DNA from: Leucoraja erinacea
Lineage: Eukaryota
NCBI RefSeq assembly: GCF_028641065.1
Contig: NC_073393.1
Location: forward strand, 16,058,001-16,122,000
DNA: 64,000 nt
Reading direction: 5' to 3'
Below the pieces are notes generated by a model that was not told the origin of the DNA, did not search any database, and worked only from the letters and a program-made list of their open reading frames with translations. Shown here piece by piece: positions 1-64,000 of this stretch. The translations under genes and the position numbers were made by a program. Positions within the stretch are counted from its first letter, which is position 1. Each line of letters opens with the position of its first letter.

Positions 1-312
1 GGAAGATTCAAAGAAGGGGACATTACTTGAGAATTAAGGGACAGAAGTTTATGGGTAACATGAGGGGGAACTTCTTTACTCAGAGAGTGGTGGCTGTGTG
101 GAATGAGCTTCCAGTGAAGGTGGTGGAGGCAGGTTCGTTTTTATCATTTAAAAATAAATTGGATAGTTATATGGATGGGAAAGGAATGGAGGGTTATGGT
201 CTGAGCACAGGTGTATGGGACTAGGGGAGAATACGTGTTCAGCCTGGACTAGAAGGGTCGAGATGGCCTGTTTCTGTGCTGTAATTGTTATATGGTTATA
301 TGGTTATATATA
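1..312 (+). mobile_element. CR1 LINE 3' end
   Basis: FFTQRVVAVWNELP C-terminus and a (GTTATATG)n tail; same family as 39955-40597 and 45668-46120. Confidence 0.9.
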
Positions 313-446
313 GACAGTTTATTTTTCTACTCTCGTAGTTTATTTCATGCCACATTTGAAGTTTATGCCAGTTTTGCATTTATATATCTTTCTGGAAGAA
401 AGGGACTGAAAAAATATACAAATTCAAATGGATGCAAACTAATAGA

Positions 447-815
447 TTACAAAATTCTTAAGAGGTTGGACAGGCTAGATGCAGGAAGATTGTTCCCGAT
501 GTTGGGGAAATCCAGAACAAGAGGTCACAGTTTATGGATAAGGGGGAAATCTTTTAGGACCGAGATGAGAAAAACATTTTTCACACAGAGTGGTGAATCT
601 CTGGAATTCTCTGCCACAGAAGGTATTTGAGGCCAGTTCATTGGCTATATTTAAGAGGGAGTTAGATGTGGCCATTGTGGCTAAAGGGATCAGGGGGTAT
701 GGAGAGAAGGCAGGTACAGGATACTGAGTTGGATGATCAGTCATGATCATATTGAATGGCAGTGCAGGCTCGAAGGGTCGAATGGCCTACTCCTGCACCT
801 ATTTTCTATGTTTCT
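447..815 (+). mobile_element. CR1 LINE 3' end (second family)
   Basis: YKILK.LDRLDAGRLFP..SRTRGHSL and a TTTCTATG tail. Confidence 0.9.
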
Positions 816-1351
816 AATAGTTACCAGTATCTTTATATCAGATCTAATTTCGCATATTCATAAAAAAATTAATTGACAACGATTTGTCCGGAAATAACTT
901 GTCCAATATATATTTTGAGCAGTGGATTAAGTTTACAACCTTTGCTTCCTTTGTGAAATATTCTGCACTAATTAATTTGGATTCAACATTTGTGGTTATC
1001 AGGCAGCGGGTTGCAGACATCGGAGTCATGATGACTTAACTCATCAGCCTCAGGCATGCTGAGGTTATGGAATGATGGGAGAGCGCAATATTCAGGTGCT
1101 GGAGGCACCGCCCAGATGGAAGAAGGACATGATGCTGAATTGCAGAACGGATTGACAAAGTCTGTAGTACTTCGATGAAGCCACAAGGTGGAGCACGCCC
1201 CTCACGCAGTGTAAAGAGGCTCTCTATGGCAGATGGAAGCGATTTTCTTTCTGATGAAGGATACAGAGGAGCTGGACATCAATTCGGAATTGGGATCTGG
1301 CCTTTCAACAACAACACCAGGATGCATATTTTTATTCAGGTCTTTGTAAAA

Positions 1352-1458
1352 TCAGGACTCGTCTCCCTGAACAAAGCTGGAATTACTCGGCCAAATGCAG
1401 CTTTTAAGACTGAGACGGTGGTCCGGTTTTGAGTAAATAGTGCAATTTTCAGTTAAAT
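1352..1458 (-). CDS. Gene A last coding exon (DLTENCTIYSKPDHRLSLKSCIWPSNSSFVQGDES*)
   Basis: Pyrimidine tract followed by aacag acceptor; degenerate tyrosine motif TIYSKP; AATAAA on the minus strand at 1336-1331. Confidence 0.55.
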
Positions 1459-4400
1459 CTGTTAAAGAAACAAAACATTTAAAGTTTATATCAACTGAAT
1501 TATTGTGATAAGGCCCCTAGCGTTCTTACCCGTTTCTATCACATACCCGGAGGTCTTTCCATGTTCCTCTCTGTTCATTGTTTGCTCTGATGTCTCGACC
1601 AATCGGTCAACCTTTACCACGGAGCCTAGATAGGAAGACAAACTAATTGGGTACTATAGTGCAGATTTGGCGATCGTGAGTTATTTTGAATGTTGACATA
1701 TTTTCTTACACCACTCTTATTATGAGCCGACAACACTTCTAACGGGCGCCGATTCCCTATTGCCCAATTTGTGCACCCGACTAAAATCGATTTGTCGCCT
1801 TTGTCTCCAGATGGGTTCGAGGTCAAGGCGAGAGAGTCACCACTAAATGATACTTTGAATAATTATCTGAACATCAGTTTTGAAGACATTCCCAACGCTT
1901 CATCGGACAGGGATCAGCCGCGGCTGGGCTCCATCCTTCAGAAGCAAAAACAATGGGATGGGGACCAATTCGGGCAGATGCAGAAATCACAACATTCAGC
2001 GGAGTCCCGACTGACCACAAAAATGAAAGAAGGAACGGCAATAGTGCCGACAACTTTTAAATCAAAGGATTGGGAAATAATCAATTTATCCAACATGCAT
2101 TGGCCCAAGATAAACAATTGCACAAAGCTGTAACTTGAGGAAGGAAACCGCTCCAAGTGGCGACATCTAAATTACAACCGCTCTCATCTTCCAATTCTGC
2201 ATGTGGCGTTTCATCATTGGAACAATTATTTTATAACAGTTCGATTAGAAGACGGTATTGTATTCCTTGATATTAACGATGATTAACAATTTATTTTTCT
2301 AAGCTCTTTCAATGCCCTCTTTTGATTTTGGATTTTTACAAGTGAATTTGGAACACTGGTGATAGCGGAGACTTGACGGTATTGTTGTCCTCTGTGAGTC
2401 TGGGGATGGAGAACTGATATAATTCTGTACCGTTTGGGGATCACGGTCTTGTTATTAACAATGTGGCCAAATAGCATCAATTCACGTAGCGTCATTTGAT
2501 TCTCCGCAGCACCATTTTACAGGGAATTTGAAGATGAACTCTACAATGAAGCTTCATTCACCTTTGGCAGAGCTTGATCCAAAAACAATTCTCAAGGTAG
2601 CCAACACCAGTAGAATGATTAATGTACCTCCTACATTGCGAAGGACAAGGACAACGCTGGCCGAACCTGCAGACGTAAAAAGTAATTGAGCAATAAGACA
2701 ATTATCACAAGTGAATGAACAAACTATAGAATTGTATTTGTGTAAAGAGCTTTATCAAGTGTCACTGTACTACAAAAAATATCCAAATAAAATAGCAATA
2801 TTAGGCAAATGGACACTGTACAAAATAAACGGGAGATCTTGCTTCCAATATGAACAATATTGTTATTGCATTATATGTCAACGAGTGATACATTTCCAAG
2901 TCAAGCTAGTGTGCAATTTGGAAGGCAGCCTGCAGGCCGCGGTGTTCACATGCACCTGCTGCCCTTGTCCTTGTTGGTGATCCAACCTGTCCAGAAATCT
3001 ATAAATGTCAATCCTCACTTTTCAAACATCTGCAACGCGTCGAGGTAGGGAATTACAAAGATTCACTCATCTGTGAGAAGAGTCATACAGTCACAGAATG
3101 ATACAGTGTGGAAACAGGCCCTTCGGCCCAACTCGCCTACACCGGCCAACAATGTCCCTGCTAACCTAGTCCCACTTGCCTGTGCTTGGTCCATAACCCT
3201 CCAAACCTTTCCTATCCATGTACCTGTCCAACTGTTTCTTAAACGATGGGATAGTCCCAGCCTCAACCACCTCCTCTGGCAGCTTGTTCCATACACCCTC
3301 CCACTCTGTGTGAAAATGTTACACCTCGGATTCCTATTAAATCTTTTCCCCTTCACCTTGAACCTACAGTATGTCCTCTGGTCCTCGATTCCCCTACTAT
3401 GGGTAGAATCTGTGCATCTACCCGATCTATTCCCCTCATAATTGTGTACACTTCTATAAGATCTCCCCTCATCCTCCAACGCTCCATGGAAGAGAGACCC
3501 AGCCTACTTAACGTCTCCCTATAGCTCACACACTCTCTAGCCCTGGCAACATCCTCGTAAATCTTTTCTGAACCATTTCAAGATTGACAATATCTTTCCT
3601 GTAACATGGTGCCCAGAACTGAACACTATATTCTAAATGTGGTCTCACCAACGTCTTATACCACTGCAACATGACCTCCCAACGTCTATACTCAATACTC
3701 TGAATGATGAAGGCCAAAGTGCCAAAAGCCTTTTTGACCACCTGCGATTCGACCTTCAAGGAACCATGCACTTGTACTCCTAGATCCCTCTGCTCTACAC
3801 CACTAGCATTTACTGTTTAGGTCCTGCCCTTGTTCAACTTCCCAACATGCAACACCTCAAACTTCTCTGTATTAAATTCCATCAACCATTCCTCTGCCCA
3901 CCTGGCCAAGCGATCCAGATCCTGCTGCAATCGTTCACAACCATCTTCACTATCTGCAAAACCACTAACTTTTGTATGATCAGCAATCTTGCTAATCTTG
4001 CCCTGTATGTTCTGATCCAAATTATTGATGTAGATGACAAACAGTAACGGGCCCAGCACCGAACCCTGTGGCACACCACTAGTCACTGGCCTCCATTCTG
4101 AGAAGCAACCTTCCACTAACACTCTCTATATTCTTCCATGGAGCTAATTTACTATCCATTCAGCTATCTCTCCTTAGATCCCACGAGATCTAACCTTCCA
4201 AAACAGCCAACCACGCGGCACCTTGTCGAATGCCTTATTAAAATCCATGCACACATCTACAGCTCTGCCCTCATCAACCTTTTTGCCCACGATTTTAAAA
4301 AAATCAATCAGATTGTGATACACGACGTCCCACGTACAAAACCATGCTGACTGTCCCTAATCAGCCCATGCCCATCCAAATGCATGGATAACCTATCCCT

Positions 4401-7400
4401 CAGAATACTCTCCAGTAACTTATCAACTACAAATGTTAAGCTCTCCAGCCTATAGTTCCCAGCATTTTCCCTGCAGTCCTTCTTGAAAAGAGGCACAACA
4501 TTTGCCACCCACCAATCCTCTGGCACCTCTCTTGTATTTAAGGACGACATACATTTCATTCAGGGCCTCCGCAATTTCCTCCATTGTGTCCCGCAATGTC
4601 CTCTGATATATCCGACCAGGCCCCAGAGATTTGACTACCTTCAAACACGACAGTACCTTTAGTACTTCCTCGACAGTACTTCCTCGATGCTCTCATGACA
4701 CTTCCAGTAACTGCTCCAATTTCCTCCATCCTACTGTTTTCTCCTTGGTAAATGCAGAGGAGAAATACTCTTTGAGGGCCTTACCCATCTCCTGTAGCTC
4801 CACACAGAGGTGACCGCTTTTTATTCCTGAGAGGTCCCACTTTCTCTCTGGTTATCCTTTCCCCCCTTATGTTTTTACAAAATCTTTTCGGATTGTCTTT
4901 TATGGTACCCGCCAGAGCTATCTCCTGGACAATTTTTGCCCTTCTGATCTCCTTTTTTAGTTTGCTCCTTATTTCCCAAAACTCCTCCAGCGATGCACTT
5001 ATCCCAACTGCCTTTACCTGTCCCATGCATCCTTTTTGTTTTTGACTAACGTCTCAATTTCCCTCGTCAGCCAAGCTTCTTTACGTTTGCCTGCTTTGCC
5101 TTTCACTCTAACGGAGACGTAGACCCCCTGAGCTTTCTACAGTTTAAAACATCCCACTTGGCCGATGTTCCTTCCCCCTCAAATAACCTGCCCCAGTCAA
5201 GTTGAGCTAGACCTTCTCTCATACCCTCAAAATAGTGAACTATCTCAACATTGCAAAGTCATTTCCCGACTATATATAAAGAACGTGTACCTCTATCCCC
5301 ATCTCATTGATTGTGTCGTTTTGATTATTTTTGTTTGCTAACATCTCTGACAGCCTTGAAGGTTTAACCACGTCACAGACACTATAAATATTGAAGATGC
5401 AGATATAATTTAGAAAACAGATGAGAGCATATGATACGCCAGTATGCCCGAACTCCCGCGGTGAATAAACACGGTCAACATTCAGCCCGTCTAGTCGTGT
5501 TTGAGCTGTATCCATCAATATTTCTAAATCGGATCGGAGGTCTCCCTCTGTTCCCAGCTCTGTTTGCCAGTCTTACCTGGCTTGACGGTGTAGTCGACTC
5601 TGGCCGGGACCGCAAGGGAGACATGTGACACTAGGCAGGTGTAAATATCAACGCGCCAGGTAGGCTTTGTTACTTGGAGAAAGCTGGAAGCCACATGCAA
5701 CCCCTCCATGCTACTGGTGTTCACACGTTCTTCCCCGGTGGAAATTGTTACACCATTTCTTTGCCAGGATATTTTGACTTCCTTCGGGAAAAAGGCAGCC
5801 GTTTTACACACAAGTCTGGGCGGCGAACTGCCATTAACTTGGCTAATGCTCAGGGGAGTTGGCGGAGCTGTAACAGAAGAAAAAATATGTTGCATATTTT
5901 CTTTCCAATTCAACGATAACATTCTAGTTTGCCTCGTCACACCGCGACCTTGCACTCCCACCATCAGATCGGTTATCAGTACAATCGCGTTTGCACTCAC
6001 TGATTTGTCATTGTTTTAGATTTGACAGTGAAATATATCCAAGCAATACACAAGGAGGTTTGGATGTAGGTAATATGTGGGCTTCTGAACAATCGCCAAT
6101 GTTCTGAAGTGCCAAATCAGTAGCGTGGCGGGGGTGTATCATCGCTGGTAACAACTTTTTATGTTCAGTTCACAAATTACTATTTTTACGAGATTTTGGT
6201 GCAAGGAATGATACGTGTAGAATGGAATATCACAGAGATACGCAGCACAGCACAGAACAGCCCAGATTACCTATTGCGTCATTAAACGTCCATCTCCACG
6301 TATTCATTTTTCATCTCCTGTCAACTTTCCTCTTCACTCCTCACCTCGACCAATCAACCGGGACAATTTACAGAGACTAGTTTTCCTACCAACCTGCAGA
6401 TCTGTGGCATGCGGAATAAACCGGAGCACCGGTGGAATGTCTACGCGTTGAAGGGGAGAAATATATATGGACGCACGCAGGATCTGGGTCGAACTTGGGT
6501 CGCTGAAATTGTGGGCAGCGCTAACCAATGTAGCGCTGTATATATCCAGATGTCACCAATATCAATAATCAAGAGGAAGGCCGTAGTTGCGTAGATGAAA
6601 GCTTGGGCCACACAATTGTTTAATACCTGGGATGGAGGGCTCAAGTGTTACAGCTTTTGGCCCGGGACGTTTCTCCACAACGCGAACTGAGCAATTTGAG
6701 CATGATAGAGTTATACTAATAATTATTAAGAAGGAAATGCAGATGTCTGGAGAAGGATCTCGACCCATTCCTTCTCTCCAGAGATGCTGCCTGTCCCGTT
6801 AAGTTGCTCCAGCTTTTTGTGTCTATTTACTGATAATTAGTATCGCCGTGCAAATATTAGACACTTCTTCAATAATTACAATACGCGAATGGGAAATCCA
6901 AATTAGACTACGTCTCTTCTACAATTTTGCCATTTTCCAAATGTACTCGGTTTGTTGAAGACGTTTGGTCTGAATGAGCTTTCACATATCAGCACAGAGT
7001 GGGTCATTTGTGAACGCTGATCTACCTCCGTCGGATCTACAATCAGTAGCTAGTTAGTAGGAGGCCTCTTGTAAATCGCTGTACGAGTTGATGACTACGA
7101 GTTTAATAAGTTTTAAACATTTTTACATTCCGTTTCTTTAGTAACAGGTTGTTGGATCGGTTTCTTTATTGAACTCGGAGGAGACCTCGATGCTTATTCT
7201 CAGCCTCGGCGAATGCATCATCAGCTAAAACGTAAAATTAATCTGTGGCACGAACACGGATCTATTTAGATAGAATGAATAATTGGGGGGAAACGTGGAG
7301 AGACTGATTCATGTGGGAAACGTGGTTGAGTCATGTAAGAATGTAATTGTAAGGACAGCTCATGCGTTTGCCCCAATGCCGTTAAATCTTACTCGTATTT

Positions 7401-9122
7401 TATAAAGGTTAAGGGTTTAATGAGAATCCTCAGACGGTGATATTCTGTCCCTGGAGTAAGAATCGAGCAAATCAAACCTCTCCACGGTTTATAGGATTCA
7501 TCTGTATAATAACCATGGTGGTTTGATCCGGGGTTTAGCTTCGTTTACAGCCGACGAATAAGAGTAGAATATTTAAGGCCGAGGCCGCTCCGTTGTTCAA
7601 TTCAATGGTGGTTTGTGCGTCAGGTCTCTGTGTCACAAACCCTGTTGTCACATACCCCACGATACCTAATCTAAATGAATATTCTAACATCCCAATCTCG
7701 AGAGATCGATTTATTTTCTTGTTTCCAGACTTTAAGTGATTAAATGATTACAGATTTCGGAGATAATTTGTAAGGTGGCGCGTAAAAAGCGAAAATTATG
7801 TGTGAATCAATATGGACTGTAAACACTATTCTTATGAGATTGTAACCACTATTGGCGTAGAGTGGTGGCGTTTGAATATTGTTTTAAAGAGCCTATCCAG
7901 GATGGAGGTGTTAAAATTATTCCATTGTCTTCGGGAGCAGAAATGGGACATTCCTATCACAACTGAGATTAAAACATCCACGTGGCTTCAACATTTTCCA
8001 TGAAAAACAATTCTAAACAACCTTTTAATCTAAGTCATTTGATGTAAATACATTCAAGCACACCATGGAGGGTAGTAAAGGGTGAATCTGAATCGTGGGC
8101 AATAACGCCAAAGTGGACAGCGCGAATCTGCAGGAGAGCAATGGAAAATCTCTGGAGAAGTACGAAATGAGGAAAAGGACATTTTCTCTCTACACAGATG
8201 CTGACCCACTTACGGATTATTTAAATATATCAGATTTGGAACGGTTTGTTTTTATAGTATAAATCTTATCGAGTTTTTGCCGAGTTATAAAATGTCATGT
8301 TATTCATATCAGCGAGCTTTACTTGTACCCAGGGAAGCTTTAGATTTTTCCCTTTACAGGGCACTTACCGATCACAGTGAGCCTTGAGCCAAGTCCATTT
8401 CTGATAGATTGCTGCTGAACTTTCAATTTACAATAATAAACCCCGGAGTCCGCGATTTTCGCATTCAGGAGAATGAAATACGCACTGCCCTTTCTGGTAG
8501 AAAATTGTTTTCTGCTGTCTGGTTCTATAAATGTCTTCTCGCCCCATCTCCACCAAGAAACAGCAGGAGTAATTTGTTGTATTGAGAATGTGCAGAACAT
8601 GGACGCATTGCCTCCTCTGTGGACGGTCAGGTCTTTAGGGAATTGGTCCACTTTGGTTGAAGTTACTTCGAAGGCTGCCAGAAATAAAACAAGAATACTG
8701 AAAACAGTTGGCCATCCGGACAAGCAAAATGAACAAAGAGTTGAAAAAGTCAAAATAAACTAGAATCGGACATAAACGAATTAAGAAGCACTGTAACTAA
8801 ATTCGTGCTTGGTAACCAACATAGAATATTCTAAGGAGATACAAGGAACTGGTTTACAAAAAAAGACACCGAGTGCTGGAGTAACTCAGCGGCCAAGAGT
8901 CTTCTTTAGATTCTGAAGTAGTTTCGACCCGAAACGTCACCTATCCACGTTCTCCTTAGATGCTGCCTGACCCACGGAATTACTCCAGAACTACATGTCT
9001 TTTTTAAAAATAGAATATTATAAAACATGACATGAGATTCGGAAACCCCACATGTATCTAAACGTACCGTGCCAAACTGTAGCCAGAAGAGTCATGTATC
9101 GAACTGATGCTCCAAACGACAT
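1352..9122 (-). CDS. Gene A model: VJ-C1-TM Ig-superfamily receptor with a TM arginine, about 319 aa, candidate activating receptor (NKp30/SIRP-like)
   Basis: Exons 9122-9068, 8674-8369, 5867-5577, 2666-2562, 1625-1530 and 1458-1352. All introns are GT-AG and phase 1, and the frame is open to TGA at 1354-1352. Confidence 0.8.
1530..1625 (-). CDS. Gene A cytoplasmic exon 1 (GSVVKVDRLVETSEQTMNREEHGKTSGYVIET)
   Basis: tctag|..|gtaaga, 96 nt, phase 1-1, open frame. Confidence 0.6.
2562..2666 (-). CDS. Gene A TM exon GSASVVLVLRNVGGTLIILLVLATLRIVFGSSSAK
   Basis: tgcag|..|gtgaat, 105 nt, phase 1-1; hydrophobic helix with an Arg near its N-terminal end. Confidence 0.8.
3080..5235 (-). mobile_element. 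CR1 LINE, degenerate ORF2 (reverse transcriptase) and 3' UTR
   Basis: ANVVPLFKK, SQHGF, SGVPQGSVLGPLLF, LVRPHLEY motifs, interrupted by frameshifts. Confidence 0.93.
5577..5867 (-). CDS. Gene A Ig C1-set exon
   Basis: tacag|..|gtaaga, 291 nt. LVCKTAAFFP..W..YTCLVSHVSL fits the Ig/MHC C1 signature Y-x-C-x-V-x-H. Confidence 0.92.
8369..8674 (-). CDS. Gene A Ig V-set (VJ-joined) exon
   Basis: ggcag|..|gtaagt, 306 nt. Contains C..WWR..DSGVYYC and a J-like end, NGLGSRLTV. Confidence 0.92.
9068..9122 (-). CDS. Gene A leader exon MSFGASVRYMTLLATVWH
   Basis: 55 nt from ATG to G|gtacgt; same length and homologous position as the leader exon in B, C and D. Confidence 0.8.
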
Positions 9123-9594
9123 TTTGCAAAATGAGGTGGTCGCTTGCTGCAAATGAGGAAGCCTCTTCAAAGATTCGTGTATTTCATGACGCCGGATATC
9201 ATGTGACAGTGCAGTGGGTTTCATATTTAGTTTTATTTTAAGGCATCCCATCTCATCTCCCAGATGAAACATTTATGCTTGATGTAGAATTTTCTCCGAG
9301 ACCTCCCGGGAGCACTAAAGAATCCCGAGAGCAGAAGCTATCACTAATGGAATTATACTAACAAAATGGAGACACGAGGAACTGCAGGTGTTGGGACTGA
9401 ATGAAGGGACCCGAAACGTCCATATTACCGTTGTATTATTCCAGTAGTTTTCTAACACAAACAAAATTCCGTTCTTCCGTGTATTTTACTAGTTTTCTCG
9501 TTCCACGTAAATTATTTTTGTACTGCTCGACGGACCCAACAAGCTATCCAGCACCTATAGAGCAAATGGATACCTCTAATCTGCTGTGTTCCTT

Positions 9595-9890
9595 CAGCAA
9601 AGACCAGAATGCTGGAGGAACTCAGCGGGTCAGGCAGCATCGGCGGAAGGAATGGACAGACGATATTTTAGATCGCGAACCTTGCCCTGTTCGCGAAGGC
9701 CAGCTGGAGCTCTGGGTTGCTAACCATTTGAACGTACCTTTTCCTTCCCATACCGACCTTTCCGTCCTTTCCGTCCCCCACTGCCAGAGTGAGACCAACA
9801 CACAAACTGGAAGACCAGCACTTTACATTTCGCTTGAGTAGCTTACAAACTAATGGTTTGAACATTATACTTTCAAATTTCAGGTACTAC
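9595..9890 (+). mobile_element. Penelope-like element 3' fragment
   Basis: VANHLN.P.PSHTDLSVL..HCQSE, a segment shared with 22380-22460 and 16750-16850. Confidence 0.65.
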
Positions 9891-9904
9891 GATACGATAC
9901 AATG

Positions 9905-12056
9905 TGTGTGAAGGAGCTGCATCTGTTGGTACTGGACCCCAAGAAAGTGAGTTTGTGGAGTGCCTCCGAGATGGATTCTTAGAGCAGCTTGTACTGGAAC
10001 CTACCAGGGAGAAGGCAATTTTGGATTTAGTGTTGTGTAATAAACCGCATTTGATAAAGGGAACTCGATGTCAAGGAGCCATTAGGAGGTGGTGACCATA
10101 ATCTGATAAATTCTAATCTACAATTTGAGAGGGAGAAGGATAAATCGGAGGTGTCAGTATTACAGTTGAACAAAGGGGATTATGAAGCGATGAGGGAAGA
10201 GCTGGCCAAAGTTGACTGGAAAGATACCCTAGCAGGGATGGCAATGGATTCAACAATGGCAGGTATTTCTTGGAATAATACTGAAGGTTCAGGATCAGTT
10301 CATTCCAAAGAGCAAGAAAGATTCCAAGGGGAGTAAGGGGCGACCGTGGCTGAGAAGGGAAGTCAGGGACAATATAAAAATAAAAGAGAAGACATATAAA
10401 ATAGCATAGATGAACAGGAAGCCAGAAGATTGGGAAACGTTTAAATAGCAACAGAAGATAACTAAAAAGGCAATACGGGGAGAAAAGATGAGGTACGAAG
10501 GTAAGCTGGCCCAGAATATAAAGGAGGATATTAAAAGCTTATTTAGGTATGTGAAGAGGAAAAAAAAGTTGGGATCAAAGTTGGACCATTGAAGACTGAG
10601 AAAGGTGAATTTTTATGGGGAACAAGGAAATTACAGACGAGTTGAACAGGTACTTTGGATCCATCTTCACTAAGGAGGACACAAACAATCTCCCTGATGT
10701 ACCAGTGGGCATAAGATCTAGGGTGACGGAGCAACTGAAGGAAATGCACACTAGGCAGGAAATGGTGTTGGGTAGACTGATGGGACTGAAGACTGATAAA
10801 TCCCCAGGGCCCGATGACCTGCATCCCAGGGTACTTAAGGAGGTGGCTCTGGAAATCATGGACGCATTGGTGATTATTTTCCAATGTTCTGTAGAATCAG
10901 GATCAGTTCCTGTGGATTGGAGGGTAGCTAATGTTATCCCACTGTTTAAGAAAGGCGGGAGAGAGAAAGCAGGGATTTATAGACCAGTTAGCCTGACATC
11001 GGTGGTGGGGAAGATGCTGGAATTAATTATAAAAGATGAAATAGCCACACCTAACGTATTCAAATACGGACATGAAATTAAGTGCTGACAGGTCTTCGTG
11101 TGTTTTATACGTTTTGCTCTCTTGCATGTGAAGATAATGTATCAGTTTCAATGTATTACCTGACATATTGCAGAGAAGCGCCAAAAGTCGGGCATTATAA
11201 CATCATCTGACACAAAGCTGGGGGGCAGTGTTAGCTGTGAGGAGGATGCTAGAAGGCTGCAAGGTGACTTAGATAGGCTGGGTGAGTGGGCAAATGCATG
11301 GCAGATGCAGTATAATGTGGATAAATGTGAGGTTATCCACTTTCGTGGCAAAAACAGGAAAGTAGACTATTATCCGAATGGCGGCCGACTAGGAAAAGGG
11401 GAGATGCAACGAGACCTGGGTGTCATGGTACACCAGTCATTGAAAGTAGGCATGCACGTGCAATAGGCAGTGAAGAAAGCAAATGGTATGTTAGCATTCA
11501 TAGCAAAAGGATTTGAGTATAGGAGCATGGAGGTTCTACTGCAGTTGTACAGGGTCTTGGGGAGACCACACCTGGAGTATTGCGTACAGTTTTGGTCTCC
11601 TAATCTGAGGAAAGACATTCTTGCCGTAGAAGGAGTACAGAGACGGTTCACCAGACTGATCCCTGGGATGGCAGGACTTTCATATGAAGAAAGACTGGAT
11701 AGACTCGGCTTGTACACGCTAGAATTTAGAAGATTGGGGGGAATCTTATAGAAACGTATAGAAGTCCAGAACTAGAGGTCACAGTTTAAGGATAAGAGGG
11801 AAGTCTTTTAGGACCGAGATGAGAAAATCATGTTTTACACAGAGAGTGGTAAATCTGTGGAATTATCTGCCGAAGGTAGTTGAGGCCAGTTCATTGGCTA
11901 TATGTAAGAGGGAGTTAGATGTGGCCCTTGTGGCTAAAGGGATCAGGGGGTATGGAGAGAAGGCAGGGATGGGATACTGAGTTGGATGATCAGCCATGAT
12001 CATATCGAAGGGCCGAATGACCTACTCCTGCACCTATTTTCTATGTTTCTATGTTT
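9905..12056 (+). mobile_element. CR1 LINE ORF2 and 3' UTR with an internal deletion (about 160 bp of unrelated sequence at about 11046-11204)
   Basis: PTREKAILDLVL, KSPGPDDLHPRVLKE, YRPVSLTS and RPHLEYCVQFWSP motifs; TTTCTATG tail. Confidence 0.93.
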
Positions 12057-12349
12057 CCATCTCTTTCAGATGAAAATAGTCGACTTTTTTTTCCAGGGCC
12101 CCATGATGTATCCGATTATGTTTGAAGGTCAGGTTGAACAAAATTGTTTTCCTGACATCGATTTTACAACAACTAGTCAGGGAAAGTATAAATGGTCCAA
12201 TAGTCGACACTGTCAGGGACAGATTAACACGTTTAAAAATGAATATCATTTGATATTGTGAAAATTGATTCCCTTATTTTTTCTTTCCAGAGTACAGAAA
12301 GGAGTTCGTGAAACCTTATGGAGCGCATAGAAAAAAGACTAAGCACCTT

Positions 12350-13190
12350 GTCGCCTGATGCCAAGACAACAACTTCCACCCCAATGTCAGCAAGTCAAGG
12401 GGCATTGCGATTTAATTCTGGAAGCAAAACAGTGCACACACTCATTATACGTTGATGGCGTCGAAATAGAGATGGTTGAAAGTTTCAAGTTTCTAGGAAT
12501 AAATATCACCTGCAATTTGTCCCGGGCCACATACAACGAAGGTATGGGGAAGAAAGTGCACCAATACCTCTACTTGCTTGGAAAGCCGATGAAGTTCGGT
12601 TTGTCCCCAGCAACCCTCAACAACCTGTAAACATGTGCTCCAGAAAGCATGTTTTAGCATGCATCACCTACTGCTTTAAAAACAGCTCCACCCAAGGTCA
12701 CAAGGAATTGCAGAGAGTTGTGGATGTAGACCAAACCATCAGACAAACCAACATCCCTCCCGTTGACTCCACACACACTTCACATCACCTTAGCAAGATC
12801 ACCAGCATAATCAAGGACCAGTCTCACTCTGGTCATTCCATCTTCTCCCCTCTTCCACCAGGCAAGAGGTACAGATGTGTGAAAAGGGATATCCCCAGAT
12901 TCAGGGATAATATTCCCAGCTGTTATCGGTCAACTGACGATACTCTCATCAGCTGGAGAGCGGTCCTGGTCCTAACCGCTCGTCTACCTCATTGGATACC
13001 TTTGAACTATTTTAAATCGGACTTTATCAGCTTTATCTTGTACTAAATGAGGTGCGTATCCTTTATCTGTGCTCTGTGGATGGCTTGATTGTATTCATGT
13101 ATCGTCCTTTCCTTGACTGGATCGCATACAATTAAAAGAGTTTCTTTGTACCTCGGAACAAGTGGCAATATTACACTAAACTAAACTGAA
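12350..13190 (+). mobile_element. Rex1/Babar (L2/CR1-group) LINE 3' portion
   Basis: VDGVEIEMVESFKFLGINIT, LQRVV, HSIFSPLPPGKRYR and a CTAAA tail. Confidence 0.75.
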
Positions 13191-13399
13191 TAACTCGCGT
13201 GGTAACTTTTTCACAAAAAGGGTGGCGGGTGTATGGGGCGAGCTGCCGGAGGAGGTACTCGATGCAGGTAATATCGCGCCATTCAAGAAACATTTAGACA
13301 GGTACATTGATATGATAGGTGTAATGGGATATGGGCCAAACACAGGCTGGTAGGATTAGTGTAGATGAGACATGTTGGTCGGTGTTGGCAATTTCCGTT

Positions 13400-14215
13400 C
13401 AGTCCAGTGTAGTTCAGTTTAGTCCAATTTAGTTTATGTTCACGTGTACCGAGGTACAGTGAAACGCTTTTGTGCGTGCTAACCAGTCAGCAGAAAGACA
13501 ATAAATGATTACAATCGATCCATTTACAATGATACATGATAAGGGAATAGCGTTTAGTGCAAGGTAAATTTGAGCCAGCAAAGTCCGATCAAAGATAGTC
13601 CGATAGTCATCAAAGAGGTAGATAGTTCAGCAATGCTCTTAGGTTGTGGCAGGATGATTCAGTTGTCTGATAACAGCTGGGAAGAAACTGTCCTGAATCT
13701 GGCGGTGTGCGTTTTTACACTTCTATACATTTTGCCTGATCAGAGAGGGAAGAAGAGGGTGTGGCCAGGCCTTGATTATGCTGCTGGCCTCGAGGAAGCA
13801 GCGTGGGCTATAAATTGAGACAATAGAAGGGAGATTGGCCTGTGTTATGGTCCGGGCTGTGTCCACAATTCTCTGCAATTTCTTGCCGTCTTGGATGGAG
13901 CTTGTTCCCACACCGAGCTGTGATGCATCTTGATAAAATACTTTCTACGGTGCATCTGAAGCGGTTGGTGAGAGCTGTCGGGGACCTGCCAAACTTCCTT
14001 AGCCGTCTAAGGAATTAGAGGCGTTGGGTGTGCCTTCTTGGTCGTTGCTTCAATATGCGTGGTCCAGGAGATGTAGTTGGTGATATTGACGCCTAGGAAT
14101 TGGAATTTTTTAACGATCTCTACTTCGGCACCGCCAATGCAAACTGGGGTATGTGAACCGCTTCGCTTCCTGAAGTCGATCACTATCCCCTTTGCCTTGC
14201 TGACATTGAGATGGG
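13400..14215 (-). mobile_element. Rex1/Babar-type LINE 3' portion
   Basis: KKLQRIVDTARTITQANLPSI on the minus strand; TTTAG tail on the left. Confidence 0.75.
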
Positions 14216-14239
14216 TCTGTTTCTATGACATGTCGTGAA

Positions 14240-14535
14240 ATTGAAGCACCGACTTTGCAGAGCAACTTTACATACAATTGCCTTAAAGAAACAGACTTTC
14301 AAATAAATTGCTCAAATTACATTTTTAATGGCCAAGTTAAGCATCGAACGTAATAAGGCGAGCATTCTGCAAATAGATTGTCTGAGCGCAGCGCAACACG
14401 ACTTTTAACCACAGAGTGTTTCCACGATCTCATCAGCAGGCTCGCGAGTGCAATTCTATTATCTGCTGTTTGAGGCTTTCCATTTGCTCGAGCTACAAAC
14501 ACATTCACTGAAGGAAAAATGGAGATGTGCAGCAT
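14240..14535. promoter_or_regulatory. Conserved upstream non-coding block, gene A copy (candidate enhancer)
   Basis: Aligns by eye with 33270-33530, 46360-46570 and 60815-61025; ACCACA at 14408, TTTCCA at 14419. Confidence 0.45.
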
Positions 14536-14539
14536 CAAA

Positions 14540-14960
14540 CAAAAAAACATTGGGCCCGACTAACCCATGGAGACCGAGATACCTATCTACATTCATGCCC
14601 TTTTCCTGTCCTTATCCTTTTATTCATTTTATATTCGTGTGTCTTCCTAAATCCGTTTAAAACTGTGATTATATCTACCTTTGACACCTTCTCTGGCAGA
14701 TTGTTCCATATATTCACTGCATGGAAACCTCCCTCGAAGGCATCCTTTAAATATTTCCCTCTTCCCTTTATACATATCTCTTCTAGTTTTAGACCCCTCC
14801 ACCCCTTTGAATAAAGACTGTGACTATCTTCCCTGTTTATGAGGGTCATAATTTCATAAACCTCATTAAGGTCACCATGCAACCGCCTATGTTTCAGTTT
14901 GATCAACCCCAGCCCATCCAACGTCTTCTTTTATCTATAGTCCCCCATTCCAGGCAAGAC
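14540..14960 (-). mobile_element. Old CR1 3' fragment
   Basis: LKHRRLHGDLNEVYEIM..IWNNLPEKV. Confidence 0.7.
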
Positions 14961-15242
14961 GTGAACAAACGTGTAGGTAGGAAATGCAGACGCTGGTTTA
15001 AACTGAAGATAAACACACTCAGTCTGAAGAAGGGTCTCGACCGGAAACGTCACCCATTCCTTCTCTCCAGAGATGCTGCCTGTCCTGCTGAGTTATACCA
15101 ACTTTTTGCATCAATCTTAAACCGCGAACAAATATCTTCTCTACTGTTCTAGCGCGACCAAAACCTTTTAATAGTGTCGTGAGCAGTACCAAACATAATA
15201 TTTCAAGAGTATCCTACCCAATGGCTAGTAGTGAAGCAACAT

Positions 15243-15278
15243 AAGTCTGAAGAAGGGCTTGGACCCGAAACGTTGCCT
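15243..15278 (+). ncRNA. Minimal type-I hammerhead-ribozyme motif in a Penelope-derived repeat
   Basis: CTGAAGA-A-GGG(cttgga)CCC-GAAA-C-GTT: catalytic core, stem II, palindromic stem III (AACGTT) and an NUH site. Confidence 0.5.
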
Positions 15279-15454
15279 ATTTCCTTCGCTCCATAGATGC
15301 TGCTGCACCCGCTGAGTTTCTCCAGCACTTTTGTCTAGCTTGCCAACTATATCCCTCCCACCTCCCGCTCCCCCCATGCCCTTCTCCACCCCCCCCCCCC
15401 CCCCCCCCCCCCTCCCCATCCCCGCGCTACACTTGTAAACACTAAAAATATTAC

Positions 15455-15722
15455 TTGGCTTGTCGATGTAGCAGAAACCATACGACACAAGACAGGTGTA
15501 GTCATCGTTATCCCCGGCAGGCGGCGTTATTTCCAAATAGCTGCAAACATAAAAAGGTCCGGCCGTGCTTTCACAGGGTGTTTTTTTCCGGTCAGAACCT
15601 CCATCTCATTTATTCGCCATGCAATTTCAAAGCTCTCTGGTTAAAGGGCAGACGTTTTACACACGAGGTTACGAGGAGGAGAAATCCTTCAACCGGAACA
15701 AATTTTAAGGAAGTTGGTGGAG
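15455..15722 (-). pseudogene. Orphan C1-set pseudo-exon of the same receptor family
   Basis: PPTSLKFVPVEG / PPRNLVCKTSAL*PESFEIAW / YLEITPPAGDNDDYTCLVS. Stop TAA at 15643-15641, frameshifts (268 nt), acceptor AG changed to AC. Confidence 0.85.
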
Positions 15723-16951
15723 GTGAAACCAAATGAAGGCCTTCTCCATATTTGGATGAACACGTTGTCTCCTTTCTCTCCGCCTAATTGTATAAACTAC
15801 TTATATTAGTTGGTCGATAAATGTTTTTTTTAACCGTCTGCGTTTGACGTTATATTATAAATTCTTGCATGGTGGGTAATAAGATGACGTTAATTTTGTG
15901 CAATGCACAAACAGGTTGAATCTAAGAACTGATACCATGCTTGTAAATGAAGCCAACGTGACGAAGATATTAATTGGCATCCAACTGCTGTGCGACACGT
16001 AGTAAATATTTGTTAAAAAGAGCCCGTTCAATCACTGTTTATGTGTCCGATGGATAGGAGCTTAGTAGACTGTGGCGTCGTATAATTGTTCAACGTTCAT
16101 CGCGCTTAACGAGTTTTAAATTGTATAACATTGTATAATTGTATTGTATATTAATTGTATTTCACGGTTTCGGAAGATATTATCTAATTCAGTGTATTGA
16201 TATATTTTATATAATAACTACTATATATTATATCTAATAAATTACAATGAATACATTGCAAAGGTTCCAATAGTCGTTATTATCAATTTCAACTCAGAAC
16301 AAATGGCTGCCAATTTTGCCACATGGCTGCCCGTGCAACCAATTATATTGGGAGAGCAGAATAGAGGAGAATATTATTTCCTGTCACCAGGTTCAGTAAT
16401 AACAACGCTTTGTATGTGGTTCAATTTCCATGTTTTCAAAAAAGGAATGATACATTTAATGCAGCAATCTAATTGATCTGTAGGTTACTTTGTATTACTT
16501 CTTTCCAAAATGAACACGTTATTGAACCAGGAACACGGAAGTTTCAAGAGGACTTTCAGAATATTTAGTTGAAATAAATAAATGACGCACATGCCTTTAC
16601 CTTTGTTTATGTCCAATACGACGATAGGATTGATCTGCATCATAGCTCATTCAAACATATGCAACGCAGACAAAAATGTTGGGGAAACTCCGCGGATGAG
16701 GCAGCATCTAAGGCGCGAAGGAAATGGGCAACGTTTCGGGTGAGGTGCTGCTCCTCCAATTTACGGTGGTCCTCACTCTGGCCATGGAGGAGGCCCAGGA
16801 CACAAAGATCGGATTCGGAATGGGAGGGGGAGTTGAAGTGCTAAGCTACTGGGAGGTCAGGGTGGTTATTGCGAACCCAGCGGAGGCGTTCGGTGAAGTG
16901 ATCGCCAAGCCCACGCTTGGTCTAACCAATGTAGAGCAGCTGACATCTAGA

Positions 16952-17404
16952 AACGTAAAAATATAGAAACATAGAAAATAGGTGCAGGAGTAGGCCATTC
17001 GGCCCTTCGAGCCTGCACTGCCATTCAATATGGTCATGGCTTATCATCCAACTCAGTATCCTGTACCTGCTTTCTCTCCATACCCCCTGATCCCTTTAGC
17101 AACAAGGGCCACATCTAACTCCCTCTTAAATATAGCCAATGAACTGGCCTCAACTACATTCTGTGGCAGAGAATTCCGGAGATTCACCATTCTCTGTGTA
17201 AAAAATGTTTTTCTCATCTCAGTCCTAAAGGATTTCCCCTTTATCCTTAAACTGTGACCCCTTGTTCTGGACTTCCCCAACATCGGGAACAATCTTCCTG
17301 CATCTAGACTTTCCAACCCCTTAAGAATGTTGTACGTGTCTATTAGATCCCCCCTCAATCTTCTAAATTCTAGCGAGTACAAACCGAGTCTATCCAGTCT
17401 TTCT
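16952..17404 (-). mobile_element. CR1 3' fragment nested in the Penelope-like element
   Basis: EERLDRLGLYSLEFRRLRGDL; flanked by a TCTAGA duplication (16946-16951 and 17405-17410). Confidence 0.9.
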
Positions 17405-18379
17405 TCTAGAGCAGCGGATGCAATAGATGAGGTTCGAGGAGGTGTAGGTGAACCTCTGCCGCACCTGGAAAGACTGCTTGGGTCCTTTAATGGAGTCAAG
17501 GTGGGAGGTGAAGCATTTCTTGTGGTTGCAAGGGAAAGTGCCCGGAGAGGGGGTGGTTCGGGAGGGAGCAGTCTTTGCGGAAAGCAGACAGGGGAGGAGA
17601 TGGGCAGATGTGGCAAGTGGTGGGATCTCGTTGGAGGTGGCAAAAATGTCGGAGGATTAGTTGTTGTATGTGACGGCTGTTAGGGTGGAAGGTGAGGACA
17701 AGGAGGACTCTGCCTTTGTTACGAGTGGGGGGTTGGGGAGTGAGAGCAGAGTCACGGGGTATAGAAGCGACCCTGGTGAGAGTCTCATCTATAGTAGAAG
17801 AGGGGAACCCCGTTCCCTGAAGAATAAGGACCTCCGATGCCCTGGTGTGGAACACTTCATCCAGGGTGAAGATGCGGTGTAGACGGAGGAATTGGGAGTA
17901 GGGGATGGAGTCCTTACAGGAAGCAGGGTGGGAAGAAGTGTAGTCCACATAGCCATGGGAGTCAATGGGTTTATAGTGGAAGCGGCGGCGCTGCTGAACA
18001 GATGCGGCTCGCCTGCAGTCCGCCTGTTTTTACTTTTGTTTGTTGTTTTTTTGTTTTGTTTTAGCAAAATTTTATTTTATTAGATTGTGTTATGGGGGGG
18101 GGGGGGGGGGGGGGGGGGACATATTTTTTGTCTCTTCCTTCGGGGGAATGCGACTTTTTTCTTGTCATATCACCCTTCTCTGCCTCCGTCTGCGCTGAGG
18201 CCTAATGGCGAAGCTGGCGGTCTCCAACCTGCGACCGACCTCGAGGCTCCGGAAGCAGAGCCAGCCAGGACTTACAACGGGAGGTTGGCCGACTTCGGGG
18301 CTGTGGGATGGTGGCCCGACTCGCTGATGCGGCGTTCCAGCTTTCGGCAGCTGGCCGGAGCTGAGGCTGCGGGTCTCGG

Positions 18380-18630
18380 ATCCGAGGCAGCGGGACTCGG
18401 AGCTGATGGAGCGGTGGCCCGACTCGCTGAGGCAGCGGGACTCGGAGCTGATGGAGCGGTGGCCCGACTCGCTGAGGCAGCGGGACTCGGAGCTGATACA
18501 GCGGTGGCCCGACTCGCTGAGGCAGCGGGACTCGGAGCTGATACAGCGGTGGCCCGACTCGCTGAGGCAGCAGGACTCGGAGCGGAGGCAGCGGGACTCG
18601 GAGCGGAGGCAGCGGGACTCGGAGCTGAGT
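18380..18630 (+). repeat. GC-rich minisatellite (45-bp and 21-bp units)
   Basis: GACTCGCTGAGGCAGCGGGACTCGGAGCTGAT(AC/GG)AGCGGTGGCCC repeated about 4 times, followed by 21-bp subunits. Confidence 0.9.
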
Positions 18631-20157
18631 CCAGGTGTTTTTGAGTGCCCGAGGGAAGTAAGTGGTGAAATGGATGAAGTCAGTGAGTCAGTGAGTTGTG
18701 TGTGGGTGCACCAATGCAGTCGTCGATGTAGCAGAGGTAGAGTTTGGGGATAATGCCATGGTAATTTCAAACATGGATTATTCGATGTACCCTACAAAGA
18801 GGCCGGCATAGCTAGGGCCCATGCACGTGCCCATAGCTACGTCTTGTATTTGGAGGAAATGGGAGGAGTCAAACGAAAAGTTATTAAGGGTAAGGACCAG
18901 CTCCGCTAGGCGGAGGAGAGTATCAGTAGACGGGGATTGGTTGGTTTTCCGGTCGAGGAAGAAACTGAGGACTTTGAGACGCTCCTATGGGGGATGGAGG
19001 TGTAGAGAGACTGGACATCCATGGTGCAGATGAGGAAATGGAGACCTAGAAAATGGAAGATGAAGAGCGTGTGAGGTGTCTTGAACATAGGTAGGAAGGG
19101 ATTTAACCAGGGGGGATAGGATGGAGTCAAGGTATGTGGAAATAAGTTTGGTAGGACACGAACAGGCAGAAACAATGGGGCTGTGAGGACAGTCAGGTTT
19201 GTGGATTTCGGGGAGAAGGTAAAATCGGGCCGTGCGGGGTGGGGAACGATGAGGTTGGTGGCTTAGGAGGGCAGGGAGCCTGAGTTGATGAAGTCAGTGA
19301 TGGTGCAAGAGATAGTGGACCGGTGCTCGTCTGTGGGGCCATGTTCCATGTAGTCCTGGACCACACATCTTCATTCTTCAGGGAACGGCCGTAAGATTGC
19401 GGGGTACCGAGGAGACATGAGTGAGGGCCTCATCTATGATGGGAATGGGAGACCCCAGTTTCCCAAAGAATGAGGACATCTCGGATGTTCTGGTATGGAA
19501 TACTTTATGTTGGGAGCAGATGCGACGTTGACGGGGGAATTGGGAGTAGGGCATAGAGTCTTTGCAAGAGGCAGGGTGGGAAGACGTGTAGTCGAGATAG
19601 TTGTGGGAGTCAGTGGGTTTGAAAAGTTTGCAATAGACATGAAATAGTGTTATTGACTGATGTCTCACAAACCCTGAAATCCCACACGGCAATCCAAGGT
19701 GCAGAATTATATAGTAATTTGTAATGTGTTTAACCAAAGAGCTCACATATTGTGGAAGAATGATGGGGAAAATGGGTAACATAGGGAATTTAAGTAGTGA
19801 GCCAATAAATAGATTGATCTTAATTTTTACGTTCCACGGAATAATCGGTTGAGTTAAAATAATCATTAGAGGTTGTAAACTCAGCCGAAGGCAACACAAT
19901 CAAAGAGGGAGAAGTAACATTTATTGCACCCATTTGTTCAACAAATAGGTTTTCTATCGACCAAAGTGAGCATAAAATGCATTGAGCTGATTGGTGAGGG
20001 ATCCATGATTGCCATCAATACTGGTGAACTTCGCCTTGTAACATATCATAACACGCAAGCCTTCACACAATCCATGGATGTCTATGCCATTGCCCTAGGA
20101 ATCTGGCGTGGTCAATTTCCTCTTGACATTCTAAATGGCTTTGCTGGTGTCGTAGAT

Positions 20158-20390
20158 CAAGGGTTCCCAATCTGGGGTCAATTTACCCCAGGGGGTAAAT
20201 TTCGCCTACCAAAAGGGTACATTTGTTGATTCTGGATTTGTACATAATTTTTCTATTTGACTGACTGTGTTTGGTTCTGGTATTTCGGTATCTGGTCATC
20301 ATTAGTTAATCATAAATAAGTGAAATAACATTTTTATGTGCTATTAAAGTTGCCAGTGGTAAACGGGATGAAAAGGGTTGGGTACCTCTA
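20158..20390. mobile_element. Probable hAT-type MITE
   Basis: Imperfect terminal inverted repeats CAAGGGTTCCCAA / TTGGGTACCTCTA; target duplication unclear. Confidence 0.4.
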
Positions 20391-20995
20391 CGTCCTCAGA
20401 AGATTGAGAACATTCAATATGTGTATGAATACTCTCCTAAACTTCTACACATGTATCTCATAGAGTATATTTACGTGTTGCATCATAGCCTGTTTGCTCT
20501 AATCATGGAATCTTGGAAACTTTATTGTCATTCAGACCTTTTGGTCAGAACGAAATTTGGTAATGCCCAGGAAGTGAGGAGATCACAAAGAGTGGTGGAC
20601 ATTGCCTGGTGTATCATGGGTACTGTCCTGCTCACTTCAAAGGAATTGCCTCAAAGAGGTAACCATCATGGCAAAAGACCCACAGTACCCTGCCATGCTC
20701 TCATTTCACTCCTACCATCAGGAGGAATGAATAGAAGTCTGAAACCCGTGACTGCCTGGTTCAAGAATGGATCCTTCCCAACTGCAATCAAGCTCTTGAA
20801 CACTGCACAACACCAACCTCAGCTATGGACTACAGACTGTCTTTGGTTGCATGAAGGACTTCTAGCTTTTTGTACTGATATTGGAGTGATTCGTTTATTG
20901 AGCTTTTACTAATTCTATATTATCTATGTTTATTGTGCTTGAAGTCTTCATTGAGGTCTGTTACACAGCTGCCAGTAATAATGTAATCGTTCCCT
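20391..20995 (+). mobile_element. Degenerate Rex1/Babar-type LINE 3' portion
   Basis: SQRVVDIA..HALISLLPSG..FKNGSFPTAIKLLN. Confidence 0.7.
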
Positions 20996-21269
20996 TGTTG
21001 ATTATTATGACAATTGATCCATGACTCCCTTGACCCCTTGAATATGGACCAGTCCACAGACTCAAAATAGTCGTTAAGAATCGCATCTGCTTCTTCAGAC
21101 CAGCATTGCAGGACGTCTGTTCTTGATCGCCTGGTGTCAACTTCGGCTTGTAGGTCGGGGACAGAACCACAACCAGTTGGTTGGATTTTCCAAGGTTCAG
21201 TGCAGAATGAAGCACGGATTATCTTTGATGGTTGTGTACCAATGGTCGAAGGTGATTGGATCTCAGGTT

Positions 21270-21700
21270 GGTCAGGAAATGCACTGATAGCATTTTAGTA
21301 GCAGGCTCTTAAGGTTGCCCTGATTGAAGTTCCTGGGCATTAAGAACAAGGCCTTAGGGTATTTCCTTTCAAGGCTATCGGTGAATGTGTGTAGTTCCAT
21401 GAGTGCAAGATTAGCATTAGCATGTGGTGGGATGAAGTCAGCTAACAGGATAGTCAATCGGATATCCGGAGGCAGGTAGAATTCATGAAGGTTCATGGTA
21501 AAATAATCCCAGTCAGGGAAGCAGGAACTTGACAGGACCCCTGAGCCCAAGCACTAAGTTGTGCTAATTAGGAAGCAGACCCCTCCGCCCTTCTGGCCTT
21601 GCCCAATGATGCCTTGATGCCCATCTGACGTGGAGAGAAAGCCTCATGCTGATGCGGTGGTTCGCCATGTCCCTGTCAATCAGAGCATGCAGCAGTCTTA
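21270..21700 (-). mobile_element. Degenerate LINE endonuclease fragment (Rex1/L2-like)
   Basis: FYLP..FIPPHAN..YPKALF...NFNQGNLK. Confidence 0.6.
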
Positions 21701-21819
21701 ACATTCATCGTCTTTCCTTAAACTAATATATTTATGTTTAGGTTCATAGAGACCGATTAGCACAGGTATCGTTGTGACCGCTTCAATCAATTGTGCTCAT
21801 TAGATTTCTAACGGTGAAG

Positions 21820-22600
21820 TGGTGAGAACATCTCAGATGTCCTGGTATGGAGCGCCTCATCTTAGCCACTGATGCGGCATGGATGGAGGAATTGGGAGTA
21901 GGGAATAGAGTCTTTGCAGGAGGCAGGGTGGGGAGAAGAGTAGTCTAGACAGCTGTGGGAGCCAATCATCTTTAGGGAACCGAGGTTCCACTCTTCCATC
22001 ATAGATGAGGTCCCCACATGGGTCTCCTCAGTATCTCGCAGCTCCGTCCTTGTTCCATGTCCCCCTAGTCGCAACAGGACCAGTCCCCCTAGTCTTCACC
22101 TTTCACTCCACCAGCGTTGGTGCAGCATATAAACCTCCGACATTGTCGGCATATTCAACGGGATCCCACTATTAACCACTTCTCATTTTCACCCTTTTCC
22201 GCTTTCCACAGAGACCCTCCACAGTGCAGGTTCACGTGCACTTCCTCCCATCTCATCTGTTGTATCCCGGCTGCTCCAAGTGTGGACTAGTATATAATGG
22301 CGAGTCCAAGTGCATGCTCGGCGATCGTTTCGCTGAACACCTTCGCTTAATCCGCCTAGGCCTACGCGATCTCTCAATTGCCAAACTCTTTAAAGTCTCC
22401 CTCCCATTCCCATACTGATCTTTCACTGCTGGTCCTCCTCCACTGTCAGAGTGAGGCCCTACTACAGTTGGGTCTGTCATTTTCGTACCTTACCAATCAT
22501 ATCTCTGTCTCCCTCTCCCCGCCTCTCAATCTGAAGAAGGGTCTCCACTCGAAACTTTCCCTGTCCAACTAAATTACTGCAGCATTTTGTGTCTACCAAT
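21820..22600. mobile_element. Penelope-like fragment with an internal inversion
   Basis: Minus-strand LDYSSPHPASCKDSIPYSQF (21830-21960) joined to plus-strand CSKCGLVYNGESKCMLGDRFAEHLR (GIY-YIG-like), ending in a CTGAAGA..CGAAAC motif. Confidence 0.8.
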
Positions 22601-23749
22601 ATAGGGTGATTTCACGAAAGGTCACTGGAGCGTAGATCCGCACCCACTGACCGAATTTTTTAACTGGAGGACACTTGGTACTACCGGTACATGTTAGTGA
22701 ATGGGAAAACACGCACTTTCACACCCGTTAAAAACATCGAAAACGGCCAGCTTTTGAGCTGCAATTTACTGTGCCAGTCGGGGTGACCGTGAGGCACAGC
22801 TACCTAAATTTACAGTCCAAAGAAAAGATAGAAACTAAGGTAAATTCAAGAGGGAGTTGAAGGTGCAACAGCGGACGTGCTTAGCGGACATTTGTCGTGG
22901 AGATTTAAAGATCCAAAATATCGGGAATTATCGCGTTTGCTTGCTGCATTTCATCAAAAGTAAGGCATTATTGACTTTTTGTATCTTTATTCATTTGTTA
23001 TATGAAAAGTTTTAAAAGTGAAAAATCCGTCAGTAAAATTGCAAAATCGCCCATGGTTCTCAGGTGGGTTTTAACATGCAAAATGAAAACGCTTCTGAAG
23101 CTACATTTACCATTTAAATAATCGTAAACTATCAATGCGTTTTGAAATAAATTTTACTCAGATGCAAGCTAAGGAATGGGATAATTGTCAGCTGTTAGTT
23201 GGACAAAATTAGGACATTTTATTATTTGCCAAAATATATTTCTCAATGTTTCTTGTTTAAAGCCTGCACAATCACCCAAACTATTTATTTATTTATTTAT
23301 TTATTTATCATCTAATAACAGACAAGCCTGCAGCATGGAATGATGTCAACAATCCTGATTTTGGCAAATAATAAAATGTCCTACTTTTGTCAGATAACAT
23401 CTCTGGAGAGAAGGAATGAATGGGTTTCAGACCATTTATTCAGGCTTTTTAGGAGACTGAAGAAATGCGGCCTGTCTCCAAGCTAATCTCATTGGATGAC
23501 ATTCGAAATAAAGCTTTTCACTGTACCTCGGCACACATGAGAATAATAAACCTAAACTAAACCTAAACCCAAACCGAAACATGTTATATCAACGTTAATA
23601 TAATCGAGGGAAAGGGCAGGTAAATACTTAAGATAGAACTTACAGAACTTCGAATTTGAAATACGAACGTTTCAATGCACCGTTTGAATCATTCGTCAAG
23701 TCACGGGCTGATTGACAACCGCTTTGATTAAACAACAATATATTTCATA

Positions 23750-24388
23750 AGGTTCATAAAGTTCATAAGATTCATTTATTGTCACAAACACCAATTGGTG
23801 TAGTGAAATTTCAGGGCCAGGTCAGTCATACGTTAAAAAAAAGCAACAGACTCAAAAAACACATTTTAACATAAACATCCATCACAGTGACTCCTGCACA
23901 TTCCTCACTGTGATGGAAGGCGAAATAAAGTTCAAGTCCTTCCCTTTTTGTTCTTCTTGGTCGGGGGCCTCGAGCTCTCCGTTGACGGAACGGTCTTGAC
24001 TCCCATTCGGGCCCTCCGCATCGAGGCGTTCAGCTCCCGCATCGGGGGGATGTCAGCTCCCCCGAGCCGGGCGATCGAATCTCGCGTCGGGGCTGGACGA
24101 ACCATCTGCGGAGTTGGAGCTCCCGACTCAGCCTCCCCCGATACTGCGAGCCCTTGATGGTAAGTCCGCAGGCCGCGCTGGGAACGATCCCAGGCAAGGG
24201 ATCCGCTCCGATGGTAACTCCGCGCCCCGCGGTGGGGCTCACAACAGTCCGAGGCGGTTTTTCAACTCCACCGATGGTAGGCCGCAGAACCCGGAAAATG
24301 TGATCCGAAACTTGATCACCTCTCCCGGAAGGTAAGAACCCGAAAAAAAAAAGATTCCTTGACCAACCCCCCCCCCCCCCCCACCCCC

Positions 24389-24422
<34 letters not shown>

Positions 24423-24545
24423 ACCCCGCCACATAAAACAAACAGAAGAACATCAAAACAAACTTCAAACAAACGCTAAAAATACCAGAAAGGATGAAAA
24501 AACGAACAGACTGCCGGCAAGGCTGCCATCTCCTTCCTCCGGCGA
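23750..24545 (-). repeat. Interspersed repeat with GC-rich body and poly-G tract (unclassified, LINE-like tail)
   Basis: Layout resembles the insert at 17980-18350 in reverse (GC-rich start, T-rich stretch, poly-G, CpG-rich body); short tandem TTCATAA tail on the left. Confidence 0.5.
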
Positions 24546-24920
24546 TCCCTACTATTTAAACGATTGCATAACGTGGCATTAACTTTGAGACGTCGTTCAT
24601 GAAAAAAAGTTATCACTAGAGGACATTGCGATACTTTGATGATATTTTGCCATGTGCAAACTTTTTTATTGAATAAAATGACATATATAAGCAAGGGCAC
24701 GTGTTTATTTTTAAAAAATCGGTTTTAAATCGCTTGCTTCGCTTTCCGCATCAAAACACGGACCATTTAGAGGGTCAACAACAATTTCCGACAACTAATC
24801 ACAATATGCAAAGTGAAAGCGAGGACTGTCTTTGCGCGTGTATTTTATTGTGATCATTGCTCCTTGATGTGCAGACCGTGGGGAAAAAAAATCTTAATCC
24901 ACGGAATAGTCTTTCGCTTC

Positions 24921-25058
24921 TCAACTTCTCGCTTTCCTTGAAACCTTTACACCCGCGTACATTGAGTATTTGTCATTGTGCTTAGATAGCGATGTTTCCT
25001 TGGAGTTGGAAAGCTGCAGGGAGGTGTAAGTCAGCTTGTCATCTACGCCTCGTTTGGT
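24921..25058 (-). CDS. Gene B last exon (TKRGVDDKLTYTSL..SMYAGVKVSRKARS*)
   Basis: cacag acceptor, 138 nt to TGA, two ITIMs; AATAAA on the minus strand at 24849-24844. Confidence 0.88.
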   Translation of the reverse strand, partial: TKRGVDDKLTYTSLQLSNSKETSLSKHNDKYSMYAGVKVSRKARS

Positions 25059-28000
25059 CTGTGAAATAAATTCAATATTGCCTGTTAACGCATCGTACAG
25101 TGACTTGGGAAAACAATCGATTTTCCAATACGATTGGAATATAACCAACAATTATCATTTCTAGATTGCAGATAACGCCTTTCTTGCTCTAGCAGTGTAG
25201 CACAAATATTCATGAAACATTTTCAATTTTATTCTCTCCACTTTGCCATCAACACTTCGCTCACATAGGTTATACCACTTGCCTAAACACGGGACATTTT
25301 AAATGTCTAATTAGCCTACCACCCCTCACGTGATTCGAGATGTGCGAAGAATTCGGAGCACCTCGGGAAACCCGCGAGGATGTAACAAATAACGTTCAAA
25401 CATCACACTGACAGCACATACGGCCAGGATGCGTTTTACCTTGTGGCTGGATATACGAGGCCAAGCCATAATATCTCTCTCACTGTGTGATCTTCGTTAG
25501 ATAATATGGAAATACTGCAAAGAGTGCTTGTCATATGTCCCAGATAGAACTGAAATTCTTACTTGCAGCAGCACGACAGAATAAGTAAACATAGTACTCT
25601 GTAAATAATATAATAAACCTCTCTGAGGTCCAGAGCCATCCCGCCACCTGTCCTTTATTGTGGATTTCCTGAATTCAGATTTCAATCTGTTCCGAATCAT
25701 TGTCAGAATTTCTCATATTTCGTGGCGCTGGATATGCCCGCTGGGTGGAAAAGCATGTTGGCTGTTCCCCATCTTGTCTGTTTCTTAACTTCCCGTTAAT
25801 TATGGACAGCATTCTACATTAAACCCGGGAAAAGAGATACAGGGATGGCGTCGTGCAGCGGAATGTGTTGTTCGGCTCTATCTGGTTTCAACGTTGCAAT
25901 TGGAAATTCGCCATTACGGCTTTTCCACAGTCGGACAAGGTCAACATTATGTTCACGTTACTTCATAATCAATAGAAATAATTTCCTTTAAGCTGATATT
26001 TCCTTGGAATTATTTTCGTGCAAATACTTTTCCCATACCTCGGCATAGACAACATTCTCTTCCTTTCGTCGATATTTGGTCATTTTTTTGCCCTCACTCA
26101 AGTTTAGTGTTGCGTAGGCAGAGGCATCTTCACTTGACGCTTGCCGAACCTATTAGAAAGTGACATTCAACACAGTTAGCAGACTGTCTGATGTAGTTCT
26201 TTAAAGAGTGAGTCTGAAACATAAACATACAGAATGAATGCAAAATCGGGGCACGATACCATTTGAATTGCATTCAATTATATTTCTCAGAATGTCATTC
26301 CCGAGAGCATTCAGTGCCAGTGTTTAACTTGTTTATTAATTTTGTAGCTTGCGATTCATTTGGAACTATGAGACTGCAGGTTTAGTCTCTGCGCCCCGTC
26401 CAATATTAGAGGTGACAGGCAAAATTGTTTCCTTCTGCGCTGCAATGTTCGAAAATTATATGGAATGAAACTGATATATTCTCTGCTGATCGTATAATTT
26501 CTGTACTGGTCCATCCCTCTTGGAAACACGAAGAATAGCTTCACCTACCGGTTCTACGCTATGACTTGCTTCCACGCAGTTTGCATTAATACCTACATGA
26601 AAAAAAAGAAATCTTGAATAACATTTTAGTGTCAGGAAAATGTAAATTACGCATTAGATTATAATCACATCTACTGCCCTTGAAGGCAGCGACAATCCCG
26701 TATACGTATCGGAGTATCACCGCCACAGTGTAGTGTGTTGTGCATTACCTTCATATACACCATCCGCGTTAGATCTGCACAACCGGCGGAAGCGAAGGTC
26801 TAGGCCAAATAACTCATCCTTCACATTTTGACGTTAAAGCAAGTCAACAGTGCGAAAGGGCAGGGGAAATAATTGTATTTTAACTTACAACTAATAACTA
26901 GTATTGCTTTGGATTCTTGTTTCAATACTACTCAGAATGCACCAACCGCTTTTCTATCAACGGGTGTGTGAAATGGAAAATTATGCAAGGTTCTTACCTC
27001 GTTGTGCCTTTAATACGAATCTTGTCAAAATTATAAGCAATACTACAAATGACAGTCCGCCCACGACACATCCGAGAATTAGAGTTTTGTCCGTGGTTTC
27101 TGGGGTCTCTGGATATGGCGAAAAATGAGAACAGTGAAGCATAAATACATACACAGGGACCGGTAGACAAGAAGGCAGAGGAATCGTTCAATATTTTCGG
27201 CACAAATATGTTATGACTGCCACATGGCACGCATTGTAAGGTAATGACGAGTTTATAGAACTGATCGCATTATACGGCGGCTCTTTGCTGAGGTTTGGTT
27301 AGTAAGTTAAGATGAGTATTAATTTTCATTTTACAAAACTACGCCCGGTAGTTTGACAACGGTTTAAAAAGTCAGAATGCTATATTCTATATTCTGGATC
27401 TGACACCCTGGACCCGCCGCCACAGGTTCCAGTAAATATGAAAAGGAACTGGATTTTTGTGTTTGCACAACTATCTAATTGTATTTGTAAATAGACACAA
27501 AAGAGCTGGAGTAACTCAGCGGGACAGGCAACATCTCTGGAGAGAAGGAATGGGAGACGATTTGGATCGAGACCCTTGTTCAGATTGTATTTCTCGGCAG
27601 GCTGAAGTCTACGTTAAATGCCTCCCGGCTTACCTTGCTCGACAATGTAGCTGAAACTGGCAGGGGCTGTAAGAGATACGTGGGATACCAGGCAGGTGTA
27701 AACAGTTTTGCCTGGGGCAGGCTGCGTATCGTGCAAAAAACTGGAAGCCTCATAAAGTCCATCCGCTGTTCTGTTTCTCACGGTTTCAATGCCGGTCAAA
27801 ATTTCCACGTTGTTTCTTTGCCAGATTACGTCTAGTTCCATTGGATAAAACGCAGCCGTTTTACACACGAGTTGCGGCAAATGCGGTGCACTTCCTTCAA
27901 TAGCAACGATTTTCAATGGAGTTGGGGGAGCTGGAACAATTTTAAAAAAAGCGTGAAGCTGCAAAATATATTTTATTTCAATGAACATAATTGTCGCTGA

Positions 28001-29703
28001 ACCGTTGCTGCTGCCTCCTGTTATCCGTGTGGTTGTTTCTTGAGTTTATAATTTTGTTATACATTATTTTACGGAGGATATCAAGGTAAAAGTAGTGTAA
28101 TTGAAACAAAGCAAGAATGGAGTGCTGCCTAGCGCGATTATTGTGAAGGAATGTGACACAGGTAGGTACTGCTTGGTAAGATTCCGTGACAGTGCTTTAT
28201 GTTGAATTCAAAATCACGCATTTCTTCTGAACATTTGCTCTTTCTTATGTGCATATGGTAGTTACAGAAAATGGACTGCACTGAATGGCAGAAGTACATC
28301 GGCGACAACAACTGCTTTTCTCGAAAAGCACGCAAGGATGAACGGAACAAACTCTGTTCCTCATTTCATATATTTTATTAACAAGACATTAACGACCATG
28401 GTTCCATTTGTGCTGGAGCCACTGTCAGTAATATTTAACGAGCGGGAGAGTTAATTGTACCTTTTTTGTCAATTCATTGCGTAATCACCTCGTTTCTGTT
28501 TAAGCATATTTATTTTACTTCATTTGTGTAATAACATCTCATTGTACTATAATTCTTAATTAATAAAGATATATTACATTTTACTCCCTGTGCCATATAA
28601 ATGATTACCAAGCAAAGAAATAATATCGGAGAATTTCAGTTGTAGTTCTTTTTTTTCTTTTTTCATTCCATGAACTTTCCTGGAGACAGTGAATGTGAAA
28701 ACAAAATTATCCACCTCAAAACTGTGAGATAAATTTCTCCTCCGTTTTTAGTTGATGTGAAAGTTTGTCGGCGTGGGAAATTTGCAACTTTCTGGAAATT
28801 CGGAGTAACGTGAATTTGGTTGGGTATTTGAAAAGCTGGAGGTCAAAATATAAAGTGACCTGCCAATTTACAAGAGCCATAACCAGGGTAACGTCACTAT
28901 GTCTTTTTAACATAACCCGGAGTAAATAAAACAAAACTATAACAGAACTCTCGCTGAACGTATATTGACCGACGGATGGAATATTTTTCAGTATTTTCCC
29001 TTTATTTCAGATTTCCATCTCGGAAGTAACTATTAAAATTATAGAGCTAGTTAAGATTAATATTTCCACCACCAGGAAGCTTTAGTAACATTGCAACAGA
29101 AGAACATACCCCACTACTCGTAACAAAGACACTTACTTAACACAATTAGCTGGGAGCCAGTTCCATTGCCGATAAGTTGCAGTTGATGTTTCACTCGACA
29201 GTAATACATCCCGAAGTCATCGACACTCACATTCAGCAAAGTAAATGTACTGCTTCCCTTGTCTACTTTGAATTGTTTTCTGCTGTCCGCTTCCATAAAT
29301 GTCTTCTCGTCCCCTCTCCACCAAGAAACGTCAGCGGTTTCTTTTAATATCGGAAATTTGCAGAACATGGAATCACTTCTGCCCCTGGAGACCCTCAGGA
29401 TTGCGGGGAATTGTTCCACTTTGCTCGAAGTTGCTTTTGTCAGTGGCAGAAATAAGTAAATATGATGAAAACATTTGTACATACAGCACCAAGAAAAAGA
29501 GCCAATGGATACACAAATACAAAACAATTAGGAAATAATGGTTAGCCAATTGTAGAAACGTTGTAAATTTAATTTACTGTGGCATACTAGTGTAAAATAT
29601 TGTCAAATATGATTTGCTTAGCGAAATCGGTACAGAAACTATGCATACCTTGACAAAGCAAAGCAAGAAGACCCATGTACCGAACCATTGCTTTCACCGG
29701 CAT
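24921..29703 (-). CDS. Gene B model: VJ-C1-TM inhibitory receptor with a four-tyrosine-motif, SIRP-alpha-like tail, about 350 aa
   Basis: Exons 29703-29649, 29433 (ancestral start 29442)-29137, 27930-27634, 27108-26998, 26592-26549, 26149-26039 and 25058-24921. Phases 1,1,1,1,0,0, identical to gene C. Confidence 0.82.
26039..26149 (-). CDS. Gene B ITIM exon (VRQASSEDASAYATLNLSEGKKMTKYRRKEENVVYAE)
   Basis: aatag|..|gtatgg, 111 nt; SAYATL fits the ITIM consensus. Confidence 0.88.
26549..26592 (-). CDS. Gene B 44-nt cytoplasmic exon (GINANCVEASHSVEP)
   Basis: tgtag|..|gtaggt; same size and phase (1 to 0) as the gene C exon. Confidence 0.8.
26998..27108 (-). CDS. Gene B TM exon (..TDKTLILGCVVGGLSFVVLLIILTRFVLKAQR)
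   Basis: tccag|..|gtaaga, phase 1-1; uncharged hydrophobic core. An alternative in-frame acceptor would start the exon at 27099. Confidence 0.85.
27634..27930 (-). CDS. Gene B Ig C1-set exon
   Basis: ttccag|..|gtaagc, 297 nt; LVCKTAAFYP..W..YTCLVSHVSL. Confidence 0.92.
29137..29433 (-). CDS. Gene B Ig V-set (VJ-joined) exon
   Basis: C..WWR..DFGMYYCRVKHQLQLIGNGTGSQLIV, donor gtaagt. The homologous acceptor (29444-29443) reads AC; the next in-frame AG is 9 nt downstream. Confidence 0.88.
29649..29703 (-). CDS. Gene B leader exon MPVKAMVRYMGLLALLCQ
   Basis: 55 nt from ATG to G|gtatgc; hydrophobic core. Confidence 0.85.
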
Positions 29704-31567
29704 ACTGCAAAATAGAAGGGTGTGCATAAGAAATAGGTTTTCATAGAATGCCTGAAGCGTGTGACACCAACTCCGTAAATCACATGACTAAGGCATCGTG
29801 ATGCATTTTGAGTATATTTATGTTTCAGCGAGTATGATCTAGGAAATATGTTTTCTTCGATTTCCTACTCCAAAATGATTTCTCTCCCAGCCATTGTAGG
29901 TGCACCGCGTTTGGACAACACATATTGAAATCCATTTACCTCTACCTCATTCTCAAATTGAGACTTTGTCCTATCGGAGCATAAGATGACAGAGCTGTCA
30001 ACTATTCAGCCTCGTATATTTCTGTCACAGATTATCCCACCTTGAATGCAGGAGGGTGTGATGACCTTTGAGTTAGTCCCGCTGCGAATTTCTTTCATTT
30101 CAGCCAAAAACTCCAAGCCTCAATTGCAGCATTTAAATGAGATACATTACATCAAGTGATGTTGTTGATAAGGATTTGATCATCCACTAGATGGCAATTG
30201 GGCGGCGTACCATTAAGAGTTTTTCGCTATTGATTCGGATCGTCTAATTCTTCACACAAGGAATTTAGAAAGGGAAACCCATAGTCAACTGAATCTTTGA
30301 TGGCATTCTTTTTCGCTTACAATATATAGTGCATTCCTCTGCTACCTTTCTCCGTGGTGCCATATGTGACTATAAGCAACAATGTTATAACCTCTTTCCA
30401 TTGTTAAAATTCAGGAATTAACTAGCTCCTTGCTCCCAAGTATTAATCTGTTACATTCGCAGATATTTGCAACAGCAACTTTCGCGCAAAGGTATTCAAG
30501 GGCCAAATGTGCATTCCAAAACCCGATTACCGAAGAGAAGGGGACCACATCAACAAACAAAAGACGATGCGAGTTTATTAAAGTAAAAGCTTGAATTGTT
30601 AGAAATAGAGTCGATTATCAAAGAAAAAGAGAAATACGTCCAAGACCACAAAAGACTTCAGAGACAAAAAATAGAATTCTTTACAGTATGACTGCTAACG
30701 TAAAATTGTTGCATTCTTGGAGATTTGAGCATTTGACAACTTGTGATGCCAAATTTTAAAAGAGCAGCATGAGCAAGGTGTATAGTCCATGGAGTTTGTT
30801 CCCGGTCAATGCAATGTGCGACGTAACTTTTTAAAAGTTATAATTGTTCCTTTTAGTTATTGCAGGTTCACATTTTCAACACACAAAGAATAGTTATTAT
30901 GGTAAGATGAATAACAAAACGTGAATCAAAAAAGGTGACATGTGTGAAGGAACATAAGATGATCAAACGTGTGTGCAAACGTAAGAACTTTAAAAGAGGG
31001 GGGAGTGGGGAGGGGAGAAGAGGGGAGAAGGGGGATACGGGGAGAAAGGGGAGAAGGGGGGAGAATGGGGGAGAAGGAGTGGAGACATTTTTAAGAAGCC
31101 ATACAACGTTTAATAAGCCAGAGATACACATATGTGAAGTTCGCCGGGCATTTAACATTACCGGTGGGTTATCTTAAGTTCTGAAAATTCGTGCTTACGT
31201 TTTTTTCCCCCAATGAGCCAATGAAAATGACCGGTCAGCAAAGGCGATTAACTAAGACTGCCTACGACTACCTCGACTACCTACAACTATATGGTGACCC
31301 CACTACGACTGCACCTACGACCACAGGATTATCGATTTTCTCCGTGGCGACCAATTTTTGGTCGCAGCAACATTTTGTATGACAACTTGTTCTATTTGAT
31401 CTTATTTGATTGTGCACGCTGGGTTGATTGCATTCGTCGAAACAGGGCGGACCACGTGAAGGTTGCAATCTCCCACCCCAATGAGACTCACCAGAGACCA
31501 TCAGCGAATATGTGGCGACCATGTGGTGAGCACAGAGTCTCCTGCACTCGCCAAAAAAGTCGCCTAA

Positions 31568-31976
31568 AGGGGCAGTCCCACTGAGGCGACCTAATCTGCG
31601 AGTTTAGAAGAGTTTGCCCTCGACTCAAACTCGCAGCATGGTCGACACGTGGTCCTAGGAGGTCTCTGGAACCATGCCTCAGTTGGGTCGAGGAAACATT
31701 TTCAGCATGTTGAAAATTTGCCTTCGCCATGGTTCCTTTGAACTCGTAGTGCAGTGGAATGGGGTCGCTGTGTAGTTATAGGCAGTCGAGGGCAGCCATA
31801 GGCAATCTCCTTGGCTGACCGGGTAATTTAATTGGCTCATTGGCGTTTTCTGGGCCAAGGAAAACCGACCGGTAGGTTAAATGCCCGCTAAACTTTATTA
31901 AAAGTTGTCTGGCTTCGTAAAAGTGTCTCCACCACCCCCCCCCCCTCTCCCATTCTCTCCCCCTCTCTCCCCATCA

Positions 31977-32012
<36 letters not shown>

Positions 32013-32099
32013 TCATCCGCGCTCGCTAAAGGACTTACCGTACACTGTGCCGTCGTCTTTTACGTTCCTGTTCATCGCGGGTGTGAATTTCAGACTGCG

Positions 32100-32134
<35 letters not shown>

Positions 32135-32299
32135 CTTCCCCTGCCCCCCGCCTTTGCGATGTGTGTATGTGCGGTCGGTCGATCCAGCTCGCGGTTTCAT
32201 CGCTGACGGTCAATCCAGCTCGAGGTTGTTCAGGAAAGTGCCCTCGAGCTTGAAGGGCGAAGACAGTCGCTGAATGGTCGCGTTAGTGGGACAGACCCT
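31568..32299. mobile_element. Non-autonomous PIF/Harbinger-type DNA transposon
   Basis: Terminal inverted repeats AGGGGCAGTCCCACT / AGTGGGACAGACCCT (13 of 15 match); TAA target duplication at 31565-31567 and 32300-32302. Confidence 0.75.
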
Positions 32300-32439
32300 T
32301 AAGTGGGACAGGCCCTTATGGGACAGACAGCCTTCCCAGTCTCTCATCATAACTGAAAAATTAATTCCAGGAAAAATGTTGATGTATATATTCTCATTTT
32401 ATTTCTGACCAGAGAACAGAAAGGAGATTGAAAACATTC

Positions 32440-33260
32440 AAGCCAACCTTTCCCTCAATGTCAGCAAGACAAAGGAGACTGTGGTTGATTTCAGCAAGAG
32501 ACACAGTGCACACCCCACTTATGCATTGATGGCACCGAAGCAGAAATGGTCGAAAGGTTCAAGTGCCTTAGAATAAATATCACCAGCAATTTGCCCTGGA
32601 CCAGCCACGTCGAAGCTATGGCCCGAAATGCCCACGAATGCCTCTACGTCCTGAGAAGGATTAGGGATTTCGGCATGACATCAATAACCCCCATCAACTT
32701 CGATAGAGGCATTGTAAACAACTGTTTTAGGATGTATTATAGACGGGGTTGGAAACAGCTCCATCCAAGACCACAAGAAATTGCAAGAAGTTATGGACGT
32801 AACTCAGACCATCACACAAACCAACTTCCCATCCATTGACTCCATCTACACTCCATCTGCCGCGGCAAGGCCGTCAGGATAATCAAGGACCACCCTCACA
32901 CCAGCCATCACTCTTATCCCCTCTCACACGAGGCAAGTCTTACAGAAGTTTCCGACGCATATCTCCAGAATCAGGGACAATTTCCTCCCAGCTGTCATCT
33001 GGCAAATGAACGAACGGTCCTCTGATCAGCTAGAGTGCGCTCCTCATCTACCTCATCCATCTCACATAAGAACTGAACCATCTTTCATTGGCATTTATCT
33101 TGCACTCAGTTTTGTACCCGTTACAATTTCTCTGTGCATTGTTGACGGCTTGATTGTATTCATGTATAGTATTTTCTTTGACAGGACAGCATGCACTGAA
33201 ATGTTTTTCATTGTATTTCGGTAGACGCGACAATAATTTGCTGAAGTAAACTGAACTAAA
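32440..33260 (+). mobile_element. Rex1/Babar-type LINE 3' portion
   Basis: MVERFKCLRINITSNLPW; same family and same flanks as 12350-13190. Confidence 0.75.
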
Positions 33261-33269
33261 CACACGACT

Positions 33270-33530
33270 TGGAATTGAAACACAGACTTTTCGGAGCAAC
33301 TTTACATACATTTGTCACGCCGAAATAAGCTATTACATAAATTGCTCAAATCGCCGTTCTGATCTGTAACGTAAGAAGGCGACATTTTGCTTTTCACCAC
33401 AAAGTGTTTCCACGACGTCATCAGCAAGTTCGCGAGCGCAATTCTAGTCTCGGCTATTTGTGAATTTCTTATTAACTCGAGCTGCAGATACATTCGCTTA
33501 AAGGGAAAACGGAGACGTGCAGCATAAGAC
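33270..33530. promoter_or_regulatory. Conserved upstream non-coding block, gene B copy
   Basis: ACCACA at 33396, TTTCCA at 33407, GACGTCA at 33414. Confidence 0.45.
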
Positions 33531-33721
33531 AACAACATCCAGGCAGATTACTCCGTGTACTCACCAAATATATCAATTTTTGTTTTGAACATACACCTTC
33601 TAGTTTTAGACTCCCCTACCATTTGACAAAATATTTTTGACGATCTCCCCTGTCTATGAACCTCATAATTCTAGTTTCTTCATTCCACTTCTGTCCCGGA
33701 GGCAGAATCAAATTAGCACCA

Positions 33722-34096
33722 ACTTACAAAATTCTTAAGGGGTTGGACAGGCTAGATGCAGTAAGATTGTTCCCGATGTTGGGGAAGTCCAGAACAAGGG
33801 GCCATAGTTTAAGGATCAGGGGGAAGTATTTTACGACCGAGATGAGAAAAACATTTTTCACACAGAGAGTGGTGAATCTGTGGAATTCTCTGCCGCAGAA
33901 GGTAGTTGAGGCCAAGTTCATTGGCTATATTTCAGAGCGAGTTAGATTTGGCCCTTGTGGTTAAAGGGATCAGGGGGTATGGAGAGAAGGCAGGTACGGG
34001 ATACTAAGTTGGATGATCAACCATGATCATGTTGAATGGCGGTGCAGGTTCGAAGGGCCGAATGGCCTACTCCTGCACCTATGTTCTATGTTTCTA
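33722..34096 (+). mobile_element. CR1 LINE 3' end
   Basis: TYKILKGLDRLDA..FFTQRVVNLWNSLP. Confidence 0.9.
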
Positions 34097-35420
34097 CACG
34101 GCCATGGTATCATCAAATCTAATCATGATTTTATTAGCGAATTATCTTTTATTCCACCCATCATCCTCTTCAAAATCTTGGTATTCAGTAGGCTAACACC
34201 TTTCTCTATTTCACAGTTCTGATCAGGGATCCCTCGTCTGAAATATTAAACGTTTTTCACTCCAGTCTGCAGTCTGACCTTTTCATCTATCCAATCGTTT
34301 TTATTTCCTATTTTTACATCGTTTTGTCTAAGTTTCTATTTCCCATGTCTCATGAAAGGTTATAGGCGAACTATTAATTTCCCTATTCGTTTGCAAAATG
34401 TACATGATTACAACATTCGTGATGTATAGAGTCAAGTAGAATTTATTGACATATGCAGAGGTCTGTACGGTACAGGTCCAAATTGAATTTGTATCCACCA
34501 CATGCACATACCCATTGACTCAAACATGGGTGGCTGCAGGATGCTATACCCTAAATGGAGGAAAACCTGTGCGTGACTTTGTTTAACGTGGGGAAACTGG
34601 TGCACAGACAGCCATCCCACGATCCTTGACAGATCTGGGCCAGGATCCAGTGGCACTAAACAATTTTCACAAACCTATAATGGAATGAGGTTCACAAACA
34701 ATTAATGTGTTAATACAGGGCCTTCGTGAAAGAACAGCTGAAGAGTGACGCTGTTTTTCTGAAGCGTTATGGGCTGATTAAAAAAATCGGGGCTTATTTT
34801 TACTTATACCCTGATACCCTCTACTTTTCAAAGTCGTTCATCTTCATGCTGGTTGCAACCGAAGAGCCCCGTGCAAGAGCCTTCCCCGTTTTTTTTAATG
34901 AGCTCATCGGTGACCATCATCCAAACTTTGTAAACTTGCATTTCCCTTATACCTGTCACCAGATCAAAGTCAACTAGACCAAGTGGGACCCGTTGCGCCC
35001 CGTTCCCCAATCGCGATATTCCTTCACTCACCCATAGCTCCCAACTGCGCAGGAGTAGCGGATGCTTTTAAAGTTTAAAATGGCAATAACGTAAAAAATA
35101 AGATCAATGTTTACGCATCTACTCTCCCTCTTCAGTCGCCTATTCCCTTACTCCATTATCCACCCTCTCCCCAGTCTCAACCAACCCCCCTCTGCTTCCT
35201 CCCCTCACCCCTCCCGCCCCTCCTCATTCTTCCCCCTCCCCTCCTCCATTACCTCGCCATCCCTCTTCCTACCCCTATCCTCCTCCCTCCCCCCTCATCT
35301 CCCAGCATTCCCTCTGCATCCTCTTCACCCTCTTTTCTCTCTCCCCTTCCTCTCCTAAACTCTCTCCCTCACCTCTTCCTCCCTCTCCTTTCCCCTACCC
35401 TCAGCCACTCCCTCCCTCCA

Positions 35421-35562
35421 TAAACTAGTAGAGTGGATAAGGGAGAACTAGTGGAGTGGAGTGGATAAGGGTGTAACTAGTGGAGCGGATAAGTGGAGTA
35501 ACTAGTAGAGTGGATAAGGGAGAACCAGTGGATGTCTTATATCTGGGCTTTCAGAAGGCTTT
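35421..35562 (+). repeat. Tandem repeat (about 23 bp) derived from CR1 RT sequence, preceded by a CT-rich tract (35120-35420)
   Basis: ACTAGTAGAGTGGATAAGGGAGA repeated about 4 times, running into VDVLYLGFQKA-coding sequence. Confidence 0.7.
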
Positions 35563-36290
35563 ATTTGTCACCAGTCGCCCCATCCCAGAAACAACAGTGC
35601 TTTAGGAAGAACATTTGTTTTACTCATTTATAAGCATTTACAAGCATTACTCATTTAAACATACAGTCCGTTGATCCATATCCAGCAAAATTGTGTGATA
35701 ATTGCACAAAAGGTATTATTGTCTAAGGAATTTGGTGTGGAATGATATTCCATCTCAGTACTAATTTAAGGCAAGCCCCAAGCTATAGATACTTTCCCCC
35801 CCACCCCCAATCCCTCTCGCCCAATCTTCATTGAACCTACCATTTGACCATTTTTTTCACTCAGCTGCTGTAACGTTTCCTTCCTATCAAAATCTCTGTG
35901 TAGCTAGCATCTCTGTCCCTATCTTCAAACTCCCACTTTGAAATAAAATACCACATTCGACAAACATTTCGCAGCAGGGTCGCTATGTAAATGCAAATAT
36001 ATGGTATCCAAGAAGCATAACTTGAAGCGTTTGCATTTGGAGAAGTTCGAAACGGACCAGGAATGAAAATTAATAGTTATGAATAACATATTGCTGCTTC
36101 TACTTTGTATATTCTTATGTTTATCTGCAATAGACAAATTCCAACAGTGAGCCTGTCTTTCATCGAAGTTGAAAATGGTCACTTGCTTTCTACCCTCTAA
36201 CAATTATTACTATAAATTCTGGACGCAACAAGTGAAACTTTGGGCTTATACTCAAACAAATAGTCTACCATCTAAACTTTATTTGGATTG

Positions 36291-36428
36291 TCAGTTACAC
36301 GTCTTTTTTGAAGTATTCACATCTGCGTACACCGTGTATTTGTTGTTCTGTTTGGATGCTGATGTTTTCTTGGGGTTGTGATGTTGCACAGTTGCGTAGG
36401 TCAGCTTGTCATGTCCACCTCTTTTAGT
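36291..36428 (-). CDS. Gene C last exon (TKRGGHDKLTYATV..YTVYADVNTSKKTCN*)
   Basis: cgcag acceptor, 138 nt to TGA; ITIM LTYATV and ITSM TVYADV. Confidence 0.88.
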   Translation of the reverse strand, partial: TKRGGHDKLTYATVQHHNPKKTSASKQNNKYTVYADVNTSKKTCN

Positions 36429-39400
36429 CTGCGAAAGTAATTAATGATCGGTGATTAGACAATCATTCAGTGACGAATTTGAGCATACTGCTTTAAAATA
36501 ATATTTTATGCAACCCATCAGTTGTTATTTTTACAATGGTATTGATTTGCAGATTTATTTTTGGCTATACCTTTCTGCTTGATATTGAGTTTAAACGCGA
36601 GGAGCTGTTCTTGTCCCATAAAATAATTATTTTCTTTTTCGTTTATGTCAACTTCGATGTAATTACGAAAGTTAGGAGAATTGGTGAATGCTCAAAATTG
36701 TATCCGCAGTATTAAATATTTGGCATAATACGGAGCTCCTTTTAGAGTGTATTTGTGGGATTGGCGGGAATCCATTTTGCCTGTCGAGCCCAAGAGGTGG
36801 TTCGCAGACTGAAGCTACCGGTACCTCTCCAATAGATACCGCGGCTCACTGCTTCATCAGTGGCACCGAAATGCAATAGAATATAAGTTGGTACTACTTC
36901 CTATGGCTCTGCGTCCCCAGTTTTTGACACGAGTCTCCTATTCGGTGGATAATTTGAACGGCTTGTTTACTCTCTTTTCCCAGGCCATTGTCTTGCATTT
37001 GTATTTAGTTTCGCCCTGATTATGAGAACTGGGTAGGTTTGTGTGTTCCTAACTTCCCACCCTTTGTTTCTTCACATACAATTTACATTTGAATTTAAAC
37101 CCGAATAAGGAAAGGAAAATTATATTTATGCTCTGATGAGCAGCGGGTGATAGGTTTTACTTAAATGAAGATTTGCTATTGTGCACTTATATTTTCCCTG
37201 CAAAATAGTTTGGAAAAAGAAACTACATTTGGAACAATGCTCATTCCATATCTTAATTACGCTGTCCAAGAGCATTACCTGTGAATAGACGACATGTTGT
37301 TCTTCTTGTAAACCATTTGAAAATCCTTTGCTCTCGCTTAAATTCAGTGTAGCATAGGCAGCGGTATGTTCAATTGGTGCTTGTCTCACCTATTAGAAAA
37401 GTACATTTAATACTGCGGGTGACCAGGCTTATATAGCTGATAGGGCACTAGAACTGTATCTGGGGCTGAAAATCGATGCACGCGGGATATAGAGGAATAG
37501 ATTAACATTTCACTTGCTTTCAATGATATTACCAACTATGTCATTTCAAGGAAGGGGGTGGACAATGGTGTTCGTCGAGTTTCCTGGCGATAAACATCAC
37601 CAATAATTTGCACTGGCCCAACCACATTAATGCTAACGCCATGAAAGCACACCATTGCCTCGACCTTCCCAGAGGACCAAGGAGAGTTGGACGGTCTCCA
37701 AAGTCTCTTCCCAAATTCCACAGCTGCACTGTCGAAATAATTATATGGGGATGAATCCCAAATTGGTTTAGCGACAGCTTTACCCAGGACCTTAAGAAAC
37801 GCAGGAACCTGTGATTGCAGCCCAGCCAACCACGTAAACCAGCTTCCGTCATTCTCTCCTCTTCCCACGGCGGACAGAATACACAATAGCTTAAAATCGC
37901 CTTGTGTAAGATTTAAAAACAGCTTTATACTCGATGTTATCAAGTTACTAAACAGGCGTCACGCAAGCTAATGGTGCAATCCTGATCTGTGATTTACCTC
38001 GTTCTGGTCCTTGCGTTTTTAAAATGTGGAATTTCTCTTTAGCTGTAACACAATATTTTGCATCCTGTGTCATTTCCCTTTTTGCACTTGGGTATGGTAT
38101 GATTGTACCCATACATGGTATCCATTTTTCGGATTGCACGCAAAATAAAGTTTATAATTGAATCTCGGTGTACATGACAATAATTAACCAGTGCCAATAC
38201 GAATATCAGTCTTTTGCAGATTTTGGAGATTTCTTCTTCTAAGCTTTGCAGAGTGGAAGATGCATTTGTAGGATTCCATTTAGCAGCCAGCACAAAATAG
38301 TAATTTTGTGGGAAGCAGTTTCGATGCCATGTAGGCCATATCCGGTGAAATGGCCCTTCGTTAAGGATCGAAGCCAAAACTGCAATTAACACGTTAAAGA
38401 ACGGCTCAAGAAAGCAAATTAAATTCTCGACAAATGTTCTTTTCATTTTTATTTTAATTACCGTGCTTTGGAATTCAATATAACTTTTGCCTTACGGATT
38501 GATTGTTGCACTTACTCTCCCATTGGTCAGCAACCCACAATCTCTTCGTAGTCTGATATTTGATACGTTCTCACTATCTAAAATTATATTTTTAAGTGTT
38601 CCTGAACTAATAGCACCAGAATTAATAAAAGCTCATATTTGCATCCTAAACATCACCTTTCACTTTAGAATAAATTAGGATATGATCTGGCATGGAATTG
38701 TCAAAAGATGTTGAAGCAGATACAACAGGAATTTTCAAATTATTAGTGGATGTATACTTGACGTAACCTGAAAAATAAATAATGGTTTCATCCTGCCCTA
38801 GAGTATTCCACGATACTATAGAATAGAACTGATTTATAATATTTCTGCTACGAATAATCCCTATTTTGAAACAAGAGGAGACATTTCACCTACCGGCTCC
38901 CCGTTCGGACGTATTCCTACAGAGGTTACGTTATGGCCTAGAAGAATGAAATAAGAGTTACATAAAACAACTTCAATTGTAAAGATTGATCTGTAGATTT
39001 TGACATTCTTCTTCTCATATTAATCAAATTTACTGCAGAAAATAAGAACGATTGCATTTTTAAATATCCGATGGTGCTCAGCAGCACCAATTGTCACAGT
39101 TATAACAATACAACGCATCTTGTACTCTTTCGCGATGTTGCGCCCACTGGACCTAAATTTTAACTGAAACTTTAAAATTGTAATGGTTTATAAGGAACCG
39201 TGTCCATGTCGAAACAGCAATGTAATGTAAACATATGGAGATGTTTGGTTTTGCTCATTGCCACAGAAAACCACAGTTGTTTTTTCCTCAAAATTGTAAT
39301 CTTCCATTGCATTAATTATCAATCACACTGGATTTGAAGAATTCCTTATATTTGAAAATATATGCATAGGTGATAATTGAATACATCCAATTCCAAGCTG

Positions 39401-42400
39401 AAATAATTGAATTTGAAGATCCATCATATTATCACACTCATATATCAAAACCGGCTTCAGAACTCTCTTTACATGTCCATCTACGTTTCCTTTTCTCCTC
39501 TGTGAGCAAACACCATTGACATATCCATTCTCGTTTTAACCATAGAAATGATTATTGTATGATTATTATCAAGATTCTTACCGTGCCACATCTTTAAACT
39601 GAGTCTCATCACGATTATAATCAGAACTAAAATTACTGATCCACCTACTGCATATACGATAATCTGTTTGCGACCAATTCCTGGTGGATTAACAGAAAAT
39701 TTAGAAACTGTAAAGAATTTATACATTTCAGAACAATTATACAAACGGCAGTCAACAAAGTAAATCATTTCGTAGGTGTATTTTAATACCCACATCGGAA
39801 AGTTTGGAAGGTATATCATGAGGCACCAGATGGAAGTTAGTAATGGAATCCACAGGACAAGCAATTGCCGTTGTATTGTGCCCATGCGCGGAGAGCTGCT
39901 TACTAGCGTTAAGCGGAATTTAGGCTTTATCTTCATATATTTCACCAGACAGTAGATATATACATATAACCATATAACAATTACAGCACGGAAACAGGCC
40001 ATCTCGGCCCTACAAGTCCGTGCCGAACAACTTTTCTTCCCCTTAGTCCCACCTGCCTGCACTCACACCATAACCCTCCATTCCCTTCTCATCCATATGC
40101 CTATCCAATTTATTTTTAAATGATACCAATGAACCGACCTCCACCACTTCCACTGGAAGCTCATTCCACACCGCTACCACTCTCTGAGTAAAGAAGTTCT
40201 CCCTCATATTACCCCTAAACTTCTGTCCCTTAATTCTGAAGTCATGTCCTCTTGTTTGAATCTTCCCTATTCTCAAAGGGAAAAGCTTGTCCACATCAAC
40301 TCTGTCTATCCCTCTCATCATTTTAAAGACCTCTATCAAGTCCCCCCTTAACCTTCTGCGCTCCAGAGAATAAAGACCTAACTTATTTAACCTATCTCTG
40401 TAACTTAGTTGTTGAAACCCAGGCAACATTCTAGTAAATCTCCTCTGTACTCTCTCTATTTTGTTGACATCCTTCCTATAATTGGGCGACCAAAATTGTA
40501 CACCATACTCCAGATTTGGTCTCACCAATGCCTTGTACAATTTTAACATTACACCCCAGCTTCTATACTCATTGCTCTGATTTATAAACGCTAGCATCCC
40601 AGGACGTTTTTGCTCATTACAATCATTATATCAATTCAGTTTGTCAATTGATCTCACACGGATCTCCTTACAAGAACTGATGAAGTACAATTCATTTTAA
40701 ACAGCATGCAAGTGTTGCTTTCATGCGAATAAATGCGAGCCACATTTACCCTTGTACGGAAAGCTGTCCAGTTATTAATCTGATCGAATTTGATCTACCG
40801 CCCCAATATCATGTGTAACTGGCTCCAGTCTTACCTTGGCCCAGGGTATAACTGAAACTGGCCGCCACCTTCAGGGAGACATGTGATACCAGACAGGTGT
40901 AAATATCTTTGCCCTCCCCAGGCTGCGTTATTTCCAAAGAACTAGTAGCCACAAACAATCCTTCTTCGCTCGGTTTTTTCACAGTTTCGATTCCAGTGCG
41001 AATTTCCTCGTTATTTCTTAGCCAAAATATTTCTAATTTCTCCGGATAAAAGGCGCCAGTTTTGCACACAAGTTTCCGTGGAGAGCCAAGTCCTTCAGCA
41101 GGAACAATTGTCAAGGGAGTTGGGGGATCTTAAGCAAAGAAAAAAAAATTATCGGGTGTTCGCTTTCCATTTCATTGTAAAATATTTACATTTTATCTCG
41201 CCACCGAGTCGTATTTGTCAAGACCAAATTATTTAATATTTAAACTTCCCAGTTTGTCGTTCATTTATACTCCCTTTCCTAGCGGACAACCGGACGAACT
41301 CCGCCAAGATACAAAGAGGGTGAATTTAAGGAGTGCCAACAGAATTTAAGGAGTTCCAAAATAAACTCTGTTCTGAATGGACGTTCCCCGGTATCGCGCG
41401 AAAGTTTTTGCCAGAAGTCTGCCGTGATTATTTAAAAGTGGCCATGTTCGGATCATTCATATGTTGCAAAAGAAATGGAGCCATAATCGAAATATAACAG
41501 ATTCGTATAGTGTGGTGACAAGAAGCGGTTATACATGAAGATTAATGATTAATCCCGTTAGCACTTTAAGTAGTATATGGATTAAATCTCCTCACCCTGG
41601 TCAAAAACACCCACTTCAACACTTAATCACTACTCTACTCTACTCTACTCACTCCGACATGCGGGAGATAACCACTTATCACGTGTTTGCGCAGTAATCA
41701 ACCAGAACCAGAACCAGATATGGGTTTGAAATGCCGATCACAACCATTTACCTGCATGTGAACCAAGTGCTGGAACACCTTTCTCGCGCATTGAATGCTT
41801 ATAGTGAAACACCGTGGTTTCTATTACAAGCAATTTACGAGCGCACTTATTCTATGTCAGTATGTAGGAAAGAACTGCAGATGCTGGTTTAAACCGAATA
41901 TATGTTGGAGTAACTCAGCGGGACAGGCAACATCTCTTAGGAGAAGGAATGGGGGACGTTTCGGATCGAGGTTTGAAGAAGGGTATAGACCCTAAACGTC
42001 ACTCATTCCTTCTACCCAGAGATGCTGCCTGCCCCGCTGAGTTACTCCGGCATTTTGTGTCTCTATACAAATCAGTTCCATCTGTTGTGTAAACTTGGTG
42101 ACAGCGAATCGACAACGCTAGATCGGCGTTAATGATGATAGCTTGCAGAAGCCAAACGAGGGAAAAGAACAAGCTCTGTTTCTCGCTGTACAGATTCTAC
42201 TAATTTAGGTCTGCACGCAAAGGTCCTATATTTGGCATTTATTAACGCGAACTCCTTCCGTTCGAGCTGCAGCCGGTGTCTAACTGGACGGGGAGTCGGT
42301 TGTTGGGTTGCTTTGTCGGTTCATTACAAACAATCTCTTTAGAAAGTTTGACTTAATTCACTTAATCGGGATAATCTTTAACAATGAAAGAAATATTACT

Positions 42401-43758
42401 GTTTATTCCCTGACTTTAAATAATAATGATATGAGGGAATTTCAGTTTTTTTCCTCTTTTTTCCTCCGTACGTTGACAAATTGGTGGGATAGACTGGAAT
42501 TATGCATTACATAATTAGTGTCAAGCGTTTCCAAACAAAAAAATATTACATTGAAGTCAGCTTGGAGTCAGGCAGCGATGAGGAGCTGGCAGGTCCCGCA
42601 TCTTGGAACACCAAGGTGCTGGGGTTGCAACTGCACATTGATCTTCCGAGGTTCTAAAGCTGTCGATGTAGATTAGAGGCATGGCAGACTCTAGGATCAA
42701 CGTATCGTATTGCCCCTACTTTCTTTTCTTGGTGATGAGAAACCTAGACATCATATTCCAGCCATTCAAACTAACAGAAATATTAATTCAATATCTCACT
42801 GCAAAACATGTCTTACCACACCTCAGAATGAATTTCTTCCAAGTCAAGCACTTACCCGTTCTTAGCGATACATCCACTTGGGTGATTGGCTTAAAATTCG
42901 CGACCACTAAATTAATGGGTTGCGCCGAAGGCAATAAAAATGCTTCTCGAAAGGTACCGTGTAATGAACAGAATAACCCTCAATACCCACGCGTCCCACA
43001 AGTGCTACCCGACCTGGTGATTATACACAGTGTGCATTGTTTCATTTTGAATAACCAGTCTATGTAATGCCTTTATTTAAAATTGTTATTACCGGGTATT
43101 TATTAACAGGCGATTTTTCATATTATCCTCGCGACTAGGTTTTACTTTGCAAATAGCATAGAACTGAAAATTGCTTATTTCCCTAACACACACACACACA
43201 CTCACCCAATACAGTGATCTGGCTGCCACTTCCATTCCCGATAAACTGATGCTGAAACTTTACTTGACAGTAATACAGACCGGAGTCAGCGACACGAACA
43301 TGTTGGAGAGTAAATGTTCCCCTTCCAGAATCTATGGTAAATTGTTTTCTACTGTCCGGTCCTAGGAATGTGTTCATGCCGCCCCTCCACCAATTAACGT
43401 CAGTTGTGTCTTGCGATATTGGAAATTTGCAATACATGATAGCATTTTCACCGCCGCCAACGTCCAAGTTGACAGGGAATTGCGATACTCCGCTCGAAGA
43501 AACTTCGGTAGCTGCCAGGAAATAAGCAAGAACAATGGAAACAGTTGTAAACACTGGACAGGGAAAAGAAGAACCAACTGTCGAAAAGCACGAAACAACT
43601 AGAAACCCACGAGGGCCTAATAGATGAACCTAATAGCTCGAAACCATGTCCGACCACGAAAAATAATATTTAAACCAGAAATGGCACACATAATTAACTA
43701 TACCCTGTCTAAGTATAACCAGAAGAGCCATGGACCAAACTGTAACTTTCGCCGACAT
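36291..43758 (-). CDS. Gene C model: VJ-C1-TM inhibitory receptor with an ITIM/ITSM tail, about 348 aa
   Basis: Exons 43758-43704, 43511-43206, 41128-40835, 39680-39582, 38937-38894, 37389-37279 and 36428-36291; all GT-AG, 1047 nt open frame. Confidence 0.88.
37279..37389 (-). CDS. Gene C tyrosine-motif exon (VRQAPIEHTAAYATLNLSESKG..VVYSQ)
   Basis: aatag|..|gtaatg, 111 nt; paralogous to 26039-26149. Confidence 0.88.
38894..38937 (-). CDS. Gene C 44-nt cytoplasmic exon (GHNVTSVGIRPNGEP)
   Basis: tctag|..|gtaggt; matches the gene B exon in size and phase. Confidence 0.8.
39582..39680 (-). CDS. Gene C TM exon (GIGRKQIIVYAVGGSVILVLIIIVMRLSLKMWH)
   Basis: accag|..|gtaaga, 99 nt. Confidence 0.88.
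39955..40597 (-). mobile_element. CR1 3' fragment in the C1-TM intron of gene C (absent from gene D)
   Basis: 184-aa ORF containing LYKALVRPNLEY..FFTQRVVAVWNELP. Confidence 0.93.
40835..41128 (-). CDS. Gene C Ig C1-set exon
   Basis: ttaag|..|gtaaga, 294 nt; LVCKTGAFYP..W..YTCLVSHVSL. Confidence 0.93.
41862..42063. repeat. Palindromic Penelope-derived short element (paralog at 54811-54973)
   Basis: The left arm GGAGTAACTCAGCGGGACAGGCA..GACGTTTCGG is the reverse complement of the right arm AAACGTC..TGCCTGCCCCGCTGAGTTACTCC. Confidence 0.75.
43206..43511 (-). CDS. Gene C Ig V-set (VJ-joined) exon
   Basis: ggcag|..|gtgagt, 306 nt; DSGLYYCQVKFQHQFIGNGSGSQITV. Confidence 0.93.
43704..43758 (-). 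CDS. Gene C leader exon MSAKVTVWSMALLVILRQ
   Basis: 55 nt from ATG to G|gtatag. Confidence 0.85.
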
Positions 43759-44897
43759 ATTACAGGAATAAATTGCCAACTTGTTGTTAGAGTTGTTTAC
43801 TCAAAACTCGCTCTACGGAAAAAGGAATTCATGAGTGAATATATGAAACGTGTGACCGTGACGTAATATATACCACGACTGAGGCAGAGTAATGGGTCCT
43901 AAGTTTTGTTCGGCTCGTGAGGCGGCAGAGGTAATAGCTCGGCCCATTCCCATTGTAACAAAGCCTTGCAATACTTCCTGAATCATGTTCACAATCTTCT
44001 CTCCTTGTTGACTCCCGTAGCATCCAGATTCTTACTCGGAACTAAATCGTTTCCGCGTAGAAGGTAAGAAGTGCTTGTTAATATTTAGATGCACAAACGT
44101 AGACACCCACCATCCCTTGAATATCCCCTCCTTCCCAATTTGTGTTAGTCCTCTTTCGCACATATCACGGCAAATCGGACAAATTAAGGATTTATGTGCA
44201 TGTTTACAAGCTACTCTCAGCGATGGGCTATTCTGCAATAATGGGCCAATAATAATCTTACAAAACGGATTTGAAGACATTTTATTTGCCACATTTTGAG
44301 GAAATGCATCGGTATATTCCCATTGTTTATTAGTTAACAATATTGTGATACCGCAAGTGACTACTGAAAAAGATCATGTTTGCATTATTAATTTAACTTC
44401 GTTTAAATGTTTCCAAGATGGCTCCTATATTTTTTAAAGTTTCATTAAATCAGATTCATTTAGTAAACAGCAGGCGCGGAAAGCTTTGGGCAACATAATT
44501 TTGCTTTCCATAACGTTAGACCCTTACATTGTTGATGACCTCATCGCAGATACTTTTTCCAAATATTATTAACATTGTCTGATGGGAATAATTGGTTAGA
44601 TTGCGCTTTTATTCTCCTTTCGACAAGATGTGTTGGATTGCCATTGACAAGAAAATATTGTTTTCTACCGTTTGGTGGAATTGACTGGAATCCTGCAACA
44701 GGTCAGATTGCGAAATAGAACTAACGTCTCGAGTTGATCATTTCTGTTATAATATAGAAATATTTACTGTTTAACTTTCTCCGCAGATTGTCCTCGATGA
44801 GCTAGAATTCACAATATTTCGCGATTAATTTCAGATTACAAAGTATCTGCAATCTAGCATTATCCAGTAATTATCTTGCCACAACTTTTTATCCAAG

Positions 44898-45188
44898 TGA
44901 TCGCAGCGGTAGAGTTGCTGCCTAACAGCACTTGCAGCGCCGGGGACCCGGGTTCGATCCCGACTACGGGGACTGTCTGTGCGGAGTTTGTGCCTTCTCC
45001 CCGTGACCGCGCGGGCTTTCTTTCTCCGGTTTCTTCCCACACTCCAAAGACGTGCAGCCATGTAGGTAAATGGCTTGGTAAATGTAAAAAATGTCCCTAG
45101 TGTGGGTAGGATAGTGTTAATATGCGGTGATTGCTTATCGGCGCGGACCCGAGGTTTTCGCGCTGCATCTCTAAACTAAATTAAACAA
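44898..45188 (+). mobile_element. tRNA-derived SINE (V-SINE/HE1-like); paralog at 59711-60012
   Basis: A-box-like CGCAGCGGTAGAG, B-box GGTTCGATCCC and a CTAAA tail. Confidence 0.85.
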
Positions 45189-45667
45189 AACTGGAATTTA
45201 GATGTAGACTGAAAATGTAAATGCACTAAACGCATATCTCCGACGGTCATCAATTGTGACATTATGCCAGTCCATCTGCATTCTCCTTATCCATTCGAGC
45301 GGCCCCTAAAGTCTATGAACTTCATAGTTATTGCCAGCAAGTTGCCTCTAATTACAGGCGATATCTTCTTTTTGTAAATACAATCATCACAACTTGTCAA
45401 ATGTTGTATGGAGTACGTACTAAGCGCACCCACATAGGTCAAGTGCACAGGGGTAGTCTTTCCAGTAACCCTCGCGGATATATTTCAGCTCCTCTATGCC
45501 GGAGAGGCACCACACGTCTCTGCTCTTCTGAGCAAAAGTGACAACGCGTCAACCATGTGAAATATCCGGGACTCTAAGCAGGCAAGAATGACGAAACAGA
45601 TAATATTTTTGAAACATTTAGTTTCATCTTGACTTAAAATGCGTCAGGTAATGGGACATCGTTCCAT

Positions 45668-46120
45668 GCTCTCAGAGAAAGGGTAACATTGAACAAGATT
45701 GGTCTTTATTCTTTGGAGCGCAGCAGGTTAAGGGGGGACTTGATAGGTCTTTAAAATTATGAGAGGGATAGACAGAGTTGACGGAGATAAGCTTTTCCCA
45801 TTGAGAGTAGGGAAGATTCAAACAAGAGGACATGATTTGAGAATTAAGGGACAAAAGTTTAGGAGTAACACGAGGGGAACATCTTTACTCAGAGAGTGGT
45901 AGCTGTGTGGAATGAGCTTCCAGTGGAAGTGGTGGAGGCAGGTTCGATTTTATCATTTAAAAATAAATTGGATAGGTATATGGACGGCTATATGGAGGGT
46001 TATGGTCTGAGTGCAGGTAGCTGGGACTAGGTGAGAGTAAGTGTTCGGCACGGACTAGAAGGGCCGAGATGGCCTGTTTCCGTGCTGTAATTGTTATATG
46101 GTTATATTATATGGTTATAT
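45668..46120 (+). mobile_element. CR1 3' fragment (mostly deleted in copy 2, which retains 60427-60575)
   Basis: Same family as 1-312. Confidence 0.9.
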
Positions 46121-46359
46121 TTAAAAAATCAGCCATTTAATTGCCATGAAGAAGTTTACCTCGAATTTATTTTTTCCCCAGAATGAACACGAAATAATGA
46201 AGGAAAGACCAATAAAGGAAAGAAGGGTCTCAACCCGAAACGTCACCCATTCCTTCTCTCCAGTGATGCTGCCTGTCCCGCTGTGTTACTCCAGCATTGT
46301 GTGCCTTCCTGCGAAATAATGAAGATTACAGTACAACCTTAGAAATGTTTCATTGCCGG

Positions 46360-46570
46360 AGGCAGACTTTTAAGAAATGGTCTTAAATTATACTTCTTGG
46401 TCTACACTTAAGTTTCCAAGGTGATAACGCGAGCTGTCGGTGACTTGTTTGTTTCAGATAGGCACAGCATTCGACCGCAAGCCTTTCCATGACGTCGCCA
46501 GCAGACTCGCGAAAACAGTTCTATTCTCATGCTGTGTGTTATTTCTATTTTGTCAAGCTAGACATGCAGC
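46360..46570. promoter_or_regulatory. Conserved upstream non-coding block, gene C copy
   Basis: ACCGCA at 46474, TTTCCA at 46484, TGACGTC at 46490. Confidence 0.4.
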
Positions 46571-47545
46571 GGTCAGTTAGTTAGTCAGTAGATGATTAGT
46601 TAGTCAGTAGACGATGGAAAAAAAACTTAGTTCCGTTCCATCTTTTTTATAGAAACATTGCAGAAGCTCGCATGGACCCATTCGTGTTTGCGAATTACAA
46701 GCAGAAGTCTAAAAGATATCTGATTCGGAAGGCATAACGCTTCGTCCTAATGGAACAAATATGAGGCATCTAAAATAGCGCAGAACAAGGACGGCGTATA
46801 CGCATATACATAATTTAATTTAAATATGCAGATTTATAATTCGCAGATGAAGTAGTGAGAATCGAACTCAGGTCTCCGAAAGCAAATAGATTATAAAACA
46901 TACAACAGTTAAACATTGCAATGGGTCTCTCGGCCTAGTATGTCTACGCGGAACATGATGCGAAGATAAACTAATCCCCTCTATCTGCATATGATCCACA
47001 TCCCACCATGCCTGCAATATTTCTGAAGAAGGGTCTCGACGCGAAACGTCACCCATTCCATTTCTCCAGAGATGCTGCCTGTCCCGCTGAGTTCTCAAGC
47101 TTTTTGTGTCTATCGTCGGTTTAAACCAGCATCTGCAGTTCCTTCGTACATATTTATATGCCTATCGAAAAGATTCTTCAAAAACTGCTGTCTTATCTTC
47201 TTCCAGCACCCGTGGTAATGCGTTGTATGCACTTTCTGCGTCAAAACCTGGCCCAGCATAACTCTACACCTTAGACGTTAAAACAATACCTTCCTATCTT
47301 TCATATGTTCCGACGAAAACACTATCCGTGCCTCTCGTAATTTCCAATTCTTCAGCCAGGTGGCCAATCTCAGAAGAAAACACGTCAAGAGCGTTTTATT
47401 GTTATATGTCCCAGATAGAACAACGACATTCTTTATTCCAGCAGCACAACAGAATATGTAAAGATAGTACACTGTGTGCAATACAATAAACGGGAAAAGA
47501 ATCCAGTGTGTGTATATATAACATACATTTACACACACAGATATA

Positions 47546-48770
47546 TCTATATTTCTAAAAGTCTGATCTTGACCACTTCCTGTTGTTCTATATATTGATT
47601 TTTAGAAATAACGCTGCCACTGATGGCTGTGATTTTTGGCCATCTTACTTAGTTCCCTTCTGCTGCGCAGGACGAGGATTTTTCCCATCGATTAAAAATA
47701 AAAGAGTTATTAGTGTTTTAAAAATGTTGAGATTCTCTCCCCTGAAGGGACTATAAAACCCGGAAGTGTTGAGTGCCTCAGTCATGTCTCTGCAAGATGG
47801 GGGAGAGAGAGGGTAATGTCTCTCAATCTGAGCTGTAAATAATACTGAACACATGTCTACTAAACTGTGAGTGGTTTTACTGACCTGTCAGTGCCCTTAA
47901 TGTGGTTTGAAAATACAGTTTGGAAATGCTAAATCTGTGCTGCCTTTGGTTTGGAAATGCTAAAGCTGTGTTGCCTAATTAAAGTTGCCTTGCCTAATTA
48001 AAGTTGCATAATTAAAGTTGCCTTGTCTAATTAAAGCTTCCTTGCCTAATTAAAGTTGCCTTGCCTAATTAAAGTTGCCTTGCCGAATTAAAGTTGCCTT
48101 GCCTTCTATATAATAAAAGTCTAATCTTGACCACTTCCCGTTTACGCTTTGTATTGATTTTAGAAACAATGCTACCACGTACGGCTGTGATTTTTGGACA
48201 TCTTACTCAGAGTACCCCTCCACTCATCAGGTGCCGAGGATTTTTCCCATCGATGAAAAATAAAAGCGTTATTATTAGTGTTTTAAAAAATGTTGATATT
48301 CTCTCTCCTGTTAATCACGCCATGAAGGCCACGCCCCTTCTGGTGGGAGGGGGGTGGGAGGGACTATAAAAACCAGAAGTGTGGGCGTGGCTCAGTCTCT
48401 GAAAGATGGAGGAGGGAGAGGTGACGACTGCTGTCTTTAGTGGCCTTGCACCCTGCTTGAAATGGTATGAAACTGCACTTGAACTTGGCGGCCTTGCACC
48501 CTGCTTGAAATGGAATTTCAAGGAATAGCAGTGAGTCAACTGCCAGCCCACCAGCCGTGAGTGAGTGAGCTGCCAGCACAACAGGCATGTGTGACTGAGC
48601 CGCCTGCCCAAGAATACATTCGGTCCACTGTGTCCATACTAGCCCTCTGGAAACCAGTCCCGTCAGCCCACAACTCCATACTAGCGCTCCAGAAAGCCCC
48701 CCCCCCCCCCCCCCCCCCCCCCACCCCCCCCACTGGCCAGCAATATTGGTATTGGTTGAGAGGCGGGTTA
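47546..48770 (+). mobile_element. Possible non-autonomous Helitron-like element with a duplicated 5' end and internal minisatellite; paralog at about 61996-63215
   Basis: Two TCTATAT..AAAAGTCT(G/A)ATCTTGACCACTTCC starts (about 47546 and 48105) separated by 19-bp repeats; no clear 3' CTRR hairpin seen. Confidence 0.4.
47971..48104 (+). repeat. 19-bp minisatellite TTGCCTAATTAAAGTTGCC (about 7 units; about 9 units at 62422-62588)
   Basis: Direct inspection. Confidence 0.9.
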
Positions 48771-50218
48771 CTTGAAGTTGCTGTGGGGGAAGCTTCCCAG
48801 GCGAAAGAGTCGGTGCTCTTCCTCCAATTTGCACTGAGCCCCACTCTGATGGGGGTGTTAAAGTGTTTAGTAATGGGAGATATGGTAGGTTTATGCAGAG
48901 GTTTATGCTTCGCTACTAAACTGTGGGAAATCGATTTCCTGTGGTCATTAGGAATAGTACTTAGCAAAGAGAATTTGCAGATAATTGTCCTGGTCAATCT
49001 TGTTGATAGTTGATTTTGAAATAAATTATCCAGATTTGCAGGTATGCGGCCCGCTGCTTGAGTCGGTGGCACAAGTTCATGGAAATTCAGGTGTCAGGGG
49101 TTATGGGGAGAAGACAGGAGAGTGGAGTTAGGAGGGAGAGATAGATCACCCATGGTTGAATGGCGGAGTTGACTTGTTGGGACGAATGGCCTAATTCTAT
49201 TCCTATCACTTATGACCTAATGACAAGTTAAACTCATTCACAAGAGTTAATGTTATTAAACTATTCACAAGAGCAGTAGATTATAATTTCAGATAAGTGG
49301 AAATCGCGCTATTGAGAAGCGAGAAGGGATAGGTAAACACGAATAAATTGCCACATTATCCCAAGAGCAAGAGTATACATATGGCCTGTGGCACACTCTG
49401 GCATTCACATTATTTCGCTATGTCATAGGTGCATCAGTGGAAAGAATCATAAACAGTTTGCAATTTGTGCACAGTCTTGATATTATTAAGTTGCATCACC
49501 ATCCAGTGTGGACGATTTAATTCACACCTTTAGTTGAATACAGCACAATGGATTTAATGTAAACAGAAATCTATCTATGTAAGTGACCAAGTGACATACA
49601 TTTCTGAAGGTCAGTCTGAAGACGGGATCCAATCCGCAAGATCGTCTCTCCATTTGCCTCCACAGATTTTGCCTGCCTGCTGATTTCATGCAGTTCAAGA
49701 TTCCAGCACCTTCAGTCTCTTGTGACACCATATATTTTTTCGTAATGAATTATCAGGGTCTATTGAAAATCATAATTCATCCAAGACGAATCAATCGTAT
49801 TTGATTAAATAACATTAGTTTTCCATCTATTTATCTGATTGATTTCATAATGGGACGTACAGGATGAATACAGTGACAAGTGGGCGCACTGTTTCAGCAT
49901 CCAGAACACAGTCCGCAGGGAGCTGCATGGACGGTTACTACACATTAAGATATTTGAGACTGTCATTGATGGGATCTTGAGAAAAACAGCAAAGCGGTGG
50001 AGGAACTCAGCAGGCGAGGCTGCACCTGTGGAGGGAATGGACAGACGACGTGTCAGATTAGAACCCTTCTTCAGAATAGTGTGGATTAAACTGGAAGATA
50101 ACTGGGGTGGGACAAAACCGATCCAGTGATAGGTGCACGCAGATGATGGGTGAAATTGTCATGTTGAGAAGGCGGCGGTTGTATATGTAAAAAGGGAAGG
50201 GTGTGTGTATATGCGCGC

Positions 50219-50221
<3 letters not shown>

Positions 50222-50253
<32 letters not shown>

Positions 50254-50292
50254 GCCGGGTGGGGTGGGGGGGGGGGGGGGGGGGGGGGGGGG
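50222..50292 (+). repeat. (TG)n microsatellite followed by poly-G
   Basis: Direct inspection. Confidence 0.9.
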
Positions 50293-51063
50293 ATCTCAGA
50301 ACACGAGCGCTCAGTCCGCCAAGGTCTGCTGGTGCTTCCAGTCACTACATGCTGATGCACGTACTGATTTGCTTTGCTTTTTACGTGGAACATATGAAGT
50401 TACCAACAGTAATGTCTGGGCAAATGGAATCATCCGTGCAGAACTTACATCTTCTGTTCCACTGTAGGTGGCTATGCCACTGACCTCACTGAGGCGCTTT
50501 GCTCCGCCAGGCTATCATCACATGACTGACTAATTCCATTTCATTACAAGTGTATTCAATGGTAGTGCACTTGATTGGTTGATGGGTTTCTTCGGATTTC
50601 CTTCTCTGGTTTGTGTTGACGTTAATGTATTTCGAAACAAATGAGAGGACAAAGGCTCAGGTGCATTGAAAAAGCATGGAATTTAATGAAGGGAAAATAT
50701 ATTGGTTGCACAACTGAATAATCGGCGGTTTTTTAAAATCAGACATCATTAAGTGACATGTTATCACGAACGGACGTGGCCATAGTTTCTTCACAAAGCA
50801 CCAGCGAAATTATTCACATTTGAGAACAGAAGTAAAATAAACAAACACGATTTTAAAAATTTACAACAAATGCAAATTGGCACTTTCATCCCTGCTTTCA
50901 GAAAGCGTTGGATGCTTGTTAGATCATGGTCACTTACACCAAAACATTGACTCAATGCAGGTGAAAACGACCTGCAACTCCCACGATTGTTACCATGGGA
51001 GTTCATTAGCTTGGCTGCAATGATCAGAACGTAGCAATATTTCCGCCTGCAATTATTCACAGT

Positions 51064-51213
51064 CTACAGCTTCGATTCCCAGCTTCGCTCCTTCATTAAA
51101 ACAATTCCATCTGCATAAGGTACACGTTCCTCTTTCTGGCTAAATGTTACTGCTGATTGGAGTTGAGTAACTGCAAATCGACATGATACAACGTAGAATC
51201 TATCATCTTTAGT
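51064..51213 (-). pseudogene. Degenerate last-tail exon (TKDDRFYVVS..VPYADG..KL*)
   Basis: The acceptor context (ttactttcacag|ACTAAA) is paralogous to the last exons of B and C; both ITIMs are degenerate. Confidence 0.6.
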
Positions 51214-52432
51214 CTGTGAAAGTAATTTATATCGGCCATTAGTCAATTACCCTCTGGTGGCACAAAGAATACGATTTTGAAACAAAATACTACCAGTCTC
51301 AAAGAGAATGTATATACACTTCAGGATTCATACTAATCCATGAGACTGCACCAACGTGCAAACAAATATGGAATTGCTATCCGTCATCTTTAATGATACA
51401 CGGGCACGGGATTAAAAGTGCTCCACTGCAAGTTGGAGAACTGCATCTAATGAGTTGAGAAAACAGTAGTTTATTCTAAAACTGCATTGCGCGCTACTGC
51501 TGGGATGAATTATTCTGTGTTTTAGTTTTGTTTAGTTGAGTTAGCGATCTTCCAGTGATCTGCCAGTAGCAAATTGTTATCAGATTTTTTTTTGCCATTC
51601 TTCATTAATTTCCTTTCCCTGATTTCACTTAGTGTTGATCTTCGGCGCTACTAATCATTCCTGGCCCACAGAACAACATTAGCTTTCTTCGTTATTGCCG
51701 ATCATTTGTATGAACGTAAATGGAATCTGCTTAAGGGGGCAGACGAATAGTAGATTTAAAGTAGCAAACATTTAATATTACGTATTAAAAATGCTGATAA
51801 TGCAAAGTACAATTTTAAGATTCGCTGATAGACAGTTTAACCTATATTCCCATGGGGTAGATTCTACGTTGAACCTGCCTGCACAATTGTCAGGAAATCA
51901 ACGGTCGCTAGGAAATAGAGTTGTTCATATTGTCCTTGGGCTGAAATCATCCAACATGGTGTACTCTTATTATCGAGACCACACACAAGATTAGAAGTTG
52001 TTCAACCAGAGCTGAACACCGGTCTACATTGGTGTCTGCCTTGCGCTTCTTGTGCTTCTAGTGCGTGGTGGTGGAAAGATTGGTGAAAGCAGTGCCGGAC
52101 GTGAACGCTCGTTCCTTGACCCCATTGCAAACTTGGTAGATTGAAACTGTTATCACTGCACTCTGCTTAATATCCGTCGGCTTCGGCGCCACTACCGAAT
52201 TTCGGTGAATTCAATAACCGATGGAGACAACAAAAATCTACGACGATTGAAACATTGACATGGGAAGATGTAAGATTTATATCTTGAGTTTTATTTTTGT
52301 CATTGTTAATGGTCAGCTTTATTCTCAATTATTTTATTGTTTTGCAATCGAATAGCATTTACTGCCCTAGGTTTTTTTTAACCACCATTGTGATTAATAC
52401 CGAGAATAGTGTAAAATATGTATAATTCTCAC

Positions 52433-52531
52433 CATTTTGTGCCTTTAATTGGAGTCTTATCAAGATAATGACCAAAACTAAAACTGCCAACACACCCACT
52501 GCGCATCCGATAATTAGGTTTTTATCTGCAG
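52433..52531 (-). CDS. Second TM exon, gene-B type (AADKNLIIGCAVGVLAVLVLVIILIRLQLKAQN)
   Basis: ataag|..|gtgaga, 99 nt, phase 1-1; shares DK-LI-GC-VG..LKAQ with the gene B TM exon. Confidence 0.75.
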
Positions 52532-53169
52532 CTTATGGATCAAGAGAGAAACAGGAAAAACGTGAATGATATAATATATAGAAATATATACACATTTAGG
52601 AATTTAGCGATAACACAGAACACCTCAATGGTTTATTAGCCTTTGAGCTTCTTGCTCCATGATTGATTTGTGATTTTGAAACATTGATCTCTCATTACGA
52701 ATAAACACGGGCCTACTCCTGCACCTATTTTCTATGTTTCTATGTACCCTTTCGTGATGTTGCGCCCACTGGACCTAAATTTTAACTGAAACTTTAAAAT
52801 TGTGATGGTTTATAAGGAATTGTGTCCATGTCAAAACAGCAATGTAATGTAAAAATAAGGAGATGATTGGTTTTGTTCATTGCCACAGAAAACCACAGTT
52901 GTTTTTTCCTCAAAATCGTAATCTTCCATTGCATTAATTATCAATCACACTGGATGTTTGAATAATTTCTTATATTTGAAAATATATGCAAAGGTGATAA
53001 TTGAATAATCCAATTCCAAGCTGATATAATTGAATTTGAAGATCCATCATATATTATCACAGACATATATCAAAACCGGCTTCAGAAATCTCTTTGAGCA
53101 AACACCATTGACATATCCATGCTGTTTTTAACCATAAAAATGATTATTGTAAATTATCAAGATTCTTAC

Positions 53170-53268
53170 CGGGCCACATCTTTAAACTGAGTCTTATCAC
53201 GATTATAATCAGAATTAAAAGTACTGATCCACCTACTGCATATACGATAATCTGTTTGCGATCAATTC
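53170..53268 (-). CDS. Gene D TM exon 1 (GIDRKQIIVYAVGGSVLLILIIIVIRLSLKMWP)
   Basis: atcag|..|gtaaga, 99 nt; paralog of 39582-39680. Confidence 0.85.
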
Positions 53269-56200
53269 CTGATGAAGCAACTGAAAATTAAGAAACTGTA
53301 AAGAATTTATACATTTCAGAACAAATATACAAACGGCAGTCAAGAAGGTAAATCATTTCGTAGGTGCATTTTAATACCCACATCGGAAAGTTTGGAAGGT
53401 ATATCATGCGGCACCAGGTGGAAGTTAGTAATGGAAGCCACAGGACAAACAAATGCAATTGTATTGTGCCCATGTGCGGAGAGCTCCTTACTGACGTTAA
53501 ACGGAATTTATGCTTTATCTTCATATATTTCACCAGACAGCGGAATACCGCATATCCCAGGACGTTTTTGCTCATTACAAACACTATATCAATTCAGTTT
53601 GTCAATTCATCTCACACGGATTTCCTTACAAGAACTGATGGAGTGCAATTCATTTTATGCAGCATACATGTGTTGCTTTCATGCGAACAAATGCGAGCCA
53701 CATTTACTTTTCGCTCCGTGTACGGAAAGCTGTCCAGTTATTAATCTGATCGAATTTGATCTACCGCCCCAATATCACGTGTAACTGGCTCCAGTCTTAC
53801 CTTGGCCCAGGGTATAACTGAAACTGGCCGCCACCTTCAGGGAGACATGTGATACCATACAGGTGTAAATATCTTTGCCCTCCCCAGGCTGCGTTATTTC
53901 CAAAGAACTAGTAGCCACAAACAATCCTTCTTCGCTCGGTTTTTTCACAGTTTCGATTCCAGTGCGAATTACCTCGTTATTTCTTAGCCAGAATATTTCT
54001 AATTTCTCCGGATAAAAGGCGCCAGTTTTGCACACAAGTTTCCGTGGAGAGCCAAGTCCTTCAGCAGGAACAATTGTCAAGGGAGTTGGGGGATCTTAAG
54101 CAAAGAAAAAAAATGTATCGGTGTTCGCTTTCCATTATATTTTATCTCGCCACCTAGTCGTATTTGTCAAGACCAAATTATTTAATATTTAAACTTCCCA
54201 GTTTGTCGTTCATTTATACTCCCTTTCCTAGCGGACACACGGACGAACTCCACCAAGATACAAAGAGGGTGAATTTAAGGAGTGCCAACAGAATTTATGG
54301 AGTTCCTAAATAAACTCTGTTGTGAATGGATGTTCCCCGGTATCGCGCGAAAGTTTTTGCCAGAAGCCTGCCGTGATTATTTAAAAGTGGCCATGTTTGG
54401 ATCATTCATATGTTGCAAAAGAAATGGAGCCATCATAATCGAAATATAACAGATTTGTATAGTGTGGTGACAGGAAGCGGTTATACATGAAGATTAATGT
54501 TTAATCCCGTTAGCACTTTAAGTAGTATATGAACTAAATCTCCTCACCCTGGTCAAAAACACCCACTTCAATACTTAATCACTACTATACTCTACTCAGT
54601 GAGATAACCACATGAGGTGTTTGCGCAGTAATCAACCAGAACCAGAACCAGATATGGGTTTGAAATGCCGATCACAACCATTTACCTGCATGTGAACCAA
54701 GTGCTGGAACACCTACCTTTCTCGCGCTTTTAATGCTTTTATTAAAACACCGTGGTATATATTACAAGCAATCTACGAGCGCACTTATTCTATGTCAGTA
54801 TGTAGGAAAGAACTACAATAGCTGGTTTAAACCGAACAGCAACATCTCTTCGGATAACGAATGGGTGACGTTTCTGATCGAGGTTTGAAGAAGGGTATCG
54901 ACCCCAAACGTCACTCATTGCTCCTACCCAGAGATGCTGCCTGCCCCGCTGAGTTACTCCAGCATTTTGTGTCTCAGTTCCATCTGTTGTGCCAACTTGG
55001 GGACAGTGAATCGACAACGTTAGATCGGCGTTAATGATGATAGCTTGCAGAAGCCAAACGAGGGAAAAGAACAAGCTCTGTTTCTCGCTGTGCAGATTCT
55101 ACTCAGTTAGGTCTGCACGTAAAAGGCCCTATATTTGGCATTTATTAACGCGAACTCCTTCCGTATGAGCTGCAGCCGGTGTCTAACTGGACGGGGAGTT
55201 GATTGTTGGGTTGTTTTGTCGGTTTATTACAAATCTTTAGAAGCTTGACTTAATTCACTTAATCAGGATAATCTTTAACGATGAAATAAATGTTACTGTT
55301 TATTCCCGGACTTTAAATAATTTCAGTTGAGGTGTTGTTTACTTCTTTTTTCCCCCGTACGGTGCCAAATTGGTTGAATAGACTGAGGTTATGCCTGACA
55401 AAATTAGTGTCAAGCGATGTCAAAAAAAAGAAAAAAGATTTCATTGAAGTAGCTTGGAATCAGCAGCGATGAGTCCCACATGTTGGAATACCAAGGTCCT
55501 TGGGTTGCAGCAGCACATTGGTCTTATGAGGTTCTAAAGCTGTCGATGTAGAATAGAGGCATGACAGACTCTACCATCGACGTATTACAATTGCTCCTAC
55601 TCTCTTTTCTTCGTGATGAGAAACCTGGATATCACACTCCAGCCACTCAAACTAACAGGAATATCATTTAAATATCTCATCGCAAAACATTTCTAACCAC
55701 ACCTCAGAATGAATTCCTTCCATCTCAGCATTTACCCGTTCTTAGCGATACATCCATCTGGGAGATTGGCTTAAAATTCATAGCGGCAATGAAAAGGAGT
55801 CTCGCAAAGTATCGTACAATGAACAGAATAACCCTCAATGCCCACGCGTCCCACAAGTGCGACTCGACCTGGTGATTATGTACATTGTGCTTTGTTTCAT
55901 TTTGAATTACTGGTCCCTGTAATTTAAAATTGTTACTACCGGATATTTTATCAACAGGAGATTTTTCATATTATCCTCGCGACTAGACTTTACAAATGAC
56001 ATAGAACTGAAAATTGCTTATTTCCCTAACACACACACTCACCAAATACAGTGATCAGGCTGCCACTTCCATTTCCGATAACCTGATGCTGGAACTTTAC
56101 TTGACAGTAATACAGGCCGGAGTCAGCGACACGCACATGTTGGAGAGTAAATATTTCCCTTCCAGAATCTATCGTAAATTGTTTTCTACTGTCCGGTTCA

Positions 56201-56596
56201 AGGAATGTCTTCATGCCGTCCCTCCACCAATTAACGCCAATAGTGTCTTTCGATATTGGAAACGTGCAATACATGATAGCATGTTCACCGACGCCAACGT
56301 CCAAGATGGCAGGGAATTGGGACACTCTGGTCGGATAGACTTCGGTAGCTGTCGGGGAAAAAACAAGAACAATTGAAACATTTGTAAACACTGGACAGAG
56401 AATACAGGAACCAACTGTCGAAAAGCACGAAACAACTATAAACCCACGAGCGCCTAATAGATGAACCTAATAGCTCGAAACCAGGTCCGAATTTTCGAAA
56501 AATAATACTTAGACCAGAAATGGCACACATTTTAACTATACCCTGCGTTAGTATGACCAGAAGAGCCATGGACCAAACTCTAACTTTCACTGACAT
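53170..56596 (-). CDS. Gene D model (leader-V-C1-TM), recent paralog of gene C; 3' end uncertain or chimeric
   Basis: Exons 56596-56542, 56348-56043, 54094-53801 and 53268 (or 53280)-53170, all intact. No C-type tail exons follow downstream. Confidence 0.8.
53801..54094 (-). CDS. Gene D Ig C1-set exon
   Basis: 294 nt; differs from the gene C exon at 2 amino acids. Confidence 0.93.
56043..56348 (-). CDS. Gene D Ig V-set (VJ-joined) exon
   Basis: gacag|..|gtgagt, 306 nt; DSGLYYCQVKFQHQVIGNGSGSLITV. Confidence 0.93.
56542..56596 (-). CDS. Gene D leader exon MSVKVRVWSMALLVILTQ
   Basis: 55 nt from ATG to G|gtatag. Confidence 0.85.
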
Positions 56597-57757
56597 ATTA
56601 CAAGAATAAATTGCCAACTTGTTGTTAGTTTACTCAAAACTTGCTCTGCGGAAAAGGAAATTATGAGTAAATATATGAAACGTGACCGTGACGTAATATA
56701 TCCCACGACTGTGGCTCGTGCGGCGGGAGAGGTCATAGCTCGGCCCATTCCCATTGTAACAAAGCCTTCCAATACTTCCTGAAACATGTTCACAACCTCC
56801 TCCCGTAGCATCCAGATTTTTACTTGGAATTAAATTTGCATCAGCTGCCTACTCAGTTAATTGTCACAAATCGTTTCCGCGTATAAGGTAAGGAGTGCTT
56901 GTGAATATTTAGATGCACAAACGTAGACACCCACCTTCCCTTGAATCTCCCCCCCCCCCTTCCCAATTTGTGTTGTGCTCTTTCGCTCTTTCGATTATAT
57001 ACATTCAAACAACAATCACCCATTTCGTTTCTTCCTGTTCAGCCCTCACCATCGCCATCCGCAGCTTTCTATTGATTATGTTTCCATCTGACGTTTTTCA
57101 CATTAACTCCGGTTGCTATTCCTACAAAACCAAATCTCCATGCTGGTTTTTGTTAACTAATATTTCTACTATTTTCATAAACACCATTGCAGCAATATTC
57201 TATGGGGAGTCCAGCAGAAAATTGGCGCCAAGCCGCGACAGCTAACGTATGAATGAAATCTAGGTTTTTTCTTCCGATAATGCACAGTAGAGCAATCAAC
57301 TTATGCTGTTGACATCCACACAACACAGGAGAATAGGGGCTGTAAATTAATCGAATGGGCCAATATAAATTAGGGAGATTTAAACCAAACTGTTAATCTT
57401 ATAATTTCCTCCAAAGTATTGTTTTAAAAATCGTAGAAATGAAGGGTTACTTAAAGTTTGGACTACAGGCAAGAAGCCAACGTTGTGAGCGAGGCGGTTT
57501 GAACTATTTATGTTTTCCCCGTATCGTGGTTATACTCACATTCCTCTGCACAAATCAATGATTTTGGCTTCAGAACACACATTAAATTGCACGAGTTGGA
57601 AACCTGTTGTAGACCAAATGGTTAAGTAATTTTCGTGTAATTTAAATGTTTGATGCGCCTCACTTAGAGACCTTGTGCCGTTCAATGGGAGGACATAATA
57701 TTCCAAATATACACAGTAATTCTCTGGATATTTTTTAAATTACTGAAATCGGTCAGG

Positions 57758-58048
57758 ACCGTATCGCAGTAGTAGAGTTGCTGCACATACAGCGCCAGAG
57801 ACCTGGGTTCGATCCCGACTGCGGGTGCTGTCTGTATGGAGTTTGTACGTTCGTCCCATGACTGGCTTGGGCTTTCTCTGGGCGCTCCGGTTTCCGCCCA
57901 CATTCCAAAGACGTACATGTTCGTAGGTTGATTGGCTTCGGTAAAGATTGTAAATTGTCCCTAGCGTGCAGGATAGTGCTAATGTACGGGGTGATCGCTG
58001 GTCGGCGCGGACTCGAAGGGCCTGTTTCCGCGCTGTATCTCTAAACTA
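57758..58048 (+). mobile_element. tRNA-derived SINE
   Basis: B-box GGTTCGATCCC; same family as 44898-45188; lies inside a segment unique to copy 2. Confidence 0.85.
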
Positions 58049-58492
58049 TTGCTAAAAAAACTGCTTCTATTTGAACTTCCATGTAAAGATTGCGTAATTT
58101 CGGGTTTAAGTCTATCCACATTAACCGTTCAAACGAAGAGCTGCAACAAGAACATTCCGGTTTGTGATGCTGGTCTTGAAGATAATGAAGACTGGACTCA
58201 GATTTAAAGCGGCACGTTGTTTCTTTTTTAGTGAAGTCAGCAGTTTAAAGAAACCAGCGGCAGTTCGAGAAAACCTCAGTACACGGCAAATCTGACAAAT
58301 TAAGGATTTATGTGCATGTTTGCAAGCTACTGTCAGCGAAGGGCTGTTCTGCAACAATGGACCAATAATAATCTTACAAAATGGATTTGAAGAATTTTAT
58401 TTGCCACATTTTGAGGAAATGCATCGGTATATTCCCATTGTTTAATAGAAAAGAATATTGTGATACCGCAAGCGAAAACTGAAAAAGATCAT

Positions 58493-59188
58493 AGAAACAT
58501 AGAAACATGGAAATTAGGTGCAGGAGTGGGCCATTCGGCCCCTCGAGCCTGCACCGCCATTCAATATGATCATGGCTGATCATCCAACTCAGTATCCCGT
58601 ACCTGCTTTCTCTCCATACCCTCTGATCCCCTTGGTCACAAGGGCCACATCTAACTCCCTCTTAAATATAGCCAATGAACTGGCCTCAACTACCCTATGT
58701 GGCAGAGAGTACCAGAGATTCACCACTCTCTGTGTGAAAAAACGTTCTCCTCATCTCGGTTGTAAAGGATTTCCCCCTTATCCTTAAGCTGTGACCCCTT
58801 GTCCTGGACTTCCCCATCATCGGGAACAAGCTTCCTGCATCTAGCCTGTCCAACCCCTTAAGAATTTTGTAAGTTTCTATAAGATCCCCCCTCAATCTCC
58901 TAAATTCTAGAGAGTATAAACCAAGTCTATTCAGTCTTTCTTCATAAGACAGTCCTGACATCCCAGGAATCAGTCTGGTGAACCTTCTCTGCACTCCCTC
59001 TGTGGCAATAATGTCCTTCCTCAGATGTGGAGACCAAAACTGTACGCAATACTCCAGGTGTGGTCTCACCAAGACCCTGTACAACTGCAATAGAACCTCC
59101 CTGCTCCTATACTCAAATCCTTTTGCTACGAAAGCCAACATACCATTCGCTTTCTTTACTGCCTGCTGCACCTGCATGCCTACCTTCA
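58493..59188 (-). mobile_element. Young CR1 3' fragment inserted after the duplication
   Basis: 164-aa open frame; ATCAT target duplication (58488-58492 and 59189-59193); empty site at 44373-44377. Confidence 0.93.
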
Positions 59189-59710
59189 ATCATGTTTGCA
59201 TTATTAATTTAACTTCGATGAAATGGTTCCAAAATGGCTCCTATATTTTTAAAGTTTCATTAAATTAGATTAATTTAGTAAACAGGAGGCGCGGAAAGCT
59301 TTGGGCAACATAATTTTGTTTTCCATAACGTTAGACCCTTACATTGTTGATGACGTCATCGCAGATGCGTTTTCCAAATATTATTAACAATGCCCGATGG
59401 GAATAATTGGTTAGATTGCGTTTTTATTCTCCTTTCGACAAGATGTGTTGGATTGCCATTAACAAGAAAATACTGTTTTCTCCCGTTCGGTGGAAATGAC
59501 TGGAATCCTGCAACAGGTCAGATTGCGAAATAGAACTAACGTCTCGAGTTGATCATTTCTGTTATAATATAGAAATATTTACTGTTTCTCTTTCTCCACA
59601 GATTGTCCTCGACGCCTAGAATTCACAATATTTCGTGATTAATTTCAGATTACAAAGTATCTGCAATCTAGCATTATCCAGTGATTATCTTGCCACAACT
59701 TTGTTTCCAA

Positions 59711-60012
59711 GTGATCGCAGCGGTAGAGTTGCTGCCTAACAGCACTTGCAGCGCCGGGGACCCGGGTTCGATCCCGACTACGGGGACTGTCTGTACGGGG
59801 TTTGTACGTTCTCCCCGTGACCGCGTGGGCTTTCTTTCTCCGGTTTCTTCCCACACTCCAAAGACGTGCAGGCATGTAGGTAAATGGCTTGGTAAATGTA
59901 AAAAATGTCCCTAGCGTGGGTAGGATAGTGTTAATATGCGTTGATCGCTTATCGGCGCGGACCCGATGGGCCGAAGGGCCAGTTTTCGCGCTGCATCTCT
60001 AAACTAAATTAA
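59711..60012 (+). mobile_element. tRNA-derived SINE (duplicate of 44898-45188)
   Basis: B-box and CTAAA tail. Confidence 0.85.
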
Positions 60013-60814
60013 ACAAAACTGGAATTTAGATGTAGACTGAAGATGTAAATGCACTAAATGCATATCTCCGACGGTCATCAATTGCAACATATTGCCAGTC
60101 AATCTGCATTCTCCTTATCCATTCGAGCGGCCCCTAAAGTCTATGAACTTTATAGTTAATGCCAGCAAGTTGCCTCTAATTACAGGCGATATCTTCTTAT
60201 TATCAATAGAATCATCACAACTTGTCAAATGTTGTATGGAATACGAACTAAGCGCACCCACATAGGTCAAGTGCACAGGGGTAGTCTGACCTGTAACCCT
60301 CACGGATATATTTCAGCTCCTCTATGCCGGAGAGGCACCACACGTCTCTGCTCTTCTGAGCAAAAGTGACAACGCGTCAACCATATTAAATACCCGGGAC
60401 TCCAAGCAGGCAAGAATGATGAAACAGGTATATGGACGGAAATGAATGGAGGGTTATGTTCTGAGTGCAGGTAGATGGGACTAGGTGAGAGTAAGTGTTC
60501 GACACGGACTAGAAGGGCCGAGATGGCCTGTTTCCGTGCTGTACTTGTTATATAGTTATATTATATGGTTATATTTAAAAATCAGCCATTTAATTGTCAT
60601 GATGAAGTTTACCACGTATTTATTTTTTCCCCAGAACGAACACGAAATAATTAAGGAAAGAACAATAAAGGAAAGAAGGGGTTCAACCCGAAACGTCACC
60701 CATTCCTTCTCTCCAGGGATGCTGCCTGTCCCACTGTGTTACTCCAGCATTTTGTGTCTACCTGCGAAATAATGAAGATTACAGTACAACCTTAGAAATG
60801 TTTCATTGACGGAA

Positions 60815-61025
60815 GCGGACTTTTAAGCAATGGTCTTAAATTAAACTTCTTGTTCTACACTTTAGTTTCTAAGATGATAACGCGAGCCGTCCGTGACTTG
60901 TTTGTTTCAGATAGGCACAGCATTCGACCGCAAGCCTTTCCATGACGTCGCCAGCAGACTCACGAGAACAGTTCTATTTTCATGCTGTGTGTTATTTCTA
61001 TTTTGTCAAGCTAGAAATGCAGCGG
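60815..61025. promoter_or_regulatory. Conserved upstream non-coding block, gene D copy
   Basis: ACCGCA at 60927, TTTCCA at 60937, followed by TGACGTC. Confidence 0.4.
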
Positions 61026-64000
61026 TCAGTTAGTTAGTCAGTAGATGATTTGTTAGTCAGTAGACGATGGAAAAAACTTAGTTTCGATGCATCTTTTTTT
61101 TAGAAACGTTGCAGAAGCTCGCATGGACACATTCGTGTTTGCTAATTACAAGCAGAAGTCCAAAAGATATCTGATTCGGAAGGGCATACGCTTCGTCCTG
61201 ATGAAACAAATAAGAGGCATCTAAAAAAGAGCAGAGCAAGGACGGCGTATACGCATATACATAATTTAATTTAAATATGCAGATTTATAATTCGCAGATG
61301 AAGTAGTGAGAATCGAACTCAGGTCTCCGAAAGCAAATAGATTATAAAACATACAACAGTTAAACACTGCAATGGGTCTCTCGGCCTAGTATGTCTGCGC
61401 GGAACATGATGCGAAGATAAACTAATCTCCTCTATCTGCATATGATCCACATCCCACCATGCCTACAATATTTCTGAAGAAGGGTCTCGACGCGAAACGT
61501 CACCCATTCCATCTCTCCAGAGATGCTGCCTGTCCCGCTGTTCTCAAGCTTTTTGTGTCTATCTTCGGTTTAAACCAGCATTTGCAGTTCCTTCGTACAT
61601 ATTTATATGCCTATCGAAAAGACTCTTTAAAAATTGCTGTCTTCTTTTCTTCCAGCATCCCTGGTAATGCGTTCTAGGCACTTTCTGCGTGAAAACCTGG
61701 CCCAGCATAACTCTACACCTTAGATGTTAAAGCAATACCTTCCCATCTTTCATATGTTCCGACGAAAACACTATCCGTGCTTCTCGTAATTTCCAATTCT
61801 TCAGCTAGGTGGCCAGTCTCAGAAGAAAACACGTCAAGAGCGTTTTATTGTCATATGTCCCCAGATAGAACAACGACATTCTTTATTCCAGCAGCACAAC
61901 AGAATATGTAAAGATAGTACACTGTGAGCAATACAATAAACGGGAAAATAGTCCAGTGTGTGTATATAAAACATACATTTACACACACACATATATCTAT
62001 ATTATTAAAAGTCTGATCTTGACCACTTCCTGTTGTTCTATATATTGATTTTTAGAAAAAACGCTGCCACTGATGGCTGTGATTTTTGGCCATCTTACTT
62101 AGAGTCCCCTTCCGCTGTGCAGGATAAGAGGATTTTCCCCATGATTAAAAATAAAAGAGTTATTAGTGTTTTTAAAATGTTGAGATTCTCTCTCCTGAAG
62201 GGACTATAAAACCCGGAAGTGTTGAGTGCCTCAGTCAGTCTCTGCAAGATGGGGGCGCGAGAGGGTAATGTCTCTCAATCTGAGCTGTAAATAACACTGA
62301 ACACATGTCTACTAAACTGTGAGTGGTTTTACTGACCTGTCAGTGCCCTTAATGTGGTTTGAAAATATAGTTTGAAATGCTCAATCTGTGCTGCCTTTGG
62401 TTTGGAAATGCTAAAGCTGTGTTGCCTTATTAAAGTTGCCTTGCCTAATTAAAGTTGCATAATTAAAGTTGCCTTGCCTAATTAAAGTTGCATAATTAAA
62501 GTTGCCTTGTCTAATTAAAGCTGCCTTGCCTAATTAAAGTTGCCTTGCCTAATTAAAGTTGCCTTGCCCAATTAAAGTTGCCTTGCCTTCAATATAATAC
62601 ATGTCTAATCTTGACCACTTCCCGTTTACGCTTTGTATTGATTTTAGAAACAACGCTACCATGTACGGCTGTGATCTTTGGACATCTTACTCAGAGTACC
62701 CCTCCACGCATCAGGTGCCAAGGATTTTTCCCATCGATGAAAAATAAAAGAGTTATTATTAGTGTTTTAAAAAATGTTCATATTCTCTCTCCTGTTAATT
62801 ACGCCATGAAGGCCCCGCCCCTTCTGGTGGGAGGGACTATAAAACCCAGAAGTGTGGGCGTGGCTCAGTCTCTGCAAGATGTTGGAGAGGTGACGACTGC
62901 TGTCTTTAGTGGCCTTGCACCCTGCTTGAAATGGTATGAAACTGCACTTGAATTTGATGGCCTTGCACCCTGCTTGAAATGGAATTTCAAGGAATAGCAG
63001 TGAGTCAACTGCCAGCCCACCAGCCGTGAGTGAGTGAGCTGCCAGCACAACAGGCATGTGTGACTGAGCCGCCAGCCCAAGAATCCATTCGGTCCACTGT
63101 GTCCATACTAGCCCTCTGGAAACCAGTCCCTTCAGACCACAACACCATACTAGCGCTCCAGAAAGCCCCCCCCCCCCACTGGCCACCAAAATTGGTATTG
63201 GTTGAGAGGTGGGTTACTTGAAGTTGGAGGTCAATATTCATACCGCTGTAGGGGAAGCTTCCCAAGCGAAATAGTCGGTGCTCTTCCTCCAATTTGCACT
63301 GAGCCCCACTCTGATTGGGATGTTAAAGTGTTTAGTAATGGGAGATCTGGTAGGTTATGCGGAGGTTTATGCTTCGCTACTAAACTGTGGGAAATCGATT
63401 TCCTGTGGTCATTAGGAATAGTCCTTAGCGAAGAGAATTTGCAGATAATTGTCCTGGTCAATCTTGTGGATACTTGATTTTGAAATAAATTATCCAGATT
63501 TGCAGGTATGTGGCCCGCTGCTTGAGTCGGTGGCACACGTTCATGGAAATTCAGGTGTCAGGGGTTATGGGGAGAAGACAGGATAGTGGAGATAGGAGGG
63601 AGAGATAGATCACCCATGGTTGAATGGCAGAGTAGACTTGATGGGACGAATGGCCTAATTCTATTCCTATCACTTATGACCTTATGACAAGTTAAACTCA
63701 TTCACAAGAGTTAATGTTATTAAACTATTCACAAGAGCAGTAAATTATAATTTCAGATAAGGGGAAATCGAGCTATTGAGAAGCGAGAAGGGAAAGGCAA
63801 ACACGAATAAATTGCTACATCATCCCAAGAGCAAGTGCATACATATGGCCTGTGGCACACTCTGGCATTCACATCATTTCACTATGTCATAGGTGCATCA
63901 GTGGAAAGAATCATAAACAGTTTGCAATTTGTGCACAGTCTTGATATTTATTAAGTTGCATCACCAATCAGTGTGGACGATTTAATTCACACCTTTAGTT

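What the first reader, a model, noticed from the sequence alone, without database searches (positions are those of the whole stretch)
1352..56596. Cluster of non-rearranging, germline-joined VJ-C1 receptors forming a paired inhibitory/activating family
Seen in sequence: four tandem genes with leader / single 306-nt VJ exon / C1 exon / TM, i.e. the ectodomain layout of an Ig light chain or TCR chain but with no V-J split and no recombination signals. Established knowledge: C1-set domains are largely confined to Ig, TCR, MHC, beta-2-microglobulin, tapasin, SIRP and a few relatives, and non-rearranging VJ-C1 genes are discussed as models of the pre-RAG antigen-receptor ancestor. The V domain ends C-x9-GxGxGSxLxV (CRVKHQLQLIGNGTGSQLIV), the same spacing I recall for NKp30 (CRVEVLGLGVGTGNGTRLVV). 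Inference: a diversified innate receptor family in a cartilaginous fish that combines an NKp30-like V, one C1 and SIRP-like signalling.
Basis: partly seen in the sequence, partly recalled or inferred. Interest (0 to 1): 0.85.

Follow-up and report, generated by a model that had tools for sequence, protein, structure and literature searches.

The report
Skate antibody-like paired immune receptor genes
Four neighbouring genes in a skate-type genome encode cell-surface immune receptors whose outer part resembles an antibody light chain built without DNA rearrangement; they belong to a family found in all cartilaginous fishes and already predicted, under inconsistent names, in public annotations.

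Summary
Four tandem minus-strand genes each have a leader, one unsplit VJ exon (306 nt in A, C and D; 297 nt in B), one C1-set exon and a TM exon. All junctions are AG/GT and in phase 1, and no recombination signals flank the V exons.

- **Genes B and C** carry a 44-nt exon plus two tail exons with ITIM/ITSM-type tyrosines, so they look inhibitory.
- **Gene A** has an Arg in its TM and a 12-residue tail, so it looks activating.
- **Gene D** has a rearranged 3' end with a second TM exon and a tail exon whose tyrosine motifs are broken.

The family is not private to this genome. Full-length relatives occur in at least 12 sharks, rays and a chimaera. RefSeq calls the ITIM-tailed ones "SIRP-alpha-like" and gives the others unrelated names.

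As a profile, the ectodomain is about equally close to Ig lambda V-C, UrIg2 and SIRP-alpha/gamma. A predicted structure matches Ig light chains and TCR beta. A special kinship of the V domain with NKp30 was not supported.

Not resolved:
- Four RNA runs showed no reads on gene B.
- MHC linkage of this locus could not be tested.

Other first-reader notes and one follow-up on this genome report the same kind of gene on other DNA.

Verdict: a real, ordinary-to-interesting new member of a known kind.

The parts
9068..9122 (-). Gene A leader exon (starts MSFGASVRYM..., GT donor, phase 1)
   Evidence: It matches the leaders of shark and ray relatives in tblastn. The DNA context is shown and the frame was checked.
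8369..8674 (-). Gene A VJ exon, 306 nt, ending YYC...NGLGSRLTVI
   Evidence: Pfam scores it V-set/I-set.
5577..5867 (-). Gene A C1-set exon, 291 nt
   Evidence: Pfam C1-set E 1.2e-12. Boundaries.
2554..2666 (-). Gene A TM exon with Arg about five residues into the membrane span (VVLVLRNVGG...), a 12-residue tail and a stop
   Evidence: AG acceptor, and in frame with C1. The xRxxGG TM motif is shared with short-tailed relatives such as P0006 and P0101.
15484..15722 (-). Orphan decayed C1 exon (stop codon and frame breaks), relic of a fifth gene
   Evidence: tblastn with relatives. blastn to the C1 exons gives 67-72% identity, and the translation is shown.
29649..29703 (-). Gene B leader exon
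   Evidence: Frame checked.
29137..29433 (-). Gene B VJ exon, 297 nt, holding the quoted CRVKHQLQLIGNGTGSQLIV
27634..27930 (-). Gene B C1-set exon, 297 nt
26998..27108 (-). Gene B stalk/TM exon with no charged residue in the span
26549..26592 (-). Gene B 44-nt cytoplasmic exon that shifts phase 1 to phase 0
   Evidence: Found through relatives' tails by tblastn. AG/GT sites are shown, and the exon restores the frame.
26039..26149 (-). Gene B tail exon 1: SAYATL (ITIM) and VVYAE|T
   Evidence: Conserved in shark and ray relatives.
24921..25058 (-). Gene B tail exon 2: LTYTSL and SMYAGV, then a stop
43704..43758 (-). Gene C leader exon
43206..43511 (-). Gene C VJ exon, 306 nt
40835..41128 (-). 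Gene C C1-set exon, 294 nt
39582..39680 (-). Gene C TM exon
38894..38937 (-). Gene C 44-nt cytoplasmic exon
37279..37389 (-). Gene C tail exon 1 (AAYATL, VVYSQ|T)
36291..36428 (-). Gene C tail exon 2 (LTYATV, TVYADV, stop)
56542..56596 (-). Gene D leader exon
56043..56348 (-). Gene D VJ exon, 306 nt
53801..54094 (-). Gene D C1-set exon, 99.0% identical to gene C's
53170..53268 (-). Gene D TM exon 1 (C-type)
52433..52531 (-). Second, B-type TM exon downstream of gene D, with intact AG/GT sites
51064..51213 (-). Degenerate tail-exon-2 homologue of gene D. Both tyrosine motifs are broken (RFYVVS, VPYADG).
   Evidence: blastn link to gene C's tail exon. Sequence and translation.

Best explanation
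The window holds part of a large tandem cluster of germline-encoded, non-rearranging Ig-superfamily receptor genes. They belong to a family found throughout cartilaginous fishes.

**Shown.** Each protein is a type I membrane protein with:
- a short VJ-type V domain that has the G-x-G bulge motif and lacks the C'-C'' hairpin;
- one C1-set domain;
- a single TM.

**Inferred.**
- Genes B and C are inhibitory. After ligand binding by the V domain, Src-family kinases would phosphorylate the tail tyrosines (S/AxYATL, LTYxxL/V, xxYAxV). These would then recruit SH2-domain phosphatases of the SHP-1/SHP-2 type, as SIRP-alpha does.
- Gene A is the activating counterpart. Its TM arginine would pair with an acidic residue of an ITAM adaptor of the DAP12, FcR-gamma or CD3-zeta type.
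- Gene D is a recent copy of C whose signalling end has been rearranged and has probably lost inhibitory function.
- The cluster evolves by birth and death, with tandem duplication, exon homogenisation and decay.

The ligand is unknown.
For: - **Gene anatomy.** Four sets of exons lie in the same order with canonical splice sites and matching phases. The conceptual splices are open for A, B and C.
- **Domain types.** Pfam gives V-set/I-set and C1-set. The PDB profile matches Ig lambda V-C, UrIg2 and SIRP-alpha/gamma. The AlphaFold2 model of a relative has pLDDT mostly above 90 across both ectodomains (residues about 30-220) and matches Ig light chains and TCR beta in Foldseek.
- **No rearrangement signals.** None flank the V exons.
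- **Independent gene models.** Full-length L-V-C1-TM(-tail) RefSeq models of relatives exist in Mobula, Hemitrygon, Hypanus, Narcine, Pristis, Heterodontus, Heptranchias, Mustelus, Scyliorhinus, Pristiophorus and Callorhinchus. They confirm the exon joins, including the 44-nt exon.
- **Tails and TMs across the family.** Long-tailed relatives are auto-named SIRP-alpha-like, while short-tailed members of the same subfamily get other names. Relatives include forms with an ITIM tail and forms with a charged TM.
- **Birth and death.** C and D form a roughly 14-kb duplication at 86-93% identity. There is also an orphan C1 relic and a homogenised C1 exon.
Against: - No RNA reads fell on gene B's exons in four RNA runs. 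Only 5-32% of each run was read, the tissues are unknown, and the runs carry a different organism code from the DNA holders.
- Nothing here tests phosphorylation, phosphatase recruitment, adaptor pairing or the ligand.
- After splicing, the second tyrosine reads YxxT, which is not a canonical ITIM.
- Gene A's exon has no close homologue outside general TM features. It may also splice onward rather than stop.
- The similarity to the SIRP-alpha tail rests on RefSeq product names and on my recollection of the human sequence, not on an alignment made here.
Confidence: 0.7

Rival explanations
1. The genes are the cartilaginous-fish NCR3 (NKp30) family, or part of it. That family is multi-copy in sharks and has been described in the literature.
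For: - RefSeq names a V-only isoform of a distant subfamily member (P0122, Pristis) 'natural cytotoxicity triggering receptor 3-like', while its V-C1 isoform (P0200) is named SIRP-alpha-like.
- Sharks carry several NCR3 genes: five between AIF1 and DDAH2 in the white shark MHC, and eight nurse shark NCR3 entries are cited in PMC12227049.
Against: - Human NKp30 structures are not among the 60 best PDB matches of the V profile, while TCR V-alpha, VNAR and CD79b are.
- NKp30 as known has no C1 domain.
- In the sawfish the family members sit on a 53.95-Mb sequence, whereas its MHC is on chromosome 34. Chromosome 12 already exceeds 55.6 Mb and numbering follows size, so chromosome 34 should be much smaller.
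- The shark NCR3 paper (PMC8273117) could not be read, so the domain make-up of those genes is unknown to me.
Confidence: 0.17
2. The genes are B7-family ligands (B7-H6/NCR3LG1-like, PD-L1-like or CD276-like), as several RefSeq names say, and not receptors.
For: RefSeq names several relatives this way. B7 proteins also have V plus a C1-like domain encoded by phase-1 exons.
Against: - The V exon ends in a J-type G-x-G-S/T-x-L-x-V strand.
- The tails carry ITIM/ITSM motifs, or the TM carries Arg.
- No B7 structure appears among the 60 best PDB profile matches, which are Ig, UrIg2 and SIRP.
- The names differ between near-identical paralogues, which is typical of automatic naming.
Confidence: 0.05
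3. The genes are germline-joined immunoglobulin light-chain genes, or relics of them.
For: The best single V-C match of the family profile is a lambda chain (71.7 bits). Foldseek's best hits are light chains. Some relatives are named 'immunoglobulin lambda-1 light chain-like'. Germline-joined IgL genes exist in cartilaginous fish (established knowledge).
Against: - Every gene has a TM exon, and B and C have three cytoplasmic exons.
- The V domain is about 100 residues and lacks the C'-C'' hairpin.
- UrIg2 and SIRP score in the same range.
- The V domains of the family members collected here, including chimaera sequences, could be aligned and placed in a single tree, but that tree contains no IgL or other reference sequences.
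Confidence: 0.03
4. The cluster is mostly dead: unexpressed pseudogenes left over from a past expansion.
For: No RNA reads on gene B. Gene D's tail is broken. An orphan C1 relic is present. The introns are full of transposons.
Against: - A, B and C keep complete open frames across 4-7 exons with intact splice sites.
- dN/dS between the C and D V exons is 0.48.
- Tail motifs are conserved with species that diverged long ago.
Confidence: 0.05

Closest known systems
SIRP family (SIRP-alpha/beta/gamma; human SIRP-alpha structure 2WNG, PMC2785349)
   Same: - Non-rearranging V domain with a J-like strand, followed by C1-set domain(s).
- Paired inhibitory forms (four tail tyrosines) and activating forms (basic TM residue, short tail).
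- SIRP-alpha and SIRP-gamma are among the best PDB profile matches.
- ITIM-tailed relatives are auto-named SIRP-alpha-like.
- From my recollection of human SIRP-alpha, the order and approximate spacing of the tail tyrosines look alike.
   Different: - One C1 domain instead of two.
- A shorter V domain (about 100 aa, no C'-C'' hairpin).
- The second tyrosine is YxxT.
- Orthology is not shown: the profile is equally close to Ig lambda and UrIg2.
- No strong relative was found outside cartilaginous fishes.
UrIg and UrIg2 (elasmobranch non-rearranging VJ-C1 genes; PMC12227049, PDB 9DMX)
   Same: - A single-exon VJ followed by C1-type domains.
- Found in cartilaginous fish.
- Discussed as relatives of the pre-RAG receptor.
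- UrIg2 is the second best PDB profile match.
   Different: - UrIg is secreted and has three C domains. UrIg2 has nine or more C domains and a TM. Both are described as individual genes, UrIg MHC-linked and UrIg2 linked to the Ig/TCR cluster.
- Here there is one C1, an ITIM tail or a charged TM, and a large tandem multigene cluster.
NKp30 / NCR3
   Same: - A non-rearranging VJ-type V domain.
- An activating form with a TM arginine.
- Multi-copy in sharks.
- A RefSeq name on one V-only isoform.
   Different: - NKp30 has no C1 domain as known.
- It is not among the top PDB matches of the V profile.
- Sawfish family members appear to lie off the MHC chromosome.
Teleost NITR and other paired Ig-like receptor families (KIR, LILR, CHIR)
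   Same: Tandem, fast-evolving clusters of inhibitory (ITIM) and activating (charged TM) receptors. NITR also has a J-like motif in its V domain (established knowledge).
   Different: The membrane-proximal domain of those families is I-type or C2-type, not C1-set. NITRs are known only from bony fish (my knowledge, not tested here).

Membership tests
Non-rearranging VJ-C1 receptor genes (general class) | V and J encoded in one exon, with no RSS | tested here: met
   The 297/306-nt exons end in G-x-G-S-x-L/I-x-V. No heptamer-spacer-nonamer lies at the V exons.
Non-rearranging VJ-C1 receptor genes (general class) | The membrane-proximal domain is C1-set | tested here: met
   Pfam C1-set E 1e-8 to 1e-12. 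PDB matches to Ig C, MHC II beta2 and UrIg2. The model of a relative matches Ig light chains and TCR beta over V plus C.
SIRP family | V domain followed by C1-set domains (three Ig domains in SIRP-alpha/beta/gamma) | tested here: inconclusive
   V plus one C1 only. SIRP-alpha/gamma score 96-113 bits with the family profile, in the same range as Ig chains and UrIg2.
SIRP family | Cytoplasmic tail with four tyrosines forming ITIMs that recruit SHP-1/SHP-2 | tested here: inconclusive
   Four tyrosines in B and C, three of them in ITIM/ITSM context. RefSeq names for long-tailed relatives point to SIRP-alpha. No alignment to a SIRP-alpha tail was possible with tool-supplied sequence, and phosphatase binding is not testable here.
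SIRP family | Orthology: phylogeny or synteny with tetrapod SIRP genes, and CD47 as ligand | not testable with these tools
No strong hit outside cartilaginous fishes.
NCR3 / NKp30 | V domain closest to NKp30 among VJ-type V domains | tested here: not met
   NKp30 is absent from the 60 best PDB matches of the V profile, while TCR V-alpha, VNAR and CD79b are present. It is also absent from the top 60 for the gene B V exon alone.
NCR3 / NKp30 | Location in MHC class III next to AIF1 | not testable with these tools
   The window holds no framework genes. For the sawfish, indirect evidence points away from the MHC chromosome.
B7 family | V domain without a J-type strand, and a ligand rather than a signalling receptor | tested here: not met
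   A J-type G strand is present. The genes have an ITIM tail or a charged TM. No B7 structure is among the top PDB profile matches.
Paired activating/inhibitory receptor cluster | Closely related ectodomains joined either to an ITIM tail or to a charged TM with a short tail, in one cluster | tested here: met
   B and C have the ITIM tail and A has the TM Arg. V domains are 54-57% identical to gene B's. Both forms also occur among relatives. Function is inferred.

The most novel reading that the evidence does not exclude
This may be a formally undescribed family of membrane-bound, non-rearranging VJ-C1 receptors that spans all cartilaginous fishes and is not MHC-linked. It would combine a compact VJ domain, a single C1 and a SIRP-type tail, and would descend from the stock that gave rise to SIRPs, and perhaps NKp30, before or around the RAG invasion. 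If so, it would be the closest living membrane-receptor model of the pre-rearrangement antigen receptor, and it would be testable in skates.
Probability: 0.25. Interest if true: 0.75.

Novelty: new member of a known kind. Interest (0 to 1): 0.45.

Why it matters
C1-set domains are almost confined to antigen receptors, MHC molecules and a few relatives. Single-exon VJ genes joined to C1 domains are therefore actively sought as relics of the receptor that the RAG transposon split (PMC12227049, PMC10751288, PMC2785349).

The family studied here is multigene, membrane-bound and signalling-competent. It occurs in sharks, rays and chimaeras. That would place SIRP-like V-C1 paired receptors at the base of jawed vertebrates, and it offers many natural variants for studying V-C1 receptor evolution.

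The value of this window is limited because the family is already visible in public annotations of other species. Its inconsistent names are worth correcting.

Tried and rejected
- **RNA support.** One call of read laying on 24500-29800 with four RNA runs (X6, X10, X13, X14) gave no reads on gene B's exons. The only reads were repeat-derived pile-ups at about 27500-27555, 25385-25738 and 24500-24676. This gives no verdict on expression.
- **Intermediate exon, first attempt.** A short B/C-conserved stretch (26257-26299 and 37503-37545) has no usable splice sites and was rejected. The true 44-nt exon was found through relatives' tails.
- **Alternative 'caag' acceptor.** I considered an acceptor 10 nt inside tail exon 1. 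It was dropped once the 44-nt exon explained the phase.
- **Retrocopy idea.** I considered that 15430-15760 was a processed retrocopy with V and C1 contiguous. blastn shows that only the C1 exon aligns, so it is an orphan exon relic.
- **Fetching NKp30 or SIRP reference sequences.** The word-indexed protein search with a V alignment found only chondrichthyan proteins. Trees against reference families could therefore not be built.
- **Papers not held.** PMC8273117 (shark NCR3 family), PMC3709836 (B7H6/NKp30), PMC4594805 and PMC10530332 (UrIg).
- **Further exons of gene A.** I searched between 1250 and 2550 and found nothing convincing.
- **Joined models.** No search or fold was run on a joined spliced model of the window's genes. 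Searches went exon by exon or used database relatives. The exons were joined only inside a script to check reading frames.
Full report
**What is in the sequence**

The quoted peptide lies on the minus strand at 29141-29200. A scan for Y-x-C V-type ends found four V-like open segments on the minus strand, each followed downstream by a C1-like segment. The splice contexts give these exons:

| Gene | VJ exon | Length | C1 exon | Length |
|---|---|---|---|---|
| A | 8369-8674 | 306 nt | 5577-5867 | 291 nt |
| B | 29137-29433 | 297 nt | 27634-27930 | 297 nt |
| C | 43206-43511 | 306 nt | 40835-41128 | 294 nt |
| D | 56043-56348 | 306 nt | 53801-54094 | 294 nt |

All eight exons have an AG acceptor and a GT donor and are in phase 1-1. 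Pfam scores the V exons as V-set/I-set and the C1 exons as C1-set (E down to 1e-12).

- Leader exons of 55 nt lie 200-400 nt upstream of each V exon.
- The V exons carry the J-type G strand (G-N-G-x-G-S-x-L/I-x-V) in the same exon as Y-Y-C.
- A heptamer-spacer-nonamer scan found five loose matches in 64 kb. None is in or beside a V exon.

The correction is that gene B's V exon is 297 nt.

**Signalling ends**

TM exons were found for all four genes. In B and C the TM exon ends in phase 1, but the first tyrosine-bearing exon opens in phase 0. Tails of relatives from other species revealed a 44-nt exon in between (B 26549-26592, C 38894-38937) that resolves the phase.

With it, the conceptual splices are open: 350 aa for B, 348 aa for C and 254 aa for A. 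That join was made only inside a script to check frames. No search or fold was run on a joined model.

- **B and C.** The tails have four tyrosines: S/AxYATL, VVYxx|T, LTYxxL/V and xxYAxV. Three are in ITIM/ITSM context and the second is YxxT.
- **A.** The TM reads ...VVLVLRNVGG..., with Arg about five residues into the span, followed by a 12-residue tail. The xRxxGG arrangement recurs in short-tailed relatives.
- **D.** It shares C's TM exon, then loses the 44-nt exon and tail exon 1. Downstream it has a second, B-type TM exon (52433-52531) and a tail-exon-2 homologue in which both tyrosine motifs are broken (51064-51213).

The 'paired inhibitory/activating' reading fits B, C and A. It does not fit D.

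**Duplication history**

- C and D belong to a tandem duplication of about 14 kb (39121-49535 against 52743-64000, 86-93% identity).
- Between C and D, the V exon is 89.8% identical (dS 0.19, dN/dS 0.48) and the V-C1 intron 84.7%.
- The C1 exon is 99.0% identical (dS 0.014), and the next intron about 92%.
- The C1 exon has therefore been homogenised locally, most simply by gene conversion.
- A decayed, orphan C1 exon lies between A and B (15484-15722).

**Relatives**

The C1 exon of gene A found full-length L-V-C1-TM proteins in manta rays and stingrays at 49-59% identity. A profile of the four V exons, searched against 1.84 billion representatives, found 33 hits at E <= 1e-30 and 263 at E <= 1e-10. 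The top of that list is dominated by very large multi-Ig proteins. Among hits of 800 aa or less, several dozen representatives have one V, one C1 and a TM.

Names and species were obtained. The family occurs in:
- rays and relatives: Mobula (two species), Hemitrygon, Hypanus, Narcine, Pristis;
- sharks: Heterodontus, Heptranchias, Mustelus, Scyliorhinus (two species), Pristiophorus, Chiloscyllium;
- the chimaera Callorhinchus.

RefSeq product names are inconsistent. ITIM-tailed members are mostly 'tyrosine-protein phosphatase non-receptor type substrate 1-like' (that is, SIRP-alpha) or 'signal-regulatory protein beta-1-like'. Others are named 'natural cytotoxicity triggering receptor 3 ligand 1-like', 'immunoglobulin lambda-1 light chain-like', 'tapasin-related protein-like', 'CD276 homolog', 'M1-specific T cell receptor beta chain-like' or 'PD-L1-like'.

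An alignment-based search gave no strong hit outside cartilaginous fishes. That search depends on shared words, so absence is weak evidence.

A quick V tree contains only family members and the window's V exons, with no IgL, TCR, SIRP or NKp30 references. It puts all four window genes in a well-supported elasmobranch clade (36 rows, SH-aLRT 98). Within it:
- B groups with Narcine and Mobula genes (support 96);
- C and D group with another batoid lineage (support 95);
- A sits in the batoid polytomy near a Pristis gene.

At least three gene lineages in the window therefore predate the split of skates and rays. An earlier follow-up note of this scan calls the genome little skate (s1-141734). My identities to batoid proteins are consistent with that, but I did not test it directly.

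**What it resembles**

| PDB query | Result | Call |
|---|---|---|
| Family profile (V plus C1) | A lambda V-C pair best (71.7 bits for the pair), then UrIg2 (59.8 bits for its V-C1, 136 in all), SIRP-alpha (113 bits over two stretches) and SIRP-gamma (96 bits); plain light chains score about 89 bits | 83 |
| A Heterodontus relative alone | SIRP-alpha ranks second overall and first among V-C1 proteins, only just ahead of light chains | 58 |
| V-only profile | Best single-domain matches are I-set domains, a TCR V-alpha, shark VNAR and CD79b; NKp30 structures do not reach the top 60 | 91 (also 10) |

An AlphaFold2 model of the Heterodontus relative, built with a 22-sequence family alignment, has pLDDT mostly above 90 across both ectodomains (residues about 30-220). 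It shows a V domain without a C'-C'' hairpin, a C1 domain and a TM helix. Foldseek's best PDB matches are antibody light chains and a TCR beta chain over both domains.

It is about equally distant from Ig, UrIg2 and SIRP, and the claimed special likeness to NKp30 was tested and not met.

The SIRP-like nature of the tail is supported indirectly. Within one subfamily, the long-tailed protein is auto-named SIRP-alpha-like (P0042) and the short-tailed one is not (P0001). My recollection of human SIRP-alpha (ITYADLNLPKGKK, LTYADL, SEYASVQVPRK) matches SAYATLNLSEGKK, LTYTSL and SMYAGVKVSRK in gene B. That is a lead, not a test.

**Literature**

- SIRPs have been discussed as V-C1 relatives of the antigen-receptor precursor since 2009. 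[quoted passage not shown]
- UrIg and UrIg2 are the published elasmobranch non-rearranging VJ-C1 genes. Both differ in architecture from the genes here (PMC12227049).
- Sharks have several NCR3 genes in MHC class III, five between AIF1 and DDAH2 in the white shark (supplement of PMC10751288). Eight nurse shark NCR3 entries are cited.
- The paper describing those NCR3 genes was not available. I cannot exclude that part of this family has been described under the name NCR3.
- Against identity with the MHC-linked NCR3 genes: sawfish members of the family, including the one whose V-only isoform is named NCR3-like, lie on a 53.95-Mb sequence. The sawfish MHC is on chromosome 34, and chromosome 12 already exceeds 55.6 Mb.
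- My full-text searches found no paper describing a VJ-C1-TM-ITIM family in cartilaginous fish.

**Expression and linkage**

It found no reads on any exon, only repeat-derived pile-ups. Only 5-32% of each run was read, the tissues are unknown, and the runs carry a different organism code from the DNA holders. This is no verdict.

The window contains no framework genes, only the receptor genes and transposon fragments. MHC or paralogue linkage of this locus is therefore untested.

Other first-reader notes place more such genes 11 kb before the window, 5 to 160 kb beyond it, and about 3.8 Mb away on the same piece. I did not check those notes.

**Verdict**

It is unsupported on the NKp30 kinship and too optimistic on novelty.

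The most likely mechanism is that of SIRP-like paired receptors. The V domain binds an unknown ligand. The ITIM tail recruits SHP-type phosphatases in B and C. The TM arginine recruits an ITAM adaptor in A. All three steps are inferred from motifs.

The family is old and spans the cartilaginous fishes. It is already present in public gene models under inconsistent names, and as far as I could search it has not been formally described. I rate the locus a new member of a known kind, with moderate interest.

Noticed in passing
window 40835-41128 vs 53801-54094, and flanks: Between the duplicated genes C and D the C1 exon is 99.0% identical (dS 0.014). The V exon is 89.8% and the flanking introns 85-92%. 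This points to local homogenisation, probably gene conversion, of the C1 exon alone.
   Followed up: partly
window 26459-26548 and 38864-38893 (minus strand): Reading through the donor of the 44-nt cytoplasmic exon continues an open frame (B: VGEAILRVSKRD...; C: VGEMSPLVSK*). It resembles the C-termini of short-tailed RefSeq proteins of manta rays (P0001, P0043). Each inhibitory gene may therefore also make a short-tailed form without ITIMs by alternative 3' end use.
   Followed up: partly
window 15484-15722 (minus strand): An orphan C1 exon with a stop codon and frame breaks lies between genes A and B. No V, TM or tail exon was found beside it. It is the relic of a fifth family member.
   Followed up: yes
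window 52433-52531 and 51064-51213 (minus strand): Downstream of gene D lie a second intact TM exon of the gene B type and a tail exon whose two tyrosine motifs are both broken. Gene D's 3' end is a mosaic.
   Followed up: partly
window 27500-27555: A short repeat in the C1-TM intron of gene B collects hundreds to thousands of RNA reads in all four runs, on both strands. The reads show many mismatches, loose ends and strand-switch joints. This is the signature of a highly expressed dispersed repeat family, not of this locus.
   Followed up: no
window 3066-4559, 10609-11748, 17056-18029, 40046-40630, 58698-59189: Reverse-transcriptase-like open segments and 85-93% identical repeat copies fill the introns and spacers. 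One sits directly upstream of gene C's TM exon.
   Followed up: no
relatives P0048, P0085, P0172 (Scyliorhinus and others): Shark members of the family carry a different activating-type TM, with Arg near the outer end and Asp-His near the inner end (...RLVLGF...IIVDH...). Charged TMs may therefore have arisen more than once in the family.
   Followed up: no

What the first reader, a model, noticed from the sequence alone, without database searches (positions are those of the whole stretch)
24921..26149. Cytoplasmic tail aligns motif for motif with SIRP-alpha
Seen: the gene B tail reads SAYATLNLSEGKK...VVYAE...DDKLTYTSL...SMYAGVKVSRK. Recalled human SIRP-alpha reads ITYADLNLPKGKK...TEYASI...EDTLTYADL...SEYASVQVPRK. 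The similarity extends beyond the ITIM cores (LNL-x-x-GKK, D-x-LTY, V-x-V-x-RK) with the same order and similar spacing. Inference: real homology, i.e. a two-domain (V plus single C1) SIRP-like SHP-1/SHP-2-recruiting receptor in chondrichthyans, possibly linking the SIRP and NKp30 lineages.
Basis: partly seen in the sequence, partly recalled or inferred. Interest (0 to 1): 0.75.

Follow-up and report, generated by a model that had tools for sequence, protein, structure and literature searches.

The report
Skate inhibitory receptor, SIRP-like tail
This cartilaginous-fish gene is predicted to encode an antibody-shaped surface receptor with three standard 'off-switch' tyrosine motifs, one of about 30 related genes on its chromosome; it likely acts as an immune brake the way human SIRP-alpha does, but the extra tail matches that suggested kinship with SIRP-alpha are mostly not kept in its shark and ray relatives, so shared ancestry remains unproven.

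Summary
The four motifs are present, but on two exons split by a predicted phase-0 intron between Tyr2 and Tyr3. After splicing Tyr2 reads VVYAET, so 3 of 4 fit the ITIM consensus and none an ITSM. Gene B (350 aa, VJ-C1-TM-tail) is one of about 30 paralogs on G000:C17 and has relatives in sharks, rays and a chimaera; this scan noted the family before on other DNA. The tail is a duplicated two-tyrosine exon. Its profile found no SIRP among 1.84 billion proteins, but did find a teleost multi-Ig protein. Mouse Sirpa keeps its ITIMs in one exon, and the cluster sits by AMFR/BBS2, not NSFL1C. For SIRP kinship: a whole family protein ranks SIRP-alpha first by language-model features, and SIRP-alpha domain 3 scores well. 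No SIRP tail sequence was available, so the direct test is undone. Verdict: likely inhibitory paired receptor; SIRP homology open, about 30%.

The parts
29649..29703 (-). Gene B signal-peptide exon (predicted), phase 1
   Evidence: ATG and GT donor; open in the joined model
29137..29433 (-). Gene B V-type Ig exon with the G-strand GxGxG (J-like) motif in the same exon
   Evidence: Pfam V-set E 7e-5, below its cut-off, and I-set above its cut-off; AG/GT, phase 1-1; model pLDDT 95
27634..27930 (-). Gene B C1-set exon
   Evidence: Pfam C1-set E 5.6e-9; 13 residues between Cys and Trp; phase 1-1
26998..27108 (-). Gene B transmembrane exon, no charged residue in the hydrophobic core
26549..26592 (-). 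Small cytoplasmic exon, phase 1 to 0 (predicted)
   Evidence: AG/GT ends; aligns with the juxtamembrane stretch of ray relatives
26039..26149 (-). Tail exon A: Tyr1 (ITIM SAYATL) and Tyr2 (VVYAE, cut by the donor; no ITIM after splicing), phase 0-0
24921..25058 (-). Tail exon B (terminal): Tyr3 (ITIM LTYTSL), Tyr4 (ITIM-consensus SMYAGV), stop
37279..37389 (-). Tail exon A of the upstream paralog; lacks GKK
   Evidence: 51% identical to gene B exon A
36291..36428 (-). Tail exon B of the upstream paralog; lacks V-x-V-x-RK
   Evidence: 55% identical to gene B exon B

Best explanation
Gene B is predicted to encode a 350-residue VJ-C1 transmembrane receptor, one of about 30 paralogs on its chromosome, that likely works as the inhibitory member of a paired-receptor family, and its tail likely resembles SIRP-alpha because both use a common two-tyrosine inhibitory module twice rather than because of proven shared descent. 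Shown: the exons, the uncharged TM, three consensus ITIMs, the duplicated tail exon, the family, and a near-identical twin whose terminal exon has no tyrosine. Inferred from the established ITIM mechanism: ligand binding by the V domain leads to tyrosine phosphorylation of Tyr1, Tyr3 and Tyr4, which recruit SHP-1/SHP-2 and damp activation. The Tyr3-Tyr4 pair, 23 residues apart, is the likeliest tandem-SH2 site. Inferred origin of the tail: a terminal two-tyrosine exon was duplicated, and in the upstream copy the GT of the +3 valine codon became the splice donor, which removed Tyr2's hydrophobic +3 residue. Ligand, cell type and expression are untested.
For: Gene model with canonical splice sites. 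29 V and 30 C1 exons in 1.064 Mb of C17. 95 of 120 listed hits of the C1 profile are chondrichthyan V-C1 proteins or unnamed close matches. A-module profile on B modules: median 22 bits, core-preserving shuffles 95th percentile 6.3; reverse 24.7 against 3.6 (20 proteins, 400 shuffles each). Module count runs from 1 to 5 among 73 of 124 proteins. The +3 codon begins GTA in 8 of 8 A-type exons examined. LNL-x(1,3)-GKK 0 of 25, V-x-V-x-RK 0 of 25, D-x-LTY 6 of 25. Tail profile against 1.84 billion proteins: 30 hits at E<=0.001, being 26 family, 1 teleost multi-Ig protein and 3 non-Ig, with no SIRP. The teleost modules score 10-23 bits against shuffle maxima of 8-10. Mouse Sirpa ITIMs lie within exon 8 (PMC9071265). 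Flanks carry G2BR/RING and BBS2 domains; the UBA+SEP gene next to FAM110 is on C21 with no family V or C1 exon in 200 kb. The twin is 97.7% identical over 2.9 kb, has a second, Arg-bearing TM-like exon and a Tyr-less terminal exon.
Against: Whole-protein language-model features put two SIRP-alpha clusters first (0.96). With the family profile, SIRP-alpha domain 3 alone scores 48 bits, above the single C domains shown for UrIg2 (31, 39) and an antibody heavy chain (19-25), and shares the A-strand VPP-T-L start. 26 of the first 95 hits are auto-named SIRP-alpha-like, counted by eye. The teleost hit was the best of 1.84 billion and has three modules; a two-module SIRP tail could be homologous yet fall under the 35-bit threshold. 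Introns can be lost and immune clusters move. No RNA evidence for the gene.
Confidence: 0.6

Rival explanations
1. The family is the cartilaginous-fish branch of the SIRPs: V domain, one C1 domain and the four-tyrosine tail would descend from the same ancestral gene as SIRP-alpha, which later gained a second C1, lost the Tyr2-Tyr3 intron and moved locus.
For: SIRP-alpha clusters rank first by features. SIRP-alpha is 5th and SIRP-gamma 13th among PDB sequences for the full-length profile, and domain 3 scores 48 bits. Same order V, C1, TM, small exon(s), tyrosine exon; Tyr spacing is stable at 23, 14, 23 in the family. C1-set domains outside antigen receptors and MHC-related proteins are rare (PMC2785349).
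Against: SIRP-alpha V+C1 scores 58.6 bits, below Ig light chains at 85-93. Gene B's own C1 does not list SIRP in its top 60. Fold search ties SIRP-gamma (Z 14.1, rmsd 5.1, 193 aligned) with butyrophilin and NCAM2 and below B7-H6 (Z 15.6, rmsd 3.1, 188 aligned). No SIRP in the tail search. Intron and synteny differ. Tyr2 is no ITSM.
Confidence: 0.3
2. The family belongs to the NKp30 (NCR3) lineage, or bridges NKp30 and SIRP: an NKp30-type VJ domain joined to a C1 domain, with Arg-TM activating members and ITIM members.
For: Single-exon VJ with a GxGxG G strand. A chimaera V-only isoform is auto-named NCR3-like. Arg in the TM window of 15 tail-less proteins against 2 tailed ones, a crude census of 115 proteins; that NKp30 has a TM Arg is recalled.
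Against: NCR3 is described as MHC-linked (PMC12227049), and no MHC-region gene was recognised in the flanks scanned. Only 1 of the roughly 120 named relatives seen is called NCR3-like.
Confidence: 0.08
3. Gene B is an intact-looking but silent copy, or is spliced differently (for example ending in the intron after exon A, which would turn Tyr2 into an ITIM).
For: The cluster holds broken and degenerate copies. A chimaera protein reads through this donor (P0072 against P0063).
Against: All seven exons are open with AG/GT sites, and the A-B junction is shared by 17 of 25 relatives.
Confidence: 0.07

Closest known systems
SIRP-alpha (SHPS-1) and the SIRP paired receptors
   Same: V plus C1-set ectodomain, single TM, four cytoplasmic tyrosines in two pairs, clustered paralogs with inhibitory and likely activating members; nearest named cluster by whole-protein features.
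   Different: One C1 instead of two (PMC2785349); intron between Tyr2 and Tyr3, whereas mouse Sirpa ITIMs are in exon 8; Tyr2 is neither ITIM nor ITSM; flanked by AMFR/BBS2, not NSFL1C (the mammalian neighbour is recalled); candidate activating members carry Arg (SIRP-beta1's Lys is recalled); CD47 binding untested.
Cartilaginous-fish V-C1-TM proteins auto-named by NCBI as SIRP-alpha-like, NCR3LG1-like, tapasin-related or Ig lambda-like
   Same: Same family: up to 57% identity over 335 residues with gene B; same tail module and junction.
   Different: The names are automatic and inconsistent; none of nine literature searches returned a description of the family.
Ig lambda/kappa light chains and shark UrIg2
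   Same: Best sequence and Foldseek matches for V+C1; UrIg2 is also a non-rearranging VJ-C1 gene (PMC12227049).
   Different: Gene B has a TM and ITIM tail. UrIg2 has three C domains and is linked to the IgH/TCR complex; light chains rearrange.
NKp30 (NCR3)
   Same: Single-exon VJ domain; Arg-TM members occur in the family (NKp30's Arg is recalled).
   Different: NKp30 is MHC-linked and, as recalled, has no C1 domain and no four-tyrosine tail.
Siglec/CD22/CD33- and CEACAM1-type ITIM receptors
   Same: Two-tyrosine inhibitory tails; CD33 and CD22 clusters score 0.94; a teleost multi-Ig protein matches the module.
   Different: Their ectodomains have no C1-set domain (for the teleost protein; recalled for the others).

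Membership tests
SIRP | N-terminal V-set domain followed by C1-set domain(s) | tested here: met
   Pfam C1-set above cut-off, V-set below cut-off but V-like fold; Cys-Trp gap 13 (hallmark in PMC2785349)
SIRP | V-C1-C1 three-domain ectodomain of SIRP-alpha | tested here: not met
   One C1 exon between V and TM
SIRP | Four functional tyrosine motifs in the tail | tested here: inconclusive
   Four tyrosines in two pairs, but only 3 fit the ITIM consensus and none the ITSM; function untested
SIRP | All ITIMs in one terminal exon | tested here: not met
   Predicted phase-0 intron between Tyr2 and Tyr3 (junction shared by 17 of 25 relatives) against mouse exon 8 (PMC9071265, one methods sentence)
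SIRP | Tail closer to SIRP-alpha than to other ITIM tails | tested here: inconclusive
   No SIRP among 30 hits, one teleost non-C1 protein present; cited extensions not conserved; no SIRP tail available for a pairwise score
SIRP | Locus next to NSFL1C (recalled mammalian synteny) | tested here: not met
   Cluster on C17 by G2BR/RING and BBS2 domains; UBA+SEP gene with FAM110 on C21, no family exons in 200 kb
SIRP | Ectodomain groups with SIRPs | tested here: inconclusive
   Features favour SIRP-alpha; profile scores are mixed; folds tie; no tree possible
SIRP | Binds CD47 | not testable with these tools
   Pfam CD47 search of the genome found nothing and rang nowhere in its controls, so it is uninformative
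NKp30 (NCR3) | Single-exon VJ domain | tested here: met
NKp30 (NCR3) | Single Ig domain, TM arginine, short tail (recalled) | tested here: not met
   Gene B has C1, an uncharged TM and a tail of about 100 residues
NKp30 (NCR3) | V domain closest to NKp30 | tested here: inconclusive
ITIM-bearing paired Ig receptors (functional class) | Two or more consensus ITIMs and an uncharged TM | tested here: met
ITIM-bearing paired Ig receptors (functional class) | Paralog with a near-identical ectodomain and no ITIM | tested here: met
   Twin at C17:15.96 Mb, 97.7% identical, Tyr-less terminal exon, Arg-bearing TM-like exon; its splicing is unverified
ITIM-bearing paired Ig receptors (functional class) | SHP-1/SHP-2 recruitment and inhibition | not testable with these tools
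   Needs experiment

The most novel reading that the evidence does not exclude
This shark-ray-chimaera family of about 30 non-rearranging VJ-C1 receptors is the missing fish branch of the SIRPs, keeping the two-domain, light-chain-like ancestral form and the duplicated-exon origin of SIRP-alpha's four-tyrosine tail; SIRPs would then date to the last common ancestor of jawed vertebrates.
Probability: 0.3. Interest if true: 0.72.

Novelty: new variant of a known kind. Interest (0 to 1): 0.4.

Why it matters
[quoted passage not shown] SIRP-alpha has been proposed as a relative of the antigen-receptor precursor (PMC2785349), and single-exon VJ genes are sought as RAG-transposon targets (PMC12227049). 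A chondrichthyan VJ-C1 family of true SIRP descent would date the CD47-SIRP checkpoint lineage to early jawed vertebrates. If the likeness is generic, the family is still a large, apparently little-described paired-receptor system, and it shows how a four-tyrosine tail can arise by exon duplication. The tail motif match alone cannot decide between these.

Tried and rejected
Direct alignment with SIRP-alpha tails: not run, since no tool returned a SIRP tail and the PDB chains shown are ectodomains. V-exon homolog search: 30 candidates, none significant. Tail-region search with a chimaera protein: 5 hits of 22 candidates, all family; word-limited, so no evidence on SIRP. ESM Atlas on the tail alone: best 0.82, unnamed; on the V exon: generic Ig clusters. 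Fold searches: Ig light chains for V+C1; neither SIRP nor NKp30 is listed in the top 50 for the V domain, which does not exclude them. RNA: no RNA holder listed; 8 of the 12 raw-read runs were laid, 1 to 32% of each read, tissues unknown; depth fell on repeats, was zero over the tail and small exons and near zero over V and C1, with no splice joints; no conclusion on expression. CD47 search uninformative. Opioid-precursor search gave hits on C4 and C5 only, so PDYN synteny was not assessed. Flanks of the second cluster gave an amino-acid transporter and an oxidoreductase exon only (148 of 1201 candidate ORFs scanned). Flank scans were partial: 290 of 632 ORFs around the first cluster and 112 of 388 on C21. 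Papers not held: Kinlein 2021, Ohta 2019, Flajnik 2012, Dornburg and Yoder 2022, and a mouse Sirpa gene-structure paper. Rejected: GKK and V-x-V-x-RK as signs of homology; NCBI names as evidence of orthology, since the same family gets at least five different names; the phase-0 start of the tyrosine exon as diagnostic, since it is common in ITIM receptors (recalled).

Full report
Observation. The four motifs of the finding are on the minus strand at 26122, 26053, 25034 and 24965, in two different frames. A seven-exon model with AG/GT ends is open for 350 residues: signal 29703-29649, V 29433-29137, C1 27930-27634, TM 27108-26998, a 44-base exon 26592-26549, tail exon A 26149-26039 and terminal exon B 25058-24921, with intron phases 1, 1, 1, 1, 0, 0. 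The splicing is predicted. Eight RNA runs of unknown tissue gave no splice joints, but relatives' annotated proteins have T after Tyr2-x-x in 17 of 25 tails, as the model does. By the consensus in PMC5112662 (passages), Tyr1, Tyr3 and Tyr4 are ITIMs, Tyr2 (VVYAET) is not, and there is no ITSM. Pfam gives C1-set above cut-off and V-set below it.

The family. The C1 exon has 30 matches in the genome, all on C17. In 1.064 Mb fetched there are 29 V and 30 C1 exons in two clusters, 15.92-16.33 Mb and 19.89-20.10 Mb. A C1 profile returned 123 proteins; 95 of the 120 listed are chondrichthyan V-C1 proteins or unnamed close matches, from rays, sharks and Callorhinchus. Their automatic names vary: SIRP-alpha-like for 26 of 95 by my count, and otherwise B7-H6-like, tapasin-like, Ig lambda-like, MHC II-like and more. 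The closest are ray proteins, up to 57% identical, so I infer a skate or ray. Earlier notes of this scan describe the same family on other DNA (unchecked AI notes). One of them led me to look for Arg in the TM.

Are the extra matches real? Of 123 stored family proteins plus gene B, 73 have at least one tail module and 44 at least two. Twenty-five non-redundant relatives fitted my four-tyrosine pattern; the rest were dropped as duplicates, as lacking a tyrosine, or for spacing outside the pattern, and a few of the 25 matched by their second and third modules. Among the 25, LNL-x(1,3)-GKK occurs in 0, any GKK within 12 residues in 0, V-x-V-x-RK in 0, and D-x-LTY in 6. The paralog in the same window also lacks the first two. 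Looser features are kept: [ND][LMF] after Tyr1 in 20 of 25, LTY in 19 of 25, [TS]EY at Tyr4 in 9 of 25, and spacings of 23, 14 and 23. So the striking matches are peculiar to gene B and are most simply chance, while the conserved ones sit at or beside the motif cores.

How the tail was built. Profiles of the A and B modules from 20 proteins recognise each other at a median of 22 and 25 bits, against 95th percentiles of 6.3 and 3.6 for shuffles that keep the tyrosines and neighbouring core positions (400 each). In 8 of 8 A-type exons examined the codon at +3 from the second tyrosine begins GTA, the predicted donor. I infer that a terminal two-tyrosine exon was duplicated and the valine codon of YxxV became a donor. 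Relatives carry 1 to 5 modules, so four tyrosines is not a fixed inherited count.

(a) Tail profile. A 36-position profile of 14 tail exons, run against 1.84 billion proteins without a word filter, gave 30 hits at E<=0.001: 26 family members (24 named chondrichthyan, 2 unnamed matches to C17 exons), a teleost multi-Ig protein with no C1-set hit (E 8e-8), and 3 non-Ig proteins. No SIRP appeared. The teleost modules beat core-preserving shuffles (10-23 bits against maxima of 8-10), so an ectodomain-unrelated protein can match beyond the cores. Limits: that protein was the best of billions and has three modules, and a SIRP tail scoring under 35 bits would not be listed. No call returned a SIRP tail, so the pairwise test is undone. 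(b) Introns. A methods sentence in PMC9071265 (passages) places the mouse Sirpa ITIMs within exon 8; gene B has an intron between Tyr2 and Tyr3. (c) Synteny, added here. The cluster is flanked by G2BR and RING exons (AMFR, name recalled from the domain) and BBS2 exons. The UBA+SEP gene beside FAM110 (NSFL1C by my reading) is on C21, with no family V or C1 exon in 200 kb. That mammalian SIRPs lie next to NSFL1C is recalled; PMC9652883 gives only chromosome 20 (passages).

Evidence for SIRP kinship. For a whole shark member, ESM Atlas features rank two SIRP-alpha clusters first at 0.96, level with a V-C1 cluster that may be its own, then Ig kappa-like, CD33 and CD22 clusters at 0.94. The margin is small and features reflect architecture. 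With a 63-sequence profile, SIRP-alpha is 5th and SIRP-gamma 13th among PDB sequences. SIRP-alpha domain 3 alone scores 48 bits, above the single C domains displayed for UrIg2 and a heavy chain, but its V+C1 scores 58.6 against 85-93 for light chains. Gene B's own C1 lists mainly MHC II beta, with a few Ig chains, and no SIRP in the top 60. Folds do not discriminate: B7-H6 Z 15.6 (rmsd 3.1, 188 aligned) and SIRP-gamma Z 14.1 (rmsd 5.1, 193 aligned) for a ray relative, light chains by Foldseek, and generic V and I domains for gene B's V model.

Mechanism. The TM is uncharged and three ITIMs follow. From the established ITIM mechanism, stated for SIRP-alpha in PMC2785349 (passages) and PMC9071265, I infer phosphorylation and SHP-1/SHP-2 recruitment after ligand binding, and put inhibitory function at about 0.85 whatever the ancestry. 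A twin 125 kb away is 97.7% identical over signal, V and C1, has an extra Arg-bearing TM-like exon and a tyrosine-free terminal exon, the usual paired-receptor pattern. A crude census of 115 proteins found TM-window Arg in 15 without a tail module and 2 with one; 49 neutral TMs had a tail, 14 did not, 2 had Lys and 33 had no clear TM. Some of these Arg are at the TM edge. The ligand is unknown; the CD47 search was uninformative.

Literature. Nine full-text searches (listings only unless named) returned no description of this family. I read passages of PMC2785349, PMC9652883, PMC9071265, PMC5112662 and PMC12272517, and part 1 of 8 plus passages of PMC12227049; no supplements were read. Kinlein 2021, Ohta 2019, Flajnik 2012 and Dornburg and Yoder 2022 were not held and may cover these genes, so absence from print is not established.

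Verdict. Gene B likely works like SIRP-alpha. It fails three membership features tested (second C1, single ITIM exon, locus) and should not be filed as a SIRP. True homology stays open at about 0.3, resting on the ectodomain and overall architecture rather than on the tail motifs cited. Novelty: new variant of a known kind. Interest 0.4; 0.72 if SIRP descent is shown.

Noticed in passing
G000:C17:15956759-15964066 (L008, L009): Twin of gene B, 97.7% identical over 2.9 kb covering signal, V and C1 exons, with two TM-like exons (one neutral, one with Arg) and an in-frame terminal exon without tyrosines that ends like gene B's. It looks like the activating or decoy partner; the sharp end of identity suggests recent duplication or conversion.
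   Followed up: partly
G000:C17:19940464-19940650 (L067): A paralog in the second cluster keeps tail exons A and B, but three of the four tyrosines are replaced.
   Followed up: no
G000:C17:19.89-20.10 Mb: Second cluster of 11 V and 11 C1 exons of the same family, about 3.6 Mb from the first.
   Followed up: partly
window:15480-15747: Degraded C1 exon with a stop and frameshifts, a pseudogene fragment between gene B and the next gene.
   Followed up: no
window:52425-52538: TM-like exon downstream of the C1 exon at 53802-54092, with no tail module found after it; possibly a short-tailed member.
   Followed up: no
P0121, P0130, P0138, P0139, P0147: Relatives annotated as V-TM-tail without C1, which suggests C1-skipping isoforms; one is auto-named NCR3-like.
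   Followed up: no
P0055, P0121, P0122, P0124: Tails with 3 to 5 copies of the module in horn shark and chimaera, so the exon is still being duplicated.
   Followed up: partly
P0018, P0035, P0060, P0074, P0076: Some shark and ray members carry a fifth tyrosine near the C terminus.
   Followed up: no
P0134: Teleost multi-Ig protein with three near-identical two-tyrosine modules; its annotated sequence shows no clear TM.
   Followed up: partly
L097:2481-3416; L093:7897-8235: Beyond the first cluster lie a tandem helix-hairpin-helix exon (EEPD1-like, name recalled) and a weak GST N-terminal hit.
   Followed up: no
window:47900-48050 and 62400-62550: Short tandem repeat reading NFNYATLIRQG in one minus frame, present twice upstream of V exons within duplicated segments; probably non-coding.
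   Followed up: no
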